Below, piece by piece: positions 1-64,000 of a DNA stretch of 64,000 nt. The stretch is from contig JAGOQR010000001.1 of the NCBI GenBank assembly GCA_017991415.1, positions 109,385 to 173,384 of the forward strand, in the 5' to 3' direction. The first letter of the stretch is position 1. Every line of letters starts with the position of its first letter. The position numbers and the translations under genes were made by a program. Source of the stretch: Candidatus Magasanikiibacteriota bacterium. Lineage in GTDB: Bacteria > Patescibacteriota > Patescibacteriia > Magasanikbacterales > GWA2-37-8. Under the pieces are notes generated by a model. The model did no database searches and had not been told where the DNA came from. It saw only the letters and a list, made by a program, of their open reading frames with translations.

Positions 1-263
1 AAAATCCCAATAAACGTCTGCGGTAAGCGCAAAACCATTTGGCACTTTCATGCCTTTGGAAGTTAGTTTGGCGTACATTTCACCAAGGGAAGCATTTTTT
101 CCACCAACTGATGGAATGTCTTTGATGGTTAAATCTTTAAACCAGCTAATATACATAAGAGAGGCTTTAAACGAAAATTTTAATTCGTATTCAGGCTAGT
201 AAATTATACCACGTTTATAGTATTTTGAAAAATATGCACATCACTCACACAAAACAGCTCTAT

Positions 264-2294
<2,031 letters not shown>

Positions 2295-2320
2295 CTAAAA
2301 TCTTGTTCAAACCTAATAAC

Positions 2321-3142
2321 TTACAATAATCCCATATACCAATGCACAATACTCTCTCCCCAAGACAAGCAAACAAAAGTGCCGATGGCTAAATAGGTAC
2401 CAAATGGGGTAGCTGACATGAGTGTTTTTTTCTTTGCCACTAATAAAACCACACTACATAGAGCACCCACAACATACGCGATAAAAAGCGCCACAAAAAC
2501 AACTGGCCAACCAAGCAATAGGCCCATCATAAGCCCCAGGCGCACATCTCCCCCACCTATCCATTTGCCCTTAGAGATAACAAACTGCAAAAGAAAAAAC
2601 CCGCCTGCAGCGAGCGATCCAATAAGCATTGAAGTTAAGTTATAGTCTAAATAAAAATTAAAAAATAAAGCAGCAACTGAACCGACCCAAACGAGCTCAG
2701 ATAAAATTTCTTGGTACAAATAATCGTAGACAAAAATAGTAATGAGCAAAATTGAGAAAGCGATGTCCCGTAAAAAATGTACTGGATTAAAATTAAATGT
2801 ACTAAGGTTCTGCCAGGTAACAAGCAATAAAATAAGCGGCGTAATTATTTCTACCATAATAAAATGTCTCGGAATAGGATTTTTACAGGTGCGACACTTT
2901 CCTCCGAGCACTAAAAAACTAATGACAGGTATATTTTCATACCAAGCTAATTGACGTCGACAGATAATACACATACTTCTCCCCGTAGTAATCCGAAAGT
3001 TTTCTCTCGTTCGCCAAACCCAAGCATTTAAAAAACTGCCGAAAGAAAGCCCGAGCAAAAAGATAATTGGGTAGAGAAGATCGCCAAGAGAAAAAAGATA
3101 ATACATATATTTTTTGAATAATACCCATTGTACCATAGTCAT
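2321..3142 (-). CDS. pilD: Prepilin leader peptidase (A24 family, PilD-like)
   Basis: 273 aa polytopic membrane protein. N-terminal CxxC...CxxC zinc motif (CIICRRQ...CRTCKNPI) typical of prepilin peptidases. Confidence 0.8.
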   Translation of the reverse strand: MTMVQWVLFKKYMYYLFSLGDLLYPIIFLLGLSFGSFLNAWVWRTRENFRITTGRSMCIICRRQLAWYENIPVISFLVLGGKCRTCKNPIPRHFIMVEIITPLILLLVTWQNLSTFNFNPVHFLRDIAFSILLITIFVYDYLYQEILSELVWVGSVAALFFNFYLDYNLTSMLIGSLAAGGFFLLQFVISKGKWIGGGDVRLGLMMGLLLGWPVVFVALFIAYVVGALCSVVLLVAKKKTLMSATPFGTYLAIGTFVCLSWGESIVHWYMGLL

Positions 3143-3198
3143 AAAAAAACAAAAACCCTCCGAAAAGAAGGTCTTTGTTTTTCTAAAATATAGAAATC

Positions 3199-3633
3199 TT
3201 AGTCGGCAATTCCAGATGGACTGAGAGTAACTCCGCCACTGAGGCCGTTCATAGTAGTTTCCAAGGTAGCAGTTACACTATATGAGCTTGAAGCTGCAGT
3301 ATAGACGTAAGACTGTGTTCCAAGTGGGTCTGATGGAACTTGACCCATGTAAGGGTTAGCACACCCGGCTGTACCGAAACCAGAGGCATTAAGACAAGCG
3401 TAGTTGGTACTTCCTAAAGTAACGCCAGAACCGGTTGGATATGCGGTTTGATCGGTATAATAAAGTTCTAAAGCGGTTTGCAATTGTTTTAAATCTGAAA
3501 GACGTCTCGCATCGCGAGCTTTTTGTCTTGCATTTCCCAAAGCTACAACAGCCAAGGTTGACAATAAACCGATTATAGCTATTACTACCAACAACTCAAT
3601 TAAAGTAAAGCCTTTTGCATTCATTTTCTTCAT
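3199..3633 (-). CDS. Type IV pilin / pseudopilin
   Basis: N-terminal class III signal KGFTLIELLVVIAIIGLL (prepilin cleavage/methylation motif). 144 aa. Confidence 0.8.
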   Translation of the reverse strand: MKKMNAKGFTLIELLVVIAIIGLLSTLAVVALGNARQKARDARRLSDLKQLQTALELYYTDQTAYPTGSGVTLGSTNYACLNASGFGTAGCANPYMGQVPSDPLGTQSYVYTAASSSYSVTATLETTMNGLSGGVTLSPSGIAD

Positions 3634-3707
3634 ATTTTCACCCCCTTTCTATTATGTAACATAAAATTTTATAAATCAAAATAAAAACTCAAAATATTAT
3701 ACCACAA

Positions 3708-4091
3708 CTATAGCTTTAATAATTTTCTTACTTTATCCACAACCTCGGAAGGTTTGAAATGGGTTTTAATAAGATAATCAGCAGCTCCTTTTTCTAAACC
3801 GCGCTGCACATCGTCTTGTTGACCCAGATTAGTAAGTAAAATTATGGGGATATCCTTGCTTGCATTGTCGGATTTAATTGCTTCTAAAACTGAAAAACCA
3901 TCTAGTTTTGGCAACAAAATATCGAGCAAAACTAAATCTGGCATTTTTTTCTTAATGTCAGTTACCGCTTTCTCTCCATCGTTTGCCATACTTACTTTAA
4001 AACCTTCCATCTCAAATTTTTTCTGATAAATTTCTGCTAAAAAAAGATCGTCTTCGACAATTAATATATGAGTTTGCTTGCTTGAAGGCAT
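3708..4091 (-). CDS. Stand-alone response regulator receiver domain (CheY-like)
   Basis: ILIVEDD...DLVLLDILLP...K pattern of a REC domain. 127 aa, sits inside the pilus cluster (PilH-like position). Confidence 0.75.
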   Translation of the reverse strand: MPSSKQTHILIVEDDLFLAEIYQKKFEMEGFKVSMANDGEKAVTDIKKKMPDLVLLDILLPKLDGFSVLEAIKSDNASKDIPIILLTNLGQQDDVQRGLEKGAADYLIKTHFKPSEVVDKVRKLLKL

Positions 4092-4161
4092 ATAGCGCGA
4101 TTTATATTACCAATTCCTATCTATAAAATAGATATAAAAAAATATTAAATTATGTATATTA

Positions 4162-5301
4162 TTATACCATACTGCGTAAAGCCAAACCAATAGCGACAGA
4201 AAGTCTCGGACCGATTTGACGTAAGACTGGCTTCAAACCATCTTGATAAACAACCCGAGCCCAAGAATCTCCTACATAACATTTTATTCTAAACTTACCT
4301 TCTATATATTTAGCCAGATATGGCATTAGGGCTGTACCGCCAGTTAAAATTATTTTTTCTGGACGCTTGCCTTCGTTACCAGTTTGACGCAAATAGACCT
4401 CGAGACTTATTTCTATCTCTTTCAACATTGGATCTATGACTGGCATAAGAATATCGAGCCACTTCTGCTCGCTTACGTTATTATTATTGGCCGAAGGCAG
4501 AAAGTCAAATAGATCGTACTTAATTTTTTCTACCAAATCTGATTCCACCCCTAAAATATTTTGTAAAATTTTATCCATTTTATCTCCTCCAGACTCGATT
4601 GTCTGATGAGTAATAGGAGCGCCATGATCAATAATAAAAAAATTTGTTCTCTCTGAACCAATATCAATAATCATGGCCACCGCTTGATCGCGACCCATAA
4701 GACACCTGGTGAGAGCAGTTGATTCTGGCTCGAGCGCTTCCAAAGTCAAACCAGATCGAGAAAAAACTTTTGAATAAAATTCTATTAGTTTGTATGGAAC
4801 AGCATTTACAAGCACTCGTTGACTCTGGTCAGAAGACAGCCCAGTAAGCACTTGAAAATCAAGCGCCATCTCTTCGAGCGGTACTGGTAATAATTTTTTT
4901 ACTTCTGCTTTAATAAGATGGTCTAGCTCTTCTTTTTTTACGAGAGGTAATGTAACAACTGCGTGAAAAACCGAAGACACTGGCAGGCTCACCACCGCTG
5001 TTTTGGAAATAATTTTGGAAGCTTTGCAAAGACCTTTTATAATTCCACTATATTTTTCAATATTTTCATCTGTAAACTGATCGGTAACAGAGCTGACAGA
5101 TTTCTTGGGGTCCTGGCCTATAAGATTTGCTAGATTTTTATCTTCTCGTACCTGCAATTTATGAATATCTTGTTTCGCAGAAGTAAGACCGTATGAAAAC
5201 AAAACGGGCCGTTTTTTTTCTAGCCTTAATTCTACTAATTTGATACCACTAGACCCAACATCAATACCTAGATACGACTTTTGCTTTAAAAAACCGAACA
5301 T
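4162..5301 (-). CDS. pilM: Type IV pilus assembly ATPase-like protein PilM
   Basis: Actin-like fold start LGIDVGSSGIKLVEL. 379 aa, located in the pilus gene context. Confidence 0.7.
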   Translation of the reverse strand: MFGFLKQKSYLGIDVGSSGIKLVELRLEKKRPVLFSYGLTSAKQDIHKLQVREDKNLANLIGQDPKKSVSSVTDQFTDENIEKYSGIIKGLCKASKIISKTAVVSLPVSSVFHAVVTLPLVKKEELDHLIKAEVKKLLPVPLEEMALDFQVLTGLSSDQSQRVLVNAVPYKLIEFYSKVFSRSGLTLEALEPESTALTRCLMGRDQAVAMIIDIGSERTNFFIIDHGAPITHQTIESGGDKMDKILQNILGVESDLVEKIKYDLFDFLPSANNNNVSEQKWLDILMPVIDPMLKEIEISLEVYLRQTGNEGKRPEKIILTGGTALMPYLAKYIEGKFRIKCYVGDSWARVVYQDGLKPVLRQIGPRLSVAIGLALRSMV

Positions 5302-5434
5302 ACCAGCAGGATTATAAAAGTTACCGGCGAAAGATTAATTACATTATACCAAATAATAAGGCGTACGTGTATAGTCCATTTGATAACTGGGGATAAATAA
5401 GGTAAAATATTATATACATTTATTAGTTTATCTT

Positions 5435-6811
5435 ATGGCTGTGCAAATCTTTAATACACTAAGTCGTGCTACCGAAGAGTTTAAAACCATCAAAAAAAAC
5501 CATGTTGGCTTATACACCTGCGGACCAACAGTTTATAATTATGCTCATATAGGCAACCTGCGTACCTATATTTTTGAAGACACCTTAAAACGAGTTTTGT
5601 TATACAACAACTACAAAGTAAAGCACATAATGAATATTACCGATGTTGGTCATCTCACCGACGATGCCGATGCTGGCGAAGATAAAATGGAAAAAGGATC
5701 TGCCCGAGAAGGGAAGACTGCCAAACAAATTGCCAAATTTTATACTGCCGCATTTAAAAAAGATTTGGAAGATTTACATATTATCGCTCCTACCAAATTT
5801 ACCAAGGCTACAGATAATATAAAAGAGCAAATTAACCTCATAAAAAAATTAGAGAAAAATGGTTTTACTTACCAAACACCCGATGGTATATATTTTAATA
5901 CAGCCAAACTTCCTGATTATGGCAAGTTGGCAAATTTAAAAAAACAAGAATTAAAAGCTGGCGCCAGAGTAGATATGGGAGAGAAAAAAAATATTACGGA
6001 TTTTGCTTTGTGGAAATTTTCTCCTGCAAATCAAAAACGTCAAATGGAATGGAAGAGTCCTTGGGGCATCGGTTTTCCTGGCTGGCACATTGAGTGTTCG
6101 GCTATGGCGGCCAAATACTTGGGACAACCATTTGATATTCATTGTGGCGGCATCGATCATATTCCCGTACATCACACCAACGAAATAGCCCAAAGCGAAG
6201 CAGCGTATGGCAAACCACTTGCCAACTACTGGATGCATGGTGAATTCTTAATCCTCGAAGAGGAAAAAATGTCCAAATCATCTGGAGATTTTTTAACCTT
6301 AGCCCTACTAAAAAATAAAGGGTTTAACCCTCTCGCCTATCGCTACCTATTACTCCAAACACACTACCGTAAACAGCTCAATTTTTCTTGGGAATCGTTA
6401 CAGGCTGCTCAAAACGGCCTCGAACACTTACACAATATTATTCTCGGCTATGGTCGTGCCGGTGCGGGCTGTGAGGAATACGAAAAAAAGTTTACCGAAG
6501 CCATAAATGATGATTTGGATACTCCAAAAGCCATAGCACTACTTTGGGAACTTATCAAAGACCCAATTTACCCAGGTGAATCCAAGAAAAAAACAATTCT
6601 CAAATTTGATAAAGTGCTTGGCTTGGGACTCGACAAAATAAAAAAGAAGAGAGCTGCAATTTCACAAGATATACAAAAATTATTAACCGAAAGAAACAAA
6701 GCCAGAACGGAAAAAAACTGGAAAGAAAGCGATCGACTTCGCCTAGAAATCGAAGGTATGGGATATACACTTAAAGACACACCAAATGGCACAGAAATAA
6801 CCAAACAATAA
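5435..6811 (+). CDS. cysS: Cysteinyl-tRNA synthetase
   Basis: Class I motifs HIGN ([10 protein letters not shown]) and KMSKS, plus CGG...H zinc ligands. 458 aa. Confidence 0.93.
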
Positions 6812-6812
6812 T

Positions 6813-7367
6813 ATGTCGATGTTTAAAATCCCCCACCTAACCACCAATACATTTTCCTTGCGAGAAAAATTTAGAATTTCGGAATTATTACTTTTTATTT
6901 TTATAGAAATATTTTTTCTAAATACTATCGTCAACTTATTGTTAAAATATAATGCTGGTTCGAGCGCTACCCTTATCACGCCTATCTTAACCGCCACAAC
7001 CATTGCTACTTTTTTTATTGTAGAAAAATATCGAGATCTCGAAGTGCATACCCACAGCATTAAAATCTACCATTGGGATCGACTAAAAACAGAAATTAAC
7101 AAAGACGATTTAGATAGAATTGAAATTAACCATGGTTTTAACGTACGCCCTTCCCTATTCAGCGTCCAACCTCACCACTACACCCATTATGTATCTATCC
7201 AATTTGTCCTTAAAAATGGAGAGGTCATAAAAAAATATAAACTCAACAACAGCAATATTCCTACCTTTAGCCACCTTCTCAAAGAACTTGGCTACCCCGT
7301 TATCACAGAAACAAACCATATCAAAACAGTACTCACAAAAATAAGGCCTATAGCCACTTCAAAATAG
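6813..7367 (+). CDS. Hypothetical membrane protein
   Basis: 184 aa with two predicted TM helices near the N-terminus. Starts 2 nt after the cysS stop. Confidence 0.4.
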   Translation: MSMFKIPHLTTNTFSLREKFRISELLLFIFIEIFFLNTIVNLLLKYNAGSSATLITPILTATTIATFFIVEKYRDLEVHTHSIKIYHWDRLKTEINKDDLDRIEINHGFNVRPSLFSVQPHHYTHYVSIQFVLKNGEVIKKYKLNNSNIPTFSHLLKELGYPVITETNHIKTVLTKIRPIATSK

Positions 7368-7390
7368 AACAAAAAGACGCTGATGCAAGA

Positions 7391-7419
7391 TTGACAAAAG
7401 CGTCTTTTTTTGATATAAT
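7391..7419 (+). promoter_or_regulatory. Consensus sigma70-type promoter TTGACA-N17-TATAAT upstream of high-GC island 1
   Basis: Exact TTGACA (7391-7396) and TATAAT (7414-7419) with a 17-nt T-rich spacer. The -35 lies in the loop of an AAAAAGACGC/GCGTCTTTTT hairpin. It is followed by a ~95-nt leader with a CGAAGC...GCTTCG hairpin and an AAGGAGAG SD. Confidence 0.6.
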
Positions 7420-7518
7420 GCTTCGTTGTTCTTTACAAATTTTGAGACTCTGATTGACCCACCTATCGAAGCAGTCGCTTCGGTGGTTCTATAGGGTCTC
7501 AACGATAAGGAGAGTCCG

Positions 7519-8523
7519 ATGAAGAACTTGTTTTGGTCCATCTTGACGATGGCCGCCATCATGCTCAGTCTCAGCGCGTGCGACGACTACCAAGTGATGC
7601 CGCACAGCACCTGCACCCAGGACAGCGAGTGCCCAAACACCAGCGTGTGCATCGAGAATTCTTGCGTGCTCCAAGTACCGCTCACCTGCGTGGAGCTCGG
7701 CTGCCCAAATGGCACCGAGTGCCAAGATGACGTATGTGTTGAGTTGGCGCCGCCACACAATGACTGCGATGCCTTTCAGTGGATGACGACTTCCCAGTGG
7801 TATTGCAACTATACTGAGGGAGAACCAGCACCAGAACCGTGGATTTGCCATCTCAATACCACAGACGGTACTGCAAGCGATGGCAGCTGCAACATTCAAT
7901 GCGCTGGCAACTTCTGGCTACCAACCCAGGAGTTCGATATCGACATGAACGCATCGCCGCCGCAGCTAAAAACAGACTACTACGGTCGAGAGTTTACATG
8001 TACCCAATACGTGTACATACCTCCATCGGCAACCTGTGGTATTGCTGTTCAGGTTCCAAATAGCCTTTCGGTGTTTGTTCAGCCGACTGGCAACGCAAAC
8101 CTGCTCTGGTTCGACTTCGTCAAAGTCGGGCCAGATTCACCTGAATGTTCTCCAGAAATCGTCAGGATCGAAATCTTGGAGATGGACAACGCGTTTGGCT
8201 TTATCCCGAATCCAAAGATGCAGATCGGAATTAACAACTCCTTTCTCGTCGCTCCTCTAGCAAACTATGGGGAAGCCGATAGTCTCCTGCCATGGTGGAG
8301 CAAGACTTACTACCAATGGGATGGCGTCGCGCCAGTCGGCAAGAAGACCACTATCCTGTTCAACTGCGATGGCAACTGCGGTCCGCCCAACATGCCGTCT
8401 AACCCCATCGTGCTTCACACCAAACTCTTGCGCTACTGGTGGAGGAAGAACCCAACAGCGCCAACGGTCTCTGGCAACGCGGGGGCAGAACACACGATCT
8501 ACTTCACCCCTCCTACCCTCTGA
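7519..8523 (+). CDS. Cysteine-rich secreted lipoprotein (high-GC island 1)
   Basis: Signal peptide with lipobox LSLSAC. About 58% GC against a ~35% background. An N-terminal cluster of CxxxC motifs resembles EGF-like Cys repeats. 334 aa. The many overlapping ORFs on both strands are GC artefacts. Confidence 0.6.
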   Translation: MKNLFWSILTMAAIMLSLSACDDYQVMPHSTCTQDSECPNTSVCIENSCVLQVPLTCVELGCPNGTECQDDVCVELAPPHNDCDAFQWMTTSQWYCNYTEGEPAPEPWICHLNTTDGTASDGSCNIQCAGNFWLPTQEFDIDMNASPPQLKTDYYGREFTCTQYVYIPPSATCGIAVQVPNSLSVFVQPTGNANLLWFDFVKVGPDSPECSPEIVRIEILEMDNAFGFIPNPKMQIGINNSFLVAPLANYGEADSLLPWWSKTYYQWDGVAPVGKKTTILFNCDGNCGPPNMPSNPIVLHTKLLRYWWRKNPTAPTVSGNAGAEHTIYFTPPTL

Positions 8524-8656
8524 CCAACCCTCCTTCTTGGCCTCACAACGCCGACCAGGAGATTCGATGCACACAAGGTGCATGCGAACGTGAACGGCTG
8601 CTACGAGAATGCAGCCGATTGAATTAAATTTCTAAACTCTTGGAAATTTATCCAAA

Positions 8657-8690
8657 CAAAAAACCGACTCATAAACAAAGTCGGTTTTTT
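8657..8690. terminator. Bidirectional intrinsic terminator
   Basis: AAAAAACCGACT-cataaacaa-AGTCGGTTTTTT hairpin with A/T runs on both sides. Sits between the convergent genes at 7519-8523 and 8700-9650. Confidence 0.7.
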
Positions 8691-8699
8691 ATTTTTAAG

Positions 8700-9650
8700 T
8701 TAATCCATCCATTTTTTAGCTTTAAAAGCGACAAGCATAGACAAAGCGCCTGCTAGTGTAACCAAGGAAATTATCCAAAAACCATAGGGGCTGGTAACAA
8801 ACGGCGTACCGCCAGCATGGATAGCAAAAATAGTAGCTACCAGAGTAAGCGGGAACGTGGTTACAGAGATAATCGTGAGTGTCTTCATAATCTCGTTCAT
8901 ACGAAGTCCTACCACAGATTCGTTTGTTTCGTCGAGCGCATCGGCACTTTCTTTGTGACTTTCGAGGGTATGCCAAATATCCATAGTATAGTCACGAACA
9001 GTATTTATATAGCTTTGATATGCCAGCAAGTTAAGATCTCGGCCGCCAATAGAAACGAGGCGATCCAAGACAATTTTATGACTTTGCATGGCTCTACGAA
9101 AGTTAGTCACGTTCATTTTGAGACGCAAAATTTCTTCGGCCATTTTTCTATCAGGAATTCTGGTAAACAAAATTTTATCAATTGAATTTATATCTTCATT
9201 TATATGAAGCAAAATAGGAAAAATAGATTCGAGCAATCGATTAAGAATTTCAAAAAAAATGTGAGTAGCTGCTCCTTGAAAATATAATTCTCGCACCTCT
9301 GTTTTTTTCTGACACTCCTTAAAAAAATTGTCTATGACTTGTAAGCTATTGTCATGAACAGTAATTAGGTTGCTGCCACTTAAGAAAAAATCTACTTCTG
9401 TAAACCCAAGGCGCCTAGTCGCGCGATCAAAAACAGGAAAATGCAACACCAAAAAATAGTAACTATCTCTTTTAACGAACTTTGGACGTTGAAATGAGGG
9501 TAAGCTTTCTCGCACCTCCTGATCAGCAAGATTAAATCTTTTTTGCAATGTTCGTAAAACTTTTTCTTCTGGCTGCGTAACATTTACCCACTGCAAACTG
9601 CTGCTTTGTATTTCATTTATATTCTTCATAGAAGAAAAAGATTGAACCAA
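8700..9650 (-). CDS. CorA-like divalent cation transporter (atypical pore motif)
   Basis: 316 aa with a cytoplasmic N-domain and two C-terminal TM helices. The conserved LTxxTxxFxPxT stretch is present, but the GMN motif is replaced by AIHAGG. Confidence 0.55.
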   Translation of the reverse strand: MVQSFSSMKNINEIQSSSLQWVNVTQPEEKVLRTLQKRFNLADQEVRESLPSFQRPKFVKRDSYYFLVLHFPVFDRATRRLGFTEVDFFLSGSNLITVHDNSLQVIDNFFKECQKKTEVRELYFQGAATHIFFEILNRLLESIFPILLHINEDINSIDKILFTRIPDRKMAEEILRLKMNVTNFRRAMQSHKIVLDRLVSIGGRDLNLLAYQSYINTVRDYTMDIWHTLESHKESADALDETNESVVGLRMNEIMKTLTIISVTTFPLTLVATIFAIHAGGTPFVTSPYGFWIISLVTLAGALSMLVAFKAKKWMD

Positions 9651-9791
9651 ATATTAAACTCGTGTTTACATTATACCACATTGTGAGCGAAGCAAAAATA
9701 TGCTATCATACTTTATATGTTACGAAAGTATTTTTTTTAAAATTAAAGATGTTCCAACCGATTACAGTAAAGATCTGCTTATCAATTACGT

Positions 9792-10283
9792 ATGGCGTTT
9801 AAACCTCTCGAAGAAAAACCCCGCCCAGAAAGAACAGATACTGCCAAAGCTCCTCACCAAGAGCTTGATTTGCAATTAGAAAAAGAAGGTGACGATGAAA
9901 AAGAACAACAAAATAAAGAACAAAGAATAGCCCCCGAGACTACTGGCCCACAAAAACTAAAATCTATCCTCAAAAAAAGACCTGCCATGCCGCTACCGGT
10001 AAAAGACGAGGTAATTATTAAAATAGAAAAAATAATGGAAGAAAGTCTCAACGATTCGTACCAACGCCTATCCCCTGTAGCTAAACAAGAATTCAAATTA
10101 AAAGGTGAACAAACAGCCACTCAAATTCGAGAACTCCTCAAAAGCAGTCACATAAAAGTAAAAAAAATATTACGATTAATTTTTGATTGGCTTCGCATGC
10201 TTCCTGGCGTCAACCATTTCTTTTTAGAACAAGAGGCAAAAATAAAAACAGATCGAATTATCGCTTTAAAAAAGAAGGAATAA
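9792..10283 (+). CDS. Hypothetical charged (Lys/Glu-rich) protein
   Basis: 163 aa. Stop lies 3 nt before the start of the VirD4-like gene, so it is probably co-transcribed. Confidence 0.4.
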   Translation: MAFKPLEEKPRPERTDTAKAPHQELDLQLEKEGDDEKEQQNKEQRIAPETTGPQKLKSILKKRPAMPLPVKDEVIIKIEKIMEESLNDSYQRLSPVAKQEFKLKGEQTATQIRELLKSSHIKVKKILRLIFDWLRMLPGVNHFFLEQEAKIKTDRIIALKKKE

Positions 10284-10286
10284 AAA

Positions 10287-12845
10287 ATGATTAACGAAAT
10301 CCTAAGTACTATTATTAGCTTGATTAGCAGCTTGTCAGAAAACAATCTATTTTTGACTATTTTGCCCTGGGCGCTTGGACTCATATTTATTATTTCCCTA
10401 CTCTATATTCTAAAAGCGGTTGTTACCGCCAAAGGACGCCAAAGCAAAGCCTTTCATAAAACAGTACTTCTCATAAAAGTACCGAAAGAGAAAAAAGGTG
10501 AAAAACCAGATTCAGCCAGCGCCGAAGATAATATCAACCATGTTCGTGAAGAAATAGCCGTATCCGAAACATTATTCTCTGCTATTGCTGGTTTAAAAAA
10601 AGAAAAAGGCATAATGGCTTGGCTCCGTGGACGCAACGACCATGTGGCTTTTGAAATTGTCGTCAAAGATAGCAAAATATCTTTTTATATTATTGTTCCC
10701 GACAAAATAAGAGGCTTTGTTGAACAGCAAGTACATGCACAATATCCTCATGCAGAAATTACCGAAGAACCAGATTATAACGCCTTCAAACCCCAAAGCC
10801 ATATTGTCGGATCTTACTTGTGGCTCAAACATAAATCTGCCTTTCCTCTCAAAAGCTATAAAAAACTAGATAGCGACCCGCTTGTGGCGCTTCTTAATCC
10901 ACTAAGCAAAATTAACGAAGACGAAGGAGCTATTATTCAATACATTGTTCGACCAGCCTCTAGTTTTTGGAGAAAAGAAGGCGTACACATGATTCGCGAT
11001 ATCAAAAAAGGCGAAAAATTTGAAGACGTAGCCAAACGAGGAGAATTTATGCGCGCAATGAGCGGCTGGACCAAATATATATTCCCTAAAAAGAAAAAAG
11101 ATAACCAACAAATTATTGAACCAAAATACCAACTCACCCAAATGGAAGAAGAGATGGTAAAAAACATGGAAGAAAAAATTAGCCGCGGTGGCGTAGAGGC
11201 AACTATTCGTTTAATTAGCTCTGCAAACAACAAAGAAAAGGCTGTAATGAATTTAGAAAATATTATCAATGCTTTTTCTCAGTATAACTTATACAGATAT
11301 GGCAACACCTTAAGCGCTATTGTTCCTCGACGACCAAATGCTCTTATCCGTGATTACATATATAGAAGCATGCGCGAGAAGCACTACATGGTTTTTAACA
11401 CCGAAGAAATGGCTAGTTTTTGGCACCTACCAATCCCCTCTACCGAAACTCCAAACATCAACTGGCTTGGCGCTCGCAAAGCACCGCCACCAACCAACAT
11501 TCCAAAAGAAGGTATCACTCTTGGCAGATCAGTCTATAGAGGCGAAGAAACAATTATCAAAATGAAACGCGAAGACCGCCGTCGTCATTTATATACTATT
11601 GGTAAATCCGGTAGTGGTAAATCTGTCTTTATTCAAAATCTAGCGGTACAAGACATTATAAACGGTGAAGGTGTTTGTGTTATCGATCCACACGGAGATT
11701 TTGTGGATTATGTATTACAACATGTACCAAAAGAACGCGCCGAAGATGTTATTTACTTTAACCCTTCCGATGTTGAGCGGCCAATCGGTCTCAACATGAT
11801 TGACGTAAACAGCGAAGAACAAAAAGATTTTGCCACCCAAGAAATGATTTCGATTTTCTACAAACTCGTTACTGATCCGTCCATGATTGGCCCAATGTTT
11901 GAACACAACATGCGTAATGTTATGTTAACACTCATGGCTGACACCGAAAATCCTGGTACTATCGCCGAAATTCCTCGCATGTTTACCGACGACGAATTTG
12001 TAAAAAGCTGGAAGAAAAAACTAACTGACCCAATGGTGCTTGCCTTTTGGGATAAAGAAATGGCCAAAACCTCAGATTTCCATAAATCTGAAATGCTTGG
12101 TTATTTAATCTCCAAAGTTGGTCGCTTTGTAGAAAATGCCATGATCCGAAATATCATTGGCCAAACCCATTCTGGATTTAACTTCCGCGAAGTCATGGAT
12201 CAAAAAAAGATCTTGCTTGTTAACCTGGCCAAAGGCTTAGTTGGAGAAATCAACTCCAACTTGCTTGGTTTAATTATTGTATCCAAATTACAAATGGCTG
12301 CCCTCGAACGAGCTTCGCTCCCCGAAGAAAAACGTCACGACTTTTATTTATACATCGATGAGTTCCAGAATTTTATTACCGAATCTATTGCCACAATTCT
12401 CTCCGAGGCGCGTAAATACCGTTTAGAACTTATTATCGCCCACCAGTACATGAAACAACTCGAAGATAACAAAGGCAAAACTACCGTACGCGATGCCGTA
12501 CTTGGTAACGCAGGTACAATTGTATCGTTCCGCATTGGTGTAGAAGATGCAGAAATTTTATCCAAAGAATTTGCCCCGGTATTTAGCGCCTACGACCTGG
12601 TAAACGTAGAACAATATACTGCCTACACCAAACTTCTTATTGACAATACAGCTGCCAAACCGTTTAATATGTTTACCTACCCCCCACGACCTGGCAACAA
12701 ACAGCTCGCAGCTGCCATCAAAGAGCTTTCAAGGCTCAAATATGGTCGCCCACGAGAAATTGTCGAAGCCGAAATTGCCGAACGAGCCCAATTGGGGGTT
12801 ACCATTCAAAAAGGAAAAACCGAACTGAGCGAAGTTGGGTTATAA
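10287..12845 (+). CDS. Membrane-anchored type IV secretion coupling-protein-like ATPase (VirD4/TraG/TraD family)
   Basis: 852 aa. N-terminal TM helices. Walker A TIGKSGSGKS followed by DPHGDF. C-terminal DEFQNF...ARKYRLELIIAHQYMKQL matches the TraG-D_C / coupling-protein motif. Confidence 0.6.
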   Translation: MINEILSTIISLISSLSENNLFLTILPWALGLIFIISLLYILKAVVTAKGRQSKAFHKTVLLIKVPKEKKGEKPDSASAEDNINHVREEIAVSETLFSAIAGLKKEKGIMAWLRGRNDHVAFEIVVKDSKISFYIIVPDKIRGFVEQQVHAQYPHAEITEEPDYNAFKPQSHIVGSYLWLKHKSAFPLKSYKKLDSDPLVALLNPLSKINEDEGAIIQYIVRPASSFWRKEGVHMIRDIKKGEKFEDVAKRGEFMRAMSGWTKYIFPKKKKDNQQIIEPKYQLTQMEEEMVKNMEEKISRGGVEATIRLISSANNKEKAVMNLENIINAFSQYNLYRYGNTLSAIVPRRPNALIRDYIYRSMREKHYMVFNTEEMASFWHLPIPSTETPNINWLGARKAPPPTNIPKEGITLGRSVYRGEETIIKMKREDRRRHLYTIGKSGSGKSVFIQNLAVQDIINGEGVCVIDPHGDFVDYVLQHVPKERAEDVIYFNPSDVERPIGLNMIDVNSEEQKDFATQEMISIFYKLVTDPSMIGPMFEHNMRNVMLTLMADTENPGTIAEIPRMFTDDEFVKSWKKKLTDPMVLAFWDKEMAKTSDFHKSEMLGYLISKVGRFVENAMIRNIIGQTHSGFNFREVMDQKKILLVNLAKGLVGEINSNLLGLIIVSKLQMAALERASLPEEKRHDFYLYIDEFQNFITESIATILSEARKYRLELIIAHQYMKQLEDNKGKTTVRDAVLGNAGTIVSFRIGVEDAEILSKEFAPVFSAYDLVNVEQYTAYTKLLIDNTAAKPFNMFTYPPRPGNKQLAAAIKELSRLKYGRPREIVEAEIAERAQLGVTIQKGKTELSEVGL

Positions 12846-12911
12846 AATAAAAAAATCGATTCTCCTGTCTACTGCCGACAGATTTATTTTGTTCAGTAAT
12901 GATCATAAAAT

Positions 12912-14552
12912 ATGAGCACTATATATAGAAAATATCGCCCACAAATATTCTCTGATGTTACAGGCCAAGAACACATTATCAAGACCATTACGAACGAAGT
13001 GGCTACCAGCAAAATAGCTCATGCTTATTTATTTTGCGGACCACGCGGCACAGGCAAAACCACTCTCGCTCGCCTCTTGGCAAAAGCGGTAAACTGTCAA
13101 AATAAAAAAGATGGCGAATACGAACCATGTAATACCTGCTCTTCCTGCCAAGAATTAATGGGCGGGCACAGTATTGATATTATCGAAGTAGATGCTGCCT
13201 CGCACACTGGTGTAGATAACGTCCGCGAAAATATAATTGAGAACGCTCAATTTAAACCAACAAAATCAAAATATAAAGTATTTATTATCGACGAAGTCCA
13301 CATGCTTTCGACCAGTGCTTTTAATGCTCTGCTCAAAACCCTCGAGGAGCCACCTGCTCATGCGATTTTTATTCTTGCCACTACCGAATCACACAAACTT
13401 CCTGCCACCATAATCTCCCGCTGCCAACGCTTTAATTTCAAAAAAGTTGGCTATACAGACATGACAAAACGCCTCGAAGCTATTTGTAAAAACGAAGCAG
13501 TTACCGTAGATACAAAAGTTTTAGATAGGATCATCAATAAAAGTGATGGCTGCGTACGAGACGCCGAGAGTTTGCTCGGTCAAATTTTAAGTTTGGATTT
13601 AAAAAATATTTCTTCCGAAGATGCCGAACTCATTTTGCCAACTTCACACATTGGCTCAATTTTGGAATTTATCAACCTGACGGTAGACAAAGAGCCTGGT
13701 AAAGCTATAGAACTAATCCAAAAATTAATTACCGATGGCGTAAACCTAGAACAATTTGCCTACGACAGCATCGAAGCGCTGCGGCTTGCCATGATAATCC
13801 ACGCTGGCTCTCAAACTAAAAATTTTAATACTGATTATGGACAAGAAGATTTAAAATTATTAAAAATAATTTCAGAAAAAATAACCAGCAATCAAATTAT
13901 CCGACTTCTCGAATCACTCATTGCTCGGCATCGAGAAATCAAATCTGCTCCTTTACCCCAATTACCGTTGGAATTATTTGCCGTTGAATTTGGAACGGGA
14001 TTAGAACACGCTGCAAATACTCAAAGTCCCCAGACAACTCCAGCACCAGTCAAACCTACAGAACCTGTGCACCAACCCAGCCCCACTCCCGAAATTACAA
14101 ATCAAACTATAGTACCAAATGACGCACCTAATACGCCCACTCCTCCAGAAGAAAAACCAATCAACCACCCAATAACCGAAGCCATCAAAGAAACCATCTC
14201 TCATATTACCCATAAAGAAACTAAAACCACACTAGAAGAAGTAAAAGCAAAATGGGGAGAAATAACCGCTATAGTAGCCAAAAGCAATCATTCATTAAGC
14301 TTCATTCTCAAAATGAGCGAGCTTGTTGCAGTAAATAATGGACACCTCCACATTACCGTTCCCTATTCTTTTCATAAAGATAAATTAAGTGAGATTAAAA
14401 CAAGAAAAACTATCGAACAAGCAATAGCCGATATTTTTTCAGAAAACATTGGCCTTATTTGTGATGTGGCCGAAAATAATAACCAACAAAATAACGAAGA
14501 AGATTCCGAACTAAATAAATTAGCTGCCGATTTTGGCGGCGAAGTGTTGTAA
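12912..14552 (+). CDS. dnaX: DNA polymerase III subunit gamma/tau
   Basis: YRKYRPQIFSDVTGQEHI...LFCGPRGTGKTT (AAA+ clamp loader), Zn module CNTCSSCQ, SRC motif. 546 aa. Confidence 0.9.
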   Translation: MSTIYRKYRPQIFSDVTGQEHIIKTITNEVATSKIAHAYLFCGPRGTGKTTLARLLAKAVNCQNKKDGEYEPCNTCSSCQELMGGHSIDIIEVDAASHTGVDNVRENIIENAQFKPTKSKYKVFIIDEVHMLSTSAFNALLKTLEEPPAHAIFILATTESHKLPATIISRCQRFNFKKVGYTDMTKRLEAICKNEAVTVDTKVLDRIINKSDGCVRDAESLLGQILSLDLKNISSEDAELILPTSHIGSILEFINLTVDKEPGKAIELIQKLITDGVNLEQFAYDSIEALRLAMIIHAGSQTKNFNTDYGQEDLKLLKIISEKITSNQIIRLLESLIARHREIKSAPLPQLPLELFAVEFGTGLEHAANTQSPQTTPAPVKPTEPVHQPSPTPEITNQTIVPNDAPNTPTPPEEKPINHPITEAIKETISHITHKETKTTLEEVKAKWGEITAIVAKSNHSLSFILKMSELVAVNNGHLHITVPYSFHKDKLSEIKTRKTIEQAIADIFSENIGLICDVAENNNQQNNEEDSELNKLAADFGGEVL

Positions 14553-14592
14553 TAAAAAAATAAATGTCTGACCTCTATAAGAGCAGAAAAGG

Positions 14593-14622
14593 CTTGACTT
14601 GCGCTATTTCTATGATACAATC
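14593..14622 (+). promoter_or_regulatory. Candidate promoter for tRNA-Gln
   Basis: TTGACT-N16-TACAAT located ~30 nt upstream of the tRNA 5' end. Confidence 0.45.
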
Positions 14623-14653
14623 CTAGACGCTTTGCAGAACTACAATACAAACA

Positions 14654-14724
14654 CTCCGAGGTGGTCTAATGGTAGGACAGCAGACTCTGAATCTGCTTAT
14701 CTTGGTTCGAATCCAAGCCTCGGA
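14654..14724 (+). tRNA. tRNA-Gln (anticodon CUG)
   Basis: Hand-folded cloverleaf. 7/7 acceptor stem TCCGAGG/CCTCGGA, D-arm GTCT-AATGGTA-GGAC, anticodon stem GCAGA/TCTGC with loop CTCTGAA (U33, C34 U35 G36, A37). T-arm CTTGG-TTCGAAT-CCAAG, discriminator A. CCA is not encoded. Confidence 0.85.
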
Positions 14725-14878
14725 ACAACTCTGAAAAAGCCCCAATTTTTTCGACAATTCGCCAGCCCCGTTTGGCTAAGAATTCAATTTTTGCCACTCA
14801 GAACAAAGTTAAAGGGAGTGAGCAGACAATATAATTGAGCCAAATCTAGGAAATAAATTAAACGATTAATTAAAATAT

Positions 14879-14901
14879 AAAACCGCGCAATGCGCGGTTT
14901 T
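14879..14901. terminator. Intrinsic terminator after tRNA-Gln
   Basis: AAAACCGCGCA-A-TGCGCGGTTTT. Confidence 0.7.
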
Positions 14902-15007
14902 ATTATGAGTGAGGCGTACCTTTCTAGCGCCATTGATGAATAGCAGTAACAATCAGTTCTCTTTCTCCGCAAGCTCTCTATAGACCAGTATCTTTTACTC
15001 AAGTCCC

Positions 15008-15316
15008 TCATTTGCCTTGTATGTTGTACTTAGGTTTGTACTTCGGAATTTCGGCAAGCTCATGCTTTTCCGTCTCTGCGACGGTGTCGCACTGTTCATA
15101 ACCGAAATGGGTGACGTCAGGCCATTTTCTCTCACTCAGGTGTTGAAGCAATCTGCCGCGCACACCACCATCAGCAACCGATTTGCCAATATAGTAAATG
15201 GTAAGCTTTCCTTCCGGTGTTTTAACGCCACAGTAATACACGCCAATAACATTAGAATTCCAACTGGTGAGAGTTGTGGAATCAAATGGATATGGACCTT
15301 TGAATGCGTAAATCAT
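15008..15316 (-). CDS. GIY-YIG nuclease domain protein
   Basis: GVYYCGV...IYYIGKS...R...LQH...E pattern of the GIY-YIG fold. 102 aa, sits immediately downstream of the tRNA. Confidence 0.65.
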   Translation of the reverse strand: MIYAFKGPYPFDSTTLTSWNSNVIGVYYCGVKTPEGKLTIYYIGKSVADGGVRGRLLQHLSERKWPDVTHFGYEQCDTVAETEKHELAEIPKYKPKYNIQGK

Positions 15317-15464
15317 AATCTCTTTATCTTCTCGTTTTAGTTGGTAGACAGTTCGACTAGGCCGCTACTTATTACCTTGTACTTTAGCATAAGTGTTTTT
15401 AGTGTCAAGTTTATCCACACCCAATGTTTGATTTTTAGACACTATTAGTGTATATTGTTAGTAT

Positions 15465-16160
15465 ATGAGAAAAAACTATCATATTGCCATAAAGCAATTG
15501 CGTATACAAAGAGGATTTTCGCAATCAGAGATTGCCCAAAAAATGGGTATCTCTCGCACCTCATACATCTCTTTTGAACAAGGTAAGCGTGATATTAGCC
15601 TATCCGAAGCGGCTCAACTAGCCGATATTTTTGGTATTTCCTTAGAAGAAATGGAGAGCGGTACTATTGCAAATTATGAAAAGTACAAAGAAATGATTTT
15701 AGCCTTTTTGCGGTGTGTTGCATCAGTTGATGGAAAAATTCCAAAAACCAAATTAGCCAAGTTGGTTTATCTTGCTGATTTTTCTTGGTTTTATAAACAT
15801 TTGGAAAGTATGAGCGGGATGCAATACCGTAAAATACAATATGGCCCAGTACCGGATAGTTATTTTCGGGCTATTGATGAGCTGGAGGAGTCGGGTAAAA
15901 TCGTAATTGACAGAAAAGAGAAAGAGGGAAGAGAGATGTTGCTCATTTCCGAATCGCAAAGTAATATAAATAAAAAAGTTTCTACATTATTTAAAGACGA
16001 GCTGTCTTTGATTAAAAATATTGCAAAAAAATGGAAAGATAAAAAAACAAATGAAATTGTTAATTTTACGCATAATCAGTTGCCGTATTTGATATCCCGC
16101 GATAACGAGATCATCCCGTATGAATTGATTACACAGGAGGATCCGGAGTATGTCTACTAA
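15465..16160 (+). CDS. HTH-XRE regulator fused to a Panacea (SocA-like, DUF4065) antitoxin domain
   Basis: The N-terminus has an XRE helix-turn-helix (QSEIAQKMGISRTSYISFEQGKR). The C-terminal segment KLAKLVYLADFSWF...YGPVPDSY resembles the Panacea/DUF4065 antitoxin domain. Its stop overlaps the start of the downstream gene by 11 nt. Confidence 0.6.
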   Translation: MRKNYHIAIKQLRIQRGFSQSEIAQKMGISRTSYISFEQGKRDISLSEAAQLADIFGISLEEMESGTIANYEKYKEMILAFLRCVASVDGKIPKTKLAKLVYLADFSWFYKHLESMSGMQYRKIQYGPVPDSYFRAIDELEESGKIVIDRKEKEGREMLLISESQSNINKKVSTLFKDELSLIKNIAKKWKDKKTNEIVNFTHNQLPYLISRDNEIIPYELITQEDPEYVY

Positions 16161-16542
16161 CTATAGTGTTGTATTTGCAGATTTTGCCGAAAGGCATTTC
16201 ATCAAAAGTTTTAAAAAGAAGTATAAAAATGCGTGGGATTATACGCTAGCCGCTCTCCGTTCTGAATTTGAAAATTTTGATTTATTGTTTCAAAAGAGCA
16301 TCGCAGAAAAAATTTACCAATCCTCCGTATTAGATATTTGTAAAACAGAATTTAGGATTGCTGGAACAGATGTGTCGCGGCGTGCATCAGGAAATCGTTG
16401 TATTGTGGCTATTCACAAAGAAACAAATACTGTCCATGTTCTTTTAGTTTACCATAAAAATGATATTGGAGATGATAACGAGACATCAAAATGGAAGAGT
16501 GTAATTAAGGCAAATTTTCCGCAATATAAACAAATTCTATAA
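16150..16542 (+). CDS. Candidate toxin, RelE/ParE-superfamily-like (divergent)
   Basis: 130 aa. C-terminal pattern NRCIVAIHKETNTVHVLLVYHKND parallels the RelE/ParE C-terminus (GYRLVYQVIDEKVVVFVISVGKRE). Translationally coupled to the Panacea antitoxin. Confidence 0.45.
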   Translation: MSTNYSVVFADFAERHFIKSFKKKYKNAWDYTLAALRSEFENFDLLFQKSIAEKIYQSSVLDICKTEFRIAGTDVSRRASGNRCIVAIHKETNTVHVLLVYHKNDIGDDNETSKWKSVIKANFPQYKQIL

Positions 16543-16645
16543 CCTTCTAAAAATTTTTGACCATTAAATATAATAAAATTAAGAACTTAATTTTTTTATT
16601 AAAGGCAAGGTTTCGCTATGTTAGAGCCAGGCGGCTAATTAAAAG

Positions 16646-17056
16646 TTGCATATGCTTACAGAAAATGATGTAGTTAAAATCTTGGCTATTTATTTAGAAA
16701 AGGAGGGTTATAAAATAATTCAAAAGTTAACTACTTTAGAAAAAGGTTTTGATATTGTTGCAGAAAAAAATAGAATAACTCTATATATAGAAGCAAAGGG
16801 AGGAACGAGCTCAAAGAAAGGGTCACGTAGGTATGAAAAGCCGTTTACTAAAAATCAAGTCGGTACACATGTTTCCGTGGCAATAATGGCTTCTTTGAAA
16901 ATATTATCCAAGGGTAATAAAAAGTTTAAAAAAGTAGCAATGGCATTTCCAGATAATGAAAATCATAGGGCTGTAATTGCTCCAATAGCGCCATTGTTAA
17001 AAAAAATTGGAATTATGATATTTTTGGTAAATGAAAATTTAGTCACTAAGATATGA
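16646..17056 (+). CDS. Small PD-(D/E)xK nuclease-fold protein
   Basis: GFDIVAEKN...LYIEAKG gives a D-x(n)-E-x-K arrangement. 136 aa. Confidence 0.45.
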   Translation: MHMLTENDVVKILAIYLEKEGYKIIQKLTTLEKGFDIVAEKNRITLYIEAKGGTSSKKGSRRYEKPFTKNQVGTHVSVAIMASLKILSKGNKKFKKVAMAFPDNENHRAVIAPIAPLLKKIGIMIFLVNENLVTKI

Positions 17057-17229
17057 GAAATCAAAACATAATCATCCTAAAGATAATTATTGCGGTTAGT
17101 GCTATTTTGTCGGTTCTATTTTTTACTTTATATAAATGGAAGACGCTACGTCATTTGAAAAAGAAACAATATATCGTGAAGCTATAAAATATCAGTACGA
17201 AGTCGCTTTTTGGAAAATATGGACCTTCG
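17053..17229 (+). CDS. Small membrane protein (58 aa), translationally coupled to the PD-(D/E)xK gene
   Basis: ATGA start/stop overlap with the preceding gene. Single hydrophobic helix IIILKIIIAVSAILSVLFFTLY. Below the ORF-track length cutoff, found by manual translation. Confidence 0.25.
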
Positions 17230-17280
17230 GCGCCTTTGTCTTTGCCGGTGCATTGCTTTTAATAATTGTTATACCAAAGG

Positions 17281-17372
17281 AAAGAAAAACTTGAAATCGT
17301 CAAAAAGCGCGCTCACCTGGGCGAGGCGGGCGGAATTCCTCCCCAACCCCCTCCTTCCGCCCGCTATTCCGT
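17281..17372 (+). repeat. Left copy of a ~90-bp GC-rich inverted repeat pair (partner at 59896-59981)
   Basis: AAAGAAAAACTTGAAATCGT...GGCGGGCGGAATTCCTCCCCAACCCCCTCCTTCCGCCCGCTATTCCGT. Contains a 9-bp GC stem CGGGCGGAA/TTCCGCCCG. About 88% identical to the reverse complement of 59896-59981. Confidence 0.8.
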
Positions 17373-17410
17373 TAAATCCGTTCGAATTTTCGTATATTCA
17401 CTGAACCAAT

Positions 17411-17444
17411 AAAAAAACAGCTATATAAGCTGTTTTTTTATTTT
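17411..17444. terminator. Intrinsic terminator
   Basis: AAAAAAACAGCTTATATAGCTGTTTTTTTATTTT-type hairpin (ACAGCT/AGCTGT stem) plus a T-run. Confidence 0.65.
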
Positions 17445-17509
17445 ATACACATGGCAATACTGCGCTCTAACTTATTGACACAGCGAATAATTTACTTTAT
17501 TTTATAGCC

Positions 17510-18160
17510 ATGGACATCAAAATCGAAATCCTCATCGGCGCTCCTACCTCGGTTCTGGGCGCCCTGGGTATTCGAGGCGCCAAGATTACCCTCACACCAA
17601 GGCAAAAGGGTAAGAGCCTCCCCCGCTTATGGATTGACAAAAAAGAGCACTTCTCCTACTTCTTCACCATCGAAGAGGCCCAAAAAGGACTAGACCGCAT
17701 CCTGATTTCTAGACCTAGGATTAAGATCAAGATTTTGCGGAGGCTGCGCAAAGCGGGTCTGTTCTGGGATATGGAGTCAGTCCTGTCCTACTGCCAGAAA
17801 CTCGCTGTTATCAAAGATTCAACATACGACTTCGTGAAGTGCACGCGTTGCGCCTACGCGTCGCTGGTGCCCCACGGCTGGATAGTCACAGAAGGGAAAC
17901 TGATCCAGACAAAGATTCCGATACTGCTCCACCAACAGGTCACAAACCTGAAAGACCTCATCTTTAGGTTCTGTGCCGAAGGAGTCTGGCTTGGCGAGAT
18001 CCCTCTCAAAGCAGCCCTTTGGGTGATCCATCAAGGCGCAAAGGCGCAAATGGGAGCAGACTCTCGAGGCCTTCTAAGACTGCTGCTACAAGACCCAATT
18101 CGACACCTCCGGGGGCCACTTCCAACAGACCACCACATCTGTCGCGAAACAGGTCCATAA
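17510..18160 (+). CDS. Hypothetical protein (high-GC island 2)
   Basis: 216 aa ORF at about 55% GC with no recognisable domain. TTGACA-N19-TTTTAT lies directly upstream and there is no SD. It is the least convincing of the seven high-GC islands. Confidence 0.4.
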   Translation: MDIKIEILIGAPTSVLGALGIRGAKITLTPRQKGKSLPRLWIDKKEHFSYFFTIEEAQKGLDRILISRPRIKIKILRRLRKAGLFWDMESVLSYCQKLAVIKDSTYDFVKCTRCAYASLVPHGWIVTEGKLIQTKIPILLHQQVTNLKDLIFRFCAEGVWLGEIPLKAALWVIHQGAKAQMGADSRGLLRLLLQDPIRHLRGPLPTDHHICRETGP

Positions 18161-18290
18161 ACTTCAATCTCTCTGTACGGGGAGATCGGCAATACCAATT
18201 TCAAGCGTGGAGGCCTTGAAAAAACCTTGTCAGCTGCCGCTACCAGCTGAAATTTCCAATGAATATCATGTATATCATGGTAACTGTTGG

Positions 18291-18330
18291 GAAAAAAACA
18301 TCCCATGTTTAGCATAGGATGTTTTTATTT
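18291..18330. terminator. Intrinsic terminator
   Basis: AACATCC...GGATGTT hairpin followed by TTTTATTT. Confidence 0.5.
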
Positions 18331-18411
18331 ACCTTTAATAAACAATTTTTGAATCATATGGTACAATAGGCGGACAATGCCTAGGCTTCATTAACTTAAT
18401 AATTACACTCT

Positions 18412-19059
18412 ATGGACTATAAAGTAATAACTCAAAAAATCTTAGATATTCATACCACAGAAGGTTTTGATGAAATTGATTTTACCGACCATTTAGAAGA
18501 TTTTTTTCATTTAAAATTGGAAGAAAAAATGCAAGTAACACAAGAACACATTATAGAAATAACTTATTTTATCTTCCAAGAAAAATCTGGTGTCATTAAA
18601 ATAGAAACATCGGAAATAGAAAATGATCCTACGTACTATGATAAAAAACGGGAGGAAGTAGATGACCAAGAAGAAGGTGCTCGTGAAATCAGCAATGACA
18701 ATGAACTAACCCCTATCGAAGTAATAATTGGCGGAGAAAAAGATATACTTTTATACCAACTACTTTCCAAATTTGATGAATTACGTGATGATTTTGAAGA
18801 AATAATACAAGGGATTGATACCAAAAAAGAAAGTACCTCTGAAACAGTACTCTTAATAGACAAAACATTAACAGCTTACGAAGCTCTCATACAAAAAATT
18901 ACTGGAAAAAAAGAAACTATTTTTGAAATTAAAAATTTACTAAACACCTACCTAAGAGAGTACGCAGCCGAAATACACCGAAAAGAAGAACCTTCTGACA
19001 TAAAACAAGAATTTCCTGAGGCAAAAGTAATTAGACTGCCTCCTTTCCTAAAGAAGTAG
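18412..19059 (+). CDS. Hypothetical acidic protein
   Basis: 215 aa, rich in Glu/Asp, with no motif recognised. Confidence 0.4.
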   Translation: MDYKVITQKILDIHTTEGFDEIDFTDHLEDFFHLKLEEKMQVTQEHIIEITYFIFQEKSGVIKIETSEIENDPTYYDKKREEVDDQEEGAREISNDNELTPIEVIIGGEKDILLYQLLSKFDELRDDFEEIIQGIDTKKESTSETVLLIDKTLTAYEALIQKITGKKETIFEIKNLLNTYLREYAAEIHRKEEPSDIKQEFPEAKVIRLPPFLKK

Positions 19060-19063
19060 CCCA

Positions 19064-19855
19064 CTAAAATTTCTTTCCTTCTAAAAATAGAAACAGTGGA
19101 AATTCTTTGCGAGCTTTATCTTCGGCAGCAAATCGAGGGCCGCGCGTTGGCTCTCGATGCGAGATCCACTCTTCGCATTTGGTTATACCAAAACCATTTT
19201 TACGAAACATTTTAAAATACCATTGAAGTGGTCGATGAAACGAAACTGTTTTTTCTGACTTTTTTTGACCTGGATGCATATCTATTTCTATTTTTGCCTC
19301 AGATAAATACTCATCCATACGACGATATTGCACTTTTATCTTTTCATCCCAACCCCAGCTAGAAATTTTTGGCCCACGAAATGCTGGGTGATTGAGCACT
19401 ACATACATGCTCCCCTTTTCTTTTAAAACTCGATTGCATTCTTGCAATACTCCGTCTACATTTTGAATGTTCTGTAGCGCAAGTACTATTAAAATAGAAT
19501 CAACAGAATTGTCTGCACAAAATTGAATATCATCGGCAGGAGAAACATAGTATTCTATATTTGTTTTGGCCAAGCCCCGTGACGAAGCATCTTTGGAAAT
19601 ACCACCGTGTTTTTTTGCTAAATTTATAAGCTCCGAAGAAATATCTGAAGCAATGACATAGGCTCCTGTTTCGGCAATCACTCGAGAAAAAAAGCCTTGC
19701 CCACATGCCAAATCTAAAACAACTTGGTTTTTACCCACATTCATAGAACGCATTAAATTTGGCAAAATAACTCGACTCTGAAACGAATCATCATCTTTTT
19801 CGAGCATGGTATCGTACCACTGCGCAACCTTACCCCAAGAGGTATTTTTTGACAT
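19064..19855 (-). CDS. Class I SAM-dependent methyltransferase
   Basis: SAM-binding motif I VLDLACGQGFFS. 263 aa. Confidence 0.75.
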   Translation of the reverse strand: MSKNTSWGKVAQWYDTMLEKDDDSFQSRVILPNLMRSMNVGKNQVVLDLACGQGFFSRVIAETGAYVIASDISSELINLAKKHGGISKDASSRGLAKTNIEYYVSPADDIQFCADNSVDSILIVLALQNIQNVDGVLQECNRVLKEKGSMYVVLNHPAFRGPKISSWGWDEKIKVQYRRMDEYLSEAKIEIDMHPGQKKSEKTVSFHRPLQWYFKMFRKNGFGITKCEEWISHREPTRGPRFAAEDKARKEFPLFLFLEGKKF

Positions 19856-19937
19856 AAAATAAGAATTAACAACAGGTCTATTCTAACCCAAATAAAGTCC
19901 ACCGTCAATCCAACAAACTTGCTAAAATAGGCTAAAA

Positions 19938-20807
19938 ATGATACTATTTTGCCATATGACACATATTATTGATGGCAAAAAAATTGCAACAAAAATAGAA
20001 AAAGAGGCTGCTAGGCAAGTAACCCTACTCAAGGCTCGAGGCATTGTGCCAAAACTAGCAGTTGTTTTGGTTGGTCAAGATAAGCCATCCCTTACCTATA
20101 TAAGCCGAAAAAAACAAGCCGCCGAACGAGTTGGCACTGATTTTGCCTTGCATCAATTTCCAAAAAATATTTCTAAAGAAGATCTCATTGCCGCTGTTAC
20201 AGACATTCAAAAAGATCCTGCTCTTACTGGCCTCATTATCCAACTTCCATTACCAGAACGATTGTACAACTCCGATGTTTTAAATACTATTAACCCTGCC
20301 ATTGATGTAGACTGTCTTACCGATAGCAATATTGGCAAGCTAGTCATGAAAACAAATCTTATAGAACCTCCGACTCCTTGGGCTGTAATTAAAACGCTCA
20401 AAGAAATAAAATTCAAATTAGCTGGTAAAAATATTACGATTGTTGGTGCAGGTGCACTGGTTGGCAAACCGCTGGCCATTATGATGGTAAACGAACTAGC
20501 AAGCGTAACAACCTGCAACAATCACACCCAAAATCTTAAAAAGAAATGTCTCGAAGCAGATGTAATAATTTCTGCTGTCGGCAAAAAAAATCTCATCACC
20601 GCCGATATGGTAAAAAAAGGTGCTATAGTAATTGATACAGGTATTGTCTATGTAGACGGCAAAATGCATGGCGATGTCGACTTCAGCCCAGTTGTCAAAA
20701 AAGCAAGCTTCATTACACCTACTCCAGGCGGTATTGGCCCTATTACCGTGGCCAAACTACTTCTTAATACAGTTACTTGCGCAAAAAAAATAAATAAGAT
20801 ACTGTAA
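19938..20807 (+). CDS. folD: Bifunctional methylenetetrahydrofolate dehydrogenase/cyclohydrolase FolD
   Basis: IIDGKKIA..., VGQDKPSLTYISRKKQAAERVG, and the NAD-binding TPGGIGPITVAKLL motif. The true start is probably the internal Met at ~19956 (MTHIIDGKK). Confidence 0.85.
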   Translation: MILFCHMTHIIDGKKIATKIEKEAARQVTLLKARGIVPKLAVVLVGQDKPSLTYISRKKQAAERVGTDFALHQFPKNISKEDLIAAVTDIQKDPALTGLIIQLPLPERLYNSDVLNTINPAIDVDCLTDSNIGKLVMKTNLIEPPTPWAVIKTLKEIKFKLAGKNITIVGAGALVGKPLAIMMVNELASVTTCNNHTQNLKKKCLEADVIISAVGKKNLITADMVKKGAIVIDTGIVYVDGKMHGDVDFSPVVKKASFITPTPGGIGPITVAKLLLNTVTCAKKINKIL

Positions 20808-20831
20808 AATAAAAGGAGGGCAACAACCGTC

Positions 20832-21077
20832 ATGTCAAGAAAAATGAGTGGCAAGGTTTACCTCTGGTGCACTGATTTTAGACACCCAAACAAATCCGAC
20901 AATGACTGCTCGGGCGAGCTCATCAATGTCGGAGGCGAAAACGGATCTATCATCGAAACCAGGCTGAGGTGCAATAACAACAAGTGTCAACGAGTTGTTA
21001 CAATTTCAGTCGCTGAGCTTGCGTCACTTATTGAGCAAATAAGACAGCGACGCTACCAAAAAAGCACCAAGGACTAG
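20832..21077 (+). CDS. Small zinc-ribbon-like protein
   Basis: 81 aa with a C-x12-C...C-x4-C arrangement, preceded by a strong SD AAGGAGG. Confidence 0.35.
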   Translation: MSRKMSGKVYLWCTDFRHPNKSDNDCSGELINVGGENGSIIETRLRCNNNKCQRVVTISVAELASLIEQIRQRRYQKSTKD

Positions 21078-21413
21078 GTGCGAAAGCGGGCAATATGGTG
21101 TGCGCAAAGAGTTTGTCGGATTCTCTGCAAAAACCGTCATCTTTTTTGCACAAACTAATATTTACATATTAATCCACATACTTAATTTGACACCAAAAAA
21201 TAGAGGTGTTAGGCTAAACATACAATTTAATATTATATATCTGTGGAAGTGAGGTTCAATTCCTCCACTGTGCCGCAACGGTAAACCCCGATTAAATCGG
21301 GGAAGTCCGATCTTCAGATATAAACCCTTCTAAAAAGGGTTTCGTCCCGAGCAGGAAACAAAAATATGTTTATTTTTTGAATCTTTCCTGTTCGGTAAAG
21401 ATTTTTTTGTTAT

Positions 21414-21995
21414 ATGAATAAATATATCCGTCGCACACTGCTCCTACTTATTTTTACTGCTGTTTCTGCTGCCGCCTACCTATTTTCTTCATCGCACCAG
21501 AATGCTTCTCCACCACCAAAACCTATTATACTCTCGCCTCAAACAAAAACTGAAAAATTAATACCTGCTGTTTTAGAAAATAAAAACAGCGAGGCGAATA
21601 CCAACACCAAGACATCCCCGCCCACAGCCACACAAAAAAATACAACTACAACTCCTACTCCACCCACCACCACAAACCAATCACCCAAGGAAATTTCTGA
21701 AACTATACCGATAACAATTGTTATTTCTGACACTTCTTACCCAATTCACGCATTACCCAACTCAACAGCCTATCAAGTAATGGATACACTGAGACAAGAA
21801 AACAAAATATCGTTCTCTACAAAAAACTTTTCTGGACTTGGCTACTTTGTCCAAGAAATTAACGGAATAAAAAATAGCCCGAGCACAGGTTTTTACTGGA
21901 CATTCTATATTAATAATCAAGAAGCAAAGGTAGGAATTTCAAACTACACAATCAAAGCAAACGATATACTTACTTGGAAATTTGAAAATAAATAA
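21414..21995 (+). CDS. Secreted/membrane-anchored hypothetical protein with a Thr/Pro-rich linker
   Basis: N-terminal hydrophobic signal, low-complexity TTTPTPPTTT region. 193 aa. Overlaps the next gene by 14 nt. Confidence 0.4.
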   Translation: MNKYIRRTLLLLIFTAVSAAAYLFSSSHQNASPPPKPIILSPQTKTEKLIPAVLENKNSEANTNTKTSPPTATQKNTTTTPTPPTTTNQSPKEISETIPITIVISDTSYPIHALPNSTAYQVMDTLRQENKISFSTKNFSGLGYFVQEINGIKNSPSTGFYWTFYINNQEAKVGISNYTIKANDILTWKFENK

Positions 21996-24210
21996 AATTG
22001 TTATGAAAAAAATATTTGCCTTACCGTACATATTTATACTGTCACTTGCCATCTGGTCTACACCAGTTTTGGCGGACACAACTACTACACCCGTTATTAT
22101 AGACGAAACGATAACGTCAACCCCATCTATAGACCCTGTACCTACACCAAGTTCTACAGTAATTGTACGCTACCAAGACCGAATTATTTTAAATAGCCAA
22201 ATCTTACTTACAAGCACTATTTATCATGACCAAATAAATAATCTTGACTATCCACTCGCCACCCCAACTGTTTTTTTAAGCCTTGTGCTTGCAGATCAAC
22301 AAAATGAGGCATTTACCATTTCTGATGCGCAATACAACCAAGACTATAATAGCTTTTATCTTTCCTGCCTTGCCTTACCTACTGCCTCAAGCACTGAAAA
22401 CGCTTGCTACAACTGGAATTATATCGTCGATAACAACTATCCAACTGTTGGCATGGATAAATATACGCTCACTGGCGGAGAAACTATTTACATATATTTT
22501 TCCAACCCATGGCAAATCACTGCTTCTACAAGCACCTTCCAGGTAGGAACGACAACAACGCTCCAAACCTGGCGCTATCAATTTGAAAATTTAATTGAAC
22601 CGTGGACTTTGGATGGAAACAACCTAGTAAGTATTTCTATACCAAATCCGAATCCAACTGGTTGGTGGGATCAGACCATTCCCGTAACTACTACCCAAAC
22701 GAACGCAAGCGGTACTGTAGATTACATCTTTACTACCACTGGCACGTACTATGCGCAAATTACCTCGCTTGATTTTAGCAAATGGAGCAACCCAATCACT
22801 CTCCTTGTTCAAGAAAATACACCCCCAACTTCTACTACAGAACAACCTCCATCCGGCGGAGGTTCTGGCTCAGGATCAACTGCACCAAGTATTAGCAACA
22901 GCGAAATTACAAGTGCTGTACAAAAAATACTTAATTTCCTAAAATCTAAGCAATCTGCAGACGGATCCATTCTCGACCTTGCCACTTCCGACTGGTCAGC
23001 AATGTCATTTGGGGCGAATACTATATATACGCAAGATATTAAAACTTCAACACTCTCGCTGTACGATTACCTAAATACCTCTTCGATTACTTCTGGCACC
23101 GATACACTTAATACATGCACTGAATACCCTCGACACATACTGGGATTGCTTTCGGCTGGTTTTGCCAAAACTAACACCCAAATTATTGATTTAAAAAATA
23201 AGATTACAACCGAGTGTCTTACCGAGAGCTTAGTTGGCCAACCAGGAATTAATGATGATATTTTTATCGTACTAGCGCTTCTTGCTACCGATGAAAGCCC
23301 TTCAAGCCAAATAATAAGCGCAGCTATTAATGCTATTACAGCGGATCAACAAACAGATGGGTCGTTTACTTGGAACGGATATTCTGGCCAAGACGTAACT
23401 GGTGCAGCTATAAACGCTCTTCGGTACGCTTCTACGTTTGGCATCTCTATAAATAACACAGTTTTTGAAAAAGCAAAAAACTATCTGCACACCACCCAAC
23501 TTACTGATGGTGGCTGGACAGGATATGGCACTGTTTCTGATGCCCTCACTACCAGTTGGGCCATGTATGGTATAAACTCTTTAAACGAAGGACAGGCACA
23601 ATGGACAAACGCTCAGGGAAATAACCCGTGGACTGTATTAACAACCCAGCTTACTGCCGACGGATACTACTCGAGCCCTTGGTCAGCAGACCATATCGAT
23701 TGGTTTGGCACCAAACACGCCATCCCCGCTCTACTTGGTAAATCTTGGCCAATTGTTCTAGCACCAGCAGCTACGCCTTCTTCTGGCGGCACAGGTGGCG
23801 GAACCACCATTTCCGAAGCCTCGACTTCTAGCTCTATTGTAAGTATAATAACAACCACTACAGTAGCTACTACAACCCCCGAAACAACGACTACTACCCA
23901 ACTTATTTCTACCGAAAATACCGATAATTTTGGAGAAATATTAGGCATTAAAATAGAATCCGAAAAACCCGTAGTTATAGCTGCCACCCTGAGCCCTGAA
24001 AATACAGAAACTATAGTTTCTCCTCAGAATTCGAACAACAATACAACCAGCACATCGGTAGATACTAATGAACAATATACCGAAGCAGCTCCAGACGAAA
24101 GCACTCAATTACCCGCTCCTCGTAACTGGGCAAGGATACTACTTATACTTTCTTTGGCTGGCATCGCTCTTATCGGAATATTTGTAGGAGCAAAACAACT
24201 TAAAAAATAA
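21982..24210 (+). CDS. Large cell-surface protein with prenyltransferase/squalene-cyclase-like (alpha-alpha toroid) repeats
   Basis: 742 aa. Signal peptide. Repeated Q-x2-DG-[SG]-[WF] motifs (DQQTDGSFTW, TQLTDGGWTGYG). Thr-rich linkers and a C-terminal TM anchor. Confidence 0.5.
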   Translation: MKINKIVMKKIFALPYIFILSLAIWSTPVLADTTTTPVIIDETITSTPSIDPVPTPSSTVIVRYQDRIILNSQILLTSTIYHDQINNLDYPLATPTVFLSLVLADQQNEAFTISDAQYNQDYNSFYLSCLALPTASSTENACYNWNYIVDNNYPTVGMDKYTLTGGETIYIYFSNPWQITASTSTFQVGTTTTLQTWRYQFENLIEPWTLDGNNLVSISIPNPNPTGWWDQTIPVTTTQTNASGTVDYIFTTTGTYYAQITSLDFSKWSNPITLLVQENTPPTSTTEQPPSGGGSGSGSTAPSISNSEITSAVQKILNFLKSKQSADGSILDLATSDWSAMSFGANTIYTQDIKTSTLSLYDYLNTSSITSGTDTLNTCTEYPRHILGLLSAGFAKTNTQIIDLKNKITTECLTESLVGQPGINDDIFIVLALLATDESPSSQIISAAINAITADQQTDGSFTWNGYSGQDVTGAAINALRYASTFGISINNTVFEKAKNYLHTTQLTDGGWTGYGTVSDALTTSWAMYGINSLNEGQAQWTNAQGNNPWTVLTTQLTADGYYSSPWSADHIDWFGTKHAIPALLGKSWPIVLAPAATPSSGGTGGGTTISEASTSSSIVSIITTTTVATTTPETTTTTQLISTENTDNFGEILGIKIESEKPVVIAATLSPENTETIVSPQNSNNNTTSTSVDTNEQYTEAAPDESTQLPAPRNWARILLILSLAGIALIGIFVGAKQLKK

Positions 24211-24226
24211 ATCATAATAAAAAACT

Positions 24227-24757
24227 ATGCAAAAATACCTTCCTGCTTTTCTACTAATTCTTCTTGGTATCACCTCCAGACTACTCCCTCACCCGGCCAA
24301 TTTTACTCCTATCGCTGCCATTGCCTTATTTTCTGGATTATACTTACCAAAAAAATTTGCCGTTATTATTCCCCTGCTCGCACTTATTGCAAGCGACTTT
24401 ATACTTGGCTCTTACATGTGGCAAGTAATGATAGCGGTGTACAGTAGCTTTATGGTTACCGCCTTTATCGGCTTAACAATCAAACATAATAAAAAATTAT
24501 CTACCGTAGTAGGCGGAACTCTATTTAGTAGCATCCTGTTTTTTATCACTACCAACTGGGCCGTCTGGGCATTTGGCACTATGTACGCGCATACTACAAA
24601 CGGCCTCATCCAAAGCTACCTTATGGCCTTACCATTCTTCAAAAATAGCTTACTCGGTGATTTGTTCTATACAGGCATTCTTGTTGGCGCCATGGAACTT
24701 ATACAATATTCTATTCTTAACAAAAATAAACAGTCTGCAAGCGAAGTAATCGCCTAA
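24227..24757 (+). CDS. Polytopic membrane protein
   Basis: 176 aa with about 5 TM helices. Confidence 0.45.
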   Translation: MQKYLPAFLLILLGITSRLLPHPANFTPIAAIALFSGLYLPKKFAVIIPLLALIASDFILGSYMWQVMIAVYSSFMVTAFIGLTIKHNKKLSTVVGGTLFSSILFFITTNWAVWAFGTMYAHTTNGLIQSYLMALPFFKNSLLGDLFYTGILVGAMELIQYSILNKNKQSASEVIA

Positions 24758-24763
24758 TAAATA

Positions 24764-24796
24764 AAAAAGACTTTGCAATTGCAAAGTCTTTTTTAT
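24764..24796. terminator. Bidirectional intrinsic terminator
   Basis: Perfect palindrome AAAAAAGACTTTGCAATTGCAAAGTCTTTTTT between convergent genes. Confidence 0.8.
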
Positions 24797-26200
24797 TTAA
24801 CCCCACATTAATTCTGGAGGTTCTGGCGGTTCTTCTTCTTTTGGTGGTGGCGTAGCCACTTTCTTTTTTAATGGACTTTCAGCAAAAACTTCAATTGGAA
24901 GATTAATTGGAGGTTCGGCACGTTTTCCGCCGGTCTTTTGTAATAACGGAGTTTTAACAAGAGGCAATGGAAAGTGCCAAAGAGTAGCTAATTCTTGAGT
25001 ATTTAAGATATAAGGGTTTTTACCAATTTTTAATTTTCGTTTCTTGTATGCTTTTACAAACATTTTTTTAAGATCTGCAGTTCGCGAATTTTTAAATGCA
25101 TAGTGAGCAGTAGTTGCTGCCGCAGGCACAAGCGCGTTACGACCACTATAATTAAACTGATTTAAAGAACCCACAAACCCGTCAAGACAACGACTCGGAT
25201 TAAAAACTTCTTTATTAGCGGCATATAATACTCTGGCCTTTGTCTTAAAACCAACCTTAGATATTTTTTCCTCTATAGCTGCAATAGTATCTTTTACCCC
25301 GGGGCTTAAATCCGAAATCTTACCTGGCGGCTCTTCTTTATGCTCGTCGTGACCTTCGGCTGGTGGCCTGATAGCATTTAGAATACCATCAAAGAACATA
25401 TTTAAAAGTTTAAAAAAGAAAAACTGCTCATGATGGCCTTTTTTATGCTCAATGATTTCTTTAACAAGTTCTATCCCCTTCTCTTTCCAATGAGATCCGA
25501 CTGGTTCAATAATGATTTGAAACCACAAATTTTCTCCTGGACCAATACGAGTAAAATTTTCTAAGATAGAAGCCATTGGATCGTTAAAATTAAAATCTGT
25601 AGTTACACTATGCTCAAACTCCGAATATGTTCTTATTGGATACGGATCAGCCGCTGCAAGCGCAAACTCTATACCAAACATGTTATGAGTCTCATTAGGG
25701 TATGTGCTCGGAATCATGCCAACATAATCCTCTACTTCGGTAATTTCAGCCATTGGATATTGAGCATAAATAGCTGCCTCTACAAGATCTCTATGGGTAA
25801 CTTCGGTATAAATTAAAAACTGAATATAGCCTTCCAAACTAATTATCTCTAGACTAAACCATCGCTGCTTTGCCCCTCCCCAATATTTTTGACCGAAGTT
25901 TGGCTCGTCAAGTGCACCACTGAGATGAGCAAAAATTTGCTCGACAGCCTTTGGGCTCTGGACAGTATCGGTTGGCACATCAACAGCCAAAACTACCCAC
26001 TGCCAATGATGCGTATTGAGATCCTGCCTTAAATCTAGCCACAAATGGGCTCCTATAAAGAAAAAAACGAGCGCCAAAGCTACCCAGCCAATAATAGCAA
26101 ACACAACTATTACCAAATCAAGCGTTGGTAGATTTAGAATTGTATCCCAAAAAGAAAGATCAATTGTGAGCCCAAATGGCAGTTCAGACAAAGGAGACAT
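24797..26200 (-). CDS. Membrane protein paralogous to the N-terminal domain of the VirD4-like ATPase (no ATPase domain)
   Basis: 467 aa. Two N-terminal TM helices. The segment YAQYPMAEITEVEDY aligns with HAQYPHAEITEEPDY of the 10287-12845 product over ~150 aa. Pro/Glu-rich C-terminus. Confidence 0.5.
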   Translation of the reverse strand: MSPLSELPFGLTIDLSFWDTILNLPTLDLVIVVFAIIGWVALALVFFFIGAHLWLDLRQDLNTHHWQWVVLAVDVPTDTVQSPKAVEQIFAHLSGALDEPNFGQKYWGGAKQRWFSLEIISLEGYIQFLIYTEVTHRDLVEAAIYAQYPMAEITEVEDYVGMIPSTYPNETHNMFGIEFALAAADPYPIRTYSEFEHSVTTDFNFNDPMASILENFTRIGPGENLWFQIIIEPVGSHWKEKGIELVKEIIEHKKGHHEQFFFFKLLNMFFDGILNAIRPPAEGHDEHKEEPPGKISDLSPGVKDTIAAIEEKISKVGFKTKARVLYAANKEVFNPSRCLDGFVGSLNQFNYSGRNALVPAAATTAHYAFKNSRTADLKKMFVKAYKKRKLKIGKNPYILNTQELATLWHFPLPLVKTPLLQKTGGKRAEPPINLPIEVFAESPLKKKVATPPPKEEEPPEPPELMWG

Positions 26201-26473
26201 GTAGAAAAATTAATGCTTAAGGATTGATATGATACCGCCGTAAATTATAAACATACCAAAGACAGTCCACCACCACCCAAAATCACTCGAAATCCATCCG
26301 CTATAATAAGCTAATACGCAGATAATAGTGGCGCACATGGCAGTTAAATGACGAATTGTATCATCTGACATAGAAATTGATTAAATACAAGCGAGTTATT
26401 TGCTTATTATTGTAACATATTTTTAAGCAAAACAAAAACCTGTCTTTTGGACAGGTTTTTGTTTTTTAAAGAG

Positions 26474-27382
26474 CTAGGCTTTTCTTTGTTGCCATTTGTA
26501 TACGTATACAAGAAGCGGGCTGGCAATAAAGATAGAAGAATAAGCACCGCTGGCAATACCAATAAGCAAGGCAAGGGCAAAATAATGGATACTAAAGCCT
26601 CCGATAAAAAATAGGGCAAAAAGCGGCAACATTGTTTTGAAGGTTGTGTTTATAGAACGCATGAGGGTTTGGTTCAAACCATCGTTTACCACGTCGGCAA
26701 AGTTTTCTGAACTGTGTCGCAACAAATTTTCACGAATACGATCGTATACCACAATAGTATCGTTTACTGAATAACCGAGCACAGTCAAAATTGCCACCAC
26801 AAAAGCAGTGTCAACTTCTACACCATAAAATTTTCCTAAAAAGGCAAAAACACCCATTACCAAAAGTACGTCGTGAAAAAGAGCGGCAATAGCCAGGGCA
26901 CCGTATTTCCAACTGGCTACAGGTCTAGAAACTTTTCTAAACGCATACGCCACATACCCGATGATACCAAGATTTACTAAAATAGCTGCCCAGATTGATT
27001 TAGATCTTAGCTGCTTACTAATAGATGGCCCGATAGTCTCGAATCTATTTTCAAGAACAGTATTACCGTTATTTTGAAACTTGTTTGTTATTTCCTTAAC
27101 CACAGCTTGATGCTCTTGTTCGTTCAAAAAATCGGTTCTAATAATTAGACCCTTATCGCCTGTCTTTTGTAAGGCAGCGTTTTTTATACCCAAACCATCA
27201 AACACACTCTTAACCTCAGAATTTTCAGGTCTATTTGTAAATGACACTTCTAATAAAGATCCACTCGTAAAGTCAATACCTGGTTTCAAACCCCACATAG
27301 CAAGGAAAACGATAGCAGTAACTGTAACCAAAGCACTTACAATTAAAAGGAATTTTGAATACTTAATAAATGGTATAGACAT
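26474..27382 (-). CDS. secF: Protein translocase subunit SecF
   Basis: 302 aa, six TM helices, SecD/SecF family signature. Confidence 0.85.
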   Translation of the reverse strand: MSIPFIKYSKFLLIVSALVTVTAIVFLAMWGLKPGIDFTSGSLLEVSFTNRPENSEVKSVFDGLGIKNAALQKTGDKGLIIRTDFLNEQEHQAVVKEITNKFQNNGNTVLENRFETIGPSISKQLRSKSIWAAILVNLGIIGYVAYAFRKVSRPVASWKYGALAIAALFHDVLLVMGVFAFLGKFYGVEVDTAFVVAILTVLGYSVNDTIVVYDRIRENLLRHSSENFADVVNDGLNQTLMRSINTTFKTMLPLFALFFIGGFSIHYFALALLIGIASGAYSSIFIASPLLVYVYKWQQRKA

Positions 27383-27441
27383 AGAATGATTATATGATTG
27401 AAACGGACATCTTAAGAATGATTGTTTGAGCCCCTATTAAT

Positions 27442-29256
27442 TTATACCTTTTCTTTTTTAGAATAGCCTAAGAAGAGCACATTGCCTTCGTCCTTCTTAA
27501 CTAACAACAGAATGGCTCTTAAGATAGTGCGAGTAAGCACAATAGCAGAGAACATACTTACCAGCACACCAATGGCCAATACTACGGCAAACCCTTTTAC
27601 AAAGCCACCCATCCAAACCATAAATATACAACTAATTAAGGTAGTTATGTTGCTATCACGAATAGAAGGCCAAGCTCTGACAAAAGCCTCTTCTACTGCA
27701 TTTTTTAAGCTTCTACCAGATCGCAACTCTTCTTTTAAACGCTCGAATACAAGCACATTAGCATCCACAGCCATACCAATAGAAAGAATAAAACCAGCAA
27801 TACCAGACAATGTTAGAGTAACTCCAATAGTTTTGAAAAGCACCAAGTTAATAAGCACGTACATGCTTAGAGAAATTGCTGCAATAAAACCTGGCAAGCG
27901 GTAATAAAGAACCATGTAGATGAGAACTGCAATCAAACCATAGATACCGGCCATGAAACTTTTTTGTAAAGAATCTGCGCCCAAAGTAGCATCAACTTTT
28001 TGCTGACTGATGAGCTCTACCGGCACTGGCAACGCACCTGAGTTAAGGCGCTGAGCTAACAAGCGAGCTTCTTGCAAAGAAAAGCTTCCGCTAATTACCG
28101 CACTTCCACCAAGAATCGGTTCGTTTACCTGAGGAATACTAATTGCAGATCCGTCCAAGAATATTGCAACAGACTTACCAACGTTACGTTTTGTTAAATC
28201 TGCAAACAATTGAGTACCCTCATCATCAAAATTTAAGGCTACCTGCACCTGGCCAGTCTGAGTACTCTGGCTTACTTCTGCTCTTTTGAGCTGCTTACCC
28301 GATAAACCACTGGCTTTCCACTGTTCGGCAGGAGGTACAATGTCAGTTGGCTTTTTAGTTTTAAATAAAATTCGAGCAATGTTATACGTTTTAGGAGTAC
28401 TTGTATCATTTACATCTTTTGGTTGTGCAGAAAGTCTCTTGATAACATTTATACCATCAAAACTTTTTATTAATTCTGTACTTACTTCGCCATCTTTGTG
28501 CTTTTCTGCCCAGGCATAAAAATCGGGCACGATTGTGTTATCCAGAAAACCAAGATCGCCACCTGTTGATTTTGTTTGCTCATCTTCTGAATATTTTGTA
28601 ACTGCTTCAGCAAAATCCATTCCAGCAGCAATGTCTTTTTGAGCTGCTTTTGCTTTTTTCTGAGCCTCAGCATTAAACGTATCCATTTCTTTTTGTTCAG
28701 CAGCAGTAAGCGCTCGTAATGGCTCATTACTTTCTTCTTTAAATTCTAAAATTGGAGTTTCTCCAATCATCTTGATAGCTTGATTAACATCGGTAACACC
28801 TGGCAATTCTACAATTACATGATAATCATTATTAACACGAGTAGTTTGTACAAGTGGCTCTGAGACCCCCAAACCACCGCGCACACGACGCTCTATCACA
28901 TCGCGCACACCTTCTACTGCACTTGCTTTATCACTATCTGGAATAAGGGCTGTATTAGCTTGATATACCAAATGAGCACCACCTTGCAAGTCTAAACCGA
29001 GGTTAAAACCAGACGCAGGCAACTTTGGCAAACCAATATTAGCTTTTTGATTAACCCAATCTATGCCTCTGTTGGCATAAACAGGAAAAACAACGAGCAA
29101 ACAAAAAACTGTCAATAAAAATATAGAAAAAATACGCCATTTAACGGTTTGTTTTGAGATGCTTTTGACCTGATTTTTTACAGCCATAATGGATGAATTT
29201 AAAGAGTAGGAATAACAATTTGCTCTAATCTTAATTGATTTGGATATTTTTGGCAA
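27442..29256 (-). CDS. secD: Protein translocase subunit SecD
   Basis: 604 aa with a large periplasmic loop and C-terminal SecDF TM bundle (GIAGFILSIGMAVDANVL). Gene order is secD then secF. Confidence 0.85.
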   Translation of the reverse strand: MPKISKSIKIRANCYSYSLNSSIMAVKNQVKSISKQTVKWRIFSIFLLTVFCLLVVFPVYANRGIDWVNQKANIGLPKLPASGFNLGLDLQGGAHLVYQANTALIPDSDKASAVEGVRDVIERRVRGGLGVSEPLVQTTRVNNDYHVIVELPGVTDVNQAIKMIGETPILEFKEESNEPLRALTAAEQKEMDTFNAEAQKKAKAAQKDIAAGMDFAEAVTKYSEDEQTKSTGGDLGFLDNTIVPDFYAWAEKHKDGEVSTELIKSFDGINVIKRLSAQPKDVNDTSTPKTYNIARILFKTKKPTDIVPPAEQWKASGLSGKQLKRAEVSQSTQTGQVQVALNFDDEGTQLFADLTKRNVGKSVAIFLDGSAISIPQVNEPILGGSAVISGSFSLQEARLLAQRLNSGALPVPVELISQQKVDATLGADSLQKSFMAGIYGLIAVLIYMVLYYRLPGFIAAISLSMYVLINLVLFKTIGVTLTLSGIAGFILSIGMAVDANVLVFERLKEELRSGRSLKNAVEEAFVRAWPSIRDSNITTLISCIFMVWMGGFVKGFAVVLAIGVLVSMFSAIVLTRTILRAILLLVKKDEGNVLFLGYSKKEKV

Positions 29257-29291
29257 GGGTCCCCCTCTTTATATAGAGGGGATAAATAATA

Positions 29292-29507
29292 CTACTCGCC
29301 AATATAGGTAAATCGGGGCATAGTTTTACCCTCAACCTCAACGTTTTCGGTAAATACACCTAACGGCCTAACCCATAACGAAAATTCACTTGCATATAAC
29401 GGCCGATACACTACCATATCTTCCAAGGTAGACTCCAGTTTAGCCACTCCAATAACTTCGTATTCTTTGTTTTTATAATGTCGATATTTACCAAGCTTAA
29501 GTGACAT
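29292..29507 (-). CDS. DUF1653-like small protein
   Basis: 71 aa. YRHYKNKEYEVIGVAKLESTLEDMVVYRPLY pattern. Confidence 0.45.
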   Translation of the reverse strand: MSLKLGKYRHYKNKEYEVIGVAKLESTLEDMVVYRPLYASEFSLWVRPLGVFTENVEVEGKTMPRFTYIGE

Positions 29508-29527
29508 ATAAAACGAAGAGTAAAATT

Positions 29528-32305
29528 TTAAACATTACCGTGACACTTCTTGTACTTCTTTCCACTTCCACACGGACACAAATCATTTCTACCAATTATT
29601 TTTCCATCAGCGGTTTTTTCTTTTCCAGAATTACTGGAAACTTCTATCTCACCATCTATCGCCTTACTCGCACCGCTAAAATTTAAGTTGTGTTGTTTAC
29701 CCATCACTGATGGTGCGATTTGAATTCCTAAATTTACTTTGTAAATTAGATAGACTACTTCTTTTTGAATAAGATTGAGCAACTCATTAAACATGCGGAA
29801 TGTTTCTTTTTTATACTCTACAAGCGGATCTTGTTGAGCATAGCCGCGTAGTCCAATACCAGTTCGCAAATAATCTACGGCCACCAGATGCTCTACCCAC
29901 AAATTATCCATAGCACGAAGCAACACCTGCTTTTCTATCTCAAGCAACATGCCTGGCTCTGGCACAGCCTTAATAAGCAAGGTTTCATATTTTTCATTTG
30001 CCAGCTGCACAAAAAACTCGATCATCTTGGTACGAATTTCGACATCGTCTAATTTTCCTTTATGCTCCCCTTTCGACAAAAGTGTAACTGCGCTTTTCTC
30101 TTCGTCGGACAAAGCAAAAATAGTAGATACTGTTTCTAAAATTTCTTTGATATTCCATTCGTTTTTATCTTCGGTATTAGTATGGAAAGAAATAACCTGC
30201 TCTATCTCCTGCTCTACCATATCCAAAATAATCTGGCGCATGGTTTTTGCACCATCTGGCACTGTGCCATTTTTTTCATTACTAAATGTTTCCAAAACTT
30301 CTCGGCGCTTGGCATAAATAACTTCTCGATGACGATTAAGCACATCATCGTACTCTAATAAGTGCTTACGAGAATCAAAGTGCATACCCTCTACTTTTTT
30401 CTGTGCAGACTCTATAACTCGAGTAATTATTTTTTGTTCAATCGGCATATCATCTGGAACCTTAAGCGTTTCCATTACACCGCGAATACGTTCGCCAGCA
30501 AAAATACGCATTAGGTCATCGTCTGTCGAAAGATAAAACTGAGATTCACCTGGGTCACCCTGACGACCACTACGACCTCGTAGCTGATTATCAATACGGC
30601 GACTCTCGTGACGCTCAGTACCAATCACAAACAAACCACCTGCTTCACGGACTTTAGCTGCTTCTTCGGGCACCACCGGATTACCACCAAGTAAAATATC
30701 AACACCACGACCAGCCATGTTGGTTGCAAGCGTTACTGCACCAGCACGCCCAGCTTGGGCTACAATCTCACCTTCGCGCTCATGATTTTTTGCATTTAAA
30801 ATCTCATGTTTAATACCTTCTCGTTCCAAATACAGACTAAGCGCCTCGTTTTTGTCTACGGCCACTGTACCAATAAGTACAGGCTGCCCTTTTTCTTGCA
30901 ACTCTTTTACTTTAAGAGCAATGGCTTTATATTTTGCTTCTTCGGTTTTGTAAATTCGATCAGGGTGATTGATACGTTGATTGATTTTGTTTGGCGGAAT
31001 TACAACAACTTCTAATTTATAAATCTTACCAAACTCTTCGGCTTCGGTTACAGCCGTCCCTGTCATACCAGACAATTTTGGATATAATCTAAAATAATTT
31101 TGGAAAGTTACCGTCGCCATTGTCTGACTCTCTTGTTGAATTTTTACTTTTTCTTTTGCTTCTATAGCCTGATGCAACCCTTCACTATAACGGCGACCTG
31201 GCATTTTACGACCGGTAAACTCATCTACAATAATTACTTCTCCGTTTTCTACGATATAATCTCGATCAAGCATAAATAATGCCTGAGCACGGAGCGCCTG
31301 CTCCATATGATGAACTGTTTTTATACCACCTTCAGCATAAATATTATCTATACCTAACCACTTTTCCATTTTATTAATACCAGCTTCGGTAAGTGTAGAA
31401 GAGCGCATTTTTTCATCAACATTATAGTCTTCGTCGAGCACCAACCCTTTTACTAATTCAGCAAATTTATAGTACATGTCATTGGCATCTTCGGCTGGTG
31501 CAGAAATAATAAGCGGTGTTCTGGCTTCGTCAATTAAAATAGAATCAACTTCATCGACAATAGCGAAAAAGAATGGACGTTGAGCCATGTCTTGTTTATT
31601 TTGCACCATGTTGTCACGCAAATAATCGAAGCCAAACTCGTTGTTGGTTCCATAGGTAATATCACAAGCATACGCTTCCTGCCTTGTACAACTTTCTAGA
31701 TACTCTACTTCCACTTTAAACATACCTTTAGCATCACGTTCTTTATCAGCTGGACTTCCTTCGGACAAATCTTCTTCTGGCTTAATAGATTTTGCAGCAT
31801 TATATCTAAAAGATTTTAATTGCTGCTGAATAATACCAACACTCAGACCCAGCGCATCATAAATTTGGGCCATCCACACGGCATCGCGTTTTGCCAAATA
31901 ATCATTGACAGTTACTACATGCACACCTTTCCCAGCCAAAGCATTTAGGTATGTTGGTAATGTTCCTACGAGTGTTTTTCCTTCACCGGTTCCCATTTCG
32001 GCAATGCTGCCGCGATGAAGCACAATACCACCAATAAGCTGCACATCGAAATGACGCATACCGGTAATGCGCTTGGAAGTTTCTCGCACTACGGCATATG
32101 CTTCTGGTAAAATATGATCAAGCGTTTCGCCATTATTCAAGCGACTTCTAAATTCCGTAGTTTTGTTGCGCAAATCTTCGAGAGTTAATTTCTCCATTTC
32201 TGGTTCGAGGGTATTTATTTTTTCTACTATCGGACGAATACTTGCCACCGCTTTCGCATTAGGATCTCCAAATATTTTAGATAAAAAAGACATATAGTTT
32301 AGCAC
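29528..32305 (-). CDS. secA: Preprotein translocase ATPase SecA
   Basis: 925 aa with DEAD-like motor motifs and a C-terminal zinc finger CPCGSGKKYKKCHG. Confidence 0.93.
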   Translation of the reverse strand: MLNYMSFLSKIFGDPNAKAVASIRPIVEKINTLEPEMEKLTLEDLRNKTTEFRSRLNNGETLDHILPEAYAVVRETSKRITGMRHFDVQLIGGIVLHRGSIAEMGTGEGKTLVGTLPTYLNALAGKGVHVVTVNDYLAKRDAVWMAQIYDALGLSVGIIQQQLKSFRYNAAKSIKPEEDLSEGSPADKERDAKGMFKVEVEYLESCTRQEAYACDITYGTNNEFGFDYLRDNMVQNKQDMAQRPFFFAIVDEVDSILIDEARTPLIISAPAEDANDMYYKFAELVKGLVLDEDYNVDEKMRSSTLTEAGINKMEKWLGIDNIYAEGGIKTVHHMEQALRAQALFMLDRDYIVENGEVIIVDEFTGRKMPGRRYSEGLHQAIEAKEKVKIQQESQTMATVTFQNYFRLYPKLSGMTGTAVTEAEEFGKIYKLEVVVIPPNKINQRINHPDRIYKTEEAKYKAIALKVKELQEKGQPVLIGTVAVDKNEALSLYLEREGIKHEILNAKNHEREGEIVAQAGRAGAVTLATNMAGRGVDILLGGNPVVPEEAAKVREAGGLFVIGTERHESRRIDNQLRGRSGRQGDPGESQFYLSTDDDLMRIFAGERIRGVMETLKVPDDMPIEQKIITRVIESAQKKVEGMHFDSRKHLLEYDDVLNRHREVIYAKRREVLETFSNEKNGTVPDGAKTMRQIILDMVEQEIEQVISFHTNTEDKNEWNIKEILETVSTIFALSDEEKSAVTLLSKGEHKGKLDDVEIRTKMIEFFVQLANEKYETLLIKAVPEPGMLLEIEKQVLLRAMDNLWVEHLVAVDYLRTGIGLRGYAQQDPLVEYKKETFRMFNELLNLIQKEVVYLIYKVNLGIQIAPSVMGKQHNLNFSGASKAIDGEIEVSSNSGKEKTADGKIIGRNDLCPCGSGKKYKKCHGNV

Positions 32306-32408
32306 GGCTACTTTAACAAACGAGGAATAAACTGCTTATATATTACTAAAAACAGGCCTCTATAAGGCCTGCCTATTTTATCATAGAGGGTCCAGATAAT
32401 CAAGGATT

Positions 32409-32720
32409 TTAGGCTTTATTTTGTAAAATCAAAAGCTCCTTTATTCGAGCCATTTCCCGCTCTACTACATCACCGTCGTACTCTCCTGAATGAGCGGTAA
32501 CACCCTCATAAATTGGTCGTTTTTGATCCAGATGCAAATCAAAAATCACCGTATCATTTTCTATTTTAATATAGACATGGAATCGAGGATAAAAATCTCT
32601 ATGGATACGTTTGGCAAAGCTCGTTTTACCCATGCGTCTATCTATAATTTTGGCATAGCCACAGCGCAAAATATTTTTTTCTGGATCGCTTATTTCGTTT
32701 TTATTAAATCTAATAATCAT
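32409..32720 (-). CDS. Hypothetical protein
   Basis: 103 aa, no motif recognised. Confidence 0.35.
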   Translation of the reverse strand: MIIRFNKNEISDPEKNILRCGYAKIIDRRMGKTSFAKRIHRDFYPRFHVYIKIENDTVIFDLHLDQKRPIYEGVTAHSGEYDGDVVEREMARIKELLILQNKA

Positions 32721-32726
32721 AAAAAA

Positions 32727-33275
32727 TTAAACGGCACGAATAAAACAGGCATGGCATACTGGCTGGTACGTAAACGTACCGTCATCTGGTATAACAGGCG
32801 GCATTCCCGCGGTCACCGGTGCACCACTATTGAAAACTTGAGAGTACACTGCTTGTGGTTTTCGACAAATCTCACACACAGCTCTCTTGTACTTCACTTC
32901 TTTTGGACCAAGTTCCAATAAATTTTTTATAATATCGAACATTTTTCCCTTGTAGTCCAAATCTAGGCCCGCACCAACCACCTTAACACCTTTTTTCAAC
33001 AAAGTTGCCAACGCATCAAATTCTTTTGAATCAAACATGTGCAATTCATCTATTCCAACAACTGAAGCTGCATCAGCAGCAATATCGTGCAGACTGTTTA
33101 TTTTTTTCGCCTCAAGCGCCATACCATTTCGAGATGAGATTTGTGCGTCTCGCACATTTCGACTGGACTGATAAAGAGCAAATGGAATATCCGTATACTT
33201 AAGCGGAGCAAAATAACTTATCAGGTCAAAAGACTTTCCGCTTTTCATTGGGCCAAGAATTAACGTGAGATCCAT
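32727..33275 (-). CDS. tdk: Thymidine kinase
   Basis: P-loop GPMKSGKS and C-terminal zinc ribbon CEICRK...CHAC. 182 aa. Confidence 0.85.
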   Translation of the reverse strand: MDLTLILGPMKSGKSFDLISYFAPLKYTDIPFALYQSSRNVRDAQISSRNGMALEAKKINSLHDIAADAASVVGIDELHMFDSKEFDALATLLKKGVKVVGAGLDLDYKGKMFDIIKNLLELGPKEVKYKRAVCEICRKPQAVYSQVFNSGAPVTAGMPPVIPDDGTFTYQPVCHACFIRAV

Positions 33276-33370
33276 ACATAATAAAAATCGAAAATAAAAC
33301 TAGCTAAATTATACAGTAAATTTGTAAAAAAATAAAAGTCGCCTCTGGACCATCTTGCCAGAAAACGACC

Positions 33371-34249
33371 TCATGGAAAGTGCAACCTAACCCCTGCCTG
33401 GCCATAGAGCGCCCAGTGATCAGTGGCGAGCAAACCGCCTTTAATCAAGGCAAAAAAACAATACCTACCACTATCATGACTACACCAGGTTCCTCCCAAC
33501 CCGGTAAGAAACATGGTATTGCTCTTACTAATCTTCGTCAAGGACTCTTTGTCCAAGGCGCTAAGAAGCGCTTGAGCAGACATGTCGGCATTAATTCGCC
33601 CATCTAACCCGGCTGTCTGCAGTGAAACAAGCGGGTCAACAGAAAATCTGCCAACAGGAATACTCAAACCGAGACTCAGGCCAATACTAGTCAACCCTCC
33701 GGTCACACCAATATGCTGTTTGGCAAAGTCAGAAAAATCAAACTTACCATCAGTCACTTCTCCCACTCGGACCAAGACCTTTTGAACATCAGTTTCCAAA
33801 AAGCTAATCCACTGGAGCTGACCGCTGCCAAACAACTCAAGACCTTGAGGAATCGCCAGTCGCCACGACAGAGAAAGGCCGAGTCCCGCACCTTCGGCAA
33901 GCAAGTCGGATTCCAGATTATTGCTCTGGTAACCCAAACTGTAGCCGCCTTCGATGAACTGGATCCCCACCCCCATCTGAAGACCGGGAATGTTCCTAGC
34001 TTCGACAACACAGTCCAAGCTCAGCGAGTGCGTACTGCTAGCGATCTTCACAGTCGTACTGTGAACAGACGAAGCCGAGAAGAATTCCCAGGAATCAGCC
34101 GCACTACACGGAAATTGGCCAGCAGGCTCCAGCTCAACTTCTGGAACAGAAGCTGGCGGACTCGCCATCGCCGGTAGCAACAAAGCTATCGAGCTCACAC
34201 AAAAGACCAAGAGCCACCGAACAACAGACTCCGGAAAGTTGATGTGCAT
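33371..34249 (-). CDS. Secreted hypothetical protein (high-GC island 3)
   Basis: 292 aa at about 58% GC, with a signal peptide and Gly/Ser/Leu-rich alternating segments suggestive of beta-rich structure. The 3' UTR folds into a G-U-containing 12-bp stem plus U-run terminator at ~33300-33345. Confidence 0.5.
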   Translation of the reverse strand: MHINFPESVVRWLLVFCVSSIALLLPAMASPPASVPEVELEPAGQFPCSAADSWEFFSASSVHSTTVKIASSTHSLSLDCVVEARNIPGLQMGVGIQFIEGGYSLGYQSNNLESDLLAEGAGLGLSLSWRLAIPQGLELFGSGQLQWISFLETDVQKVLVRVGEVTDGKFDFSDFAKQHIGVTGGLTSIGLSLGLSIPVGRFSVDPLVSLQTAGLDGRINADMSAQALLSALDKESLTKISKSNTMFLTGLGGTWCSHDSGRYCFFALIKGGLLATDHWALYGQAGVRLHFP

Positions 34250-34305
34250 CGTTTTGTGCCCCCTATATTAAAGCTTAGGCTTGCGCGTACTTTATGTCAA
34301 ATAGA

Positions 34306-34878
34306 TTATATATAAAATTTTGAATATTTCTGTCTAAACTTTGCCAATTTAGGAGCAATGACTGCCTGACAATAAGCTTGATCTGGATTGCGGGAAAAAT
34401 AATGCTGATGATACTCTTCGGCTTCAAAAAATTCTGGTAACGGCAACACTTCTGTTACAAACGGATCGTCATATACTTTTTCTTGTGTTAATTCTTTGAT
34501 AATTCTTTCTGTAGCTTCTTTTTGTTTTTCATTAGTATAAAAAACTACGGAACGATATTGCGTACCAATATCATGTCCTTGACGATTAAGCGTAGTTGGA
34601 TCATGAATCACAAAAAAGATATACAATATATCTTCGCGTGTTATCTGCATTGGATCAAACGTAATTTTTACCACTTCGGCATGGCCAGTACGACCGCTGC
34701 ATACCTGCTCATAGAGAGGCTTGTCGACAGAACCCCCAGCGTACCCAGAGACCGCTGACTCTACTCCTTTTGTACGAGAATAAGCGGCTTCTAAACACCA
34801 AAAACAGCCACCGCCCAGTACTATTGTTTCTAAATTTGACATATATAATAAAAAAATTACATAGCAATAATACCGCAT
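34306..34878 (-). CDS. msrA: Peptide methionine sulfoxide reductase MsrA
   Basis: Active-site motif GGGCFWC. The true start is probably the internal Met (MSNLETIV...) at about 34842. Confidence 0.85.
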   Translation of the reverse strand: MRYYCYVIFLLYMSNLETIVLGGGCFWCLEAAYSRTKGVESAVSGYAGGSVDKPLYEQVCSGRTGHAEVVKITFDPMQITREDILYIFFVIHDPTTLNRQGHDIGTQYRSVVFYTNEKQKEATERIIKELTQEKVYDDPFVTEVLPLPEFFEAEEYHQHYFSRNPDQAYCQAVIAPKLAKFRQKYSKFYI

Positions 34879-34905
34879 TCATGCCCATCTTACAATTAAA
34901 AAAAA

Positions 34906-34940
34906 TAAAAAAGGCTCATTGTTTAGAGCCTTTTTTATTT
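34906..34940. terminator. Intrinsic terminator
   Basis: AAAAAAGGCTC-attgtttA-GAGCCTTTTTTATTTT. Confidence 0.7.
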
Positions 34941-34948
34941 TAAAATAT

Positions 34949-36226
34949 TTAGTATCTTCTGCGGAAATTTCTGTTGCCACCGCTATTTCCACCGCCATAT
35001 CCGCCGCCTGAAGAACGTCTTGGTGGAAAATTACCTCGGCGTCTATTATCTTCTTCTTTAAAGAAACTTGGCGCAGCATTAGCTCGACGTGGAGGCAAGA
35101 CCGGCAAAGACATAACAGGAATAGTCTTTTTGATAAGGCGTTCGATTTGTTTAATATCGCTTCTTTCATCTGGAGAAGCAAAAGAGATTGCTTTACCAAA
35201 ACTTTCGGCACGACCAGTACGACCGATACGGTGCACGTAATCTTCAGAATTATCTGGAAGATCGTAGTTAATTACCAAAGAAATACCAGTTACATCAATA
35301 CCGCGAGAAGCAATATCGGTTGCCACGAGCACTCTATATTTTCCGGTTTTAAATCCTTGCAATGCTTCTTTGCGCTGACCCAACGATCTGTTGGAATGAA
35401 TTTCTGCAGCGGTATGACCCATGCCACGTACGTTCATATTAATTCTTTTTGCACCATGTTTAGTGCGAGAGAAAATTAATACCGAACCAGTGGTCTCGGA
35501 TAAAATCTTGTCGAGTAACTGAGTTTTAGCGTCTTTATTTACGATAAATAATTCCTGTTCTACATTTTTGGAAGAAGTACCTGCTGGAGCTACTTCAATG
35601 CGCAACGGAATTTTCATATAGCGACTAGCAATTTCGGCAATCGCGCGAGGCATAGTAGCCGAAAACATAAGCGTCTGGCGATCGGTAGGTACCAAGGATA
35701 AAATCTGTTTAATCTGCGGCATAAACCCAATATCAAACATGCGATCAGCTTCATCAAGCACCACAATTTTCATGCGGTTAAGCGTTAAGTTTCTTTGTTC
35801 CAAGTGGTCTACAAGTCTGCCTGGCGTTGATACAATAATATGTGGCCCACGAGCCAACATTTGTCTTTGTTGATACGCAGAAGCACCACCAATAAGCACA
35901 GCTGTGCGAAGCCCTAACGGACGACCAACTTTTTGCAATACTTCATCTACCTGAAGCGCTAATTCGCGAGTAGGTAACAAAATTAACCCTTGAGCTGGGC
36001 CAGGAGCCTGTGAAAGCAATTGAATCATTGGGATACCAAAAGCCATGGTTTTACCCGTACCAGTCTGGGCAATACCAACGATATCTTTACCTTGCAAAGC
36101 CTGAGGAATACACTGATGCTGGATAGGTGTGGGCGTAACATATTTCAATCGCTCCAAATTATCTAAGAGTTTCGGAGCAATGCCAAGGTCGCTAAAACGA
36201 GCTTGGACTTGTGCGTTCTGTGTCAT
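34949..36226 (-). CDS. DEAD-box ATP-dependent RNA helicase
   Basis: Q-motif region, AQTGTGKT, DEAD (VLDEADRMFD), SAT, HRIGRTGRAG, and a Gly/Arg-rich C-tail. Confidence 0.9.
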   Translation of the reverse strand: MTQNAQVQARFSDLGIAPKLLDNLERLKYVTPTPIQHQCIPQALQGKDIVGIAQTGTGKTMAFGIPMIQLLSQAPGPAQGLILLPTRELALQVDEVLQKVGRPLGLRTAVLIGGASAYQQRQMLARGPHIIVSTPGRLVDHLEQRNLTLNRMKIVVLDEADRMFDIGFMPQIKQILSLVPTDRQTLMFSATMPRAIAEIASRYMKIPLRIEVAPAGTSSKNVEQELFIVNKDAKTQLLDKILSETTGSVLIFSRTKHGAKRINMNVRGMGHTAAEIHSNRSLGQRKEALQGFKTGKYRVLVATDIASRGIDVTGISLVINYDLPDNSEDYVHRIGRTGRAESFGKAISFASPDERSDIKQIERLIKKTIPVMSLPVLPPRRANAAPSFFKEEDNRRRGNFPPRRSSGGGYGGGNSGGNRNFRRRY

Positions 36227-36368
36227 ACTAAATTGTTTAGTGACCCGATAAAACTTTGGTCACTATAACTATGACACAAGAGATTCGAGTCTAAGGTTAG
36301 CTAAAATGCTACCTATAACTTAAGAAGGCACTAGTATAGCATAAAATAGGGGTTTTGTCAAGGTAATA

Positions 36369-36398
36369 TTGACAAGGCTTACTATTTTTTGTTATATT
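36369..36398 (+). promoter_or_regulatory. Promoter module TTGACA-N18-TATATT upstream of high-GC island 4
   Basis: Similar to the island 1 and island 5 promoters (TTGACAAGGCTTACTATTTTTTGTTATATT). The downstream leader has a GGCTATAAATTTATAGCC palindrome and an AAGGAG SD 8 nt before the ATG. Confidence 0.45.
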
Positions 36399-36522
36399 TG
36401 TTTATTCTCCTAATTTTAAGGGGTTTTTGACTCTTTACAAAATGCATATAAGTTACAGGGCAGGAATTTTATGGCTATAAATTTATAGCCCTAGAGTCCT
36501 TGTCCTGTGGCAAGGAGCTGCA

Positions 36523-37146
36523 GTGATGTATCGCGAAAGCGAAAGGACGACCGTGAGACTCACAAACATATACGTTTGCACCTCCTCCGCTGAGCTGCAA
36601 AATGCTCTTCAGGCTGCATTCCAGCCCTTTGAGTCCCTACCGAAGGGCAACTCTGGCGAAATGCTCGCTTGGGCCATGATCCGCTGGGTCCGCACAAAGA
36701 CCAAAGACGATGATCAGCTTAGCGCGGCGACTGCAGTTCTTCGACTCGTTCAACAGGCCAGAACTAAGGAGCACTGCACTGTCGAATTCGGGACCTCCCA
36801 CGTGAGCCTTCATACCCCTTACACCTCACGCACACAGATCAGTCTATATTGGTACCACAATGACAACTATCACGTTGAGGTAAAATTCGGAAACAGAGGC
36901 TCTGAGACGCGGGCGATGATAATCCTGGAAACGGCCGAACGAAATGGAGTAAAATTCGATGCTTACCACGATCAAAAACGCATCGAACGCCGAGAGGTAC
37001 TGGGTGCTCTGCTCCACCGAGCCATACAGCAACTCGAGCAGATCGAAGCTTCCCCGGTGAGAAAGGGCTTTCCCAGGCGCTACAAGACTGCGGCCATAAC
37101 CAAAGCTCGGGCCACTGTCGCCTTTTTCGAAGGTCTCACAGCGTAG
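36523..37146 (+). CDS. Hypothetical cytoplasmic protein (high-GC island 4)
   Basis: 207 aa at about 57% GC, with no signal peptide and no motif recognised. Confidence 0.45.
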   Translation: MMYRESERTTVRLTNIYVCTSSAELQNALQAAFQPFESLPKGNSGEMLAWAMIRWVRTKTKDDDQLSAATAVLRLVQQARTKEHCTVEFGTSHVSLHTPYTSRTQISLYWYHNDNYHVEVKFGNRGSETRAMIILETAERNGVKFDAYHDQKRIERREVLGALLHRAIQQLEQIEASPVRKGFPRRYKTAAITKARATVAFFEGLTA

Positions 37147-37258
37147 CCGGTCATCAGTACCTGCAGCGATGATCCCGGCAAGATAAAACCACCCTCGAAC
37201 GCACTGTGCTTATAATAATTTGTAAGTAGAATGCGAGGGTGGTTAACAAAAATAATTG

Positions 37259-37294
37259 AAAAAGCAGACTATTACTAGTCTGCTTTTTCTTTTG
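37259..37294. terminator. Intrinsic terminator
   Basis: AAAAAGCAGACTA-ttac-TAGTCTGCTTTTTCTTTT. Confidence 0.7.
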
Positions 37295-37307
37295 TTGAAA
37301 ATACTAA

Positions 37308-37562
37308 TTAGGAAAGGTGCTTAGAAACGAGTTTAGTCATTTCAAACATGTTTACTTTAGCCTTACCACCAAACACTACTTTCAAGGCTTCGTCAGCATT
37401 GATATCGCGTTTATTTTTTTCATCCTGAAGGTTTTTACCTTTGATGTAAGCCCATAATTTTTTAACCACTTCAGAGCGTGGCATAGGACCTTTACCAACA
37501 ACAGCAGCGAGTTCAGCGCTGATAGTCATTGGTTTCATAAAAGCAGAGTTTGCTTTTGGCAT
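37308..37562 (-). CDS. SWIB/MDM2 domain protein
   Basis: 84 aa. KPMTISAELAAVVG...MPRSEVVKKLWAYIKGKNLQD matches the SWIB fold consensus. Confidence 0.6.
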   Translation of the reverse strand: MPKANSAFMKPMTISAELAAVVGKGPMPRSEVVKKLWAYIKGKNLQDEKNKRDINADEALKVVFGGKAKVNMFEMTKLVSKHLS

Positions 37563-37716
37563 ATAACTTTTATTTTAGCGAAGTCATGTCTTGACGTGAG
37601 CCAAGACGCTGAATTCAATTAGTTAATTATTAATTATGATTATACCAGACGGCTTCTTGTAAAGCCAGGTACGGTTATCAGTATAACACCTATTCAAAAA
37701 TAGTACAATTTACGGA

Positions 37717-38316
37717 TTAGGCCGAAGCTTTTTTAAAGGCTTCACGTTCGCTTAGGCGAGCCATCCAGGCCAAAATATTTGGATAGCTAGAAATATCAAA
37801 ATTGGCAAAAGGAGCTACTTGCACAACCGACATAGCCGTAATATCAGCTAACGTAAACTTACCCAAGGCCATATATTCTTTATCCGCTAAATGCGCCTCA
37901 AGCACACCGAGATATCGTGGCAATTCGTTCTCACGAGCATTTTTCGTCATTTCGGAGTCTGGAGTATTCTGATATTTTTGCATCACAAGCGGATGGAATG
38001 ATTCGGACAAATGAGTAATAGACCAAATGTTCCATTTGTTTACTTCGGCATGTTCTTGAGCAGTAGCACCGACAAATTGAAAGCCATTATATTTTTCCAT
38101 TAAATAATAATTTATGGCTACAGATTCCCACAATACAAAGCCATCATCAATAATAGTTGGCACTTTACCGTTAGGGTTAAGTTTTAAATATTCGGCCGAT
38201 TTGTGCTCTTGTTTAGAAAAATCAAGTAGCATGGTTTCGTACGGAATTCCAAGCTCTTCCATGAGCCAATAACACCGAAACGCGCTAGACTTTTTTGAAC
38301 CGTAGATCTGGATCAT
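37717..38316 (-). CDS. Glutathione S-transferase family protein
   Basis: N-terminal thioredoxin-like GST domain (IQIYGSKKSSAFRCYWLMEELGIPYE...NPNGKVPT). 199 aa. Confidence 0.8.
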   Translation of the reverse strand: MIQIYGSKKSSAFRCYWLMEELGIPYETMLLDFSKQEHKSAEYLKLNPNGKVPTIIDDGFVLWESVAINYYLMEKYNGFQFVGATAQEHAEVNKWNIWSITHLSESFHPLVMQKYQNTPDSEMTKNARENELPRYLGVLEAHLADKEYMALGKFTLADITAMSVVQVAPFANFDISSYPNILAWMARLSEREAFKKASA

Positions 38317-38350
38317 ATGATTATATTAATTTATTGAATTATTACTATAT

Positions 38351-38830
38351 TTACAATGCCCCAACTGGCTCATCATCCGCAATACCTTGTAGTGAAGCTA
38401 ATTCTAAATATATTTCACTTCCAACTTCTTCATCCTCTGTAAATTTCCATCTTTGCTCTTCGTTTATAAATAATTTTTTATAAGCCTTGCCAAGCAGACG
38501 AAATGTTTCCGACCGCTCCAAGCCGTAGTCTCTTTCTATTTTTAAAACGTCCTGTAAAACCTTCCGTGCTTTTGCCTGCAACTCTCTTTCATCATCTTCA
38601 ACAGCTAATTCAAAATGCTGCACTCGTTCCGCCCTCAACTGAAGATAATCAGGAAACATTTCTGTTACTTTTTTCACTAACGCCTTGAGTCGGTGTATTA
38701 TAAACTGCTCCCGTTCCAGTTCATTCTCTATAGAAGCTGCGGATGGATCAAAATTTTGATTACTTTTTTCAGTCCTGTTTTGGGCATCTTTTTGTGCTGC
38801 AGCACGATCTGGAGAACTAAATCTTTTCAT
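38351..38830 (-). CDS. Hypothetical protein
   Basis: 159 aa, charged. Probably the last gene of the ABC transporter operon. Confidence 0.4.
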   Translation of the reverse strand: MKRFSSPDRAAAQKDAQNRTEKSNQNFDPSAASIENELEREQFIIHRLKALVKKVTEMFPDYLQLRAERVQHFELAVEDDERELQAKARKVLQDVLKIERDYGLERSETFRLLGKAYKKLFINEEQRWKFTEDEEVGSEIYLELASLQGIADDEPVGAL

Positions 38831-38836
38831 ATTAAA

Positions 38837-39592
38837 TTATTTTAATATCAGATTTCGTTTGGCGGATATTTGCATAGCCACAAAAAATAGCATCGAAAAT
38901 CCAAGCATAACCAGTACCGAAACAGCCGGATTTAAATCTGAGTAATCAGTCAAACTATATCTAAAAAAGTTAATATTGTGGTGAATTGGATTAAACAAAC
39001 TAATCACATTCCATGGGTGGGGTAAGTTAGCTACCGGGTAAAACACGCCAGCCAAAAATATCATCGGTTGCATCACAAAACTGGTCATCAGGGTAAGAGC
39101 TTCAAAATTCTTTGCCCAAAAACCAAAGGCCACGCCAAGCATGCCAAATTCTAATCCGGTAATAAATAAAGCAAATAAAAAATATAACGGATGCGCAGGC
39201 AAGCCAAGCCCCGGAATAAACCAGATAGTAGCAAGCAGGGCGATCACAACCGTAATTACCCCGCGGGTAAAGGCGGCCATTGCATAGGCAATACCAATGC
39301 GCCAGACTGCGATTGGTGCAAGCTGCAAGTCTATAATATTACCCAAATTTTTGGCAATCACAAGCGCAAATGACGGATTGGAAAAACTACTATTAACAAT
39401 AAGCATGGCCAACAAGCCAGTATATACAAACGTTAGGTACGGCAATGATCCGACGGCGCGGCCAGAAGTAACAATACCAAATACGCCTAAGTATAAAGCA
39501 ATAGAGACAATCGGATTAAACACCGTATCAATCCAAATTTTTTGAAATCGTTTTACTTCTCGAGCGTATAATGCCCACATGTTTATTTGCAT
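38837..39592 (-). CDS. ABC-2 family transporter permease
   Basis: 251 aa with six TM helices. Confidence 0.7.
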   Translation of the reverse strand: MQINMWALYAREVKRFQKIWIDTVFNPIVSIALYLGVFGIVTSGRAVGSLPYLTFVYTGLLAMLIVNSSFSNPSFALVIAKNLGNIIDLQLAPIAVWRIGIAYAMAAFTRGVITVVIALLATIWFIPGLGLPAHPLYFLFALFITGLEFGMLGVAFGFWAKNFEALTLMTSFVMQPMIFLAGVFYPVANLPHPWNVISLFNPIHHNINFFRYSLTDYSDLNPAVSVLVMLGFSMLFFVAMQISAKRNLILK

Positions 39593-39599
39593 ACAGTAT

Positions 39600-40508
39600 C
39601 TAGCCCTTATTATTTGTTAATTTTAAAAAGATATATTCAAGCGAAGCTGCTTCGGAACGAATAGATTTTAAATTGTGATTATAATGATTGGTTAATTTGC
39701 TCATATCAGTAGCCAGGTCGGTTGAAATGGGATATTCATATTCCACACCCACTTCGGATACACCTGGCAGTGGCGAAACAGAGCGATCAAAAAGTTCAAA
39801 GTGAATAGTATTTTTTGAAAACTCTTGTTGAATATCTTTTAATTTTCCACTCTTAATGAGATGACCGTGATCAATTAAGGCAATAGACTCACAAAGCTGC
39901 TCTGCTTCTTCTAAATAATGGGTAGTAAAAACAATAGTTGTCCCCTCCTCGTTTAACCTACGAACGAGACTCCAAATTTTTTGACGTAAGCTCACATCTA
40001 CACCAGCTGTTGGCTCATCCAAAATTAATAATTTTGGTTTATGCAAAATTGCTTTGGCCACCATCAAGCGTCTTTTCATGCCGCCAGACAAATTACGAGC
40101 ACGTTCGTGTATTTTATCCTCTAACCCAAGATCTTCTAACACAGATTTTATTCGGGCCTTACGTTCGCCACGAGGCACACCGTACATACCACCAAAATAA
40201 TATAATACTTCTTCTACCGTAAAAGCCATCTCTACCACAATTTCTTGTGGTACCACCCCAATAAGCTGCTTAGTTTTATTAGCATCTTTTAAAACATTTA
40301 AATCAAAAACATCTATATTGCCGCTACTTGGCAACAAAACACCGCTAATCATATTGATTAGTGTTGATTTTCCAGCTCCATTAGGACCAAGCAGGCCATA
40401 GATTTTACCTGCTTCAATGTTTAACGAAACATTGTCGACAGCTTTAAAATCCTCACCTTTGGTATTTTTGAATGTTTTGGTGACATTGTTTATTTTCAGT
40501 GGGAGCAT
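39600..40508 (-). CDS. ABC transporter ATP-binding protein
   Basis: Walker A GPNGAGKST, signature LSGGMKRRL, Walker B LLILDEPT. Confidence 0.88.
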   Translation of the reverse strand: MLPLKINNVTKTFKNTKGEDFKAVDNVSLNIEAGKIYGLLGPNGAGKSTLINMISGVLLPSSGNIDVFDLNVLKDANKTKQLIGVVPQEIVVEMAFTVEEVLYYFGGMYGVPRGERKARIKSVLEDLGLEDKIHERARNLSGGMKRRLMVAKAILHKPKLLILDEPTAGVDVSLRQKIWSLVRRLNEEGTTIVFTTHYLEEAEQLCESIALIDHGHLIKSGKLKDIQQEFSKNTIHFELFDRSVSPLPGVSEVGVEYEYPISTDLATDMSKLTNHYNHNLKSIRSEAASLEYIFLKLTNNKG

Positions 40509-40604
40509 ACGAAAAATTCTTAAATTTGCGATAAAGGTGAACTTCTAACCAGCTGAACAAGGCTGCATCATTATAATTCTAGAAATAAACAAAGGCAACT
40601 ACAC

Positions 40605-41051
40605 CTATTTATTCGAAGCCCGAGCTACGGCTTGGTTCAGAATATCTTCCAGCTCCTGAGTAGCGTTTTTATTTAACAAATTCAATTGATGAATGAAGGT
40701 CGCGCGCAGATTGGCTGGCACCGCCAATTCAAAAAACTTGCGAAAGATTTCTGCTTTTTCTTGCGGATAGATAAATGTTTTCCAGCCACGTGCAGAAAAT
40801 TCCTCAGCACAACCAGCCAAATACCGAGGATCTTCTACTTCAATTTTTTCTCGATCCACATCAATCTGCCCTTCTGCAAAATGTTCGGCGCGTACATATA
40901 CCCCTTTAGATACAAGGTCTTTTAACAAGGCAGGTATTTTTTTAGTTAGACCAGGCGTACAAAAAACTAATTCTAAACCACTATCTATTTTTTTAAAAAT
41001 GGCACTTGTTTTATAATCTTGACTGCAGATACAGAAAAAAAGCATTAACAT
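40605..41051 (-). CDS. Hypothetical protein
   Basis: 148 aa. Confidence 0.35.
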   Translation of the reverse strand: MLMLFFCICSQDYKTSAIFKKIDSGLELVFCTPGLTKKIPALLKDLVSKGVYVRAEHFAEGQIDVDREKIEVEDPRYLAGCAEEFSARGWKTFIYPQEKAEIFRKFFELAVPANLRATFIHQLNLLNKNATQELEDILNQAVARASNK

Positions 41052-41059
41052 ATAAATAA

Positions 41060-42793
41060 TTATTGATTATTAACAAAGTAGTCCAAATCTAAAAAGTTAT
41101 CATTTTCGTCTCTCCAGTCAGTATTAAAGAGGAGAGGCTCAGAATTGTCATTTAGAATCGAAAAAAGTTGCTGTTTTTCATCTTCAGTAAATAAACCCGC
41201 ACGAAAAGTTGTAAAATCTAAATCGTTCGCATTTACAATTTGATCAACTGCGGACAATAATTTTTCTGCTCTAGCATTACCAAAGGATTTACTTTGCTCA
41301 TCTATTTCTTGAGCGTCAAAAAATAATACTTCCAATGACTGATCGGATGGCGGTAAGGTTTTTAACTTTTTTACTCCTGTTTTATCAGCTTGAAGACTGG
41401 CTAATAAAAACTCTCGGTCTTGACAAAACACTATATACTTAAGTACTAAGCCTCGTTCAGCGTCGGTTAATTTAGAATCTAAAAAAGCAACTAATTCTTG
41501 TCGGCCTTGCTGCTGCAAGGCTTTATCAATTGCCTTATCTGCATTAAGTTCATGCTGATCAAGCCATGCTTGGTATCTATCGCGCATTAAAGGTGATAAA
41601 GTTTTAAACTGAGCTTCAATTTCTTTATACCTTTTATATGCTTGCTCTTTATTCATCTTACTTGTAATTTCTAACCGAGCTTGTAACGCCTTATCTCGAT
41701 CAAAATTGGGGTCCATTTTTTTAACAAACTCATCCACCAGTTTATAGTCTGCTTCTGGTAAATTTAATTCACCATCAAAATAAGCCCCTCCAATTTCTGC
41801 CCAATATTCTTCGGCTTTTATATTCAATTCTTCTTCTTTATCTTCATTACTAATTGATTCAACATATGCTGATATATACCGATCTTCAGATTGGACACGA
41901 TCATATACTGCTACTTTCAAACTTGCTCGTTCAGTTTTAGTAAGCCTCCCACTTCTCTTCCAGTCTCCCGCATGACTACCTTCATGGGCGAGCGTCCTAC
42001 TCCATATCGATCGTGAAGACGCGCTTTCTTTTGTCACAGAAATAAGTTCTGTGCCAAAAATTTCAATCCCATATGCCGCACCTTTCATTCCTCTCCAAAA
42101 AACTATACTGGTGTCAGCACCGCCCAAACCACCCTCAGCAGTCGCCACTGCCTGAGAATGTTTATGCAATTCTGATCCATAACTTTCATGCATCGCATAC
42201 CTCTCATTTATAAAATCAATCAACCCAATTTCATTAGTAAACCCCTTTGGAAATGTTGCTAAAATGGCATCAATACGTTCTGGCGTAGCCTCAGAATCTA
42301 AATTCTGCAGATTATCATAATTAATAGCTAGATGATGATTAGTATCATACTCTCTAGAATCAAGCCGCCTGCTGAGCTTATAAAGCTGACCTCCAAGAGA
42401 TGCTGCTAACCCAAGATAGACGGCTGCCCATTGCAATTTATACTTTGTTTGCACTTCCCTCAACGCAGCAACTAACTGCTTGTCTCCTGCTTCTTTCTCA
42501 TCCACATTCCAATCCTCATTATTATTTTCTAGTTCTAAAGCTTCTTTTTCTAATCTATTAAGAACCTGACTCATATGACCCATACGCACCTGTTCTGCAA
42601 ATTCTTCATCTGTATCAAGCAGTTCATAAAAAAGATCTGGATACCCTCTATCAACCCAAATTTGACTACCTCTCACAAGATTTTCATCTCCTAAAAACTG
42701 CTCTATGCGCTTCTGCATATCAATTGCCTGAACATCAAGCTTCTTATTGTTATGATCATGCGCAATAACAGACTCTCCTCTTCCTCTTTCCAT
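41060..42793 (-). CDS. Acidic hypothetical protein with an HExxH zincin-like motif
   Basis: 577 aa with no signal peptide. LAHEGSHAGDW contains HEGSH. Confidence 0.4.
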   Translation of the reverse strand: MERGRGESVIAHDHNNKKLDVQAIDMQKRIEQFLGDENLVRGSQIWVDRGYPDLFYELLDTDEEFAEQVRMGHMSQVLNRLEKEALELENNNEDWNVDEKEAGDKQLVAALREVQTKYKLQWAAVYLGLAASLGGQLYKLSRRLDSREYDTNHHLAINYDNLQNLDSEATPERIDAILATFPKGFTNEIGLIDFINERYAMHESYGSELHKHSQAVATAEGGLGGADTSIVFWRGMKGAAYGIEIFGTELISVTKESASSRSIWSRTLAHEGSHAGDWKRSGRLTKTERASLKVAVYDRVQSEDRYISAYVESISNEDKEEELNIKAEEYWAEIGGAYFDGELNLPEADYKLVDEFVKKMDPNFDRDKALQARLEITSKMNKEQAYKRYKEIEAQFKTLSPLMRDRYQAWLDQHELNADKAIDKALQQQGRQELVAFLDSKLTDAERGLVLKYIVFCQDREFLLASLQADKTGVKKLKTLPPSDQSLEVLFFDAQEIDEQSKSFGNARAEKLLSAVDQIVNANDLDFTTFRAGLFTEDEKQQLFSILNDNSEPLLFNTDWRDENDNFLDLDYFVNNQ

Positions 42794-42992
42794 AAAACTT
42801 CTTTAAGAAATAAATCTATAATACTGAATTAATATAATAGCTCTAAAGAAGAATAAAATCAAACGAATTAGTAAAAAAATAGAGACTAAAATCTTTTTTA
42901 AATAAAAGCGCACCGTGGGTACAGTGCGCGAGGACGGCAGCGAGATGTCGTCGAAGACGAACAAGTCGCATGTTGCTGAAAGAACGAAGGAA

Positions 42993-43652
42993 CTAGTGCA
43001 AGCAGCGAAACTTGGCAGGCGCGGGACGATTCGCATCGTCTTCGGCCAACCTAGCTGCTGGAGCCGTGTAGCTCGAGTCGCAACTTGCGTGGCGGCAGAT
43101 TTCTTTCACATCTGCGCCAGTGACACGCCAACTGCTTGCTGGCGTAGTCATCACAGCGTGCGATCCTTCGGCAAGATGCTCTGCACCGAGCGCATGACCG
43201 AGCTCGTGAGCGACTACGTTCTGCATCATCCAGGTGCAGGACGTGTTGGGAGCACAAGCGCCGTTGCCATAGACGAAGACGTTGTCTCCGTCATACTCTC
43301 CGGCGAGCGAATCGCTCTCATCTTCGGGACGAGCTCCTTCCCACAGATCCCTACCCTCTTCGGTGGGGTAGTTCTCGTAGATCCAGTACACACACCGGAT
43401 TCCGCTGTTCTCTCCGCTACCGTAGAGACCCGGCTTCTCGCTGCCGTAGACGAAGAACTTGTTCTTGTTCTCGTATCGGGCATTGAGATTGAGATCGTCG
43501 ATAGCCGCCTTGATCTGGTCGATCTGCGGCTGAAGCCAGCCGCCACAGGCATAAACCGTGACGGTTTCCTGCCTGGCCACCTCTGGAAGAGGGGGCGCTC
43601 CTTCGCAGGCCGTAAGCACTGCGAAGCAACACAGAAGAATGAAACACTTCAT
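42993..43652 (-). CDS. Lipoprotein metzincin-type zinc metalloprotease (high-GC island 5)
   Basis: Signal peptide with lipobox VLTAC. Extended zinc-binding motif VVAHELGHALGAEH (HExxHxxGxxH). About 62% GC. 219 aa. Confidence 0.6.
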   Translation of the reverse strand: MKCFILLCCFAVLTACEGAPPLPEVARQETVTVYACGGWLQPQIDQIKAAIDDLNLNARYENKNKFFVYGSEKPGLYGSGENSGIRCVYWIYENYPTEEGRDLWEGARPEDESDSLAGEYDGDNVFVYGNGACAPNTSCTWMMQNVVAHELGHALGAEHLAEGSHAVMTTPASSWRVTGADVKEICRHASCDSSYTAPAARLAEDDANRPAPAKFRCLH

Positions 43653-43722
43653 GTGAGACTCCTCTCAGGCTTTGGCCTGTCGATTGTCATAGTGCCAACT
43701 GTAGGCACGATGATATAATCGC

Positions 43723-43751
43723 ATTATACCAAAAAACAAGGCTTTTGTCAA
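43723..43751 (-). promoter_or_regulatory. Consensus promoter TTGACA-N17-TATAAT for the metzincin gene, near-identical to the island 1 promoter
   Basis: Minus-strand sequence is AAGGCTTGACAAAAGCCTTGTTTTTTGGTATAATGC, against island 1's TTGACAAAAGCGTCTTTTTTTGATATAATGC. The -35 again lies in a hairpin. The leader has an AGGAG SD 6 nt before the ATG. Confidence 0.55.
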
Positions 43752-43820
43752 GCCTTTTCTGCTTATTTTTTGCTAATTATAGAGAAAAAATATACTCCTT
43801 CCACTCATTCTATCTGCCTA

Positions 43821-44243
43821 TCACCTACCCTTCCGAACAAAACTACTTGACTCAAAAAATTTATGAGAAAACCGATACACAACCGTTAGAAAAAACCAGT
43901 ATACCGCATGCTCAATATCAATAAATCCGTATACATTAAGTGGACGAGCGCTATAGTCCCACAACCGATACCCGAGCAAATACAAAGAAACTACTCCCCC
44001 AAAAAATTCCAAAGCCACACATAAAACCGTACCTATAATTACCTGAGGCCAAAATGAAATATTGCCAACAGAAAAAAATGCGTAAAGCATAACTGCGCCA
44101 AATGCATAAATAAAAGCAAAGAATGGCATGAGTGTTCCTGGCATATACTCGCCAATCACGAGCGAACGATAAGCAGTATCCAAAACCCATCCAAAAAATC
44201 CACCACCAATAAAAATAGCTAGATACAAATAGATTTTACGCAT
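43821..44243 (-). CDS. Membrane protein
   Basis: 140 aa with four TM helices. Confidence 0.4.
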   Translation of the reverse strand: MRKIYLYLAIFIGGGFFGWVLDTAYRSLVIGEYMPGTLMPFFAFIYAFGAVMLYAFFSVGNISFWPQVIIGTVLCVALEFFGGVVSLYLLGYRLWDYSARPLNVYGFIDIEHAVYWFFLTVVYRFSHKFFESSSFVRKGR

Positions 44244-44246
44244 AGC

Positions 44247-44579
44247 TTATAATGGCGTGTTAAGCGAAAACCCTTGTTTACGCCAAGCGAGCAGGCCGCT
44301 CGTCATACTGTATAGTTCCGCTGGCAAGCCTAGAGCCTCTAACTGCGCTAATGCAAGCTGGCTACGGCCACCAGACAAACAATACAAATATATTTTTTGA
44401 TACAGACGCAATTCGTCGACATGATTCATAATTACATCGAGAGGAATATTTTTTGCGCCTATAATCGCCCCCTTTTCAAACTCAGCTGGGGTGCGCACAT
44501 CAATAATAACACTATCTGACGGCATGCCTTGTTCAATTAAGGCATGTACCGCTTCAACGGAAATTTGTTTACCAGTCAT
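44247..44579 (-). CDS. Rhodanese-domain sulfurtransferase
   Basis: Active-site loop CLSGGRS. 110 aa. Confidence 0.75.
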   Translation of the reverse strand: MTGKQISVEAVHALIEQGMPSDSVIIDVRTPAEFEKGAIIGAKNIPLDVIMNHVDELRLYQKIYLYCLSGGRSQLALAQLEALGLPAELYSMTSGLLAWRKQGFSLNTPL

Positions 44580-44593
44580 ATAAAAATGTAAAC

Positions 44594-45736
44594 CTACTGT
44601 TTTTTAATAAGTGTTTTAATTACCCAACGACCTTCATCAATACGATACCACCCATTTTTTTCTTCAAGAATTTTTACAACATCTTTTTTATTCAACTTAG
44701 CGGCAGCTGCATATTTTACTCCTGGACCAATACGCACATTTAATCCATCGGTAGTTGGATTACCTCGTCCCAAAATTGTAAGCGCACCCATCATTACCGG
44801 CAGCGTACGACTTGGTTCTACAAAATACTGGCCTGGCAAATTATACCCACAACTAGCACTACCTCCACCATCGGCTTGCAACTGATTTTCTTCTGCCACA
44901 CCTGCCACCAATAAAGCTCTGCTTGCCTCACCCACGGTGGCCGATTGACTACAATAAATAACCAGCTCTTGTTTATCTGGCATTACCCCAATAAATAACC
45001 GGGCCGTACCAACTCCGTCGCTTTTACCAACATCTGGCCCAAAACTTTCAAAAGCCTGGTCGCCACTGGCAACACCTGCAAAAATATCTGCATCAAACTG
45101 TTGAATATTTGCCTTGCCCGTACGGTTATTGACCAGCAACATACGGCGGGAACTATTCATATCAAAATCCGGACGACTACCGCTAGACACAACTGTTTTA
45201 CCATTAACTGTATATTTGAGCGCCATGCTTAGATCTGAGGTTGGCAACGTAATATTAAAGAAAGATGCATTCCACACAAACTTATTATCTGCTGATACTA
45301 ACTTACCTCGCTCGGCCACAAATCGCGGAAAAGCAAAATTATGGTATTGACTTGTCACTACTGGCACAGCTACTGGTGTTGTTGATGCGGTTGATGAAGC
45401 CGATCCAAACGGATCAGTTGTGGTTGCAATAATTGATGGTGTTGAATAGGTTGTATTAACTGCAGTTGCAAAAGACGCATTGGCTGGACCCCAATCTAAC
45501 GGCTCAGTAGTGGTAGAAAAAATAAAATTAATTTCATTCATCGGCAAATAAATACGAGTTACAAAATCCAGCGCACCACTACCACTTGGCGCTTTAAAAA
45601 AACTGGCAATGCCGGGCGCTTTTGCCCAAGTAATCGGCGTATAGCCTTCGGGTGTCACTGGTTTCCAAGCCGCCGATACCGGCGTAACGGCAAAAGTAAA
45701 AAGAATAACAAAAATTATAGATAGTCTTTTTAACAT
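44594..45736 (-). CDS. Secreted protein with C-terminal SH3b domain
   Basis: Signal peptide. C-terminal GLNVRIGPGVKYAAAAKLNKKDVVKILEEKNGWYRI is bacterial SH3_3-like. Confidence 0.5.
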   Translation of the reverse strand: MLKRLSIIFVILFTFAVTPVSAAWKPVTPEGYTPITWAKAPGIASFFKAPSGSGALDFVTRIYLPMNEINFIFSTTTEPLDWGPANASFATAVNTTYSTPSIIATTTDPFGSASSTASTTPVAVPVVTSQYHNFAFPRFVAERGKLVSADNKFVWNASFFNITLPTSDLSMALKYTVNGKTVVSSGSRPDFDMNSSRRMLLVNNRTGKANIQQFDADIFAGVASGDQAFESFGPDVGKSDGVGTARLFIGVMPDKQELVIYCSQSATVGEASRALLVAGVAEENQLQADGGGSASCGYNLPGQYFVEPSRTLPVMMGALTILGRGNPTTDGLNVRIGPGVKYAAAAKLNKKDVVKILEEKNGWYRIDEGRWVIKTLIKKQ

Positions 45737-45806
45737 AAATTAATGAAGCTAAAAATTAACATTTAATTTATTATAACACAAAAATAAATATAGTGCTCTA
45801 AAGAGA

Positions 45807-45835
45807 TTGACAAGCGCCACTTTTTATGCTAAAAT
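45807..45835 (+). promoter_or_regulatory. Promoter module TTGACA-N17-TAAAAT upstream of high-GC island 6
   Basis: TTGACAAGCGCCACTTTTTATGCTAAAAT. It is followed by a nested-hairpin leader at 45851-45898 (AGCCCCTA...CCCGTAGC-aaatcc-GCTACGGG...TAGGGGGCT), then an AAAGGA SD and a GTG start. Confidence 0.45.
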
Positions 45836-45960
45836 TAGAAGTTAATTTTCAGCCCCTATACTGGTGCCCGTAGCAAATCCGCTACGGGAGTCCGTAGGGG
45901 GCTGACACGCCTCCTTAAATAGTTTTAATTGGCTCAACAAGATCAACGAAAGGACTACCA

Positions 45961-46467
45961 GTGCCCACTCGTCTTTCCCTTCTGGCCCTCGTGCTCGCAG
46001 CTTGCACCGCGGTGCACCGCCCCAACCTCTCCGACGACACGGTCAACAAGAAGACCAACGTCTTCTGGCAGATCGAGGTGCTCAGCCCGCCGCCGAACTG
46101 CGGCCTGATCGTGTTCCATAACCAGCCCGGCGAAACCACAGCTCTGCCGATGCAAGTCGTGGAGGGCAAGGCCAACGTATTCAGTGCCACGTCCCCCATC
46201 GATACGCCGCTCAAGTTCATGATCGAGGTGAAGATTCGCGACAACACCAACGAGTGTGTCTCCTGGACGAACTACTGCGGCCCCATCACCATGCGGCATG
46301 GCCGTTCGCTCCAGACTTTGCACAAAACACGCCCAATCTTCTGGGCGCTCATGTCCTTCGCCGAGGGCGATGGCATCTCGAGCTTGAACTCAAGTACTGT
46401 CGAGCCGTTTCCAGGCTGGACACCGCTCACCTGCGAGTACCGTTCGTTCGGCTGGAACGAGAACTGA
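45961..46467 (+). CDS. Lipoprotein, hypothetical (high-GC island 6)
   Basis: GTG start 6 nt after the AAAGGA SD. Lipobox LAAC. 168 aa at about 60% GC. Confidence 0.5.
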   Translation: MPTRLSLLALVLAACTAVHRPNLSDDTVNKKTNVFWQIEVLSPPPNCGLIVFHNQPGETTALPMQVVEGKANVFSATSPIDTPLKFMIEVKIRDNTNECVSWTNYCGPITMRHGRSLQTLHKTRPIFWALMSFAEGDGISSLNSSTVEPFPGWTPLTCEYRSFGWNEN

Positions 46468-46603
46468 TCAGGCCACCAAGCCAGATCCCTGAGCGACTCG
46501 GACGCACTGCGCGACCGATGCGACTCAGAAATACATCCGGGCCGCTCACGCAATGTAATAATTACTTGTTACGTTGCGTGAGCTCGGATGTATATTACAT
46601 TTT

Positions 46604-46640
46604 TAAAAAAACCTTTCTCTAATCAGAAAGGTTTTTTTAT
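46604..46640. terminator. Intrinsic terminator
   Basis: AAAAAAACCTTTCT-ctaatc-AGAAAGGTTTTTTTATT. Just upstream is a long imperfect palindrome at 46532-46597. Confidence 0.7.
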
Positions 46641-46674
46641 TAGTTGAATTTATAAATGAACTTTTATATATTTT

Positions 46675-47088
46675 CTATCTCCAGATTCCAATAATTGCAC
46701 CTGCGGCCAATAATGTTACAAGCATATGACCAATGCCAAGCCAAAACAACACTTGTTTACCACCCCATAATTCTTCTCCCAATTTAAGCGGCACTACAAA
46801 ACCAAACCACATCACAAATCCAGATAAGAGACCGCCACCGAGGGTGGCATGCCCAAAACCAATCGTTATGCCTGCAAGAGTATAAAACATAAGCAAGCTC
46901 GCTACAAATTGCGCAGCATATGTTGCTATCATTTTATTCTTCATTGCAGCCTGCTGTTCTGGAGTCCATGCTGCCATACCTTTGGCTGCCATAAATTTTT
47001 TACCAAATAATGGTCCATACCAAATACTACCAATAACCATAGATACAATTGCCGAAACGAGCACTGCCCACAAGTTAACATCCCACAT
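46675..47088 (-). CDS. Membrane protein
   Basis: 137 aa with four TM helices. Confidence 0.4.
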   Translation of the reverse strand: MWDVNLWAVLVSAIVSMVIGSIWYGPLFGKKFMAAKGMAAWTPEQQAAMKNKMIATYAAQFVASLLMFYTLAGITIGFGHATLGGGLLSGFVMWFGFVVPLKLGEELWGGKQVLFWLGIGHMLVTLLAAGAIIGIWR

Positions 47089-47305
47089 ATATAAAAGTTA
47101 ATAATAAAAGCTATAATATATTATATAAAATTTTATCTGCCTGAGCAAACCTTTTATATTACCTGTGGATAATCAATGTAAAGTTAACTTGACATTGATT
47201 ATTTATTACTTTACAATTACAAAATAATTAATTTTAATTTTTTGCTCTAGACAAAAAATTAATAAAGCTAATTCTAATTTATATTAGAATTTTAATTTAA
47301 AATGT

Positions 47306-47857
47306 ATGCAAAATAAATTTGCCATCGGATTTACTTTACTACTTGGAGCAATAATCCTAACTGGGGCTGGCTGTGCCACTACTCGCACAGCAGATCTTTC
47401 TCCAAGCCAACCAGTCGACACAATGGAAAAGAAAGATACAATGAATAATGAAGAAAAAAATACAGCGACGATGGAGAAAGAAAAAACTATGACTCCAGAA
47501 GAAAAAATGATGGCTGAAAAAGAAGCTATGATGGAGAAAAATACAACTGGTAAATATGTAGATTATTCTCCAACAGCTCTTGCCGAGGCAACAAAAAATA
47601 ATGGTAAGGCTATATTATTTTTCTGGGCTTCTTGGTGCCCTGATTGCAAGGCAAGCAACGCAAACTTTCTTGCAAACCTAGACAAAATTCCACAAAACGT
47701 AACTATACTCAAAACTAATTACGACACAGAGAAGGCACTTAAAACAAAATACGGCGTTACCTATCAACACACCTTTATCCAAGTAGACGGAGCAGGAAAC
47801 CAAATTGGCAGATGGAACGGCGGCAGCATTGTCGAGTTAATTAGTAATATAAAATAA
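47306..47857 (+). CDS. Thioredoxin-fold lipoprotein (TlpA/ResA-like thiol-disulfide oxidoreductase)
   Basis: Lipobox LTGAGC and thioredoxin motif WASWCPDCK. Confidence 0.7.
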   Translation: MQNKFAIGFTLLLGAIILTGAGCATTRTADLSPSQPVDTMEKKDTMNNEEKNTATMEKEKTMTPEEKMMAEKEAMMEKNTTGKYVDYSPTALAEATKNNGKAILFFWASWCPDCKASNANFLANLDKIPQNVTILKTNYDTEKALKTKYGVTYQHTFIQVDGAGNQIGRWNGGSIVELISNIK

Positions 47858-47858
47858 A

Positions 47859-49514
47859 ATGTTGCAAATCATTTTTTCTTTTCTCGCGGGCGTGCTCACT
47901 ATTGGCGCGCCCTGCATCCTGCCAATGTTGCCTATTATTTTGGGCGTATCAGTAGGCCATACAAGCAAAACACGACCGCTATTTATCACGCTCGGTTTTA
48001 TTACTACATTTTCGGTAGCAGGACTTACTTTGTCTATAATTGTACAAAAGTTAATGATTGCACCCGACTTACTCCGCAATGTTGCAGTGATTGGCCTCGC
48101 CATTTTTGGCGCTCTCATGTTATTTCCAAAACTATTTGAGATACTAGCGCAACGCTTATCTGGTTTTTCTACCAAAGCACAACAAATAAGCCAAAAAGCT
48201 GGAAACAAAAACTTTGGTGGTTTTGTCCTTGGTATGATTCTAGGTCTCATCTGGACACCGTGCGCAGGGCCAATTCTTGGTAGCATCCTTACGCTTATTG
48301 CCACCCAATCAAGTTTTGGGCAAGCAATACCTATGCTTATCGCCTACTCTGCTGGGGCAGGCGTACCTATGCTTGCTATTTCTTATGGCGGGCAAGCTAT
48401 TACTACCAAAGTACGCTCTATCGCTCAATACGCAAACACTATCCAAAAATTATTTGGAGCGATTATTTTATTGCTCGCTATAGCCATGTATTTCCAATAC
48501 GATTTAAAACTTCAAGCTAAACTACTAGACTATTATAGCTTTCCAACCTTAGAAGAAAAACTAATTAAACCTAGATTAAATGTAGCTCCTGAAAATAACA
48601 AAAAAAGCTCTCAAACTGCAACGAACTTTCCAAACTACGGACAAGCTCCTGATTTTAAAAACATAGCTGCATGGATTAATACAGAGAGCGGCCTATCCAT
48701 AGAGGATCTTAAAGGCAAAGTAGTATTAATAGATTTCTGGACATATTCTTGCATTAATTGTATTCGCACATTACCCTATGTCACCTCGTGGTATGAAAAA
48801 TATAAAGACCAAGGGTTTGTTATTATTGGTGTACATACACCAGAATTTGAATTTGAAAAAGTATTAGATAATGTACAAACCGCGGTCAATCGACATGGAA
48901 TAAAATATCCCGTCGCTTTGGATAATAATTTTGGTACGTGGAATAATTACAGCAATCGTTACTGGCCAGCACACTATCTCATTGACCGTGACGGCAATAT
49001 ACGATACTATCATTTTGGCGAAGGAAAATACGAAGAAACAGAAAATGCGATTACGGAGTTGCTTGGTATGGGCAAAATTATTGCCAAGGAAACACCGGAA
49101 TCAAATCCAACTATACGTACTCCAGAAATTTATTTCGGCACAGATCGGATAGAATATCTGACAGGCTCCCAATCACCTGCCAAATCTGCTGCAGAATTTT
49201 TTCTTCCATCACAATTGGAAACAAATCATTTTGCCCTACAAGGCATTTGGAAATTTACTCCGGAACACGCCGAGCTAACAGAAGGCAAAGGCGCAATCAA
49301 AATGAATTTCTTTGCTGGCAAAATCCACATGGTAGCCAGAGCGCAGAGACCAGTGACCGTACAAATTACCGTGGACGGAAAAAAACAAAAACCTGTTACC
49401 ATTTCTGGATCTGACCTGTATACACTATTTGATTCGACCGATTATACTACTCACGAAATTATTATAGAAATTCCCGAACCTGGACTAGAGGCATACACAT
49501 TCACTTTTGGATAA
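47859..49514 (+). CDS. CcdA/DsbD-type disulfide reductant transporter fused to a thioredoxin-like domain
   Basis: N-terminal CcdA-like TM domain with paired Cys (APCILP...TPCAGP). C-terminal redoxin domain with WTYSCINC. 551 aa. Confidence 0.7.
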   Translation: MLQIIFSFLAGVLTIGAPCILPMLPIILGVSVGHTSKTRPLFITLGFITTFSVAGLTLSIIVQKLMIAPDLLRNVAVIGLAIFGALMLFPKLFEILAQRLSGFSTKAQQISQKAGNKNFGGFVLGMILGLIWTPCAGPILGSILTLIATQSSFGQAIPMLIAYSAGAGVPMLAISYGGQAITTKVRSIAQYANTIQKLFGAIILLLAIAMYFQYDLKLQAKLLDYYSFPTLEEKLIKPRLNVAPENNKKSSQTATNFPNYGQAPDFKNIAAWINTESGLSIEDLKGKVVLIDFWTYSCINCIRTLPYVTSWYEKYKDQGFVIIGVHTPEFEFEKVLDNVQTAVNRHGIKYPVALDNNFGTWNNYSNRYWPAHYLIDRDGNIRYYHFGEGKYEETENAITELLGMGKIIAKETPESNPTIRTPEIYFGTDRIEYLTGSQSPAKSAAEFFLPSQLETNHFALQGIWKFTPEHAELTEGKGAIKMNFFAGKIHMVARAQRPVTVQITVDGKKQKPVTISGSDLYTLFDSTDYTTHEIIIEIPEPGLEAYTFTFG

Positions 49515-49713
49515 ACACATGATCAAAAATAATATAAAACGCTTACGGGAAACCCGAGGCTTCACCCAAGAAGATTTTGCCAGCGCGCTCAAAGTTTCTC
49601 GTCAGACTATTATTGCCATGGAAAAAGGAAACTACGAACCTTCACTCGGTTTGGCTTTAAAGGTAGCAAAGTTTTTTGATTTGCCAGTGGAAAAAATTTT
49701 TAACTCTAATTAA
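49507..49713 (+). CDS. XRE-family HTH transcriptional regulator
   Basis: 68 aa. FTQEDFASALKVSRQTIIAMEKGNYEPS forms the helix-turn-helix. Confidence 0.8.
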   Translation: MDKHMIKNNIKRLRETRGFTQEDFASALKVSRQTIIAMEKGNYEPSLGLALKVAKFFDLPVEKIFNSN

Positions 49714-49735
49714 TATAAAAATATTAAATTTTTCT

Positions 49736-50107
49736 ATGCCGCGCCTCAAAATTCTTATCTACTATATTTTGCTCCTGGTTCTTATCGCCTCAATTACCGG
49801 GTACTTACTATTCAAACCAATGGATGAAATGTCCATGCCAGCGCTTATTTCTGCCTGCACTTTTCTCGTATTGTATTCAATTTTTATTTCTTTAGCTGGA
49901 GAAACAAAATGTGAAGATGAGCGAGAGATATTACATCGCAATCTCTCTAACCGTGTAGCCACCATAGCTGCCACACTATTTATCTCTGGCGGACTTATCT
50001 ACCAAATTTTTGTTATACACCATATAGACTGGTGGCTGCTGATAACTTTGATTATTATCAACCTCACCAAAATTACGAGTTTAATTTATTTTCATTATAA
50101 AAAATAA
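49736..50107 (+). CDS. Small membrane protein partnered with the XRE regulator
   Basis: Four TM helices. The start is set at an internal Met to remove the 38-nt overlap of the ORF-track call 49676-50107. Confidence 0.45.
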   Translation: MPRLKILIYYILLLVLIASITGYLLFKPMDEMSMPALISACTFLVLYSIFISLAGETKCEDEREILHRNLSNRVATIAATLFISGGLIYQIFVIHHIDWWLLITLIIINLTKITSLIYFHYKK

Positions 50108-50138
50108 CCATCACTATTACTATCAGTAAATATAAAAA

Positions 50139-50178
50139 CACCTCGCATTTCTGCAAGGTGTTTTTATATTTTTGTAAG
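50139..50178. terminator. Intrinsic terminator
   Basis: AACACCTCGCA-tttc-TGCAAGGTGTT with one mismatch, plus TTTTTATATTTTT. Confidence 0.6.
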
Positions 50179-50266
50179 AGACCTCCGTATCTATAGACAT
50201 AATTTCATATACCCATAGATACGCAAGGAGGCCTCCTGGAAACAACGGCGTTGCCGTGTCGCCCGC

Positions 50267-50740
50267 TCACCCGTAGAACCCCAGCCACTTCTGATACCAG
50301 TGCGGCGGGTAGACCTCGTCGGCGCGCAGAACCTGGTCGTCCTCAGACGAGCTGACCTCAACAGGGTTGGTTCGCACATCCATGTTCACGAGGAACTGGA
50401 AGTCGCACGCCCCCTTGCCGAGGTAGGTCGAAATCACAGCCACACCCCGATCATCAGACCATACCCGACCGTAGTAGTCGAAGCCGCTGTACCCGACGAG
50501 CGGGATGCTGAGCTTGAACCCAACTAGCGCACAGAACGGCTTGGAGCTTCGTAGGACGATGTTGGCCATCCGCCCCTTCTCCTTGCTTCCCTCGTAGCGC
50601 CAGACGATCAGATGGTCCGACCGTTTGACGAAGTCCTGCATGAAGCCGAACTTCTTGAGGTGCTCGCGACCAAGGAAGATCGCAAGCGGCACGAAGACAA
50701 GAACCAGGGTGACCAGAACAATAATGAGAGCCGTCATCAA
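50267..50740 (-). CDS. Membrane-anchored hypothetical protein (high-GC island 7)
   Basis: 157 aa at about 58% GC, with an N-terminal TM helix. The likely ATG is at 50737 because the first codon of the track ORF is TTG. The promoter TTGACC-N17-TATGCT at 50783-50811 (minus strand) has the same architecture as the other islands. The leader has a CGACTGCA...TAGTCG hairpin and a GGAGG SD. Confidence 0.45.
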   Translation of the reverse strand: MMTALIIVLVTLVLVFVPLAIFLGREHLKKFGFMQDFVKRSDHLIVWRYEGSKEKGRMANIVLRSSKPFCALVGFKLSIPLVGYSGFDYYGRVWSDDRGVAVISTYLGKGACDFQFLVNMDVRTNPVEVSSSEDDQVLRADEVYPPHWYQKWLGFYG

Positions 50741-50864
50741 GCCTCCAGGTAATGCCGACTACACCATGCAGTCGAACAAAAGAGCATAACACAAAAACAA
50801 GCTCTGGTCAAGCCTGCAAGAAGAATAATTAAGAAGACCGCTACAAATTTTAGCCACTCATATC

Positions 50865-51491
50865 TTACCTTGTACTAAGAACTGTGGTATCACCCTTGGA
50901 TTCATGTTCTTTTTTATGAGCTATTAAATCAGAAATAATTTTTACCACAACAAGCACCACAACCATAGACTGCGGTAAACGCCAAACAATAATTGCTGCC
51001 GCGCCCAACAACACCGTAAATTGCATTACAAAAATTCTTTTATACGGTTTCTCCATAAGATACTTAAAACTTTCCTTGTTCAATGGCTGTAAATATTTTT
51101 TATTGGAGATATAATTTACAAAAAATGAATAGGCATGACTGAGACATAATGAAAATAGCCCCCAACGAATTAAAGGTATATTTTGAAATATTTCAACTAT
51201 CTGCTTCATCACAGGACCATAATCAAATCGTCCCAAAAAGAAAACAATGACAAAAAAGTGCGCGCCCATAAAAGCGCCGAAATGCACCATAAAAGCAAGA
51301 GTAGCGATTAATTTTGGGTTGGCAGGAACGCCTTGTCGATCAGACTCAGAAAGAGGCATCAATACTAATTGAACAAGAGTAAAAAAGCCAATAACCGCGC
51401 TCTCCACCCAATAGAGAAAGACAGTTTCAAACACATTCCAGCCAAAAAACAAAACACCTACCAAGGGTATGCAATTGGTGAGTATGAGCAT
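50865..51491 (-). CDS. Polytopic membrane protein
   Basis: 208 aa with about 6 TM helices. Confidence 0.45.
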   Translation of the reverse strand: MLILTNCIPLVGVLFFGWNVFETVFLYWVESAVIGFFTLVQLVLMPLSESDRQGVPANPKLIATLAFMVHFGAFMGAHFFVIVFFLGRFDYGPVMKQIVEIFQNIPLIRWGLFSLCLSHAYSFFVNYISNKKYLQPLNKESFKYLMEKPYKRIFVMQFTVLLGAAAIIVWRLPQSMVVVLVVVKIISDLIAHKKEHESKGDTTVLSTR

Positions 51492-51695
51492 TTGCGAAGA
51501 AGTGATTATTTTTTGAATATGCGTGTAATTAGAAAATAAAACTACCTAAGTAGGTTACCCCATAATCTGACTATTAACAAGGACAGTTATTTTCCAGCAT
51601 TGCAGTGACTATATGAAAAATTACAAAGAAATTTATATTATCATTCGCTTGTAACTATCCATATCCAATATTTACAATCTGCAAACAAGAATACA

Positions 51696-51780
51696 AAATA
51701 AAAATAGCTCTATATTCTAGAGTTATTTTTATTTGCAGGCCTTGCAGGATAAGATTGAAACATTTTTTGCTTATTTGCAA
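51696..51780 (+). repeat. Array repeat copy H (terminator hairpin plus conserved box)
   Basis: AAAAATAGCTCTAtattcTAGAGTTATTTTTATTTGCAGGCCTTGCAGGATAAGATTGAAAC... matches the family consensus ...TTATTTTTATTTGCAGGCCTTGTGGGATGAGAGCGAAAC... Confidence 0.7.
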
Positions 51781-51781
51781 A

Positions 51782-53371
51782 TTACTGTTCCACGGTAAAG
51801 ATAACTGGCTCTGATCGAGTGCCGATATAAGTCGCAGGCCCAACTGGCATTACCGTAACCTCGTAGGCATGGCGGCCGCCAGGAGCAAAATCAACGAGCG
51901 GTACAAGAACGGACAAATCAATAGTGTCTTTGATATTCCACCATGGATCATTAATCGAACAAGTCATGCAGGATATCACTACTTGATAACGCGTAGCCGC
52001 GTCTGCCCGTGTCCACGCTATTCTAACTGCGCCATCTTTGCCCATAAAATTATCTCCGGGTACAGGGGCAGTGATGGTTGGTTGAGTATTAAGTACAGTG
52101 GTTGATTGTGAACCCGAAGAATCTATAGTGTATAGACGATAATCAGACCACGGCCCCCAAATTCCAGATAGCGAATAACCACGAGCTCGAGTGCGGCAGG
52201 TAGCATCATAACTAATTGCAAAATTCGCCGTACGCAACAAAATTTCTTCCGTAGTAATATCGGAAACAAGACTATACTGCGACAAATCGTTTGGGCGCGC
52301 ACATTCGGTAGTCACTTGATATTTAATAGCGCCCTGCACCCACCCCCAAGCAATAGTAACCATGCGATTAGAGTTAGCAAACACCTGTCCAGAAACAGGC
52401 AAATCAATTGTTGGGGCGACCACATTAATTACAGAAGTATCAACCGTAAATGGCACATATTCAGACCAATTACCAAGCACACCAAATTTATCAACTGCCC
52501 GGATTCGCATGCGGAAGGTACCATCGCTGCCTAAAAATAGACCAGTAAAAATATTGGTAGCGCCCTGATTAGTTTCAGCCGCTGACACGGAATACGGTCG
52601 GTCATAGGCAATCCAGCAATCTGGCGTTCTCCAATCTACACAACGGTAATGATTGGTTTCAATAATATATTTGTCTGCTCCTGGTACCGCCGTCCATACC
52701 GGATCTAAATCTCTTTCCATGCCAGTAACTGGTTTGACTACCTGATTGTTATATGGAGTTACAAAACGCGGCGCAGGCAATACCGCTGGTTGGATGGCCT
52801 GAGGAGGCGTCACGGGAACCGAGACTGGTATAGACGGTTTTATTGACACAGCTCCGGATGAATTGTCTGTAATTGGTTTTTTGGGATCAGCTATTGTTTT
52901 GCGCGTAGCCCGGGAAATGCCAGTAACACGAAGCTTAATGTATGTATCATTTTTAGCATCATAAATAGCAAAGACACCGTTGCGAACTGCGTTAAGAGCT
53001 GTGGTCTCATACCCGTTCGTACCGATTTTTGGAATTGCAGCCGTAAAATACGGCAAACGAATAATACTATTGCCTTTACCCGGCTCTATTTGGGCAATAC
53101 CTTTTTTATTACTTATGAAAAAAGTAGCTGCGGCTGGTCCCGTCGTTTTTCCTCTAAAAACATTTTGCCCAGCTTTAGTATTAGCACCATTATAAGTAAG
53201 AGTAATATTTTTAGAAATCTGATTGCCTGCTTCTCCGGAATTTAGATAATAGGTAAAGCTAACAGTGCCGCTATAAACATACGTTGCTGCTGCAGCTGCT
53301 TTTGCATTTGCAAATAAGCATACAACTGCTAGCACAGCTGTTACCCCCATCCACGCTCGTACTTTTTTCAT
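51782..53371 (-). CDS. Secreted protein with three fibronectin-III-like repeats
   Basis: Signal peptide. Repeats WTAVPGADKYIIE / IAWGWVQGAIKYQVT / IAWTRADAATRYQVVI. 529 aa. Confidence 0.5.
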   Translation of the reverse strand: MKKVRAWMGVTAVLAVVCLFANAKAAAAATYVYSGTVSFTYYLNSGEAGNQISKNITLTYNGANTKAGQNVFRGKTTGPAAATFFISNKKGIAQIEPGKGNSIIRLPYFTAAIPKIGTNGYETTALNAVRNGVFAIYDAKNDTYIKLRVTGISRATRKTIADPKKPITDNSSGAVSIKPSIPVSVPVTPPQAIQPAVLPAPRFVTPYNNQVVKPVTGMERDLDPVWTAVPGADKYIIETNHYRCVDWRTPDCWIAYDRPYSVSAAETNQGATNIFTGLFLGSDGTFRMRIRAVDKFGVLGNWSEYVPFTVDTSVINVVAPTIDLPVSGQVFANSNRMVTIAWGWVQGAIKYQVTTECARPNDLSQYSLVSDITTEEILLRTANFAISYDATCRTRARGYSLSGIWGPWSDYRLYTIDSSGSQSTTVLNTQPTITAPVPGDNFMGKDGAVRIAWTRADAATRYQVVISCMTCSINDPWWNIKDTIDLSVLVPLVDFAPGGRHAYEVTVMPVGPATYIGTRSEPVIFTVEQ

Positions 53372-53477
53372 ATAAATTGGTTATATAAACTATGGCTGCT
53401 ATAATAGCACGATTCAAAATTCTGAACAATTAATATAAATACTAAAAACTTGTCGTTGATACGATAGCTTAGCTTAC

Positions 53478-53530
53478 AAAAAATCACTTAGCAGGCATTG
53501 TGGGATGAGATAGGAACTTATTTGGCTAAG
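53478..53530 (+). repeat. Array repeat copy A (conserved 40-nt box only)
   Basis: GCAGGCATTGTGGGATGAGATAGGAACTTATTTGGCTAAG. The TAG of GGCTAAG is the stop codon of the 53526-53963 gene. Confidence 0.7.
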
Positions 53531-53963
53531 ATATAGGGTACAAAACATACCAAGGGCTATTCGGCAACTGCTTTCTAACTCCAGCTCTTACTCTATCTAT
53601 ACTAGGAAAATCATACCAAGGATCAACCCAACCACCCTTCACTCTTAACAAGTAATGACCGATAGGATACTTGGTATTTTTGACTATTAAGGTAATAGAG
53701 CCTTCAATTTTAGAAAATTTATCGGCTTCTTGTAGGTTTATTTTGTATCTTTTGTTTTGATTGAAAAACTTACTTTTATAATCTAGGTTGTGAGTTTTTA
53801 AATATTTAACAATATCAAAAATCTTTATACCTTTTTCAATGGTATAAAATTTACTCTCAAAATCTTTTTTAACCTCATCGTAAGATTTATTTAATAGATT
53901 AGCTAAACAAGCGATCCCGCAGCCATTTATATCTTTTTGATGTTGGGGTTTTATCGGAGCCAT
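53526..53963 (-). CDS. Papain-like cysteine peptidase domain protein (C39-like)
   Basis: QHQKDINGCGIACLANLL matches the catalytic Cys context of C39/bacteriocin-processing peptidase domains. 145 aa stand-alone. Confidence 0.45.
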   Translation of the reverse strand: MAPIKPQHQKDINGCGIACLANLLNKSYDEVKKDFESKFYTIEKGIKIFDIVKYLKTHNLDYKSKFFNQNKRYKINLQEADKFSKIEGSITLIVKNTKYPIGHYLLRVKGGWVDPWYDFPSIDRVRAGVRKQLPNSPWYVLYPIS

Positions 53964-53971
53964 ACAGGGAT

Positions 53972-54676
53972 TTAGGAAACTACTTTATAGATGATATGTA
54001 GGTAGGAATTCTTAAGTTTTTGTACCTTGTCTAAACTTAAGGTTTTAATATATTTTAAATCGCTGTCTTTGCGCAAAGAAAGTCCGTCAACTAAAGAAGG
54101 GGTGTCTTTGCCGCCTACTATACATGGAACCACTACCACGGACAGCCGGTCAATAAGTCCTTTTCTAAATAATTCAGCATTCATACTCCCGCCGGATTGT
54201 AGAGTAATTTTTTTCATTTTAAACTTTTCTTTAAGATCAATAAATAATCTTGTTAAATCAACCTTTTTTGAATGAAATACGACTTCTAAATTATTTAGGT
54301 TGCGCATCATAAATGCCGAATGCTGCTTATTGGTAGTAACCAATATTAACCGCTTCACCCATTTTGTTAAATACAAGACACCTTTATCGGTCAGATGTGG
54401 TTTATTATCTACAATAATAAAAGTGCAAGGTGATTTTATCTGCGGTTCTTTTTTAGTGTTAACACCGATCTTGGCCATTACCCGACCTGTGTTAAATGAA
54501 TTAATATCCGTCGTTTTCTCAATATCATAATACTGATACAAGCCCTCTTTTACTCCCTTCACCTTTTTTAGATCAATATCAAAATCCCTGGAATCAATAT
54601 CTCCGGTTGATATTTTACCGTCTGCTGACATTAACATATACAGCGTTGTTTTGGGCGTATTTTTTGGCATGTACAA
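53972..54676 (-). CDS. Dihydrofolate reductase-like / RibD C-terminal domain family protein
   Basis: YMLMSADGKISTGD and C-terminal SGG...GLIDRL pattern. The track start is TTG; a likely ATG lies at 54670. Confidence 0.55.
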   Translation of the reverse strand: MYMPKNTPKTTLYMLMSADGKISTGDIDSRDFDIDLKKVKGVKEGLYQYYDIEKTTDINSFNTGRVMAKIGVNTKKEPQIKSPCTFIIVDNKPHLTDKGVLYLTKWVKRLILVTTNKQHSAFMMRNLNNLEVVFHSKKVDLTRLFIDLKEKFKMKKITLQSGGSMNAELFRKGLIDRLSVVVVPCIVGGKDTPSLVDGLSLRKDSDLKYIKTLSLDKVQKLKNSYLHIIYKVVS

Positions 54677-54751
54677 AAATTAATAATTAGTACATATACA
54701 ATGCCATTTATATTTTATATTGCAAGCCCGTTTATCCACATGGTTCTAGAT

Positions 54752-54826
54752 AAGAATAACCGCTTGGTTAAGCGACTATTTTTCTGTGCAGGCCTTGTGG
54801 GATGAGAGCGAAACTTATTTGGTTAA
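54752..54826 (+). repeat. Array repeat copy B
   Basis: AATAACCGCTTGGTTAAGCGACTATTTTTCTGTGCAGGCCTTGTGGGATGAGAGCGAAACTTATTTGGTTAA. Confidence 0.75.
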
Positions 54827-54842
54827 AAATGAAGATTAAAAT

Positions 54843-55556
54843 TTATTGCATAATCCTCTGAATCTCATTTTTTAGATGTTCGGCTGACCAACCAATCAAT
54901 AACCTTCCCTGCTCTTTGTCCACTACCCATTTTGGGTGCCTATCATGAATTCCATCTTTACTAAAATCTTTAAGCGGGTGCTTATCATCCCAATCATACC
55001 CAATATCTTTCTTAGGATAGTTAGCTGGCGGTACAGTTACTAGGTCCTCATCAATAGCCAGCACCATAGAAGTTTCAGTATTCCCTGCATGATCATCTAC
55101 CGGCCCATTAATCAACTCCATTGTTTTCTGCAAGACTGGCTCTGGATCAAGAGTTATATAATGTAATTTTACTGATCCTAACTCTGCGGTATATTTTTCA
55201 ATAAAACGATCAATCGTGCCTAGATTACCTCCATGCCAGGATATAAAAATAATGTTACTTGCATAATCCTTGAGCGACATAGAAATATCTCGAAGCATAA
55301 GCATTAGGGTTTCTTTTTCAACCCATACAGTGCCAGGAAAACCAATATGTTCTTTGGAACAAGTAATCTCTAGTGTTGGTAAGAAAATTGCTTCAGGGCA
55401 TTCTTTAATGGCTTTTTCCAACATAGCATTCTGGCAATAAGTATCTGTACCGATTGGTAAAAAAGGGCCATGCTGTTCGGTGGCACCCATTGGTAAAACA
55501 AATGTATATTTCTTTTCTTGATTGAAATCAGTTGTTTTGAGTTCTTTTAACAACAT
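54843..55556 (-). CDS. Creatininase-family amidohydrolase
   Basis: LPMGATEQHGPFLPIGTDT signature plus metal-binding His/Asp/Glu. 237 aa. Confidence 0.75.
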   Translation of the reverse strand: MLLKELKTTDFNQEKKYTFVLPMGATEQHGPFLPIGTDTYCQNAMLEKAIKECPEAIFLPTLEITCSKEHIGFPGTVWVEKETLMLMLRDISMSLKDYASNIIFISWHGGNLGTIDRFIEKYTAELGSVKLHYITLDPEPVLQKTMELINGPVDDHAGNTETSMVLAIDEDLVTVPPANYPKKDIGYDWDDKHPLKDFSKDGIHDRHPKWVVDKEQGRLLIGWSAEHLKNEIQRIMQ

Positions 55557-55584
55557 ACTAATTAAAATAATTATTGAGCCATGG

Positions 55585-55717
55585 TTATTCTATCTTTTCA
55601 GCTAATGGTAGTCAATTCGGTTCTAAATTTAGAAAAGGATATAAAAATAACCGCCTGATTAAGCGATTATTTTATTTGCAGGCGTTGTGGGATGAGAGCG
55701 AAACTTATTTGGCTAAG
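55585..55717 (+). repeat. Array repeat copy C (full: promoter, hairpin and box)
   Basis: On the minus strand, TTGACT (55610-55615) N17 TAGAAT (55587-55592) sits ~30 nt upstream of the 54843-55556 start. Then hairpin AAAAATAACCGCCTGATTAAGCGATTATTTT and box GCAGGCGTTGTGGGATGAGAGCGAAACTTATTTGGCTAAG, which ends 18 nt from the stop of the 55735-56337 gene. Confidence 0.8.
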
Positions 55718-55734
55718 AATGAAGAACAATTTTT

Positions 55735-56337
55735 CTAACTTACCCTTACAAAACCTAGTCGCTTTCGATATATCGAAAAAATCAACGCTACATTAGCTAT
55801 TAGTAGATATACTTGAAATGCCGAATTTACAATATCCCATTTTGGTATAGAAGGTAAAACTAACAATACACTGATAAGACTGGCAATAAAAAGATAACCT
55901 GATTCAGTTTCTGGATATTTCCAGGCTTTAACAATTGTAGGTAGAGTGGCAAGCCCATCACCTAATGCGGCAAATAAGATAGCCAAAGCTGGAGAATCAA
56001 TAACGAGCCAGATAATTAAGGCAATAATCGAACAAACTCCGCATAAAGAATCGAACAATGTTAATTTCCAATAACTATTTTTATTTACAAAAGAAACAAT
56101 AAATACGATAAGCGGAATAAAACCTGCAATAAAAATTCTAGATGTTGCCCATAAATCAGCTTGGGCCGAAAAAGCCGCAAATGCTCCGACGAGCGATGCA
56201 AATGCCCATAAACTCCACGAGATACGATTTGGTTTTGTCTTTCCTTTAAGCGTATCTTTAATATAACTGACCGAACCTGAGATGCTAATAACTGCACTTA
56301 CAACAACCAACCAATGAACAAAGGAAATACCAAACAT
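55735..56337 (-). CDS. Integral membrane protein
   Basis: 200 aa with about 6 TM helices. Confidence 0.45.
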   Translation of the reverse strand: MFGISFVHWLVVVSAVISISGSVSYIKDTLKGKTKPNRISWSLWAFASLVGAFAAFSAQADLWATSRIFIAGFIPLIVFIVSFVNKNSYWKLTLFDSLCGVCSIIALIIWLVIDSPALAILFAALGDGLATLPTIVKAWKYPETESGYLFIASLISVLLVLPSIPKWDIVNSAFQVYLLIANVALIFSIYRKRLGFVRVS

Positions 56338-56354
56338 AACATGTAAATAGGAAT

Positions 56355-56491
56355 GATACCTATTCTATCTTTTTTGCTAACCTTGGTCAATTTGGTTCCA
56401 AAGTAATAAAAGGATATAAAAATAATCACTTGGTTAGGCGGCTATTTTTGTTTGCTCCATTTGTGGGACGAGGTTAGAACTTGTTTGGCTA
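56355..56491 (+). repeat. Array repeat copy D (full, more diverged)
   Basis: Minus-strand promoter TTGACC-N17-TAGAAT, then hairpin AAAAATAATCACTTGGTTAGGCGGCTATTTTT and box GCTCCATTTGTGGGACGAGGTTAGAACTTGTTTGGCTAA. The TAG within the box is the stop codon of the 56489-57067 gene. Confidence 0.75.
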
Positions 56492-57067
56492 AATCTTAAT
56501 AAGATTAATATAATTGGCCAACTCTTTAAGCGCGATAGGTAAATCAATAAAGCCATCGGCTTCGGTAATATGTCCTGCATTATGTAGTGTTATTATTCTT
56601 GACCCAAGTTCACTAAACTTTTCTTTGTTTTTGCTGAATGCACCATACGGGTCATTGTCTGAAATAACTAATACAGATTGAGGTAAAAGTTGTTTTACTT
56701 GGGCTATATTAATTGGAGTTGTTAGCCATGGTTTTGCTATCTCTTTCACTTTGTCATTTTCAAGATTCTCTAAATCAAACCAACCTGCCACAAAAACAGC
56801 ACCTCCAACAGGCGCATTAACGGTTTCCAGATAACGAAGAATAGTTTGGCAGCCAATACTGTGCCCAACAAAGTAAGTATCTTTATCTGGTTTACCGACT
56901 AAACTGGCAAGGTAAGTAACCCACCGTTCAATGACTGGAGTATTGGTATCTGGCATCTCAGGAATAAAAACTAGATGCCCTAATTTTTCCAACTCGGCTT
57001 TTAACGAAGGCAGCCAATCTTTTTCTGGACTTCCTTCCCAACCGTGGATAATAAAAATTCTTTTCAT
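56489..57067 (-). CDS. Alpha/beta hydrolase (RBBP9/YdeN-like serine hydrolase family)
   Basis: IFIIHGWEGSPEKDW...VGHSIGC nucleophile elbow. 192 aa. Lies 6 nt downstream of the NUDIX gene, so probably in an operon with it. Confidence 0.6.
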   Translation of the reverse strand: MKRIFIIHGWEGSPEKDWLPSLKAELEKLGHLVFIPEMPDTNTPVIERWVTYLASLVGKPDKDTYFVGHSIGCQTILRYLETVNAPVGGAVFVAGWFDLENLENDKVKEIAKPWLTTPINIAQVKQLLPQSVLVISDNDPYGAFSKNKEKFSELGSRIITLHNAGHITEADGFIDLPIALKELANYINLIKI

Positions 57068-57073
57068 ATTAAT

Positions 57074-57628
57074 TTAAGCTCTGCCACTTCCATTTAAATA
57101 GTTCCATGCCTTCAAAATAAGCACACAGCTTTGGCCATGAGTAATCTTACTGTCCATAACCATTTGAACTGCTTTAGCTAACGGCAATTTAATGTGGGTA
57201 ATAATTTCAGTGCCTTCAAAGGCGGTATTAGTAAATGAGAGGCCTTTAGCTAGAAACAAATTTGCAGGTGAAAAGACAACACTGGTAAACGGATCCATTT
57301 TTCCGAGTTTTACCCAATTCTTTGCTATGCAGCCTAACTCTTCTTGCAATTCTCGTTTAGCTGCTTTAAGAATAGACTCGCCTTCATCGATAGCACCGCT
57401 AAATACCTCAACACTATTTTTACCGATTGCGTATTTGAATTCTTTGGTTAAGTATATATTTCCTTCTTCATCCATAGGCAGGATTGATACCCCAGGAACC
57501 ATCTCTACAATACCAAAGATTCCTGGATTACCATCTGGTCGTACTACCTGGTCTTCATGGACACTTATCCATTTATTTTTATATTTTATAGTGCTGCTTT
57601 TGATTTTCCATGGGCCATGCTTTTTCAT
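57074..57628 (-). CDS. NUDIX hydrolase
   Basis: Nudix box GAIDEGESILKAAKRELQEELG. 184 aa. Confidence 0.8.
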   Translation of the reverse strand: MKKHGPWKIKSSTIKYKNKWISVHEDQVVRPDGNPGIFGIVEMVPGVSILPMDEEGNIYLTKEFKYAIGKNSVEVFSGAIDEGESILKAAKRELQEELGCIAKNWVKLGKMDPFTSVVFSPANLFLAKGLSFTNTAFEGTEIITHIKLPLAKAVQMVMDSKITHGQSCVLILKAWNYLNGSGRA

Positions 57629-57660
57629 ACGAATAGGATTGAATTATTAACTTGTTTATT

Positions 57661-57789
57661 CTATCGTTTCGGCTAAGTATAGTCAATTTGGTTCGAATCC
57701 TATTGCCCCGTACAAAAATAACCGCTTGGTTAAACGATTATTTTTATTTGCAGGCCTTGTGGGATGAGATTGGAACGTATTTGGCTAAC
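57661..57789 (+). repeat. Array repeat copy E (full)
   Basis: Minus-strand TTGACT-N17-TAGAAT upstream of the NUDIX start, then hairpin AAAAATAACCGCTTGGTTAAACGATTATTTTTAT and box GCAGGCCTTGTGGGATGAGATTGGAACGTATTTGGCTAAC. Flanked by GGCTAAG (57671) and GGCTAAC (57783). Confidence 0.8.
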
Positions 57790-57858
57790 CTATAACAATC
57801 ACCAATTTAACTTTCCTTCATAATCTGTTAGAATACGTAAGAAAATAATAAACTTACT

Positions 57859-58716
57859 ATGTGGTTTCTTTTGTCTTTAGGCTCCGCTTTTTTTGATTCA
57901 CTTAAGGATGTAACCGCCAAAATTGTCTCAAAGGAAATTGACGCTTACACAGTCGCGTGGGCTAATCGTTTCTTTGGTCTTATTTTTATTCTTCCGGTCA
58001 TGCTCTTTAACATCCCGAATCATCTTGGCATAGAATTTTGGAAAGCTCTAGCTGTAGTTGGCGTACTTAATTCCATTAATTCTGTTCTGTACATCAAAGC
58101 TCTCAAGGATACACCCCTATCAATTGTTACCCCTATTACTTCTTTAACGCCCATTACTGTGTTACTTTTTTCATCCATCCTTGCCTCAGAAACACCTTCA
58201 CTCGTTGGCTTTTTAGGAATTATTATAGCGGTCATAGGCACCTATGTGTTACAAATCAGTCAGCGCCATACTGGTTTTTTAAAACCGCTCACCTCTCTAT
58301 GGACAAATGTTGGACAGCGGTATGTATTTATTGTTGTGATATTATGGGGCATCACATCAGTATTTGATAAAATTGCCATACAGCACTCTAACCCACTCTT
58401 CTATTTAGGCGCTGCTAATATTGTTTATACACTCGCCCTATTTCCATTTGTTATTTTTAAACCAGGACGTTTACAAATCGCAATTACAAATTATAAAAAA
58501 TTTCTTCCTGTTGGATTCTTTTATGCTGTTTCTACTGGACTGCAGTTTTTAGCTTTACCGTTTACTTTAGTATCATACGTTTTATCAATAAAACGTGCAT
58601 CGAGTGTATTTGGAGTAATATGGGGTAAATTCTTTTTCAACGAAACGAATTTAAGAGAACGAATGTTTGGATCATTAATAATAATTGCTGGCGTTATATT
58701 AATCATATTTGCTTAA
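57859..58716 (+). CDS. EamA/DMT-family transporter
   Basis: 285 aa with 10 TM helices in the duplicated EamA pattern. It is the only plus-strand gene in the array. Confidence 0.7.
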   Translation: MWFLLSLGSAFFDSLKDVTAKIVSKEIDAYTVAWANRFFGLIFILPVMLFNIPNHLGIEFWKALAVVGVLNSINSVLYIKALKDTPLSIVTPITSLTPITVLLFSSILASETPSLVGFLGIIIAVIGTYVLQISQRHTGFLKPLTSLWTNVGQRYVFIVVILWGITSVFDKIAIQHSNPLFYLGAANIVYTLALFPFVIFKPGRLQIAITNYKKFLPVGFFYAVSTGLQFLALPFTLVSYVLSIKRASSVFGVIWGKFFFNETNLRERMFGSLIIIAGVILIIFA

Positions 58717-58790
58717 AAAAATAACCGCTTGGTTGAGCGATTATTTTTGTTAGCAGGCCTTGTGGGATGAGATCGGAACTTATTTAGCTA
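58716..58790 (+). repeat. Array repeat copy F
   Basis: AAAAAAATAACCGCTTGGTTGAGCGATTATTTTTGTTAGCAGGCCTTGTGGGATGAGATCGGAACTTATTTAGCTAA. Begins at the EamA stop codon and acts as a convergent terminator. Confidence 0.75.
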
Positions 58791-58814
58791 AAAACATTGA
58801 TTAATTCTTACAAT

Positions 58815-59636
58815 TTATACTTCAAACTCTAAAATAAGTGGTAGATGATCTGAAATCGGCACATCAGGAACACTAAAATTAACGGGCTTAATACCACTAG
58901 AGACAAAAGCATAGTCTGCAAACTCTTGCCAACCATTAGGCCCAACACCATAGTGGGGATATAATTTTTTAAAAAGACTTCCACGGGTAGTTTTTATAGA
59001 AAATTCTTTAATCAAATTACGAAGACCTACTTTCTCAAACATGGCAATACTTTCCGTGTTTGGCAATAAGTTAAAGTCCCCAGTGATGATTCCTTCACCA
59101 TTCTCTCTTGTTATAAAATCTATAATCTTTTTCGATTGAATAAGGCGCTCATTTGTATCTAACTTATTCCCTGGCTCAGAGGTACCGTGCACATTACAAA
59201 CTGTAATGAGTTTATTATTAACAGCTAGCTGAAGATATTGCAGATTACAAGGAAGGGTAGAAAAATCTTTATAATCAAAGGAGTTTAGTTCTTTGAAAAT
59301 AAAAAACTCTCCGCTTTTTTTAATAGAATAATCTTTTTTAATAAAAACTGCCAAACCTGAATTAATTCCCGGGGCTTTAATAAGGGTTTGATCAAAATTT
59401 TCTTGAGCCAAACCGAAAAATCCTTGATGTTTATTTAAAATCTTTTGCACCTGTTTAAATAAATCTGCTCGATACCCTTGATTTTCAGAAATATTTTTAT
59501 TATTATCTAACATTTCCTGTAAACAAAATATATCAATAGTGTCGGCATTTACTCTAATAAAGTCTATGAGCGGCTCAAATATCTTACCGCCGTAGGTATT
59601 TAACGATATAATCTTCATACTTTTAAAACTTGACAT
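58815..59636 (-). CDS. Endonuclease/exonuclease/phosphatase (EEP) family protein
   Basis: N-terminal ...DIFCLQE (catalytic Glu), ...TGDFN..., C-terminal SDHLP. 273 aa. An alternative start Met lies at 59618. Confidence 0.6.
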   Translation of the reverse strand: MSSFKSMKIISLNTYGGKIFEPLIDFIRVNADTIDIFCLQEMLDNNKNISENQGYRADLFKQVQKILNKHQGFFGLAQENFDQTLIKAPGINSGLAVFIKKDYSIKKSGEFFIFKELNSFDYKDFSTLPCNLQYLQLAVNNKLITVCNVHGTSEPGNKLDTNERLIQSKKIIDFITRENGEGIITGDFNLLPNTESIAMFEKVGLRNLIKEFSIKTTRGSLFKKLYPHYGVGPNGWQEFADYAFVSSGIKPVNFSVPDVPISDHLPLILEFEV

Positions 59637-59649
59637 TGATTACGAATCT

Positions 59650-59760
59650 TATTCTATCTTTGTTAACCTACTTTAGTCAATAATCAGTTTTTTTCACAAC
59701 TATGCGCCCCTATAAAAAATAACCGCTTGGTTAAGCGGCTATTTTGTTTGCAGCGGGGAT
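59650..59760 (+). repeat. Array repeat copy G (promoter and hairpin, box absent)
   Basis: Minus-strand TTGACT-N18-TAGAAT upstream of the EEP gene, then hairpin AAAAAATAACCGCTTGGTTAAGCGGCTATTTTGTTTGCAG. The sequence then diverges. Confidence 0.7.
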
Positions 59761-59895
59761 ACGAAAAATTACGAGGGGAATTTATATTGGAAATGAGTGA
59801 GTAAAATGGATTAGCGGCAGTTGCGCCAAGTTTACTTGGTTGCAACCTGACGATGAGACATTTTCGAGCGAATGACAATATATGGTTTACCTATA

Positions 59896-59981
59896 CGGAA
59901 TAGGACGGGCGGAAGGAGGGGTTGGGGGAGGAATTCCGCCCGCCCACCGGCGCACTTTTTACGATTTCAAGTTTTTCTTTG
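59896..59981 (-). repeat. Right copy of the ~90-bp GC-rich inverted repeat pair (partner at 17281-17372)
   Basis: Reverse complement reads AAAGAAAAACTTGAAATCGTAAAAAGTGCGCCGGTGGGCGGGCGGAATTCCTCCCCCAACCCCTCCTTCCGCCCGTCCTATTCCGT. Lies 14 nt downstream of the CHAP gene stop. Confidence 0.8.
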
Positions 59982-59993
59982 ACGGCAAATTCT

Positions 59994-60776
59994 TTAAGAA
60001 AAATCTATAAATTTAGCCTGATATTTGTCTTTCCACTGGCTTTTGGGTAGAACGCGTTCAGAGTATATCCCTGGAGGTGGCCAATTTACCTCGGAAACTT
60101 TTATACTACCATCCTGATAAACTTCTTCTACAAAGGCAACATGCCCAACCGCAGGATTTTTTAAACTTCCAACAAACGACATGGCGCAACCAGCCTTTGG
60201 TTCATCTAAAACTTTGTATTGTCCACTTCTTTGAAAAATTCCTGCCCACAATCCACCATTACGGGGTCTTTCTTTTGGCCAATTAATAGCAATGCCCATT
60301 TGCTGAACTTTATAATGAACATACTCTACACACTGCAGATCATCTCTTCGCGCTCCTCCGCCAAACTCATCATTAATAATCTTACGCAATTTTATACTAT
60401 TTGCGTCGGTTGCTAAATTTTTTTCGTGATTTTGGAAAACCGGTAAGACATCCTGGGCAATTTCTTTTTTCTGTAAGTTTTCCAACGCTACCGGAGAATT
60501 TTCCTCTAAATAAAATTTAGAAACCCAACCAGTGTTGCCCTCTGAAACCACCTTAACCCAATCCCCACTCTCTTCTACGACTTCAACTTTAGTTCTAAAA
60601 ACAAGTTTTGCGATTATATTATCATTATTAACTTTATCTAGGCTAGAACGCATACGCAACCCATCGGAAGCGCTAACAAATAACTCCTTAGTTGAAAATT
60701 GTGGAGTAATATCCGCTACCTGTGTTTTTTCCTCAGAATCAAATGTTTGGCCGCATTTAGGACATGTTATAGGCAT
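59994..60776 (-). CDS. CHAP-domain amidase/peptidase with N-terminal zinc ribbon and SH3-like segment
   Basis: CPKCGQTF zinc ribbon, GWVSKFYL segment, and CHAP Cys/His context (DDLQCVEYVHY...GHVAFVEEV). 260 aa. Confidence 0.55.
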   Translation of the reverse strand: MPITCPKCGQTFDSEEKTQVADITPQFSTKELFVSASDGLRMRSSLDKVNNDNIIAKLVFRTKVEVVEESGDWVKVVSEGNTGWVSKFYLEENSPVALENLQKKEIAQDVLPVFQNHEKNLATDANSIKLRKIINDEFGGGARRDDLQCVEYVHYKVQQMGIAINWPKERPRNGGLWAGIFQRSGQYKVLDEPKAGCAMSFVGSLKNPAVGHVAFVEEVYQDGSIKVSEVNWPPPGIYSERVLPKSQWKDKYQAKFIDFS

Positions 60777-60877
60777 AAAATTATTTTAATTCATTCTTGT
60801 AATTATTACTGGTGAGATTGTACCACGGTGAAATATTACTACATTTCACCTTTGACAGCAAATTATTTGTTATTTAG

Positions 60878-63577
60878 TTATAAAGCGAACTTTGCTCTTA
60901 ACAGCTGCACATCTTTATTATTAAATTTCTTTTCCAAATTATCTAATATTTTCTTTTCTGTTTCTGGTGTCCAGTAAATTTTTAGCTTTTCTTTTGCACG
61001 AGTAATAGCAGTATAAAATATATTATGCGTAATCATCTCCTCTGTTTCATCGGTAATAACAACCTTGACTGAGTTATATTCTAAACCTTGAGCTTTATGC
61101 ATTGAGACAGCATAGGCTATCTGAAAAGGAACTACCGCTCTTGAAGAATCTTCGTCCTCATCTGTACTTTCTAGCTTGTTGACAAAAAATCTAATCACTG
61201 ATTTACCATTATCAGACTCTCCCAACAACTCTAATTCATGTCCATAAGTATCTAGTTCATTTATAGACTCATCGATTTCAATATCAAATTGTACCTTACC
61301 ATCAAGAATTTCTATACCAAGTATTTTTCCCTTAAGATTATTATGAATTAAAGGCTTAAATCTATTGGACTCATTGAATAGTATTGGATCATTAACTTTG
61401 TAAGTGTGGATGCCCCATTGTTTTGGTTCGTTTCCATTATTTCCTTGTAAAAATCTGTTGATATTATTTATTCCATACAGACCATCGTAGTTTAAACATA
61501 AAATTATTTCATCATCTTCCGAATGCTCAAATATTGAGTCGCTTAACGGCGTATTATAATTATTGTTTGTGATATGCTCTAGAATATCACCTTCGATATT
61601 TCTCACCTTATTCCACAAGGTAAGTAATTTTTCATTTTTAGTGCGATATGGTTTTGTCAACTCAAATACTGAAGTTTTTTGAAAAAATGACTCTGCTATT
61701 CCAAACCAGTTTCCAAAAAGTATAGATTCGATTTGGAAAATATCACCCACTAAAACCAATAATTTAAAAGATGCTTTTTTTAACACATTAAGCATATCTG
61801 AATTACTGACAGTACTACACTCATCAATAACCAACAAATCACACTCGGTGTTGCTATTATTTTTAGACAAAAAACTGGTTACTGTTTGAAATGTAGAATT
61901 TGTAACACCCACTCTTCTTTTTAAATTATTAACTGCTGGGTTGGTGTTGGCTAAATAAAGCTTCTTCTGATTTTTATGAAAATTAGAGATATGGGTTATT
62001 AATTTTGTTTTTCCAGTTCCTGCAGAACCATATATCATCGCTACACGTGAGCTTTCAAATATTTGCTTCATGATCTTCTTTTTTTCTTCACAATCAACAC
62101 CGTGGTCATCTGATTGTAGCCACTTATTAACAGAATTTGAATAATTTTTAAAGCCTGAAGAGGATAATTCTTTTAATTTCTCAATAATGTGAACGGTATC
62201 TTCTTCATAACCTTTTATGTAAATATGATCTTTATAATTTTCAAGTTTACGGTTACCGTGTGTATAGTATAATTTTTTATTATACACACCAATTAAACTC
62301 TCAACATCTTCAAAGCTAGTTATATTTTTTAAGGGAGTGTATAACTGCCCTTTTTGTTCAGTATTATTTTTTATAAATCTTGCAAACAATTCGTGCTTAT
62401 GACTTGTCGGATCTATACAATCAACTAAATCACGAAGTTTAGGGTTGTGTCCTATTGGTGAGGTATTAAACGGCATGTCGTCAAATGGTTTACACCCAAA
62501 TTTTAGATTTAAGTTTGATAATAAAGCACAAGTTTCATGGTTATATTGTAATTTGAGAACTTTATTATTGAGCGTGTATAATAAATATCTAACCATGTTA
62601 CATCCTGCCAAATCACTTTTTATTAATTCACGGCATTTATCTAAAACATTAAAAAAATGTGCCCCTTTGACTTTCGTTGTCACGACATTTTTTTTAAAAC
62701 GTTGGTAATATTCATCGGAAAATTCAACTACTTCTACCAAATTCAAACAAGTTTTAGTTAAAAGCGACATCAATTCCTTAGACTCTATTGAATCGGCTGA
62801 TATTTTTGGATGTTCGCCAAATATATCGGCAAGATGGTTAAGTTCGCATGGACGAATTGATACATTCCAACTATCGATAATTTTAATCGGCATCTTTTTG
62901 CCTAAAACCTCTATCACATCATCACTCGTGGCGAGTTTTACGGCATAGTTTGGCAATATATCTAATTTTGTAAAGGCGATGACTCTATCAAACTTACTTA
63001 CATTATCAATGGCTGTTGTGAAAGTTATTTCATAATATACTTCATTGTTAACAAAAAATGGTTTAACTTTTCTAATATAGTACCTGTCATCATAAGCACT
63101 CTTTTTTCTTTTTGATATTGGCTCGTTAATTTTTTCGGCTATCTTTTCATAATACTCCTTAAGTGCAGAATCAACTGTGATAGGAAAATTGTTGATATTT
63201 TCTAAAACATCAAAGTTATATCTATTCTTTAAAAAAGATTTTATTTTAAGTAAATACTCATAGTATTTTAGCATTAGTCTTTCTGATTTTTCTTCATCTG
63301 GAAGATAATGAGAAAGAGTTTGTTGAAGAAATTTGTGAAATTTACTTAAAAACCTTAAATCAGCTCTTGATGAAACATAGAGCTTTGCTTTATTTTGATA
63401 AATAACGTAACTATAATCATCTTCGCCAGATGCTTTCACCGCAACAGCTTCAACAAAGGTTCTCAGCTTATCTAAAATGTTTTGTGACAAAAATCCTCTT
63501 TCGTCTGCTTTTAATTTATTGATAAGTTTGCATATCGCATCGTCAGAAATACGAATTTGTTCATCTACCTTACTCAT
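60878..63577 (-). CDS. Superfamily I helicase (RecD/UvrD-like) with large N-terminal domain of unknown function
   Basis: Walker A IYGSAGTGKT, Walker B LLVIDECS, C-terminal VSMHKAQGLEYNSVKVV (motif VI region). The track ORF extends to 63682, but the overlap with the HNH gene suggests a start at the Met at ~63577. Confidence 0.65.
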   Translation of the reverse strand: MSKVDEQIRISDDAICKLINKLKADERGFLSQNILDKLRTFVEAVAVKASGEDDYSYVIYQNKAKLYVSSRADLRFLSKFHKFLQQTLSHYLPDEEKSERLMLKYYEYLLKIKSFLKNRYNFDVLENINNFPITVDSALKEYYEKIAEKINEPISKRKKSAYDDRYYIRKVKPFFVNNEVYYEITFTTAIDNVSKFDRVIAFTKLDILPNYAVKLATSDDVIEVLGKKMPIKIIDSWNVSIRPCELNHLADIFGEHPKISADSIESKELMSLLTKTCLNLVEVVEFSDEYYQRFKKNVVTTKVKGAHFFNVLDKCRELIKSDLAGCNMVRYLLYTLNNKVLKLQYNHETCALLSNLNLKFGCKPFDDMPFNTSPIGHNPKLRDLVDCIDPTSHKHELFARFIKNNTEQKGQLYTPLKNITSFEDVESLIGVYNKKLYYTHGNRKLENYKDHIYIKGYEEDTVHIIEKLKELSSSGFKNYSNSVNKWLQSDDHGVDCEEKKKIMKQIFESSRVAMIYGSAGTGKTKLITHISNFHKNQKKLYLANTNPAVNNLKRRVGVTNSTFQTVTSFLSKNNSNTECDLLVIDECSTVSNSDMLNVLKKASFKLLVLVGDIFQIESILFGNWFGIAESFFQKTSVFELTKPYRTKNEKLLTLWNKVRNIEGDILEHITNNNYNTPLSDSIFEHSEDDEIILCLNYDGLYGINNINRFLQGNNGNEPKQWGIHTYKVNDPILFNESNRFKPLIHNNLKGKILGIEILDGKVQFDIEIDESINELDTYGHELELLGESDNGKSVIRFFVNKLESTDEDEDSSRAVVPFQIAYAVSMHKAQGLEYNSVKVVITDETEEMITHNIFYTAITRAKEKLKIYWTPETEKKILDNLEKKFNNKDVQLLRAKFAL

Positions 63578-63581
63578 ATTA

Positions 63582-63998
63582 TTATCGATTCCCCTTTGCT
63601 CGATTGTGAGTTTTACAGAGCATCTGGCAGTTCTTGACTGAAGTCGCTCCACCCTTGCTCCATGCCGCGACATGGTCAGCATCCATATCGCTCAAACTCC
63701 AAATTTTTTCCTTATTAGCATCATGCCCAAGAGCGCAAAGCGGACAGTTTGATTCTTTTTTCTTTTCAGCTTTAGTAGTCTGTTCTTTGTATACTGATTT
63801 TTTAATTGCGTCATCAAAAACTCTAACATCAAGCAACTTTGTATCAGCAGAACCTCCTAAGATAAATTCAAAAATACCTTTGCGATTTTTGACATATGGA
63901 TCTCCGTACAGTTTTTGTACTTCTTCCGAAACCTTTTTTGGATTGTAGGATTTTTTATGGTAAGCCTCATACAACCGTCCCCACTCTAGTCCGCACAT
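63582..63998 (-). CDS. HNH endonuclease
   Basis: CPLCALGH...DADHVAAWSKGG...NCQMLCKTHNRAKG. May extend beyond the window edge at the N-terminus. Confidence 0.7.
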   Translation of the reverse strand: MCGLEWGRLYEAYHKKSYNPKKVSEEVQKLYGDPYVKNRKGIFEFILGGSADTKLLDVRVFDDAIKKSVYKEQTTKAEKKKESNCPLCALGHDANKEKIWSLSDMDADHVAAWSKGGATSVKNCQMLCKTHNRAKGNR

Positions 63999-64000
63999 CT

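Follow-up and report, generated by a model that had tools for sequence, protein, structure and literature searches.

Seven GC-rich single-gene units in an AT-rich Candidatus Magasanikbacteria chromosome

Phage morons, as described by Hendrix and colleagues, are reportedly single ORFs with their own sigma-70 promoter and intrinsic terminator, placed between resident genes. In the model attributed to Lawrence and Ochman, acquired islets are said to arrive with atypical GC and then to undergo amelioration. Integron cassettes lack promoters, form arrays beside an integrase and terminate in an attC that carries R''/R' core sites. Stabilising elements of bacterial mRNAs include the 5' stem-loops of ompA, ermC and aprE, the STAB-SD of cry3A and the 3' retroregulator of cry1A.

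Seven GC-rich islands were studied in a 64-kb window, the whole stretch of DNA analysed here, from the chromosome of an ultra-small bacterium, Candidatus Magasanikbacteria (CPR/Patescibacteria). Like morons, they show deviant base composition and presence or absence between close relatives, but they are chromosomal, lie among housekeeping genes without prophage context or a PHROG match, and some are old residents whose atypical composition has stayed stable. They share with Lawrence-Ochman islets an atypical GC and codon usage, a patchy distribution (islands 4 and 6) and ORFan content; however, islands 2, 3 and 5 show no amelioration despite saturating dS. Islands 4, 6 and 7 have long 3'UTR hairpins similar to the imperfect 3' palindrome of integron cassettes, which are also single-gene mobile units, but the island units have their own promoters, are dispersed and have no adjacent integrase, and no GTTRRRY core was seen by eye in their 3'UTR hairpins. 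A 5' stem-loop near a strong SD and a stable 3' stem-loop before the terminator recall the mRNA stabilisers. In contrast to these, the island coding regions are also GC-rich and over-structured, the trait is common to unrelated genes, and the stabilising role is putative. According to one published account (PMC3514957), ORFans in bacteria are as a rule more AT-rich than the rest of the genome, whereas the ORFans here are GC-richer.

Composition, anatomy and products of the units

An open reading frame check of the window recovered all seven island ORFs where the sequence-only reading had placed them (Table 1). The GC contents of islands 1-7 are 0.535, 0.524, 0.507, 0.534, 0.576, 0.600 and 0.580, respectively, and the background in the window is 0.38-0.39. 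The sharp GC-rich islands described earlier are therefore present, but the 55-62% given for them was too high and the ~35% given for the background too low. GC3 is 0.53-0.82 in the islands versus 0.22-0.41 in 53 native ORFs, a bimodal distribution without overlap (island z(GC3) of 5-12). The codon dialect of the islands is wholly unlike that of native genes, and the type IV pilin gene, a highly expressed native control, has a native-like GC3 of 0.31. The islands are heterogeneous in GC3 and in third-base preference, island 3 being T3-rich. In 100-nt windows the compositional switch, previously assigned to the ORF and a short 3'UTR, occurs within ~50-100 nt and includes the leader as well. No further whole-gene GC-rich island was found in the window.

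Table 1. Predicted features of the seven units, in window coordinates
Island	Strand	Unit	Promoter	Leader hairpin and SD	ORF and product	3'UTR and terminator
1	+	7391..8696	TTGACA-17-TATAAT, 7391-7419; -35 inside upstream gene's terminator hairpin 7373-7411	hairpin 7444-7500; SD 7507-7514	7519-8523; 334-aa Cys-rich lipoprotein	structured 3'UTR; terminator 8658-8696
2	+	17475..18330	TTGACA-17-TATTTT, 17475-17503		17510-18160; 216 aa, without signal peptide	terminator 18296-18330
3	-	33326..34300	weak, 34272-34300	SD 34259-34265	33371-34249; 292-aa beta-rich protein with signal peptide	T-rich terminator region 33326-33370
4	+	36369..37293	36369-36398	hairpin 36455-36508; SD 36512-36517	36523-37146 (ATG at 36526); 207 aa	long 3'UTR hairpin 37187-37244; bidirectional terminator 37259-37293
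5	-	42900..43751	TTGACA-17-TATAAT, 43723-43751; -35 in loop of upstream gene's terminator hairpin	pre-SD hairpin and SD 43659-43679	42993-43652; 219-aa mini-metzincin lipoprotein	terminator 42900-42929
6	+	45807..46639	45807-45835	hairpin 45850-45904; SD 45949-45954	45961-46467; 168-aa ORFan lipoprotein, GC3 0.82	27-bp hairpin 46533-46591; terminator 46605-46639
7	-	50128..50811	50783-50811	small hairpin 50755-50775; SD 50742-50747	50267-50737/50740; 156-157 aa, N-terminal TM anchor, GC3 0.79	hairpin 50178-50236; terminator 50128-50165

Each island is a self-contained unit that resembles a moron: the promoter is followed by a GC-rich leader, a strong SD, the ORF, a structured 3'UTR and a terminator, with the exception of island 2. 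The promoters, transcription start sites, mRNA stability and secretion are predictions. Near-consensus promoters of the sigma-70 type, which are often embedded in the upstream gene's terminator hairpin, precede islands 1, 4, 5 and 6, as had been claimed. The one of island 1 is a perfect match, and those of islands 5, 4 and 6 match the consensus at 12/12, 11/12 and 11/12 positions and rank first to third among the 61 promoter-like sites between 32 and 51.5 kb. The promoter of island 7 matches at 9/12 positions, and those of islands 2 and 3 are weaker. Island 2 had been singled out as an exception and is one: its promoter is weak, it has neither an SD nor a leader hairpin, and its mRNA is probably leaderless because the promoter ends 6 nt before the ATG, a geometry conserved in the orthologue comparison.

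The contrast drawn earlier between strong island SDs and weak or absent native ones was reproduced. The anti-SD duplex energy is -5.3 to -11.1 kcal/mol in six of the seven islands; in native genes the median is -1.5, and 11% of them reach -6 kcal/mol or lower (MWU p=0.0025 within the window; p=6e-8 across 83 related loci). Significant excess folding over shuffles was found for the leaders of four islands, namely 1, 4, 5 and 6 (z -3.2 to -4.9), but not for those of islands 2, 3 and 7. All five 3'UTRs tested fold better than shuffles (z -4.2 to -9.2), and a terminator lies downstream of all seven islands, as originally described. Compared with synonymous-codon shuffles, the coding sequences have a mean z of -2.1 versus -0.12 for native genes (p=0.006), reaching -4.4 in island 3 and -5.35 in island 5, and the excess was replicated in island orthologues. 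It is weak in the young islands 4, 6 and 7 (z -0.9 to -1.6) and absent from island 2 within the window; native controls in other loci average -1.5, with one at -4.3. With RNAalifold, no one global fold emerged as conserved (the covariation term was +10.4).

The sequences of islands 1, 5 and 6 show lipoboxes, that of island 3 a signal peptide and that of island 7 an N-terminal TM segment, in line with the earlier count of five secreted, lipoprotein or membrane-anchored products. Among ~1,310 ORFs of related loci, 46 are GC/GC3 outliers, nearly all singletons; GC outlier ORFs are enriched in lipoboxes (odds ratio 15, p=5e-6) and in Cys (2.45% vs 0.99%). The dN/dS values are 0.23, 0.08 and 0.11 for islands 2, 3 and 5, and island 2 differs from its L088/L090 orthologue (GC 0.52) at 43/44/94 sites by codon position. 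Because of the low dN/dS and the excess of third-position change, islands 2, 3 and 5 are, on comparative evidence, protein-coding under purifying selection in the frames of Table 1. The GC3 periodicity of the islands, which reaches 0.82, also speaks for coding. Island 5 is spanned by an antisense ORF of 267 aa, which one assembly calls as the gene, but this ORF is not conserved.

The PDB and Pfam matches of island 5 are exclusively metzincins and fall below every curated cut-off, with the likeness limited to the ~30-residue zinc motif. In its family HExxHxxGxxH is invariant and is followed after a few residues by a conserved Met, as in adamalysin, fragilysin and MMP, but the proteins are only ~200 aa long, have a predicted lipid anchor and carry 4 conserved Cys. 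Among 1.84 billion proteins the family has ~20 representatives, and those with a named source all come from CPR.

Distribution among strains and relatives

The exact island proteins are on record in an NCBI MAG and in many Logan/ENA assemblies. Island 1 occurs in the same context in at least eight assemblies from different sequencing runs, and island 7 in at least seven, where it is called as 156 aa. Island 3 has GC-rich positional orthologues in seven loci (L001, L002, L003, L006, L007, L008 and L113) and island 5 has orthologues in nine other genomes. These recurrences contradict the suggestion of engineered, synthetic or chimeric insertions.

The comparison with sister genomes proposed earlier was carried out, and islands 4 and 6, hence at least two of the islands, are accessory. 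Island 4 is missing from a 99.4%-identical strain (L002) and from the sister species (L001), in both of which the block at ~36362-37300 is replaced by ~60 nt with the SWIB terminator, and identity drops from 99.4% to 94.5% exactly at this island. Island 6 is missing from the sister species. At these filled and empty sites the intergenic terminator is replaced, not interrupted, no target-site duplication was found at either insertion point, and the inserted block already has a CPR-type promoter and terminator. The units adjoin housekeeping genes (CysS/CorA, PMSR/TK, SWIB/DEAD helicase). Among nine strains, the island 1 unit has no SNPs at 7350-8726 and its flanks do carry SNPs; SNP clusters and recombination breakpoints abut islands 1 and 4.

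Origin and maintenance of the atypical composition

Ordinary recent acquisition from high-GC donors, with amelioration under way, GC purely historical and good promoters by chance, would fit the absence of islands 4 and 6 from close relatives, the ORFan status of island 6, the high GC3 of islands 6 and 7, the foreign codon dialect and the SNP-free island 1 unit. Since the structure excess is weak or absent in islands 4, 6, 7 and 2, plain recent transfer is sufficient for these. However, the orthologues of islands 2, 3 and 5 are as diverged as the flanking native genes (dS from 0.56-1.0 to saturated) with GC unchanged, which points to vertical inheritance for a long time. GC3 of island 5 is 0.65-0.70 across four lineages at dS 1.0-1.5, and that of the island-3 family is 0.49-0.60 at dS above 2; at native dS of at least 1, neutral amelioration would require an ancestral GC3 of at least 0.98, which is impossible. 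The equilibrium GC3 implied by lineage-specific synonymous changes, from 31 and 54 substitutions polarised by parsimony, equals the current value (0.70 for island 5, 0.55 for island 3), with the method biased to the extent that native genes' implied equilibrium of 0.46 exceeds their actual GC3. Thus the GC-richness is, judged from orthologues, not a fading scar of transfer but compositionally stationary.

The donor searches that had been recommended were also run. Neither 5.8 billion protein clusters nor 1.84 billion representatives showed a donor for any island, the relatives found being CPR only; island 6 hit only itself among the clusters, and no traceable relatives of islands 1, 4, 6 and 7 were found. 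Because at least three islands have kept their odd composition very long, recent gene transfer is not the whole explanation; as a general account it is refuted by islands 2, 3 and 5, and we regard it as unlikely. The sequence-only reading was right about foreign-looking single-gene units with their own signals, and its recent horizontal acquisition suits islands 4 and 6 but not islands 2, 3 and 5. To call the islands other than ordinary members of this genome was an overstatement, as some have long resided in the lineage under selection.

GC-biased gene conversion, with islands as recombination hot spots in strain-variable surface genes and W>S fixation without RNA selection, would account for the breakpoints and SNP clusters beside islands 1 and 4 and for the per-site W>S rate of island 5, which is 2.3x native (p=0.001). 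Yet the boundaries lie at the transcript ends without a gradient into the native flanks, and conversion would not predict strong SDs, structured UTRs or a codon arrangement more structured than same-count synonymous shuffles, which makes it rather improbable. Units tuned to the GC-rich bacterial host of an episymbiont, and expressed there or continually re-sampled from it, would suit the presence of consensus promoters, strong SDs and GC-rich codon usage in a genome that is AT-rich and poor in SDs, the predicted secreted products and lipoproteins, and the VirD4/TraD-like coupling protein and relaxase-like helicase encoded in the window. The spread of GC3 and third-base preference argues against tuning to a single host, dS follows that of the flanking genes and so indicates vertical inheritance, only CPR relatives were found, and no evidence links transfer machinery to the units, so this reading is very unlikely. 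An artefact, whether a chimeric assembly, a synthetic insertion or GC-rich non-coding RNA that happens to contain ORFs, has a negligible chance of being the correct reading: long ORFs, such as the one antisense to island 5, do arise by chance in GC-rich DNA, but the same junctions recur in 7-8 or more independent assemblies and in other species, no Rfam family matches the islands, and islands 2, 3 and 5 are under purifying selection.

We favour, at a probability of roughly 55%, genuine accessory units of a flexible CPR pool whose GC-richness is maintained by selection on structured mRNA. The GC-richness would be actively maintained, because the composition is stationary and the mRNAs have excess secondary structure; the maintaining force is most plausibly selection in favour of stable mRNAs with a high degree of structure whose translation depends on an SD. 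In nine AT-rich CPR genomes, at no fewer than four loci, the island-5 family exceeds its neighbours in GC, and it matches its neighbours' composition in one 61%-GC CPR genome. The whole island-5 unit is conserved in seven genomes, where the pre-SD hairpin changes sequence but keeps its structure. GC-rich CPR lineages, in which this family and the unit architecture would be compositionally native, are the likely ultimate source, as suggested by this one family in that one genome. In some units, the filled and empty states may be swapped by homologous recombination along with flanking core DNA, and islands 2, 3 and 5 would be passed on vertically. The units would then belong to a gene pool across AT-rich CPR genomes that mostly encodes lineage-restricted lipoproteins and secreted or membrane-anchored proteins, with SD-dependent translation in a setting where most native genes have no SD.

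Composition and anatomy of the GC-rich islands

Seven isolated ORFs (islands 1-7) have a GC content of 0.51-0.60 and a GC3 of 0.53-0.82, whereas the 53 other long ORFs of the window, referred to here as native, have a GC content of 0.379 ± 0.033 and a GC3 of 0.317 ± 0.042 (range 0.22-0.41). The GC switch is complete within about 50-100 nt, and the GC-rich span comprises the leader, the ORF and the 3'UTR. No additional whole-gene GC-rich island was found in the 64-kb window. The sequence-only reading had described seven such ORFs with a sharp switch in an AT-rich background, and the non-overlapping GC3 distributions bear this out; of its GC figures the contrast holds, but in absolute terms it put the islands somewhat too high and the background somewhat too low. 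Codon usage is atypical as well: C3 rises from 0.16 in native genes to 0.37 in the islands and G3 from 0.15 to 0.28, while the share of TTA among Leu codons falls from 30% to 1%. Cys content is four-fold enriched over native genes. In mutual comparison the seven islands share no kinship at the protein or DNA level.

Positions of the islands and of the other features discussed (window coordinates unless a related locus, with an L-number, is named)
Feature	Position	Strand	Description
Island 1	7519-8523		Lipobox LSAC
Island 2	17510-18160		
Island 3	33371-34249	-	292-aa form with predicted signal peptide, conserved in orthologues; NCBI record 201 aa, later start
Island 4	36523-37146		
Island 5	42993-43652		Lipobox LTAC
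Island 6	45961-46467		Lipobox LAAC
Island 7	50267-50740		N-terminal TM anchor
Promoter/terminator overlap	7373-7419	+	
Promoter/terminator overlap	43723-43756	-	
Coupling protein gene	10287-12845	+	VirD4/TraD-like; adjoins housekeeping genes
Strain-variable segment	14565-17411		After DnaX; tRNA-Gln and three very AT-rich small genes
GC-rich hairpin	17306-17440	+	11-bp stem, 19-nt C-rich loop UUCCUCCCCAACCCCCUCC, then intrinsic terminator
Identity drop at island 4	36361; L002 7661-7960		
Long 3'UTR hairpins	37187-37244; 46533-46591; 50178-50236		
Native-composition gene	38351-38830		159 aa, function unassigned
Native-composition gene	40605-41051		148 aa, function unassigned
Native-composition gene	41060-42793		577 aa, function unassigned
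Antisense ORF over island 5	42915-43718	+	267 aa, codon-aligned frame
Helicase gene	60878-63682	-	RecD2/TraA-like
Multi-gene GC-rich cluster	L068 7217-11933		Not single genes
Cys-rich lipoprotein unit	L103 8797-9288		After island-5 family member
GC-rich gene	L109 2508-3062		GC 0.63, after island-5 family member

Sequence signals predict that each island comprises one ORF, a dedicated promoter and an intrinsic terminator. The promoter of island 1 is a perfect consensus, and three island promoters take ranks 1-3 among the 61 promoter-like sites between 32 and 51.5 kb. Strong Shine-Dalgarno (SD) sequences were found in six of the seven islands, while most native genes have none: their median is -1.5 kcal/mol, and 11% of them reach -6 or lower (MWU p=0.0025). 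The proposal that this SD strength was carried over from the norms of GC-rich Patescibacteria (CPR) showed only a weak trend. Folding is far stronger than in dinucleotide shuffles for the leaders of four islands (1, 4, 5 and 6) and for each of the five 3'UTRs tested. Island 2 is the exception: its -10 hexamer ends 6 nt 5' of the ATG, and this short spacing, conserved in a 15%-diverged allele, suggests that its mRNA is leaderless.

Several further elements were observed around the units. At 7373-7419 and 43723-43756 the -35 hexamer of the predicted island promoter is embedded in the terminator stem-loop of the preceding gene, and the T-run of this terminator forms the promoter spacer; the arrangement also occurs in the related loci L006, L008, L013 and L108 and is kept across species, with a compensatory stem change from AAGGC/GCCTT to GGGGC/GCCCT. 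Long, near-perfect 3'UTR hairpins with a GC-rich stem and an AT-rich apex of approximately TAATAATTTGT were found in unrelated islands and in the 3'UTRs of L011 and L027, 5' of the actual terminator and distinct from it. No attC-like core was seen in them by eye. They found little support as a shared 3'UTR element: an automated hairpin search recovered mainly terminators, and the long hairpins with an AT-rich apex occur in few units only. The hairpin at 17306-17440 carries two anti-SD-like CCUCC motifs (folding z=-5.0), matches no Rfam family and was not found in the 112 loci compared; base-pairing with SD sequences is conceivable, and the hairpin is a candidate for an sRNA or a 3'UTR element.

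Searches of Pfam/NCBIfam, PHROGs and PADLOC gave no curated family assignment for the island proteins. Islands 1, 5 and 6 are predicted lipoproteins, with the lipobox [LVI][ASTG][GAS]C at the end of a hydrophobic N-terminus. The island-5 family is small, with about 20 representatives in a set of 1.84 billion proteins; its named members are Patescibacteria. It shows an invariant lipobox Cys and four conserved Cys. Its HExxHxxGxxH motif (H149, E150, H153, G156, H159) is invariant or nearly so in 12 sequences, and a conserved Met-turn-like (S/A/G)xM follows 7-9 residues past the third His in most members. The PDB matches of island 5 are metzincins only and are confined to the zinc motif region; like the Pfam and NCBIfam matches, they fall below the cut-off and do not extend past the motif, and a metagenome scan with the family alignment likewise gave motif-level matches only. 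AlphaFold models of islands 1 and 3 were unusable (pLDDT 34 and 29, respectively).

Long-term composition and mRNA structure

Same-site orthologues keep the composition over long distances. For island 5, GC3 is 0.65-0.70 in four lineages that lie at dS 1.0-1.5; in L013, where dS is saturated, it is 0.53. The island-3 family has 0.49-0.60 at dS >2. By comparison, GC3 of the native DEAD helicase gene in these genomes is 0.32-0.43. Neutral amelioration to native GC3 would, by arithmetic, need an ancestral GC3 of at least 0.98. Lineage-specific synonymous singletons, used in place of a three-taxon parsimony polarisation that was judged unreliable, were counted as GC to AT (S>W) and AT to GC (W>S) changes. 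They were 17/60 S>W and 14/21 W>S in island 5, compared with 55/157 and 130/444 in pooled native genes (W>S, Fisher p=0.001), and 26/99 and 28/86 in island 3. The implied equilibrium GC3 is 0.70 for island 5 (current 0.74) and 0.55 for island 3 (current 0.54), in a test that is biased upward (the native implied equilibrium of 0.46 exceeds native GC3) and with small island counts. Amelioration toward the recipient composition was rejected, as the implied equilibria are close to the current GC3 of islands 3 and 5 and GC3 is unchanged across dS of at least 1. Judged from these comparisons, the atypical composition of the older units is a maintained property.

Folding of the coding sequences was compared with synonymous codon shuffles within each gene, which leave the protein and the codon counts unchanged. 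The z values of islands 1-7 were -2.2, +0.6, -4.4, -1.0, -5.4, -0.9 and -1.6, whereas the mean for 18 native genes was -0.12 (MWU p=0.006). Island coding sequences are thus more stable overall than their shuffles, and the effect recurred in orthologues. Eight AT-rich genomes gave -2.3 to -5.3 for the island-5 family, and a GC-rich genome gave only -1.5; orthologues of the island-3 family gave -3.6 to -4.9, where native controls in the orthologue set average -1.5. RNAalifold detected local helices with compensatory changes but gave no support for a single conserved global fold.

Similar genes were found in related CPR species, where 46 of about 1,310 ORFs at 83 loci are GC/GC3 outliers, almost all of them singletons. 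Their median SD is -6.5 kcal/mol compared with -1.8 in native ORFs (p=6e-8), and they are enriched in Cys and in lipoboxes (odds ratio ~15, p=5e-6, somewhat inflated by orthologues). The island-5 family always lies 10-20 GC points over its neighbors in nine AT-rich CPR genomes, at no fewer than four chromosomal locations. In a Patescibacteria genome with 61% GC (ribosomal-protein GC3 0.80-0.86), the member matches its neighbors and the unit architecture is the same. Some GC-rich genes of related loci lie beside island-5 family members or in a cluster (table).

The over-structured coding sequences, the structured UTRs and the strong SDs together point to selection that would favor generally structured, probably long-lived island mRNAs. 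We tentatively propose, at a probability of roughly 0.3, that AT-rich CPR keep a second "expression dialect", in which genes for surface and secreted proteins have transcripts held GC-rich and structured by long-term selection and translated via strong SDs among native genes lacking them. The composition would then be a functional post-transcriptional trait, serving to prolong mRNA life, to set up an SD-dependent regulon under separate control, or both, and not a mark of transfer. The main non-adaptive rival is GC-biased gene conversion, which would make the GC-richness a non-selected outcome; however, it predicts neither the sharp transcript-bounded edges nor the effect of codon arrangement.

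Presence, exchange and integrity of the units

The sister species L001 (~81-89% nucleotide identity) and the strain L002 (99.4%) retain the gene order. Island 4 is absent from both and island 6 from L001; for islands 2, 3 and 5, orthologues exist in further strains or species, with a dS equal to that of the flanking native genes. Closer homologues in a donor lineage were not found for island 6 (no relative besides itself among 5.8 billion clusters), island 3 (two matching clusters only, both of its own genus) or island 5 (CPR only). Recent horizontal acquisition, as first suggested for all islands, thus holds in part: the units look foreign and belong to the accessory genome, and some of them arrived recently. 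For islands 2, 3 and 5, however, the dS and the retained GC exclude recent transfer as the explanation.

Comparison at base resolution showed that an empty site is a stretch of about 60 nt with the neighbor's terminator, which in the filled site is swapped for a whole unit bringing its own AT-rich promoter and a bidirectional terminator. With the terminator replaced and no target-site duplication at the junctions, site-specific insertion is a poor fit. Exactly at island 4, the window's identity to L002 falls from 99.4% to 94.5% and then to 91.7%, which points to a genome made mosaic by homologous recombination between diverged strains. By this route, filled and empty alleles are probably exchanged together with flanking core DNA. 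SNPs are strongly clustered over 0-14.5 kb; an SNP-free block over island 1 was not decisive for a sweep, because native stretches are SNP-free too.

Other variable parts of the window were noted. The segment at 14565-17411 looks like an integration hot spot; its counterpart holds a C39-type peptidase gene in L088/L090, the loci carrying the island-2 orthologue, and a serine recombinase and a rolling-circle Rep gene in L089. The three native-composition genes in the table are absent from L001, which shows that AT-rich genes, too, are part of the accessory genome.

The islands are real protein-coding genes. Engineered, synthetic or chimeric insertion, the other origin suggested at first, is contradicted by the junctions of islands 1 and 7, whose context is the same in at least eight and at least seven assemblies, respectively, from different sequencing runs; these two islands were seen in near-identical strains only. 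An exact-sequence look-up assigns the window to a Candidatus Magasanikbacteria MAG, and several of its proteins are also recorded, on contigs as long as 831 kb, in Logan and ENA assemblies made independently. The dN/dS relative to the sister species is 0.08 for island 3 and 0.11 for island 5, and that of island 2 is 0.23, with 43/44/94 differences per codon position. Structured non-coding RNA was rejected, as the ORFs are under purifying selection, without global covariation or an Rfam match (an Rfam scan of the window gave a single tRNA and nothing else). In the public L002 assembly it is the antisense ORF that is called as the gene at island 5; this ORF is not conserved in orthologues and is therefore a shadow ORF, which dismisses dual coding.

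Comparison with known systems and implications

The phage moron is the closest anatomical analogue, since it too consists of one ORF that brings a promoter and a terminator of its own, which in the islands are judged from sequence signals. Unlike morons, the islands are chromosomal, with CysS, CorA, PMSR, thymidine kinase, the DEAD-box helicase, an ABC transporter and DsbD as neighbors, and they have no PHROG, IMG/VR or phage-record match. The native gene content of the window, which also includes LigA, DnaX, SecA and a type IV pilin, is ordinary chromosomal by annotation, and IMG/VR, PHROGs, PADLOC, NCBIfam and tblastn searches against phage and plasmid records gave no phage, plasmid or defence affiliation. 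Integron cassettes are promoterless, carry attC and are arrayed at an integrase, whereas the islands have their own promoters and are dispersed over 43 kb, with no integrase among their annotated neighbors. Our literature searches found no description of maintained GC-rich units in AT-rich CPR.

Compositional outliers are usually read as recent horizontal transfer, and this reading fails for part of the islands, which are old, constrained and compositionally stationary, with over-structured mRNAs. If this pattern holds genome-wide, it would provide a simple sequence signature by which candidate secreted proteins for host interaction could be recognised in uncultivated CPR, and a natural test case for mRNA-structure selection versus mutational bias, and it would call for caution in GC-based calling of horizontal transfer in CPR genomes.

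What the first reader, a model, noticed from the sequence alone, without database searches (positions are those of the whole stretch)
7391..7419. Near-identical 33-nt consensus promoter shared by two unrelated high-GC genes 35 kb apart on opposite strands
Upstream of the Cys-rich lipoprotein the sequence is TTGACAAAAGCGTCTTTTTTTGATATAATGC. Upstream of the metzincin lipoprotein (minus strand, 43723-43751) it is TTGACAAAAGCCTTGTTTTTTGGTATAATGC. About 27 of 31 positions are identical, including the non-consensus spacer and the GC after the -10. In both cases the -35 is embedded in a hairpin. The promoters of islands 4, 6 and 7 are more diverged versions of the same pattern. A shared promoter cassette on otherwise unrelated foreign genes suggests a common capture or expression mechanism, or a common designer.
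Basis: seen in the sequence. Interest (0 to 1): 0.5.

Follow-up and report, generated by a model that had tools for sequence, protein, structure and literature searches.

The report
Consensus promoters overlapping terminator hairpins
Two unrelated GC-rich genes in this small-genome (Patescibacteria) bacterium are each driven by a textbook-perfect promoter built into the terminator hairpin of the gene upstream; the promoters look alike because both fit one widespread promoter form, not because one was copied from the other, but in this bacterial group that form sits unusually often in front of GC-rich orphan genes.

Summary
Window 7391-7421(+) and 43751-43721(-) share 27/31 bases. They are the only two perfect TTGACA-17-TATAAT promoters in the window, both with an extended -10 TG.

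In each, the -35 lies in the loop of a hairpin followed by a T-run, just downstream of the preceding gene's stop codon. This looks like an intrinsic terminator overlapping a promoter.

Both promoters and hairpins are conserved in orthologous, syntenic loci of other Magasanikbacteria, with compensatory stem changes, although synonymous sites are nearly saturated.

The similarity stops exactly at the 31-nt core. The same 29-nt pattern occurs in at least 119 species and 82 viral contigs, in front of tRNA and tmRNA genes in Clostridia. The window pair is no more alike than class members from different genomes. So this is convergence on a common strong-promoter/terminator form, not a mobile cassette or design.

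In Patescibacteria, 42% of ORFs downstream of this promoter form are GC3-rich, against 3% of other ORFs (p=3e-11). In Firmicutes the figure is 0%. These ORFs are unrelated orphans.

I infer that strong promoters compensate for non-native codon usage. This is not shown.

The parts
7371..7411 (+). Site 1 hairpin plus T-run. The 5' arm is AAAAAGACGC (7371-7380), the 19-nt loop holds the -35, the 3' arm is GCGTCTTTTT (7400-7409), and the T-run is 7405-7411. It starts 4 nt after the stop codon of ORF 6813-7367. Inferred to be the intrinsic terminator of the CysRS/184-aa operon.
   Evidence: -15.3 kcal/mol, z=-4.4. The arms are conserved in L008 and L089 while the loop diverges; the A-to-G changes in the L089 5' arm would leave G-U pairs on the sense strand only (my reading of the sequences printed; the alignment misaligned this arm).
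7391..7421 (+). Site 1 promoter core. The -35 TTGACA is 7391-7396, the 17-nt spacer is 7397-7413, the TG is 7411-7412, the -10 TATAAT is 7414-7419, followed by GC.
   Evidence: From TTGACA through TATA, 27/27 bases are identical in L008 and L089, where the -10 reads TATATT.
7442..7502 (+). Long stem-loop in the 5' UTR of the site 1 gene (TTGAGACTC...GGGTCTCAA), followed by the RBS AAGGAG at 7507-7512.
   Evidence: UTR fold -31.6 kcal/mol, z=-3.1. One search shows the structure kept in 3 species, with only one-sided or G-U changes and no double compensations.
7519..8523 (+). GC-rich ORF of 334 aa (GC 0.54, GC3 0.65). Cys-rich protein with a lipoprotein-type signal (LSLSAC). No Pfam, PHROG or PDB match.
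   Evidence: Only 2 homologue clusters. Syntenic orthologue at 66% aa identity. Codon-position identity of 0.74/0.79/0.48 shows purifying selection.
8659..8696 (.). Hairpin CCGAC...GTCGG flanked by an A-run and a T-run. Inferred bidirectional terminator shared by the site 1 gene and the convergent CorA gene (8700-9650, minus strand).
   Evidence: Conserved in L008.
43771..43776 (-). TTAGCA(AAAA) upstream element, starting exactly 25 nt 5' of the -35. It reads TTAGCCAAAA in all orthologues.
   Evidence: A TTAGCC-like motif lies at -24 to -26 in 14/59 Patescibacteria hits against 0/55 Firmicutes hits. Function unknown.
43731..43756 (-). Site 2 hairpin plus T-run. The 5' arm is AAGGCTT (43756-43750, whose last TT is the start of the -35), the loop is GACAA, the 3' arm is AAGCCTT (43744-43738), followed by G and T6 (43736-43731). 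It lies 64 nt after the stop codon of ORF 43821-44243. Inferred terminator of the SH3/rhodanese/CmpB operon.
   Evidence: Covariation across 7 orthologous loci: pair 28-44 is AU in 4 and GC in 3; pair 27-45 is AU, GU or GC; pair 30-42 is GC or UG.
43721..43751 (-). Site 2 promoter core. The -35 TTGACA is 43751-43746, the 17-nt spacer is 43745-43729, the TG is 43731-43730, the -10 TATAAT is 43728-43723, followed by GC.
   Evidence: Conserved in L136, L012, L013, L139, L137 and L135.
43653..43722 (-). 5' UTR of the site 2 gene with two stem-loops (CGTGCC...GGCAC and CAGGCC...GCCTG) and the RBS GAGGAG.
   Evidence: -25.2 kcal/mol, z=-4.0. The first helix is partly covarying.
42993..43652 (-). GC-rich ORF of 219 aa (GC 0.58, GC3 0.65). 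Lipoprotein signal (LTAC) and an HELGHALGAEH zinc-protease motif, so metzincin-like at motif level only.
   Evidence: (fragilysin and MMP, E about 0.004, over the motif only). 7 homologue clusters, one of them named Magasanikbacteria by its source record. Codon-position identity 0.82/0.86/0.61.
42901..42929 (-). Terminator-like hairpin GCGCAC...GTGCGC followed by TTTTATTT, after the site 2 gene.
36335..36400 (.). Back-to-back divergent promoters of the same general form. The (+) promoter TTGACAAGGCTTACTATTTTTTGTTATATT serves GC-rich ORF 36523-37146. The (-) promoter TTGACAAAACCCCTATTTTATGCTATACT serves the native DEAD-box helicase 34949-36226. Together they form a 60-nt palindrome.
   Evidence: -24.4 kcal/mol, z=-8.2.
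45807..45835 (+). Promoter TTGACAAGCGCCACTTTTTATGCTAAAAT (11/12, with TG) of GC-rich lipoprotein ORF 45961-46467 (GC3 0.82).
50794..50822 (-). Promoter TTGACCAGAGCTTGTTTTTGTGTTATGCT (9/12, with TG) of GC-rich ORF 50267-50740 (GC3 0.79). Coordinates are approximate to +/-2 nt.

Best explanation
Each site is a maximal-strength housekeeping (sigma-70/sigma-A type) promoter: -35 TTGACA, a 17-bp spacer, an extended -10 TGn, and TATAAT. Each is superimposed on the intrinsic-terminator-like hairpin that ends the upstream operon. The hairpin loop carries the -35. The G+C-rich 3' arm and the U-tract of the hairpin fill the spacer. The TG and -10 follow directly.

Because termination and initiation together constrain almost every one of the 31 positions, two independent sites converge on nearly the same sequence.

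Each composite drives a self-contained, single-gene unit: a structured 5' UTR, a strong RBS, a GC-rich lineage-restricted ORF, and its own terminator.

Shown here: the sequence anatomy, its conservation, the stem covariation, the wide distribution of the promoter form, and the statistical link to GC-rich ORFs in Patescibacteria.

Inferred: that the sites actually start and stop transcription. Also inferred: that strong promoters are selected on these genes to offset poor translation of non-native, GC-ending codons.
For: (1) Promoter quality. These are the only two 12/12 matches in 64 kb, both with TG. They sit 99 and 70 nt upstream of ORFs that have good RBSs.

(2) Terminator anatomy. Each is a stem followed by a T-run, 4 nt and 64 nt after the stop of a co-directional upstream gene.

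(3) The structure is selected. Site 2 stem pairs covary across 7 orthologous loci (AU to GC at two pairs, plus G-U intermediates). By my reading of the sequences, the site 1 arms are kept while the loop diverges, and L089 would keep pairing through G-U pairs that work only on the sense RNA strand.

(4) The whole core is selected, spacer included. It is 27/27 identical between the window and L008/L089. Four-fold sites of the neighbouring native genes are near saturation (0.30-0.41 identical against 0.27 expected).

(5) Convergence rather than copying.
- The alignment ends at the core, falling to 61% over 51 nt.
- At free positions the window pair scores 8/20, against 7.0 +/- 2.3 for class members from different genomes. 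Within-genome pairs are no closer than between-genome pairs (p=0.19).
- The window and L136 read TTTTTTG where the five more distant orthologues read TTTTGTG. I infer that part of today's identity is derived.

(6) The form is generic.
In Clostridia it precedes tRNA, tmRNA and ordinary genes.
- 83 other strong promoters give the consensus TTGACAaa...T[AG]TGnTATAAT.
- In viral contigs the GC+TTTT version (82 hits) outnumbers CC+TTTT (25), GC+AAAA (15) and AT+TTTT (60).
- Complementarity between the upstream flank and the spacer is enriched in viral hits (p=1e-8) and in Patescibacteria hits (32% against 15%, p=0.04).

(7) Codon-compensation idea.
- In Magasanikbacteria locus L040, ribosomal-protein genes have GC3 of 0.22-0.39, while the adjacent orphan behind this promoter has 0.82. 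GC-ending codons are therefore not the preferred codons of highly expressed native genes.
- Experimental evolution after transfer of codon-mismatched genes is reported to compensate through upstream or promoter changes rather than amelioration (PMC6427688).
Against: - No transcript data: neither start sites nor 3' ends were observed.
- The site 2 hairpin is weak on energy (z=-1.6).
- In L135 a stronger terminator already precedes the site 2 hairpin, yet the hairpin is kept. Termination may not be its only role.
- In Firmicutes hits, flank-spacer complementarity is not enriched. The hairpin is therefore not a necessary part of the class.
- The compensation idea is untested.
- Among 8 GC3-rich transcription-unit-leading ORFs flagged elsewhere in the Patescibacteria loci, none had an 11/12 promoter. 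At least two of the eight are start-extended calls of ORFs that do lie behind the pattern.
- Native genes can also have 11/12 promoters: the DEAD-box helicase, a thioredoxin-like gene, and the L10 operon in L040.
- Pairwise identity of 15/19 outside the hexamers is rare among generic strong promoters (about 1e-3). Convergence needs the extra terminator constraint to explain it.
Confidence: 0.68

Rival explanations
1. A dedicated expression module or regulon. Patescibacteria would use a specific promoter architecture to express a class of GC-rich, lineage-restricted genes under common control. The architecture would be a TTAGCC element about 25 nt upstream of the -35, a hairpin-embedded -35, an AAARGC/T-run spacer, and a GTT start. 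A factor would recognise the upstream element or the hairpin.
For: - The link is strong and clade-specific: 15/36 against 12/389 ORFs GC3-rich in Patescibacteria, and 0/21 in Firmicutes.
- DNA downstream of the pattern is GC-richer in 42-45% of Patescibacteria hits, against 0-9% for the upstream control.
- The TTAGCC element sits at a fixed distance, in 14/59 Patescibacteria against 0/55 Firmicutes hits. It is modestly associated with GC-rich downstream DNA: 10/14 against 14/41, p=0.027 uncorrected. It is invariant in all seven site 2 orthologues.
- 15 other strong promoters in the same loci showed no GC shift of 0.08 or more.
Against: - The variable spacer bases covary with the upstream flank. 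That is structure, not a fixed operator sequence.
- Site 1 lacks the TTAGCC element.
- The GTT motif is not linked to GC-rich targets.
- More than half of the Patescibacteria hits precede ordinary-composition DNA.
- The core form is shared with Firmicutes tRNA promoters and phages.
- Some of the 15 'other strong promoters' may be chance intragenic matches, which would make that control weak.
Confidence: 0.15
2. Copied DNA. The two promoters descend from one sequence spread by a mobile-promoter process, gene conversion, or a cassette that brought the promoter with each foreign gene. The flanks have since decayed.
For: - Identity of 15/19 outside the hexamers is rare among unrelated strong promoters (about 1e-3).
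- The promoter travels with its gene when neighbours change. The gene upstream of the site 2 unit is CmpB, rhodanese or an FAD/Rieske protein in different species.
- The genome does hold a truly duplicated intergenic promoter/terminator element at 53.4-59.8 kb.
Against: - The alignment is 31 nt, with random-level flanks. It fails the published criterion of at least 50 nt at 80% or more (PMC3488235).
- The true repeat family in the same window aligns over 48-88 nt in register, with overlapping families spanning about 150 nt.
- The window pair is no more alike than class members from different genomes.
- Each promoter family has kept its own spacer for as long as the species have diverged.
- No orthologue lacking the gene, and no target-site duplication, was found.
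Confidence: 0.1
3. Selection for very high expression alone. These are simply the most highly expressed genes of the cell, such as abundant surface lipoproteins. Both the consensus promoter and the GC-rich coding sequence are expression optimisations, for example for mRNA stability.
For: - Perfect promoters, stable 5' stem-loops, strong RBSs and strong terminators.
- About half of the GC-rich ORFs have a crude N-terminal hydrophobic stretch and 7 of 41 have a lipobox-like motif, by simple pattern rules rather than a signal-peptide predictor.
- GC3 is kept in orthologues.
Against: - Ribosomal-protein genes in a related genome have GC3 of 0.22-0.39, and L7/L12 has 0.22.
- A probable abundant surface protein behind the same promoter in Paceibacterota has GC3 of 0.21-0.22 in loci with overall GC 0.40 and other-ORF median GC3 0.38-0.39.
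- Native genes with 11/12 promoters in the window are not GC-rich.
Confidence: 0.05
4. Chance resemblance, or an engineered or artefactual sequence.
For: A-runs and T-runs are common in a 39% GC genome.
Against: - 0 matches expected in shuffles.
- Conserved in orthologues.
- The same loci were assembled independently from several environmental runs at 99.2-100% identity.
Confidence: 0.02

Closest known systems
Gram-positive-type sigma-A promoters with an extended -10 / '-16 region' (TRTGnTATAAT), e.g. B. subtilis Pveg (recalled from memory, not tested here)
   Same: TTGACA followed by A's, a 17-bp spacer, a T-rich distal spacer, TG at -15/-14, and TATAAT. 83 independent strong promoters from the fetched loci give the same consensus. 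The same 29-nt pattern precedes tRNA and tmRNA genes in Clostridia.
   Different: Here the proximal spacer is the G+C-rich 3' arm of a hairpin whose loop holds the -35. Patescibacteria copies often add a TTAGCC element 25 nt upstream and a GTT 5 nt after the -10, both absent from Firmicutes copies.
Intrinsic (Rho-independent) terminators, including bidirectional ones
   Same: A G+C-containing stem-loop followed by a U-tract, just downstream of a co-directional stop codon. An A-run lies 5' of the stem. Stem pairs covary.
   Different: The loops are unusual: 19 nt at site 1, and 5 nt containing part of the -35 at site 2. The U-tract doubles as the promoter spacer. The site 2 stem has only 7 bp, 3 of them G-C.
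Putative mobile promoters (Matus-Garcia, Nijveen, van Passel 2012; PMC3488235)
   Same: Similar promoter sequence in front of non-homologous genes, with non-homologous upstream genes.
   Different: That class requires at least 50 nt at 80% identity or more. Here only 31 nt align, and identity is 61% over 51 nt. The 53.4-59.8 kb intergenic repeat family of this same window looks like it fits that class, but only the identity and length of its copies were measured.
Phage 'morons' (autonomous promoter-ORF-terminator units of atypical base composition inserted between genes; recalled from memory)
   Same: Each island is a single-gene unit with its own strong promoter and terminator. Its G+C content is 13-21 points above that of its neighbours.
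   Different: The units are not in a prophage. Their neighbours are CysRS, CorA, a type IV secretion coupling protein and an ABC transporter. There are no PHROG matches apart from one marginal hit (E=0.004) for the 50267-50740 ORF. The units are syntenic and vertically inherited across species rather than variably present.

Membership tests
Sigma-70/sigma-A housekeeping promoter with extended -10 | -35 hexamer close to TTGACA and -10 hexamer close to TATAAT, separated by 17 +/- 1 bp | tested here: met
   Both sites score 6/6 + 6/6 with a 17-bp spacer. They are the only such sites in the window.
Sigma-70/sigma-A housekeeping promoter with extended -10 | TG dinucleotide one base upstream of the -10 | tested here: met
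   TG at 7411-7412 and at 43731-43730.
Sigma-70/sigma-A housekeeping promoter with extended -10 | Lies upstream of, and co-oriented with, a gene, and is conserved in orthologous loci | tested here: met
   The cores lie 99 and 70 nt upstream of the start codons. They are conserved in 2 (site 1) and 6 (site 2) other loci.
Sigma-70/sigma-A housekeeping promoter with extended -10 | Transcription actually starts 5-9 nt downstream of the -10 | not testable with these tools
   No transcript data are available.
Intrinsic terminator | Stable stem-loop immediately followed by a U-tract on the sense strand of the upstream gene | tested here: met
   Site 1: 11-bp stem, -15.3 kcal/mol, z=-4.4, followed by T7. 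Site 2: 7-bp stem followed by G and T6, -10.6 kcal/mol, z=-1.6, which is weak.
Intrinsic terminator | Pairing maintained in evolution (compensatory or G-U changes) | tested here: met
   Site 2: pair 28-44 is AU in 4 and GC in 3; pairs 27-45 and 30-42 have G-U or GC variants. Site 1: arms kept, with implied G-U pairs in L089, from only 3 sequences and by manual reading of the sequences.
Intrinsic terminator | Transcripts of the upstream gene end in the U-tract | not testable with these tools
   This needs Term-seq or in vitro termination assays.
Putative mobile promoter (PMP) family | Promoter regions align over at least 50 nt at 80% identity or more | tested here: not met
   Only 31 nt align (27/31). 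Identity is 61% over 51 nt and 52% over 71 nt. Criterion taken from PMC3488235.
Putative mobile promoter (PMP) family | Upstream and downstream coding sequences are not homologous | tested here: met
   The downstream ORFs are unrelated (no BLASTP hit between them). The upstream genes are a 184-aa protein and CmpB.
Phage moron | Autonomous unit with its own promoter and terminator, and base composition unlike its neighbours | tested here: met
Phage moron | Located within a phage or prophage genome | tested here: not met
   The neighbours are housekeeping and cell-envelope genes. None of the island ORFs has a convincing PHROG match; one marginal hit, E=0.004.
Phage moron | Present in some relatives and absent in others at the same site | tested here: inconclusive
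   Every relative found carries the gene. The search for empty sites returned one truncated locus.

The most novel reading that the evidence does not exclude
Patescibacteria of the Magasanikbacteria/Uhrbacteria group carry a dispersed class of unrelated, GC-rich orphan genes with no recognisable domain. About half have an N-terminal hydrophobic stretch that could be a signal peptide or membrane anchor. These genes would be expressed through one shared, specialised promoter module: the TTAGCC element near -60, a hairpin-embedded -35, a T-run/TG spacer, and a GTT start. The module would be a clade-specific system for installing and expressing genes of foreign composition, possibly symbiosis or host-interaction effectors, rather than a mere by-product of consensus promoters.
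Probability: 0.2. Interest if true: 0.7.

Novelty: new member of a known kind. Interest (0 to 1): 0.4.

Why it matters
On its own the pair is ordinary: two excellent housekeeping promoters that double as terminators in a compact genome. It does show that near-identical promoters need not mean copying.

The wider result may matter more. Almost nothing is known about transcription signals in Patescibacteria. My full-text searches found no paper on their promoters or on GC-rich islands in them.

Three things came out of the cross-genome scan:
- a usable description of a strong promoter form in this phylum;
- two positioned, phylum-specific flanking motifs;
- a statistically strong, unexplained rule that this form marks GC-rich orphan genes.

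If those genes are acquired or host-directed effectors, the promoter form gives a simple sequence handle for finding them in thousands of uncultured genomes. It would also offer a natural test of the idea that promoter strength evolves to offset codon mismatch after gene transfer.

Tried and rejected
- Rfam at gathering thresholds found only tRNA-Gln in the window. It found no RNA family immediately downstream of the promoter in 18 Patescibacteria loci. The GC-rich DNA is therefore not a known structured RNA.
- A fixed-register test for a stem next to the -35 gave few cases: 7 hits with 5 or more pairs, against 1.2 expected. An RNAfold test with swapped flanks was borderline (p=0.07). Both were replaced by the duplex-energy test.
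- The search for 'empty sites' lacking the site 1 island used a metagenome scan with the upstream 184-aa protein. It returned one truncated locus and was uninformative.
- An independent test asked whether other GC-rich ORFs in Patescibacteria loci have strong promoters. Only 8 cases turned up, at least two of them start-extended calls of ORFs behind the pattern, and none had an 11/12 promoter. This is too small to decide.
- A within-genome against between-genome similarity test found no excess (p=0.19). Copying or concerted evolution was rejected on this basis.
- High expression as the cause of GC richness was rejected from ribosomal-protein GC3 values.
- Phage origin of the island ORFs: no convincing PHROG hits.
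- Pfam on 10 GC-rich ORFs from other genomes gave no hits. Among the window's 7 islands only 42993-43652 hit, and only weakly: three zinc-protease families, each below its curated cut-off.
- Literature searches for Patescibacteria promoter motifs or GC-rich islands found nothing relevant.
- Caveat on labels: many record titles read 'uncultured Gammaproteobacteria'. I treated these as probable mislabels, because L089 and L107 carry orthologues of the two window genes with the same promoters and L107 is the contig of the syntenic locus L012. They were analysed as a separate group and behaved like the named Patescibacteria.
Full report

Yes. Window 7391-7421(+) reads TTGACAAAAGCGTCTTTTTTTGATATAATGC. 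Window 43751-43721(-) reads TTGACAAAAGCCTTGTTTTTTGGTATAATGC. A degenerate pattern covering both finds only these two sites, with none in 100 dinucleotide-preserving shuffles.

A scan of both strands shows they are the only two 12/12 matches to TTGACA-N17-TATAAT in 64 kb. Both have the extended -10 TG.

Identity is 27/31, and 15/19 outside the two hexamers. Among 3321 pairs of 83 independent strong promoters taken from other loci, 15/19 or better occurs at 3e-4 to 8e-4. The likeness is therefore more than 'both are consensus'.

BLAST of the 250-nt upstream regions aligns exactly these 31 nt and nothing else. Over 51 nt identity is 61%, so the flanks are at random level.

**2. Context**

The window is a chromosome segment of a Patescibacteria (CPR) bacterium close to Candidatus Magasanikbacteria. 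It encodes CysRS, PilM, CorA, a type IV secretion coupling protein and a DEAD-box helicase. A homologue of one island protein and many related loci carry that name.

Overall G+C is 39%. Seven single-gene islands have GC3 of 0.53-0.82, against 0.22-0.41 for the other ORFs.

The same loci were assembled independently from several environmental sequencing runs at 99.2-100% identity. This rules out an artefact or an engineered construct.

**3. Anatomy of the two sites**

*Site 1.* The operon CysRS/184-aa ORF stops at 7367. Four bases later AAAAAGACGC (7371-7380) pairs with GCGTCTTTTT (7400-7409), at -15.3 kcal/mol and z=-4.4. The 19-nt loop contains the -35. The 3' arm and a T7 run fill the spacer. 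TG and TATAAT follow.

*Site 2.* The SH3/rhodanese/CmpB operon stops at 43821. Sixty-four bases later AAGGCTT (43756-43750, whose last TT begins the -35) pairs with AAGCCTT (43744-43738) around the loop GACAA. G and T6 follow, then G, then TATAAT. The energy is -10.6 kcal/mol with z=-1.6, which is weak on its own.

Both sites have the form of an intrinsic terminator: an A-run, a stem-loop and a U-run, on the sense strand of the upstream genes.

Downstream of each promoter lie:
- a structured 5' UTR (z=-3.1 and -4.0);
- a strong RBS;
- a GC-rich ORF with a lipoprotein signal;
- a GC-rich 3' UTR and a terminator.

The ORFs are real genes. Codon-position identities to their orthologues are 0.74/0.79/0.48 and 0.82/0.86/0.61. 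The second ORF has an HExxHxxGxxH zinc-protease motif, with only motif-level similarity to fragilysin and MMPs. The first has no detectable relatives in Pfam, PHROGs or the PDB.

**4. Conservation**

The two proteins have only 2 and 7 homologue clusters among 5.8 billion sequences. All the loci I could read are syntenic Patescibacteria loci.

Between the window and these relatives, four-fold degenerate sites of native neighbours are close to saturation (0.30-0.41 identical against 0.25-0.28 expected). Those of the island genes are 0.41-0.50 identical.

Despite that divergence, the site 1 core from TTGACA through TATA is 27/27 identical in L008 and L089. Reading the sequences, the hairpin arms are kept while the loop has diverged. 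The A-to-G changes in the L089 5' arm would still pair as G-U, which works only in sense-strand RNA. The automatic alignment of this arm was misaligned.

The site 2 core and hairpin are kept in six other loci, with compensatory changes. Pair 28-44 is AU in four and GC in three. Pairs 27-45 and 30-42 show G-U or GC variants.

The gene upstream of the site 2 unit differs between species: CmpB, rhodanese, or an FAD/Rieske protein. The unit from TTAGCC(A)AAAA to the terminator nevertheless stays together.

The five more distant orthologues read TTTTGTG where the window and its closest relative read TTTTTTG. I infer that one of the identities with site 1 is a derived, convergent change.

**5. How general is the sequence?**

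Hits included Magasanikbacteria, Uhrbacteria, Paceibacterota, Saccharibacteria and other Patescibacteria, and many Clostridia.

In Clostridia the pattern often lies directly in front of tRNA genes, a tmRNA and ordinary genes. IMG/VR holds it in 82 viral contigs.

*Consensus.* Eighty-three other strong promoters in the fetched loci give the consensus TTGACAaa...T[AG]TGnTATAAT. About half of the non-hexamer identities of the window pair are therefore general promoter consensus.

*Control scans of the viral collection.* The GC+TTTT spacer (82 hits) is favoured over CC+TTTT (25), GC+AAAA (15) and AT+TTTT (60).

*Hairpin potential.* Complementarity between the upstream flank and the spacer is enriched in viral hits (p=1e-8) and Patescibacteria hits (32% against 15% at -8 kcal/mol or lower, p=0.04). 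It is not enriched in Firmicutes hits.

*Copying test.* At the 20 positions the class pattern leaves free, the window pair agrees at 8. Class members from different genomes agree at 7.0 +/- 2.3. Six within-genome pairs are not closer than between-genome pairs (p=0.19). Once class membership is granted, nothing is left that needs copying to explain it.

**6. Contrast with a truly copied promoter element in the same window**

Between 53.4 and 59.8 kb, unrelated small native genes are separated by five or six copies of a repeated intergenic element. The genes encode RibD_C, creatininase, serine hydrolase, NUDIX, EamA and EEP domains.

The copies are 69-88% identical over 48-88 nt in register, and overlapping repeat families span about 150 nt. 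The element contains a conserved block, a terminator hairpin and a TTGAC-N-TTAGC-N-GATAGAAT promoter.

That is what duplicated promoter DNA looks like in this genome. It appears to fit the published definition of putative mobile promoters, which asks for at least 50 nt at 80% identity or more (PMC3488235); I measured only the identity and length of its copies. The pair in the finding fails that definition.

**7.

*In the window.* Promoters scoring 11/12 or better precede 4 of 7 islands but only 2 of 37 native transcription-unit leaders (Fisher p=0.003).

*Across the scan hits.*
- The 600 nt downstream of the pattern are GC-richer than the rest of the locus in Patescibacteria. The median shift is about +0.06, and 42-45% of loci shift by +0.08 or more, against 0-9% for an upstream control.
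- Firmicutes show no shift: median -0.006, and 0/51 at +0.08 or more.
- In Patescibacteria, ORFs of 90 aa or more behind the pattern are GC3-rich (at least 0.20 above the locus median) in 15/36 cases. Other ORFs of the same loci are GC3-rich in 12/389 cases (odds ratio 22, p=3e-11).
- In Firmicutes the counts are 0/21 against 1/316.

*What these ORFs are.*
- They are unrelated to each other apart from orthologues.
- Ten of ten tested have no Pfam domain.
- No known RNA family explains the GC-rich DNA.
- About half have a crude N-terminal hydrophobic stretch and 7 of 41 a lipobox-like motif, by simple pattern rules.
- One Uhrbacteria genome has three such sites in front of three different GC-rich ORFs (L052, L114, L122).

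However, more than half of the Patescibacteria copies precede ordinary DNA, and the form is not exclusive to GC-rich genes.

**8. Why GC-rich orphans?**

GC richness is not the signature of high expression in this lineage. In Magasanikbacteria locus L040, L35, L20, L7/L12 and L10 have GC3 of 0.22-0.39. The orphan behind the promoter, immediately upstream of the L10 leader, has 0.82.

GC-ending codons are thus non-preferred there. Experimental work summarised in PMC6427688 reports that codon-mismatched transferred genes are compensated by changes upstream of the gene or in its promoter, not by amelioration.

My favoured, inferred reading has three parts:
- These single-gene units have non-native composition and need their own promoter, because a terminator insulates them from the upstream operon.
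- Selection has pushed that promoter to the optimum to offset poor translation.
- The overlap with the terminator then fixes the spacer as well.

This explains both the near-identity and the association. It remains untested. A dedicated regulatory module is the main rival.

Evidence for that rival is modest. TTAGCC lies exactly 25 nt upstream of the -35 in site 2, in all its orthologues, and at -24 to -26 in 14/59 Patescibacteria hits against 0/55 Firmicutes hits. It shows a marginal association with GC-rich targets (p=0.027, uncorrected).

**9. Verdict**

The sites are best read as composite intrinsic-terminator/consensus-promoter elements. Their likeness reflects convergence on a widespread, favoured form. 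They are not a shared mobile cassette, and they are not designed.

As a kind of element they are new members of known kinds.

The unexplained and, as far as my searches show, undescribed point is the strong Patescibacteria-specific association of this promoter form with unrelated GC-rich orphan genes. That association is what gives the finding moderate interest.

Noticed in passing
window 53400-59800 (repeat copies at about 53488, 54752, 55642, 56418, 57714, 58717; a partial copy at 59680): An array of unrelated small native genes (RibD_C, creatininase, an unknown, Ser_hydrolase, NUDIX, EamA, EEP) is separated by a repeated intergenic element. The copies are 69-88% identical over 48-88 nt, with overlapping families spanning about 150 nt. 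On the minus strand the element reads TTAGCCAAAT..CTCATCCCACAA.GCCTGC, then a terminator hairpin, then a TTGAC-N-TTAGC-N-GATAGAAT promoter. It looks like a genuine propagated promoter/terminator cassette, or a cassette-array-like region.
   Followed up: partly
L016-L134 (Patescibacteria subset); window 43771-43776(-): Two positioned motifs flank the promoter class in Patescibacteria only. A TTAGCC(A)AAA motif starts 24-26 nt 5' of TTGACA in 14/59 Patescibacteria hits against 0/55 Firmicutes hits. A GTT lies 5 nt 3' of the -10, probably the start region, in 22/59 against 0/55. TTAGCC is sometimes part of a palindrome TTAGCCAAAATGGCTAA (L123). Function unknown.
   Followed up: partly
window 17475-17512(+): The GC-rich ORF 17510-18160 has TTGACA-17-TATTTT ending 6 nt before its ATG (ATG begins at the 7th base), with no RBS. 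This suggests a leaderless mRNA.
   Followed up: no
window 36335-36400: Two divergent promoters of the same form sit back to back with overlapping -35 regions. One serves a GC-rich ORF and one the native DEAD-box helicase. Together they form a 60-nt near-perfect palindrome (-24.4 kcal/mol, z=-8.2).
   Followed up: partly
window 8624-8652; L008 about 5110-5140: An AT-rich inverted repeat TTAAATTTCTAAACTCTTGGAAATTTA lies between the convergent island gene and CorA. It is conserved almost exactly in a species whose synonymous sites are near saturation. Function unknown.
   Followed up: no
window 14594-14621(+) and 43766-43747(-): The tRNA-Gln promoter (TTGACT-16-TACAAT with TG) shares the 16-nt stretch GCAGAAAAGGCTTGAC with site 2, upstream of and including the start of the -35.
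   Followed up: no
L042 533-5704; L040 3300-4130: In other Patescibacteria genomes, GC-rich orphan ORFs behind this promoter sit right next to core expression loci. In L042 a 537-aa ORF (GC3 0.88) follows the 23S-5S rRNA genes. In L040 a 96-aa ORF (GC3 0.82) lies between a tRNA and the L10 leader.
   Followed up: partly
L042, L050, L053, L057, L059, L060, L063, L079, L087, L089, L091-L093, L096, L100, L107, L108, L124, L125, L128: Many TPA MAG records titled 'uncultured Gammaproteobacteria' behave like Patescibacteria. L089 and L107 carry orthologues of the two window genes with the same promoters, and L107 is the contig of the syntenic locus L012. The record titles look like mislabels.
   Followed up: partly

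Follow-up and report, generated by a model that had tools for sequence, protein, structure and literature searches.

According to Kurata et al. 2022, PanA antitoxins, which carry a Panacea domain, form complexes with diverse toxins (PanTs) and neutralise them. For several PanTs in that study, there was no toxicity in E. coli or the cognate PanA gave no rescue, and the Panacea domain of multidomain PanAs is often not the neutraliser (Ernits 2023). The pairing of a PanA bearing a helix-turn-helix (HTH) with a HigB-2-like PanT is catalogued as group pT15/T14 (Kurata et al. 2022, PNAS 119:e2102212119, Dataset S1). This group comprises about 17 RefSeq entries, each marked "notest", two of which are Saccharibacteria entries with a -11 overlap. 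In the case of V. cholerae HigB2, mutagenesis has established that R51, R64, Y82 and K84 are required for activity (Hadzi et al. 2017, PMC5416850).

We analysed positions 14654-17444 of a 64,000-nt stretch of DNA (the window) from Candidatus Magasanikiibacteriota (contig JAGOQR010000001.1, assembly GCA_017991415.1). An earlier note had described this region as an accessory islet next to tRNA-Gln. All the ORFs that it described were recovered in our ORF list at the same positions, with the sole exception of a "58-aa" peptide. The reading that we favour, with a probability of about 0.75, is that positions 15403-16542 constitute a self-contained type II toxin-antitoxin (TA) operon of the PanA/PanT kind, with a HigB2-like toxin of the RelE superfamily. 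This two-gene module, panAT, is common in these tiny, uncultured bacteria; here it lies beside the tRNA gene, and its other neighbours are passengers unrelated to it.

The first gene of the pair, panA (15465-16160, + strand), encodes a 231-aa protein. An XRE-type HTH at the N-terminus (aa 9-62) is joined by a linker to a Panacea domain (aa 97-206), and the protein ends in a conserved acidic tail; conservation is about equal along its length. In Pfam searches, HTH_3 scored 54.4 bits (E = 1.3e-14, cut-off 23) and SocA_Panacea (PF13274) scored 53.5 bits (E = 5.4e-14, cut-off 25.7), the latter match covering 110 of the 113 profile positions. Both domains exceed their gathering scores, so that the DUF4065/Panacea search suggested in the earlier note confirmed the HTH-Panacea antitoxin proposed there.

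The panA stop and the panT start overlap by 11 nt (ATGTCTACTAA), as had been observed before, and AGGAGG is present just upstream. This overlap with its internal AGGAGG would couple translation of the two genes. A full-length panA homologue (50-91% identity) was found directly upstream of panT in 80 of 80 species-level loci, which were searched for with an alignment of closer panT relatives, and panA also immediately preceded panT in 7 contexts found by exact look-up. The distance between the two genes ranged from -14 to +3 nt (-11 in 46 loci, -14 in 20, +2 or +3 in 12), indicating that PanA is encoded with a conserved same-strand partner gene no more than 100 nt away. In one relative (L014), DNA similarity to the window was restricted to 15403-16469, corresponding to the promoter and both genes. 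The panT family comprises 651 clusters and 170 species genomes, centred on CPR/Patescibacteria, with 50-90% identity between CPR classes for each of the two proteins. In Verrucomicrobiota loci, panAT is flanked by integrase genes and has an ArdC-like gene as a neighbour. As judged by sequence comparison, panAT is a discrete mobile unit that moves horizontally with its own promoter, mainly among Patescibacteria (CPR).

The Verrucomicrobiota context also bears on another possible function. PanA may neutralise by a route other than stoichiometric binding, either as a SocA-like (type VI) proteolytic adaptor handing the toxin to ClpXP or through a Panacea domain that mainly senses a trigger such as phage infection; panAT would then act as a switch for abortive infection or defence and not as an addiction module. 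We consider this improbable. We know of no defence phenotype, no panT relatives were found in phages, plasmids or IMG/VR contigs, and the toxin did not match any PADLOC model. Direct PanA-PanT complexes were moreover obtained for all pairs tested, according to Kurata 2022. Besides the integrase and ArdC-like neighbours, the points that favour such an adaptor or sensor are the membership of the PanA domain in the SocA_Panacea family, a weak match to the NCBIfam SocA equivalog (14.5 bits, E = 0.022, cut-off 190) and the sensory role proposed for Panacea in multidomain PanAs (Ernits 2023). In the favoured type II reading, the Panacea domain and/or the conserved C-terminal tail of PanA would bind and neutralise the toxin.

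The second gene, panT (16150-16542, + strand), encodes a 130-aa protein predicted to be a ribosome-dependent mRNA endonuclease of the RelE/ParE fold, in the HigB2-like branch. Its fold is that of the RelE/ParE superfamily, in which an N-terminal strand is followed by two or three helices and then by an antiparallel sheet of 3-4 strands. The earlier note had called this protein RelE/ParE-like and suggested an HMM search, which was negative for the window protein: no RelE/ParE or other Pfam/NCBIfam family was matched even at E up to 10 (PF05016, PF06296, PF06769, PF05015 and similar). Among 100 relatives, one matched PF06296 (E = 0.014). Two weak matches of unknown function were obtained in PHROGs (E = 0.007 and 0.013), and neither phmmer nor a profile of close homologues retrieved any PDB sequence. 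When a diverse 100-member profile was compared with the PDB, V. cholerae HigB2 provided the only matches below E 0.03 (E = 0.019). The profile alignment places SGNR...LLVYxKN of PanT opposite GGSR...LLTIYGKN of HigB2. R83, Y101 and K103, conserved in 99%, 98% and 99% of the family, are thereby aligned with HigB2 R64, Y82 and K84. K65, on the preceding or neighbouring strand, is conserved at 99%, and position 69, opposite HigB2 R51, is K or R in 51% of members. Since this is an HMM alignment with an E-value of 0.019 and not a superposition, the equivalence of the two active sites is probable, short of proven. The RelE/ParE assignment was thus upheld by the fold and by the HigB2-like catalytic residues conserved in the family.

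E. coli RelE has an active site made of K52, K54, R61, R81 and Y87. Its comparison with PanT by hhalign was not significant (probability 0.3%), SGNR being paired with SGYR. A YoeB-like Glu/Arg/His triad (E67, R83, H102) was rejected because E67 and H102 vary across the wider family. PanT could in principle be a ParE-type toxin, poisoning DNA gyrase instead of cleaving mRNA; we give this very little credence. Most likely, free PanT would enter the ribosomal A site and cleave translating mRNA via K65, R83, Y101 and K103.

We searched for regulatory elements in front of the operon (15403-15456, + strand), using a promoter scan and the upstream regions of relatives. The scan predicted a -35 element (TTGATT, 15428-15433) and a -10 element (TATATT, 15451-15456). 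The latter lies only 8 nt ahead of the ATG, which suggests that the panAT transcript is leaderless or near-leaderless. Two 17-bp palindromes of a TGTCAA-N5-TTGACA-like pattern, O1 (15403-15419, TGTCAAgtttaTCCACA) and O2 (15425-15441, TGTTTGattttTAGACA), overlap and flank the -35 element. The palindrome pattern was found in 49 of 79 panAT upstream regions, compared with 0.18 expected in shuffles, and in 54 of the 79 the -10 element begins between -12 and -15. The antitoxin thus carries a DNA-binding domain and the promoter carries palindromic predicted operators, as in type II TA operons. The N-terminal XRE HTH of PanA would bind both operators as a dimer and, as one of them overlaps the -35 of panA's own promoter, binding would lead to autorepression.

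A stand-alone 102-aa GIY-YIG-superfamily nuclease domain is encoded divergently from panA (15008-15316, - strand). The HMM check proposed for it gave a divided result: the window protein had no Pfam match and did not reach the gathering score of PF01541, whereas 16 of 33 relatives matched PF01541 weakly (best 1.2e-4); 17 of the 33 matched DUF123. The family profile matched the GIY-YIG domain of UvrC (1yd6, E = 5e-5) with YIGK, the Glu and PKYN aligned, and the 33 homologues show no or almost no variation at G24-V-Y26, Y41-I-G43, R54, H58, E80/E85 and N97. These signature residues and the 1yd6 match confirm the earlier GIY-YIG assignment at the superfamily level.

This gene is a lineage-specific divergent neighbour having its control region in common with panAT. 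It is conceivable, although unlikely, that in this sub-lineage the three genes form one unit, in which the HTH of PanA would regulate the divergent GIY-YIG nuclease, as a second effector or an accessory, along with the RelE-like toxin. The GIY-YIG/panA/panT block is indeed shared by three lineages, those of the window, L012 and L127-L130, with L127-L130 placing it in a second genomic context. A predicted minus-strand promoter, a consensus match only, points towards the GIY-YIG gene, and its -35 (TTGACA) reads on the opposite strand as the left half of O1 (TGTCAA, 15403-15408). In L131, a GIY-YIG gene (49% identical) again points away from an XRE HTH gene, whose partner in this case is an M78 peptidase, and conserved third "accessory" genes, nucleases included, accompany some PanAT pairs (Kurata 2022). 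However, of the 80 species-level panAT loci, 79 are without the GIY-YIG gene, indicating that the TA does not depend on it. The three lineages bearing it are furthermore close (at least 76% identity), so that its linkage with panAT could be due to shared ancestry.

An extension of the same idea, to which we attach a still lower probability, would make PanA a shared repressor or sensor over two effectors, a RelE/HigB2-like mRNase and a minimal GIY-YIG DNA nuclease, governed by one divergent control region. This three-gene dual-nuclease defence switch would belong to an islet assembled piecewise, with the dispersed GC-rich hairpin repeat described below marking the junctions of cassettes. If it existed, a dual-nuclease switch of this sort would be so far undescribed for Panacea systems.

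We then considered the surroundings of the module. The tRNA-Gln at the left edge of the variable region (anticodon CTG, 14655-14726, + strand) was confirmed by ARAGORN and by Rfam (tRNA, 69 bits). A perfect, GC-rich 13-bp hairpin with A/T runs on either side (14877-14903, inverted repeat I9) separates it from the 3' end of the GIY-YIG gene. This hairpin, a bidirectional terminator according to the terminator scan, is part of a block conserved with L012 and L127. In the closest relative (L012/L013), homology to the window sets in only ~7 nt before the end of the tRNA (CTCGGAA) and covers its 3' flank; on the other side a different gene block is found, and that contig also bears a serine-recombinase gene, a few kb upstream. 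Four segments in all are conserved, with unrelated DNA between them. Gene content from the tRNA to the methyltransferase/folD genes varies among relatives, and the region at tRNA-Gln is best described, from these alignments, as a mosaic of insertions and deletions. The earlier suggestion of an integration hotspot is supported by the homology break exactly at the tRNA 3' end, but the integrase and the att site expected of a tRNA-linked island were not found: the window contains no integrase, the ORF list shows no integrase or recombinase ORF within 14727-19060, and the repeat search did not find the tRNA 3' end directly repeated within 14600-20000.

On the other side of panAT lies a nuclease-like gene whose ORF encodes 136 aa when read from a TTG (16646-17056, + strand) and 134 aa when read from the ATG at 16652. 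As all 44 homologues begin with MLTEN, the true start is the ATG (gene at 16652-17056). The protein has an alpha-beta-beta-beta-alpha-beta core with a D...(D/E)xK motif (D34-x12-E47-x-K49), and the PD-(D/E)xK assignment made previously was retained at the superfamily level, with the length and start revised. The family had no PADLOC match. The small single-TM peptide said to be coupled to this gene does overlap it by ATGA at 17053 and has one hydrophobic segment, but its ORF ends at 17187 (+ strand) and is 44 aa long instead of 58. A 52-aa ORF (17136-17294, + strand), out of frame with it, also has one hydrophobic segment. In public copies of the contig, gene callers had passed over both ORFs. 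The 44-aa ORF had no significant tblastn match outside identical copies and no homologue in any fetched locus, and the 52-aa ORF gave marginal tblastn matches only (E 0.01-0.05); nothing indicates that either is a gene. In L095-L097 and L114 the small-ORF segment is absent, and the GC-rich repeat described below is found within ~55 nt after the nuclease gene. Because the peptide ORF is missing beside the nuclease gene in a relative, the proposed second abortive-infection module of nuclease and membrane peptide is unsupported. Together with the small ORFs, the PD-(D/E)xK gene forms a separate insertion, independent of the TA module.

These observations leave hardly any room for a single accessory or defence island integrated at tRNA-Gln and spanning the whole of 14727-17444, with the nuclease and membrane-peptide pair included. 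The homology break, the different gene block and nearby serine-recombinase gene of the closest relative, and the variable content up to the methyltransferase/folD genes would suit such an island, as would the GC content, which dips to 0.30-0.34 over 16000-17250 and rises to 0.51-0.53 over 17500-18250. However, the window lacks an integrase and a repeat of the tRNA 3' end, the genes are independently distributed among relatives, the small ORFs are not conserved beside the nuclease gene, and the nuclease family is without a PADLOC match. Only the two TA genes travel together (80/80 loci), and the comparative data have largely refuted the single-unit islet already.

A dispersed GC-rich repeat (17284-17416, + strand) is located at the right-hand insertion junction and is not part of the TA. 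Its core hairpin consists of GCGGGCGGAA, a 19-nt C-rich loop and TTCCGCCCGC. It is 86.6% identical to positions 7003-7132 of L012, above the identity of neighbouring coding DNA, and has a second copy in the window (59980-59895, - strand). The exact core was present in 24 metagenome stretches, at least 4 of them on a single 104-kb contig, and the repeat had no Rfam match. A perfect, A/T-flanked 15-bp hairpin (17408-17442, inverted repeat I7, strandless), a bidirectional terminator, coincides with the end of the islet as first drawn (17444). The high-GC stretch 17250-18250 was considered as a structured RNA and rejected, no Rfam family being found; it contains a 216-aa orphan ORF for which no phage or plasmid relatives were found.

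The locus provides a concrete candidate for the HigB2-like branch of Panacea TA systems, and both its catalytic residues (K65, R83, Y101, K103) and its operators have been predicted. This branch is mainly an element of CPR/Patescibacteria, in 170 species genomes. To our knowledge, the TA and defence biology of reduced-genome CPR epibionts has received almost no experimental description. As no Pfam model exists for the panT family, its members are annotated everywhere as hypothetical, and hundreds of genes would gain an annotation from such a model.

Compared with known systems, panAT shares the Panacea/SocA domain with SocAB of Caulobacter (type VI), but SocA has no HTH and works as a ClpXP adaptor, and SocB is a replication-clamp inhibitor without the RelE fold. 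Archaeal and E. coli RelBE and YefM-YoeB have no detectable sequence similarity to PanT, their antitoxin family differs from PanA, and PanT has not kept the Glu/His acid-base pair of the YoeB type (E67 and H102 being variable). In V. cholerae HigBA2 (HigB2, PF06296; PMC5416850), HigA2 is small, with a disordered N-terminal neutralising segment and a C-terminal HTH, whereas PanA has an N-terminal HTH followed by the Panacea domain; PanT is about 20 aa longer than HigB2, with marginal sequence similarity (E 0.019). The closest system is T14, in which an antitoxin with an N-terminal HTH and Panacea PF13274 precedes a toxin that is HigB-2-like at 99.7% by HHpred, with overlaps of -11, -8 or -4, in Saccharibacteria (CPR), Bacteroidetes and Cryosericota. 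From architecture, the -11 overlap and taxonomy (Saccharibacteria and Bacteroidetes in both), and not from direct sequence comparison, we infer that panAT belongs to T14; cluster look-ups yielded no RefSeq accessions linking the panT family to it. Since this architecture is already catalogued as PanT group T14, panAT is of a known kind, and to call it a rarely described pairing, as had been done, is overstated. The kind of system, the combination of domains and the likely mechanism are already known, and the finding is otherwise an ordinary one. What distinguishes the window family from T14 is that it is much larger (651 clusters, 170 species genomes), centred on CPR and equipped with a conserved promoter/operator.

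The earlier note had described a set of genes immediately 3' of tRNA-Gln, and the ORF list agrees with this placement. The source names of exact protein matches assign the window to a Candidatus Magasanikbacteria (CPR/Patescibacteria) genome. Downstream of tRNA-Gln(CTG) (14655-14726) lie ORFs of 102 aa (GIY-YIG gene, 15008-15316, minus strand), 231 aa (panA, 15465-16160), 130 aa (panT, 16150-16542, overlapping panA by 11 nt) and 136 aa (PD-(D/E)xK gene, 16646-17056). All the ORFs of that note, the 11-nt overlap and the ATGA coupling were recovered, but the small ORF coupled to the PD-(D/E)xK gene (17053-17187) encodes 44 aa instead of 58; it is overlapped in another frame by a second small ORF of 52 aa. 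Since every homologue begins with MLTEN, translation of the PD-(D/E)xK gene almost certainly starts at ATG 16652, giving a protein of 134 aa. The core of the locus is an intact panA/panT operon encoding a Panacea antitoxin (PanA) and a predicted HigB2-like toxin of RelE fold (PanT).

PanA was expected to combine an XRE helix-turn-helix with a Panacea domain, and a Pfam search placed both above their cut-offs: HTH_3 at aa 9-62 (54.4 bits, cut-off 23) and SocA_Panacea at aa 97-206 (53.5 bits, cut-off 25.7). By sequence, the HTH is similar to those of 434 repressor, C-proteins and HipB. In an alignment of 79 orthologues all regions of the protein, including the acidic C-terminal tail, were conserved to about the same degree. 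According to Ernits et al. 2023, neutralisation by multidomain PanAs often does not reside in the Panacea domain, which may act as a sensor.

PanT had been proposed to be RelE/ParE-like from its C-terminus. Models from Pfam, NCBIfam and PADLOC were silent on this protein, and its only matches in PHROGs were two weak ones of unknown function. The family is large and tight: a word-indexed search recovered 651 proteins, all of about 130 aa and without any Pfam domain, and an exhaustive search gave 217 representatives of 50%-identity clusters. The proposal was supported by the structure model and by residue conservation. AlphaFold2 produced a confident model from a 42-sequence alignment (pLDDT 91.4, pTM 0.85), with the order strand, three helices, four strands and C-terminal helix. 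When a profile of 100 diverse members was compared with PDB sequences, the only near-significant matches were to Vibrio cholerae HigB2 (E 0.019), SGNRcIv...iLlvYsKnd in the profile being aligned with GGSRIIYY...LLTIYGKNE. Inhibition of translation by HigB2 requires R51, R64, Y82 and K84, as established by alanine substitution (Hadzi et al. 2017, PMC5416850). The PanT residues aligned with this active site are R83, Y101 and K103, kept in 99, 98 and 99 of the 100 representatives, respectively; K65, on the preceding strand, is present in 99 and E111 in all 100. A Glu/His pair of the YoeB type was also considered and rejected, as E67 and H102 are variable. Judged from its fold and residues, PanT is probably a ribosome-dependent mRNase of the HigB2/RelE type rather than a gyrase poison of the ParE type.

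The association of the two genes is strict. Seven PanT homologues traced by exact look-up have neighbourhoods that are unrelated to one another (ribosomal protein genes, tRNA synthetases and, in Verrucomicrobiota, integrase-flanked elements), yet each has an HTH-Panacea gene immediately upstream. A scan with one genome per species detected PanT relatives in 170 genomes, nearly all from Patescibacteria (CPR; Saccharibacteria, Parcubacteria/Paceibacterota, Magasanikbacteria and others), with a few from Verrucomicrobiota and Bacteroidia. A PanA homologue of 50-91% identity abutted the toxin gene in all 80 loci returned (78 full-length, two cut by a contig end). The two genes overlap by 11 nt in 46 loci and by 14 nt in 20, and stand 2-3 nt apart in 12; in the window, AGGAGG lies inside the 3' end of panA.

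The 100 nt upstream of panA are also conserved across the phyla. Here 49 of 79 loci have two 17-bp palindromes resembling TGTCAA-N5-TTGACA, whereas shuffled sequences would give 0.18. In the window these predicted operators are O1 (15403-15419) and O2 (15425-15441), the latter overlapping the -35 (15428-15433). A TATACT-like -10 follows the palindromes and, as it ends only about 6-8 nt before the ATG, the panAT transcript is probably leaderless. In a more distant relative (L014), DNA similarity to the window is confined to 15403-16469, that is to the promoter and both genes: panAT is inherited as two genes with their promoter. Searches of cultured phages, plasmids and IMG/VR viral contigs yielded no relative. 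In two verrucomicrobial stretches (L004/L006, 2025-8396), panAT sits between two tyrosine-integrase genes, beside an ArdC-like antirestriction/MPTase gene, and is therefore carried on an integrative mobile element outside CPR.

The 102-aa protein had been called GIY-YIG, which holds at the superfamily level: the full signature (GVY, YIG, R54, H58, E80/E85, N97) is invariant in 33 homologues and the family profile matches the UvrC GIY-YIG domain (E 5e-5). Half of its relatives match PF01541 or DUF123 weakly. The gene is missing from 79 of the 80 panAT loci and is thus not a general partner of the toxin-antitoxin pair. The divergent GIY-YIG/panA/panT block was found again in two other lineages, once in a different genomic context, and the left half of O1 matches, as its reverse complement, the -35 of a predicted promoter that faces the GIY-YIG gene. 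Elsewhere (L131, 2556-3812), a 49%-identical GIY-YIG homologue is divergent from genes for an XRE-HTH protein and an M78 (ImmA/IrrE-like) peptidase, near a serine recombinase. A divergent XRE regulator seems to be the usual companion of this small GIY-YIG protein on mobile elements, and the recurrence of the block, the O1/-35 complementarity and the XRE/M78 case make it possible that PanA co-regulates the GIY-YIG gene.

The genes had been taken for an islet at a tRNA integration hotspot. Neither an integrase nor a repeat of the tRNA 3' end was found in the window. Comparison with the closest relative (L012/L013) revealed a mosaic in which some segments are conserved and others are not. Homology (L012 3940-4017 and L013, against window 14719-14790) sets in at the final ~7 nt of tRNA-Gln and continues into its flank; GIY-YIG, panA and panT (14901-16541) are conserved at 80% identity, a GC-rich repeat (17284-17416) at 86.6%, and a methyltransferase gene with folD (19070-20801) at 71%. 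In between, the PD-(D/E)xK gene and small ORFs (16542-17283) are absent, and the segment with a 52%-GC orphan ORF (17417-19069) is replaced by other DNA. Left of the homology start, the relative has different genes (DUF5655, N6/N4 methyltransferase, DUF6996/6997, SDH-type protease) and, on the same contig of L013 a few kb further upstream, a large serine recombinase gene. ARAGORN found no intact tRNA there in 15 kb. These observations suggest that in the relative an element integrated at, or replaced, tRNA-Gln. The locus is therefore plastic, with the tRNA end a breakpoint in this lineage; its genes are nonetheless independent acquisitions and not one island.

The proposed second module, nuclease plus membrane peptide, is not supported. 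The nuclease gene has a counterpart (72% DNA identity) in another Magasanikbacteria genome, where the GC-rich repeat seen at window 17284 comes within ~55 nt after the gene and no small ORF lies between them; more distant nuclease homologues have different neighbours.

This repeat is dispersed in an AT-rich genome (window 17284-17416, plus strand, and 59895-59980, minus strand), with further copies at L012 7003-7132, L095 3461-3533 and in L103-L126. Its core hairpin consists of GGGCGGGCGGAA, a 19-nt C-rich loop with two CCTCC, and TTCCGCCCG, flanked by conserved 5' modules (e.g. GAAAAACTTGAAATCGTCAAAAAGCGCGCC) and 3' modules (e.g. CCCGTTATCGGGCCCCCGTAAATTCCGTTCG). An exact copy of the core was found in 24 metagenome stretches, and one 104-kb contig has at least four. 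The repeat usually lies 40-170 nt past the stop of a co-oriented gene. At the tRNA-Gln locus it coincides with insertion/deletion junctions, and its conservation (86%) exceeds that of the adjoining coding DNA. RNA folding gave z of about -2.1 to -2.3 for the plus strand and about 0 for the minus strand; no Rfam family matched. Possible identities are a REP/MITE-like element, a 3'-UTR stabiliser and a small RNA.

Two patches of the window are foreign in composition. Segment 17475-18330 (51-53% GC, against ~38% for the genome) is bordered on one side by a promoter-like TTGACA-17-TATTTT site (17475-17503), on the other by a hairpin terminator (18294-18326). Searches of Pfam, NCBIfam and PADLOC with its 216-aa ORF (17510-18160) gave no match and PHROGs only a non-significant one (E 0.2); no relative was seen in phages or plasmids. 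The segment had no Rfam match and is absent at the closest relative's locus; it has the look of an orphan gene acquired recently. The protein encoded by the second patch, 7519-8523 (50-53% GC), is 334 aa long and Cys-rich, and its N-terminus resembles a signal/lipoprotein sequence (MKNLFWSILTMAAIMLSLSAC...).

Taken as a whole, the earlier note described a real feature and, its second module apart, interpreted it mostly rightly. Panacea (DUF4065) is a hyperpromiscuous antitoxin domain; N-terminal HTH domains were reported in 343 PanAs, and the partners include RelE-superfamily (MqsR-like) and ParE toxins (Kurata et al. 2022). In Dataset S1 of that study, the representative of toxin group T14 (pT15/T14) scores 99.7% to HigB-2 in HHpred. 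This group includes Ca. Saccharimonas aalborgensis (WP_015641600.1) and a TM7 genome, in which an HTH-PanA gene precedes the toxin gene at a distance of -11; Bacteroidetes members have distances of -4 and +2, and Cryosericum one of -8. All its entries are marked "notest" (Kurata et al. 2022). Compared by architecture, overlap classes and taxa rather than by sequence, T14 and the panAT family of the window are alike, and because these agree they are very probably the same group. The pairing of an HTH-Panacea antitoxin with a HigB2-like toxin was therefore already catalogued, though experimentally untouched, and the panAT operon described here is a new, CPR-centred member of that kind.
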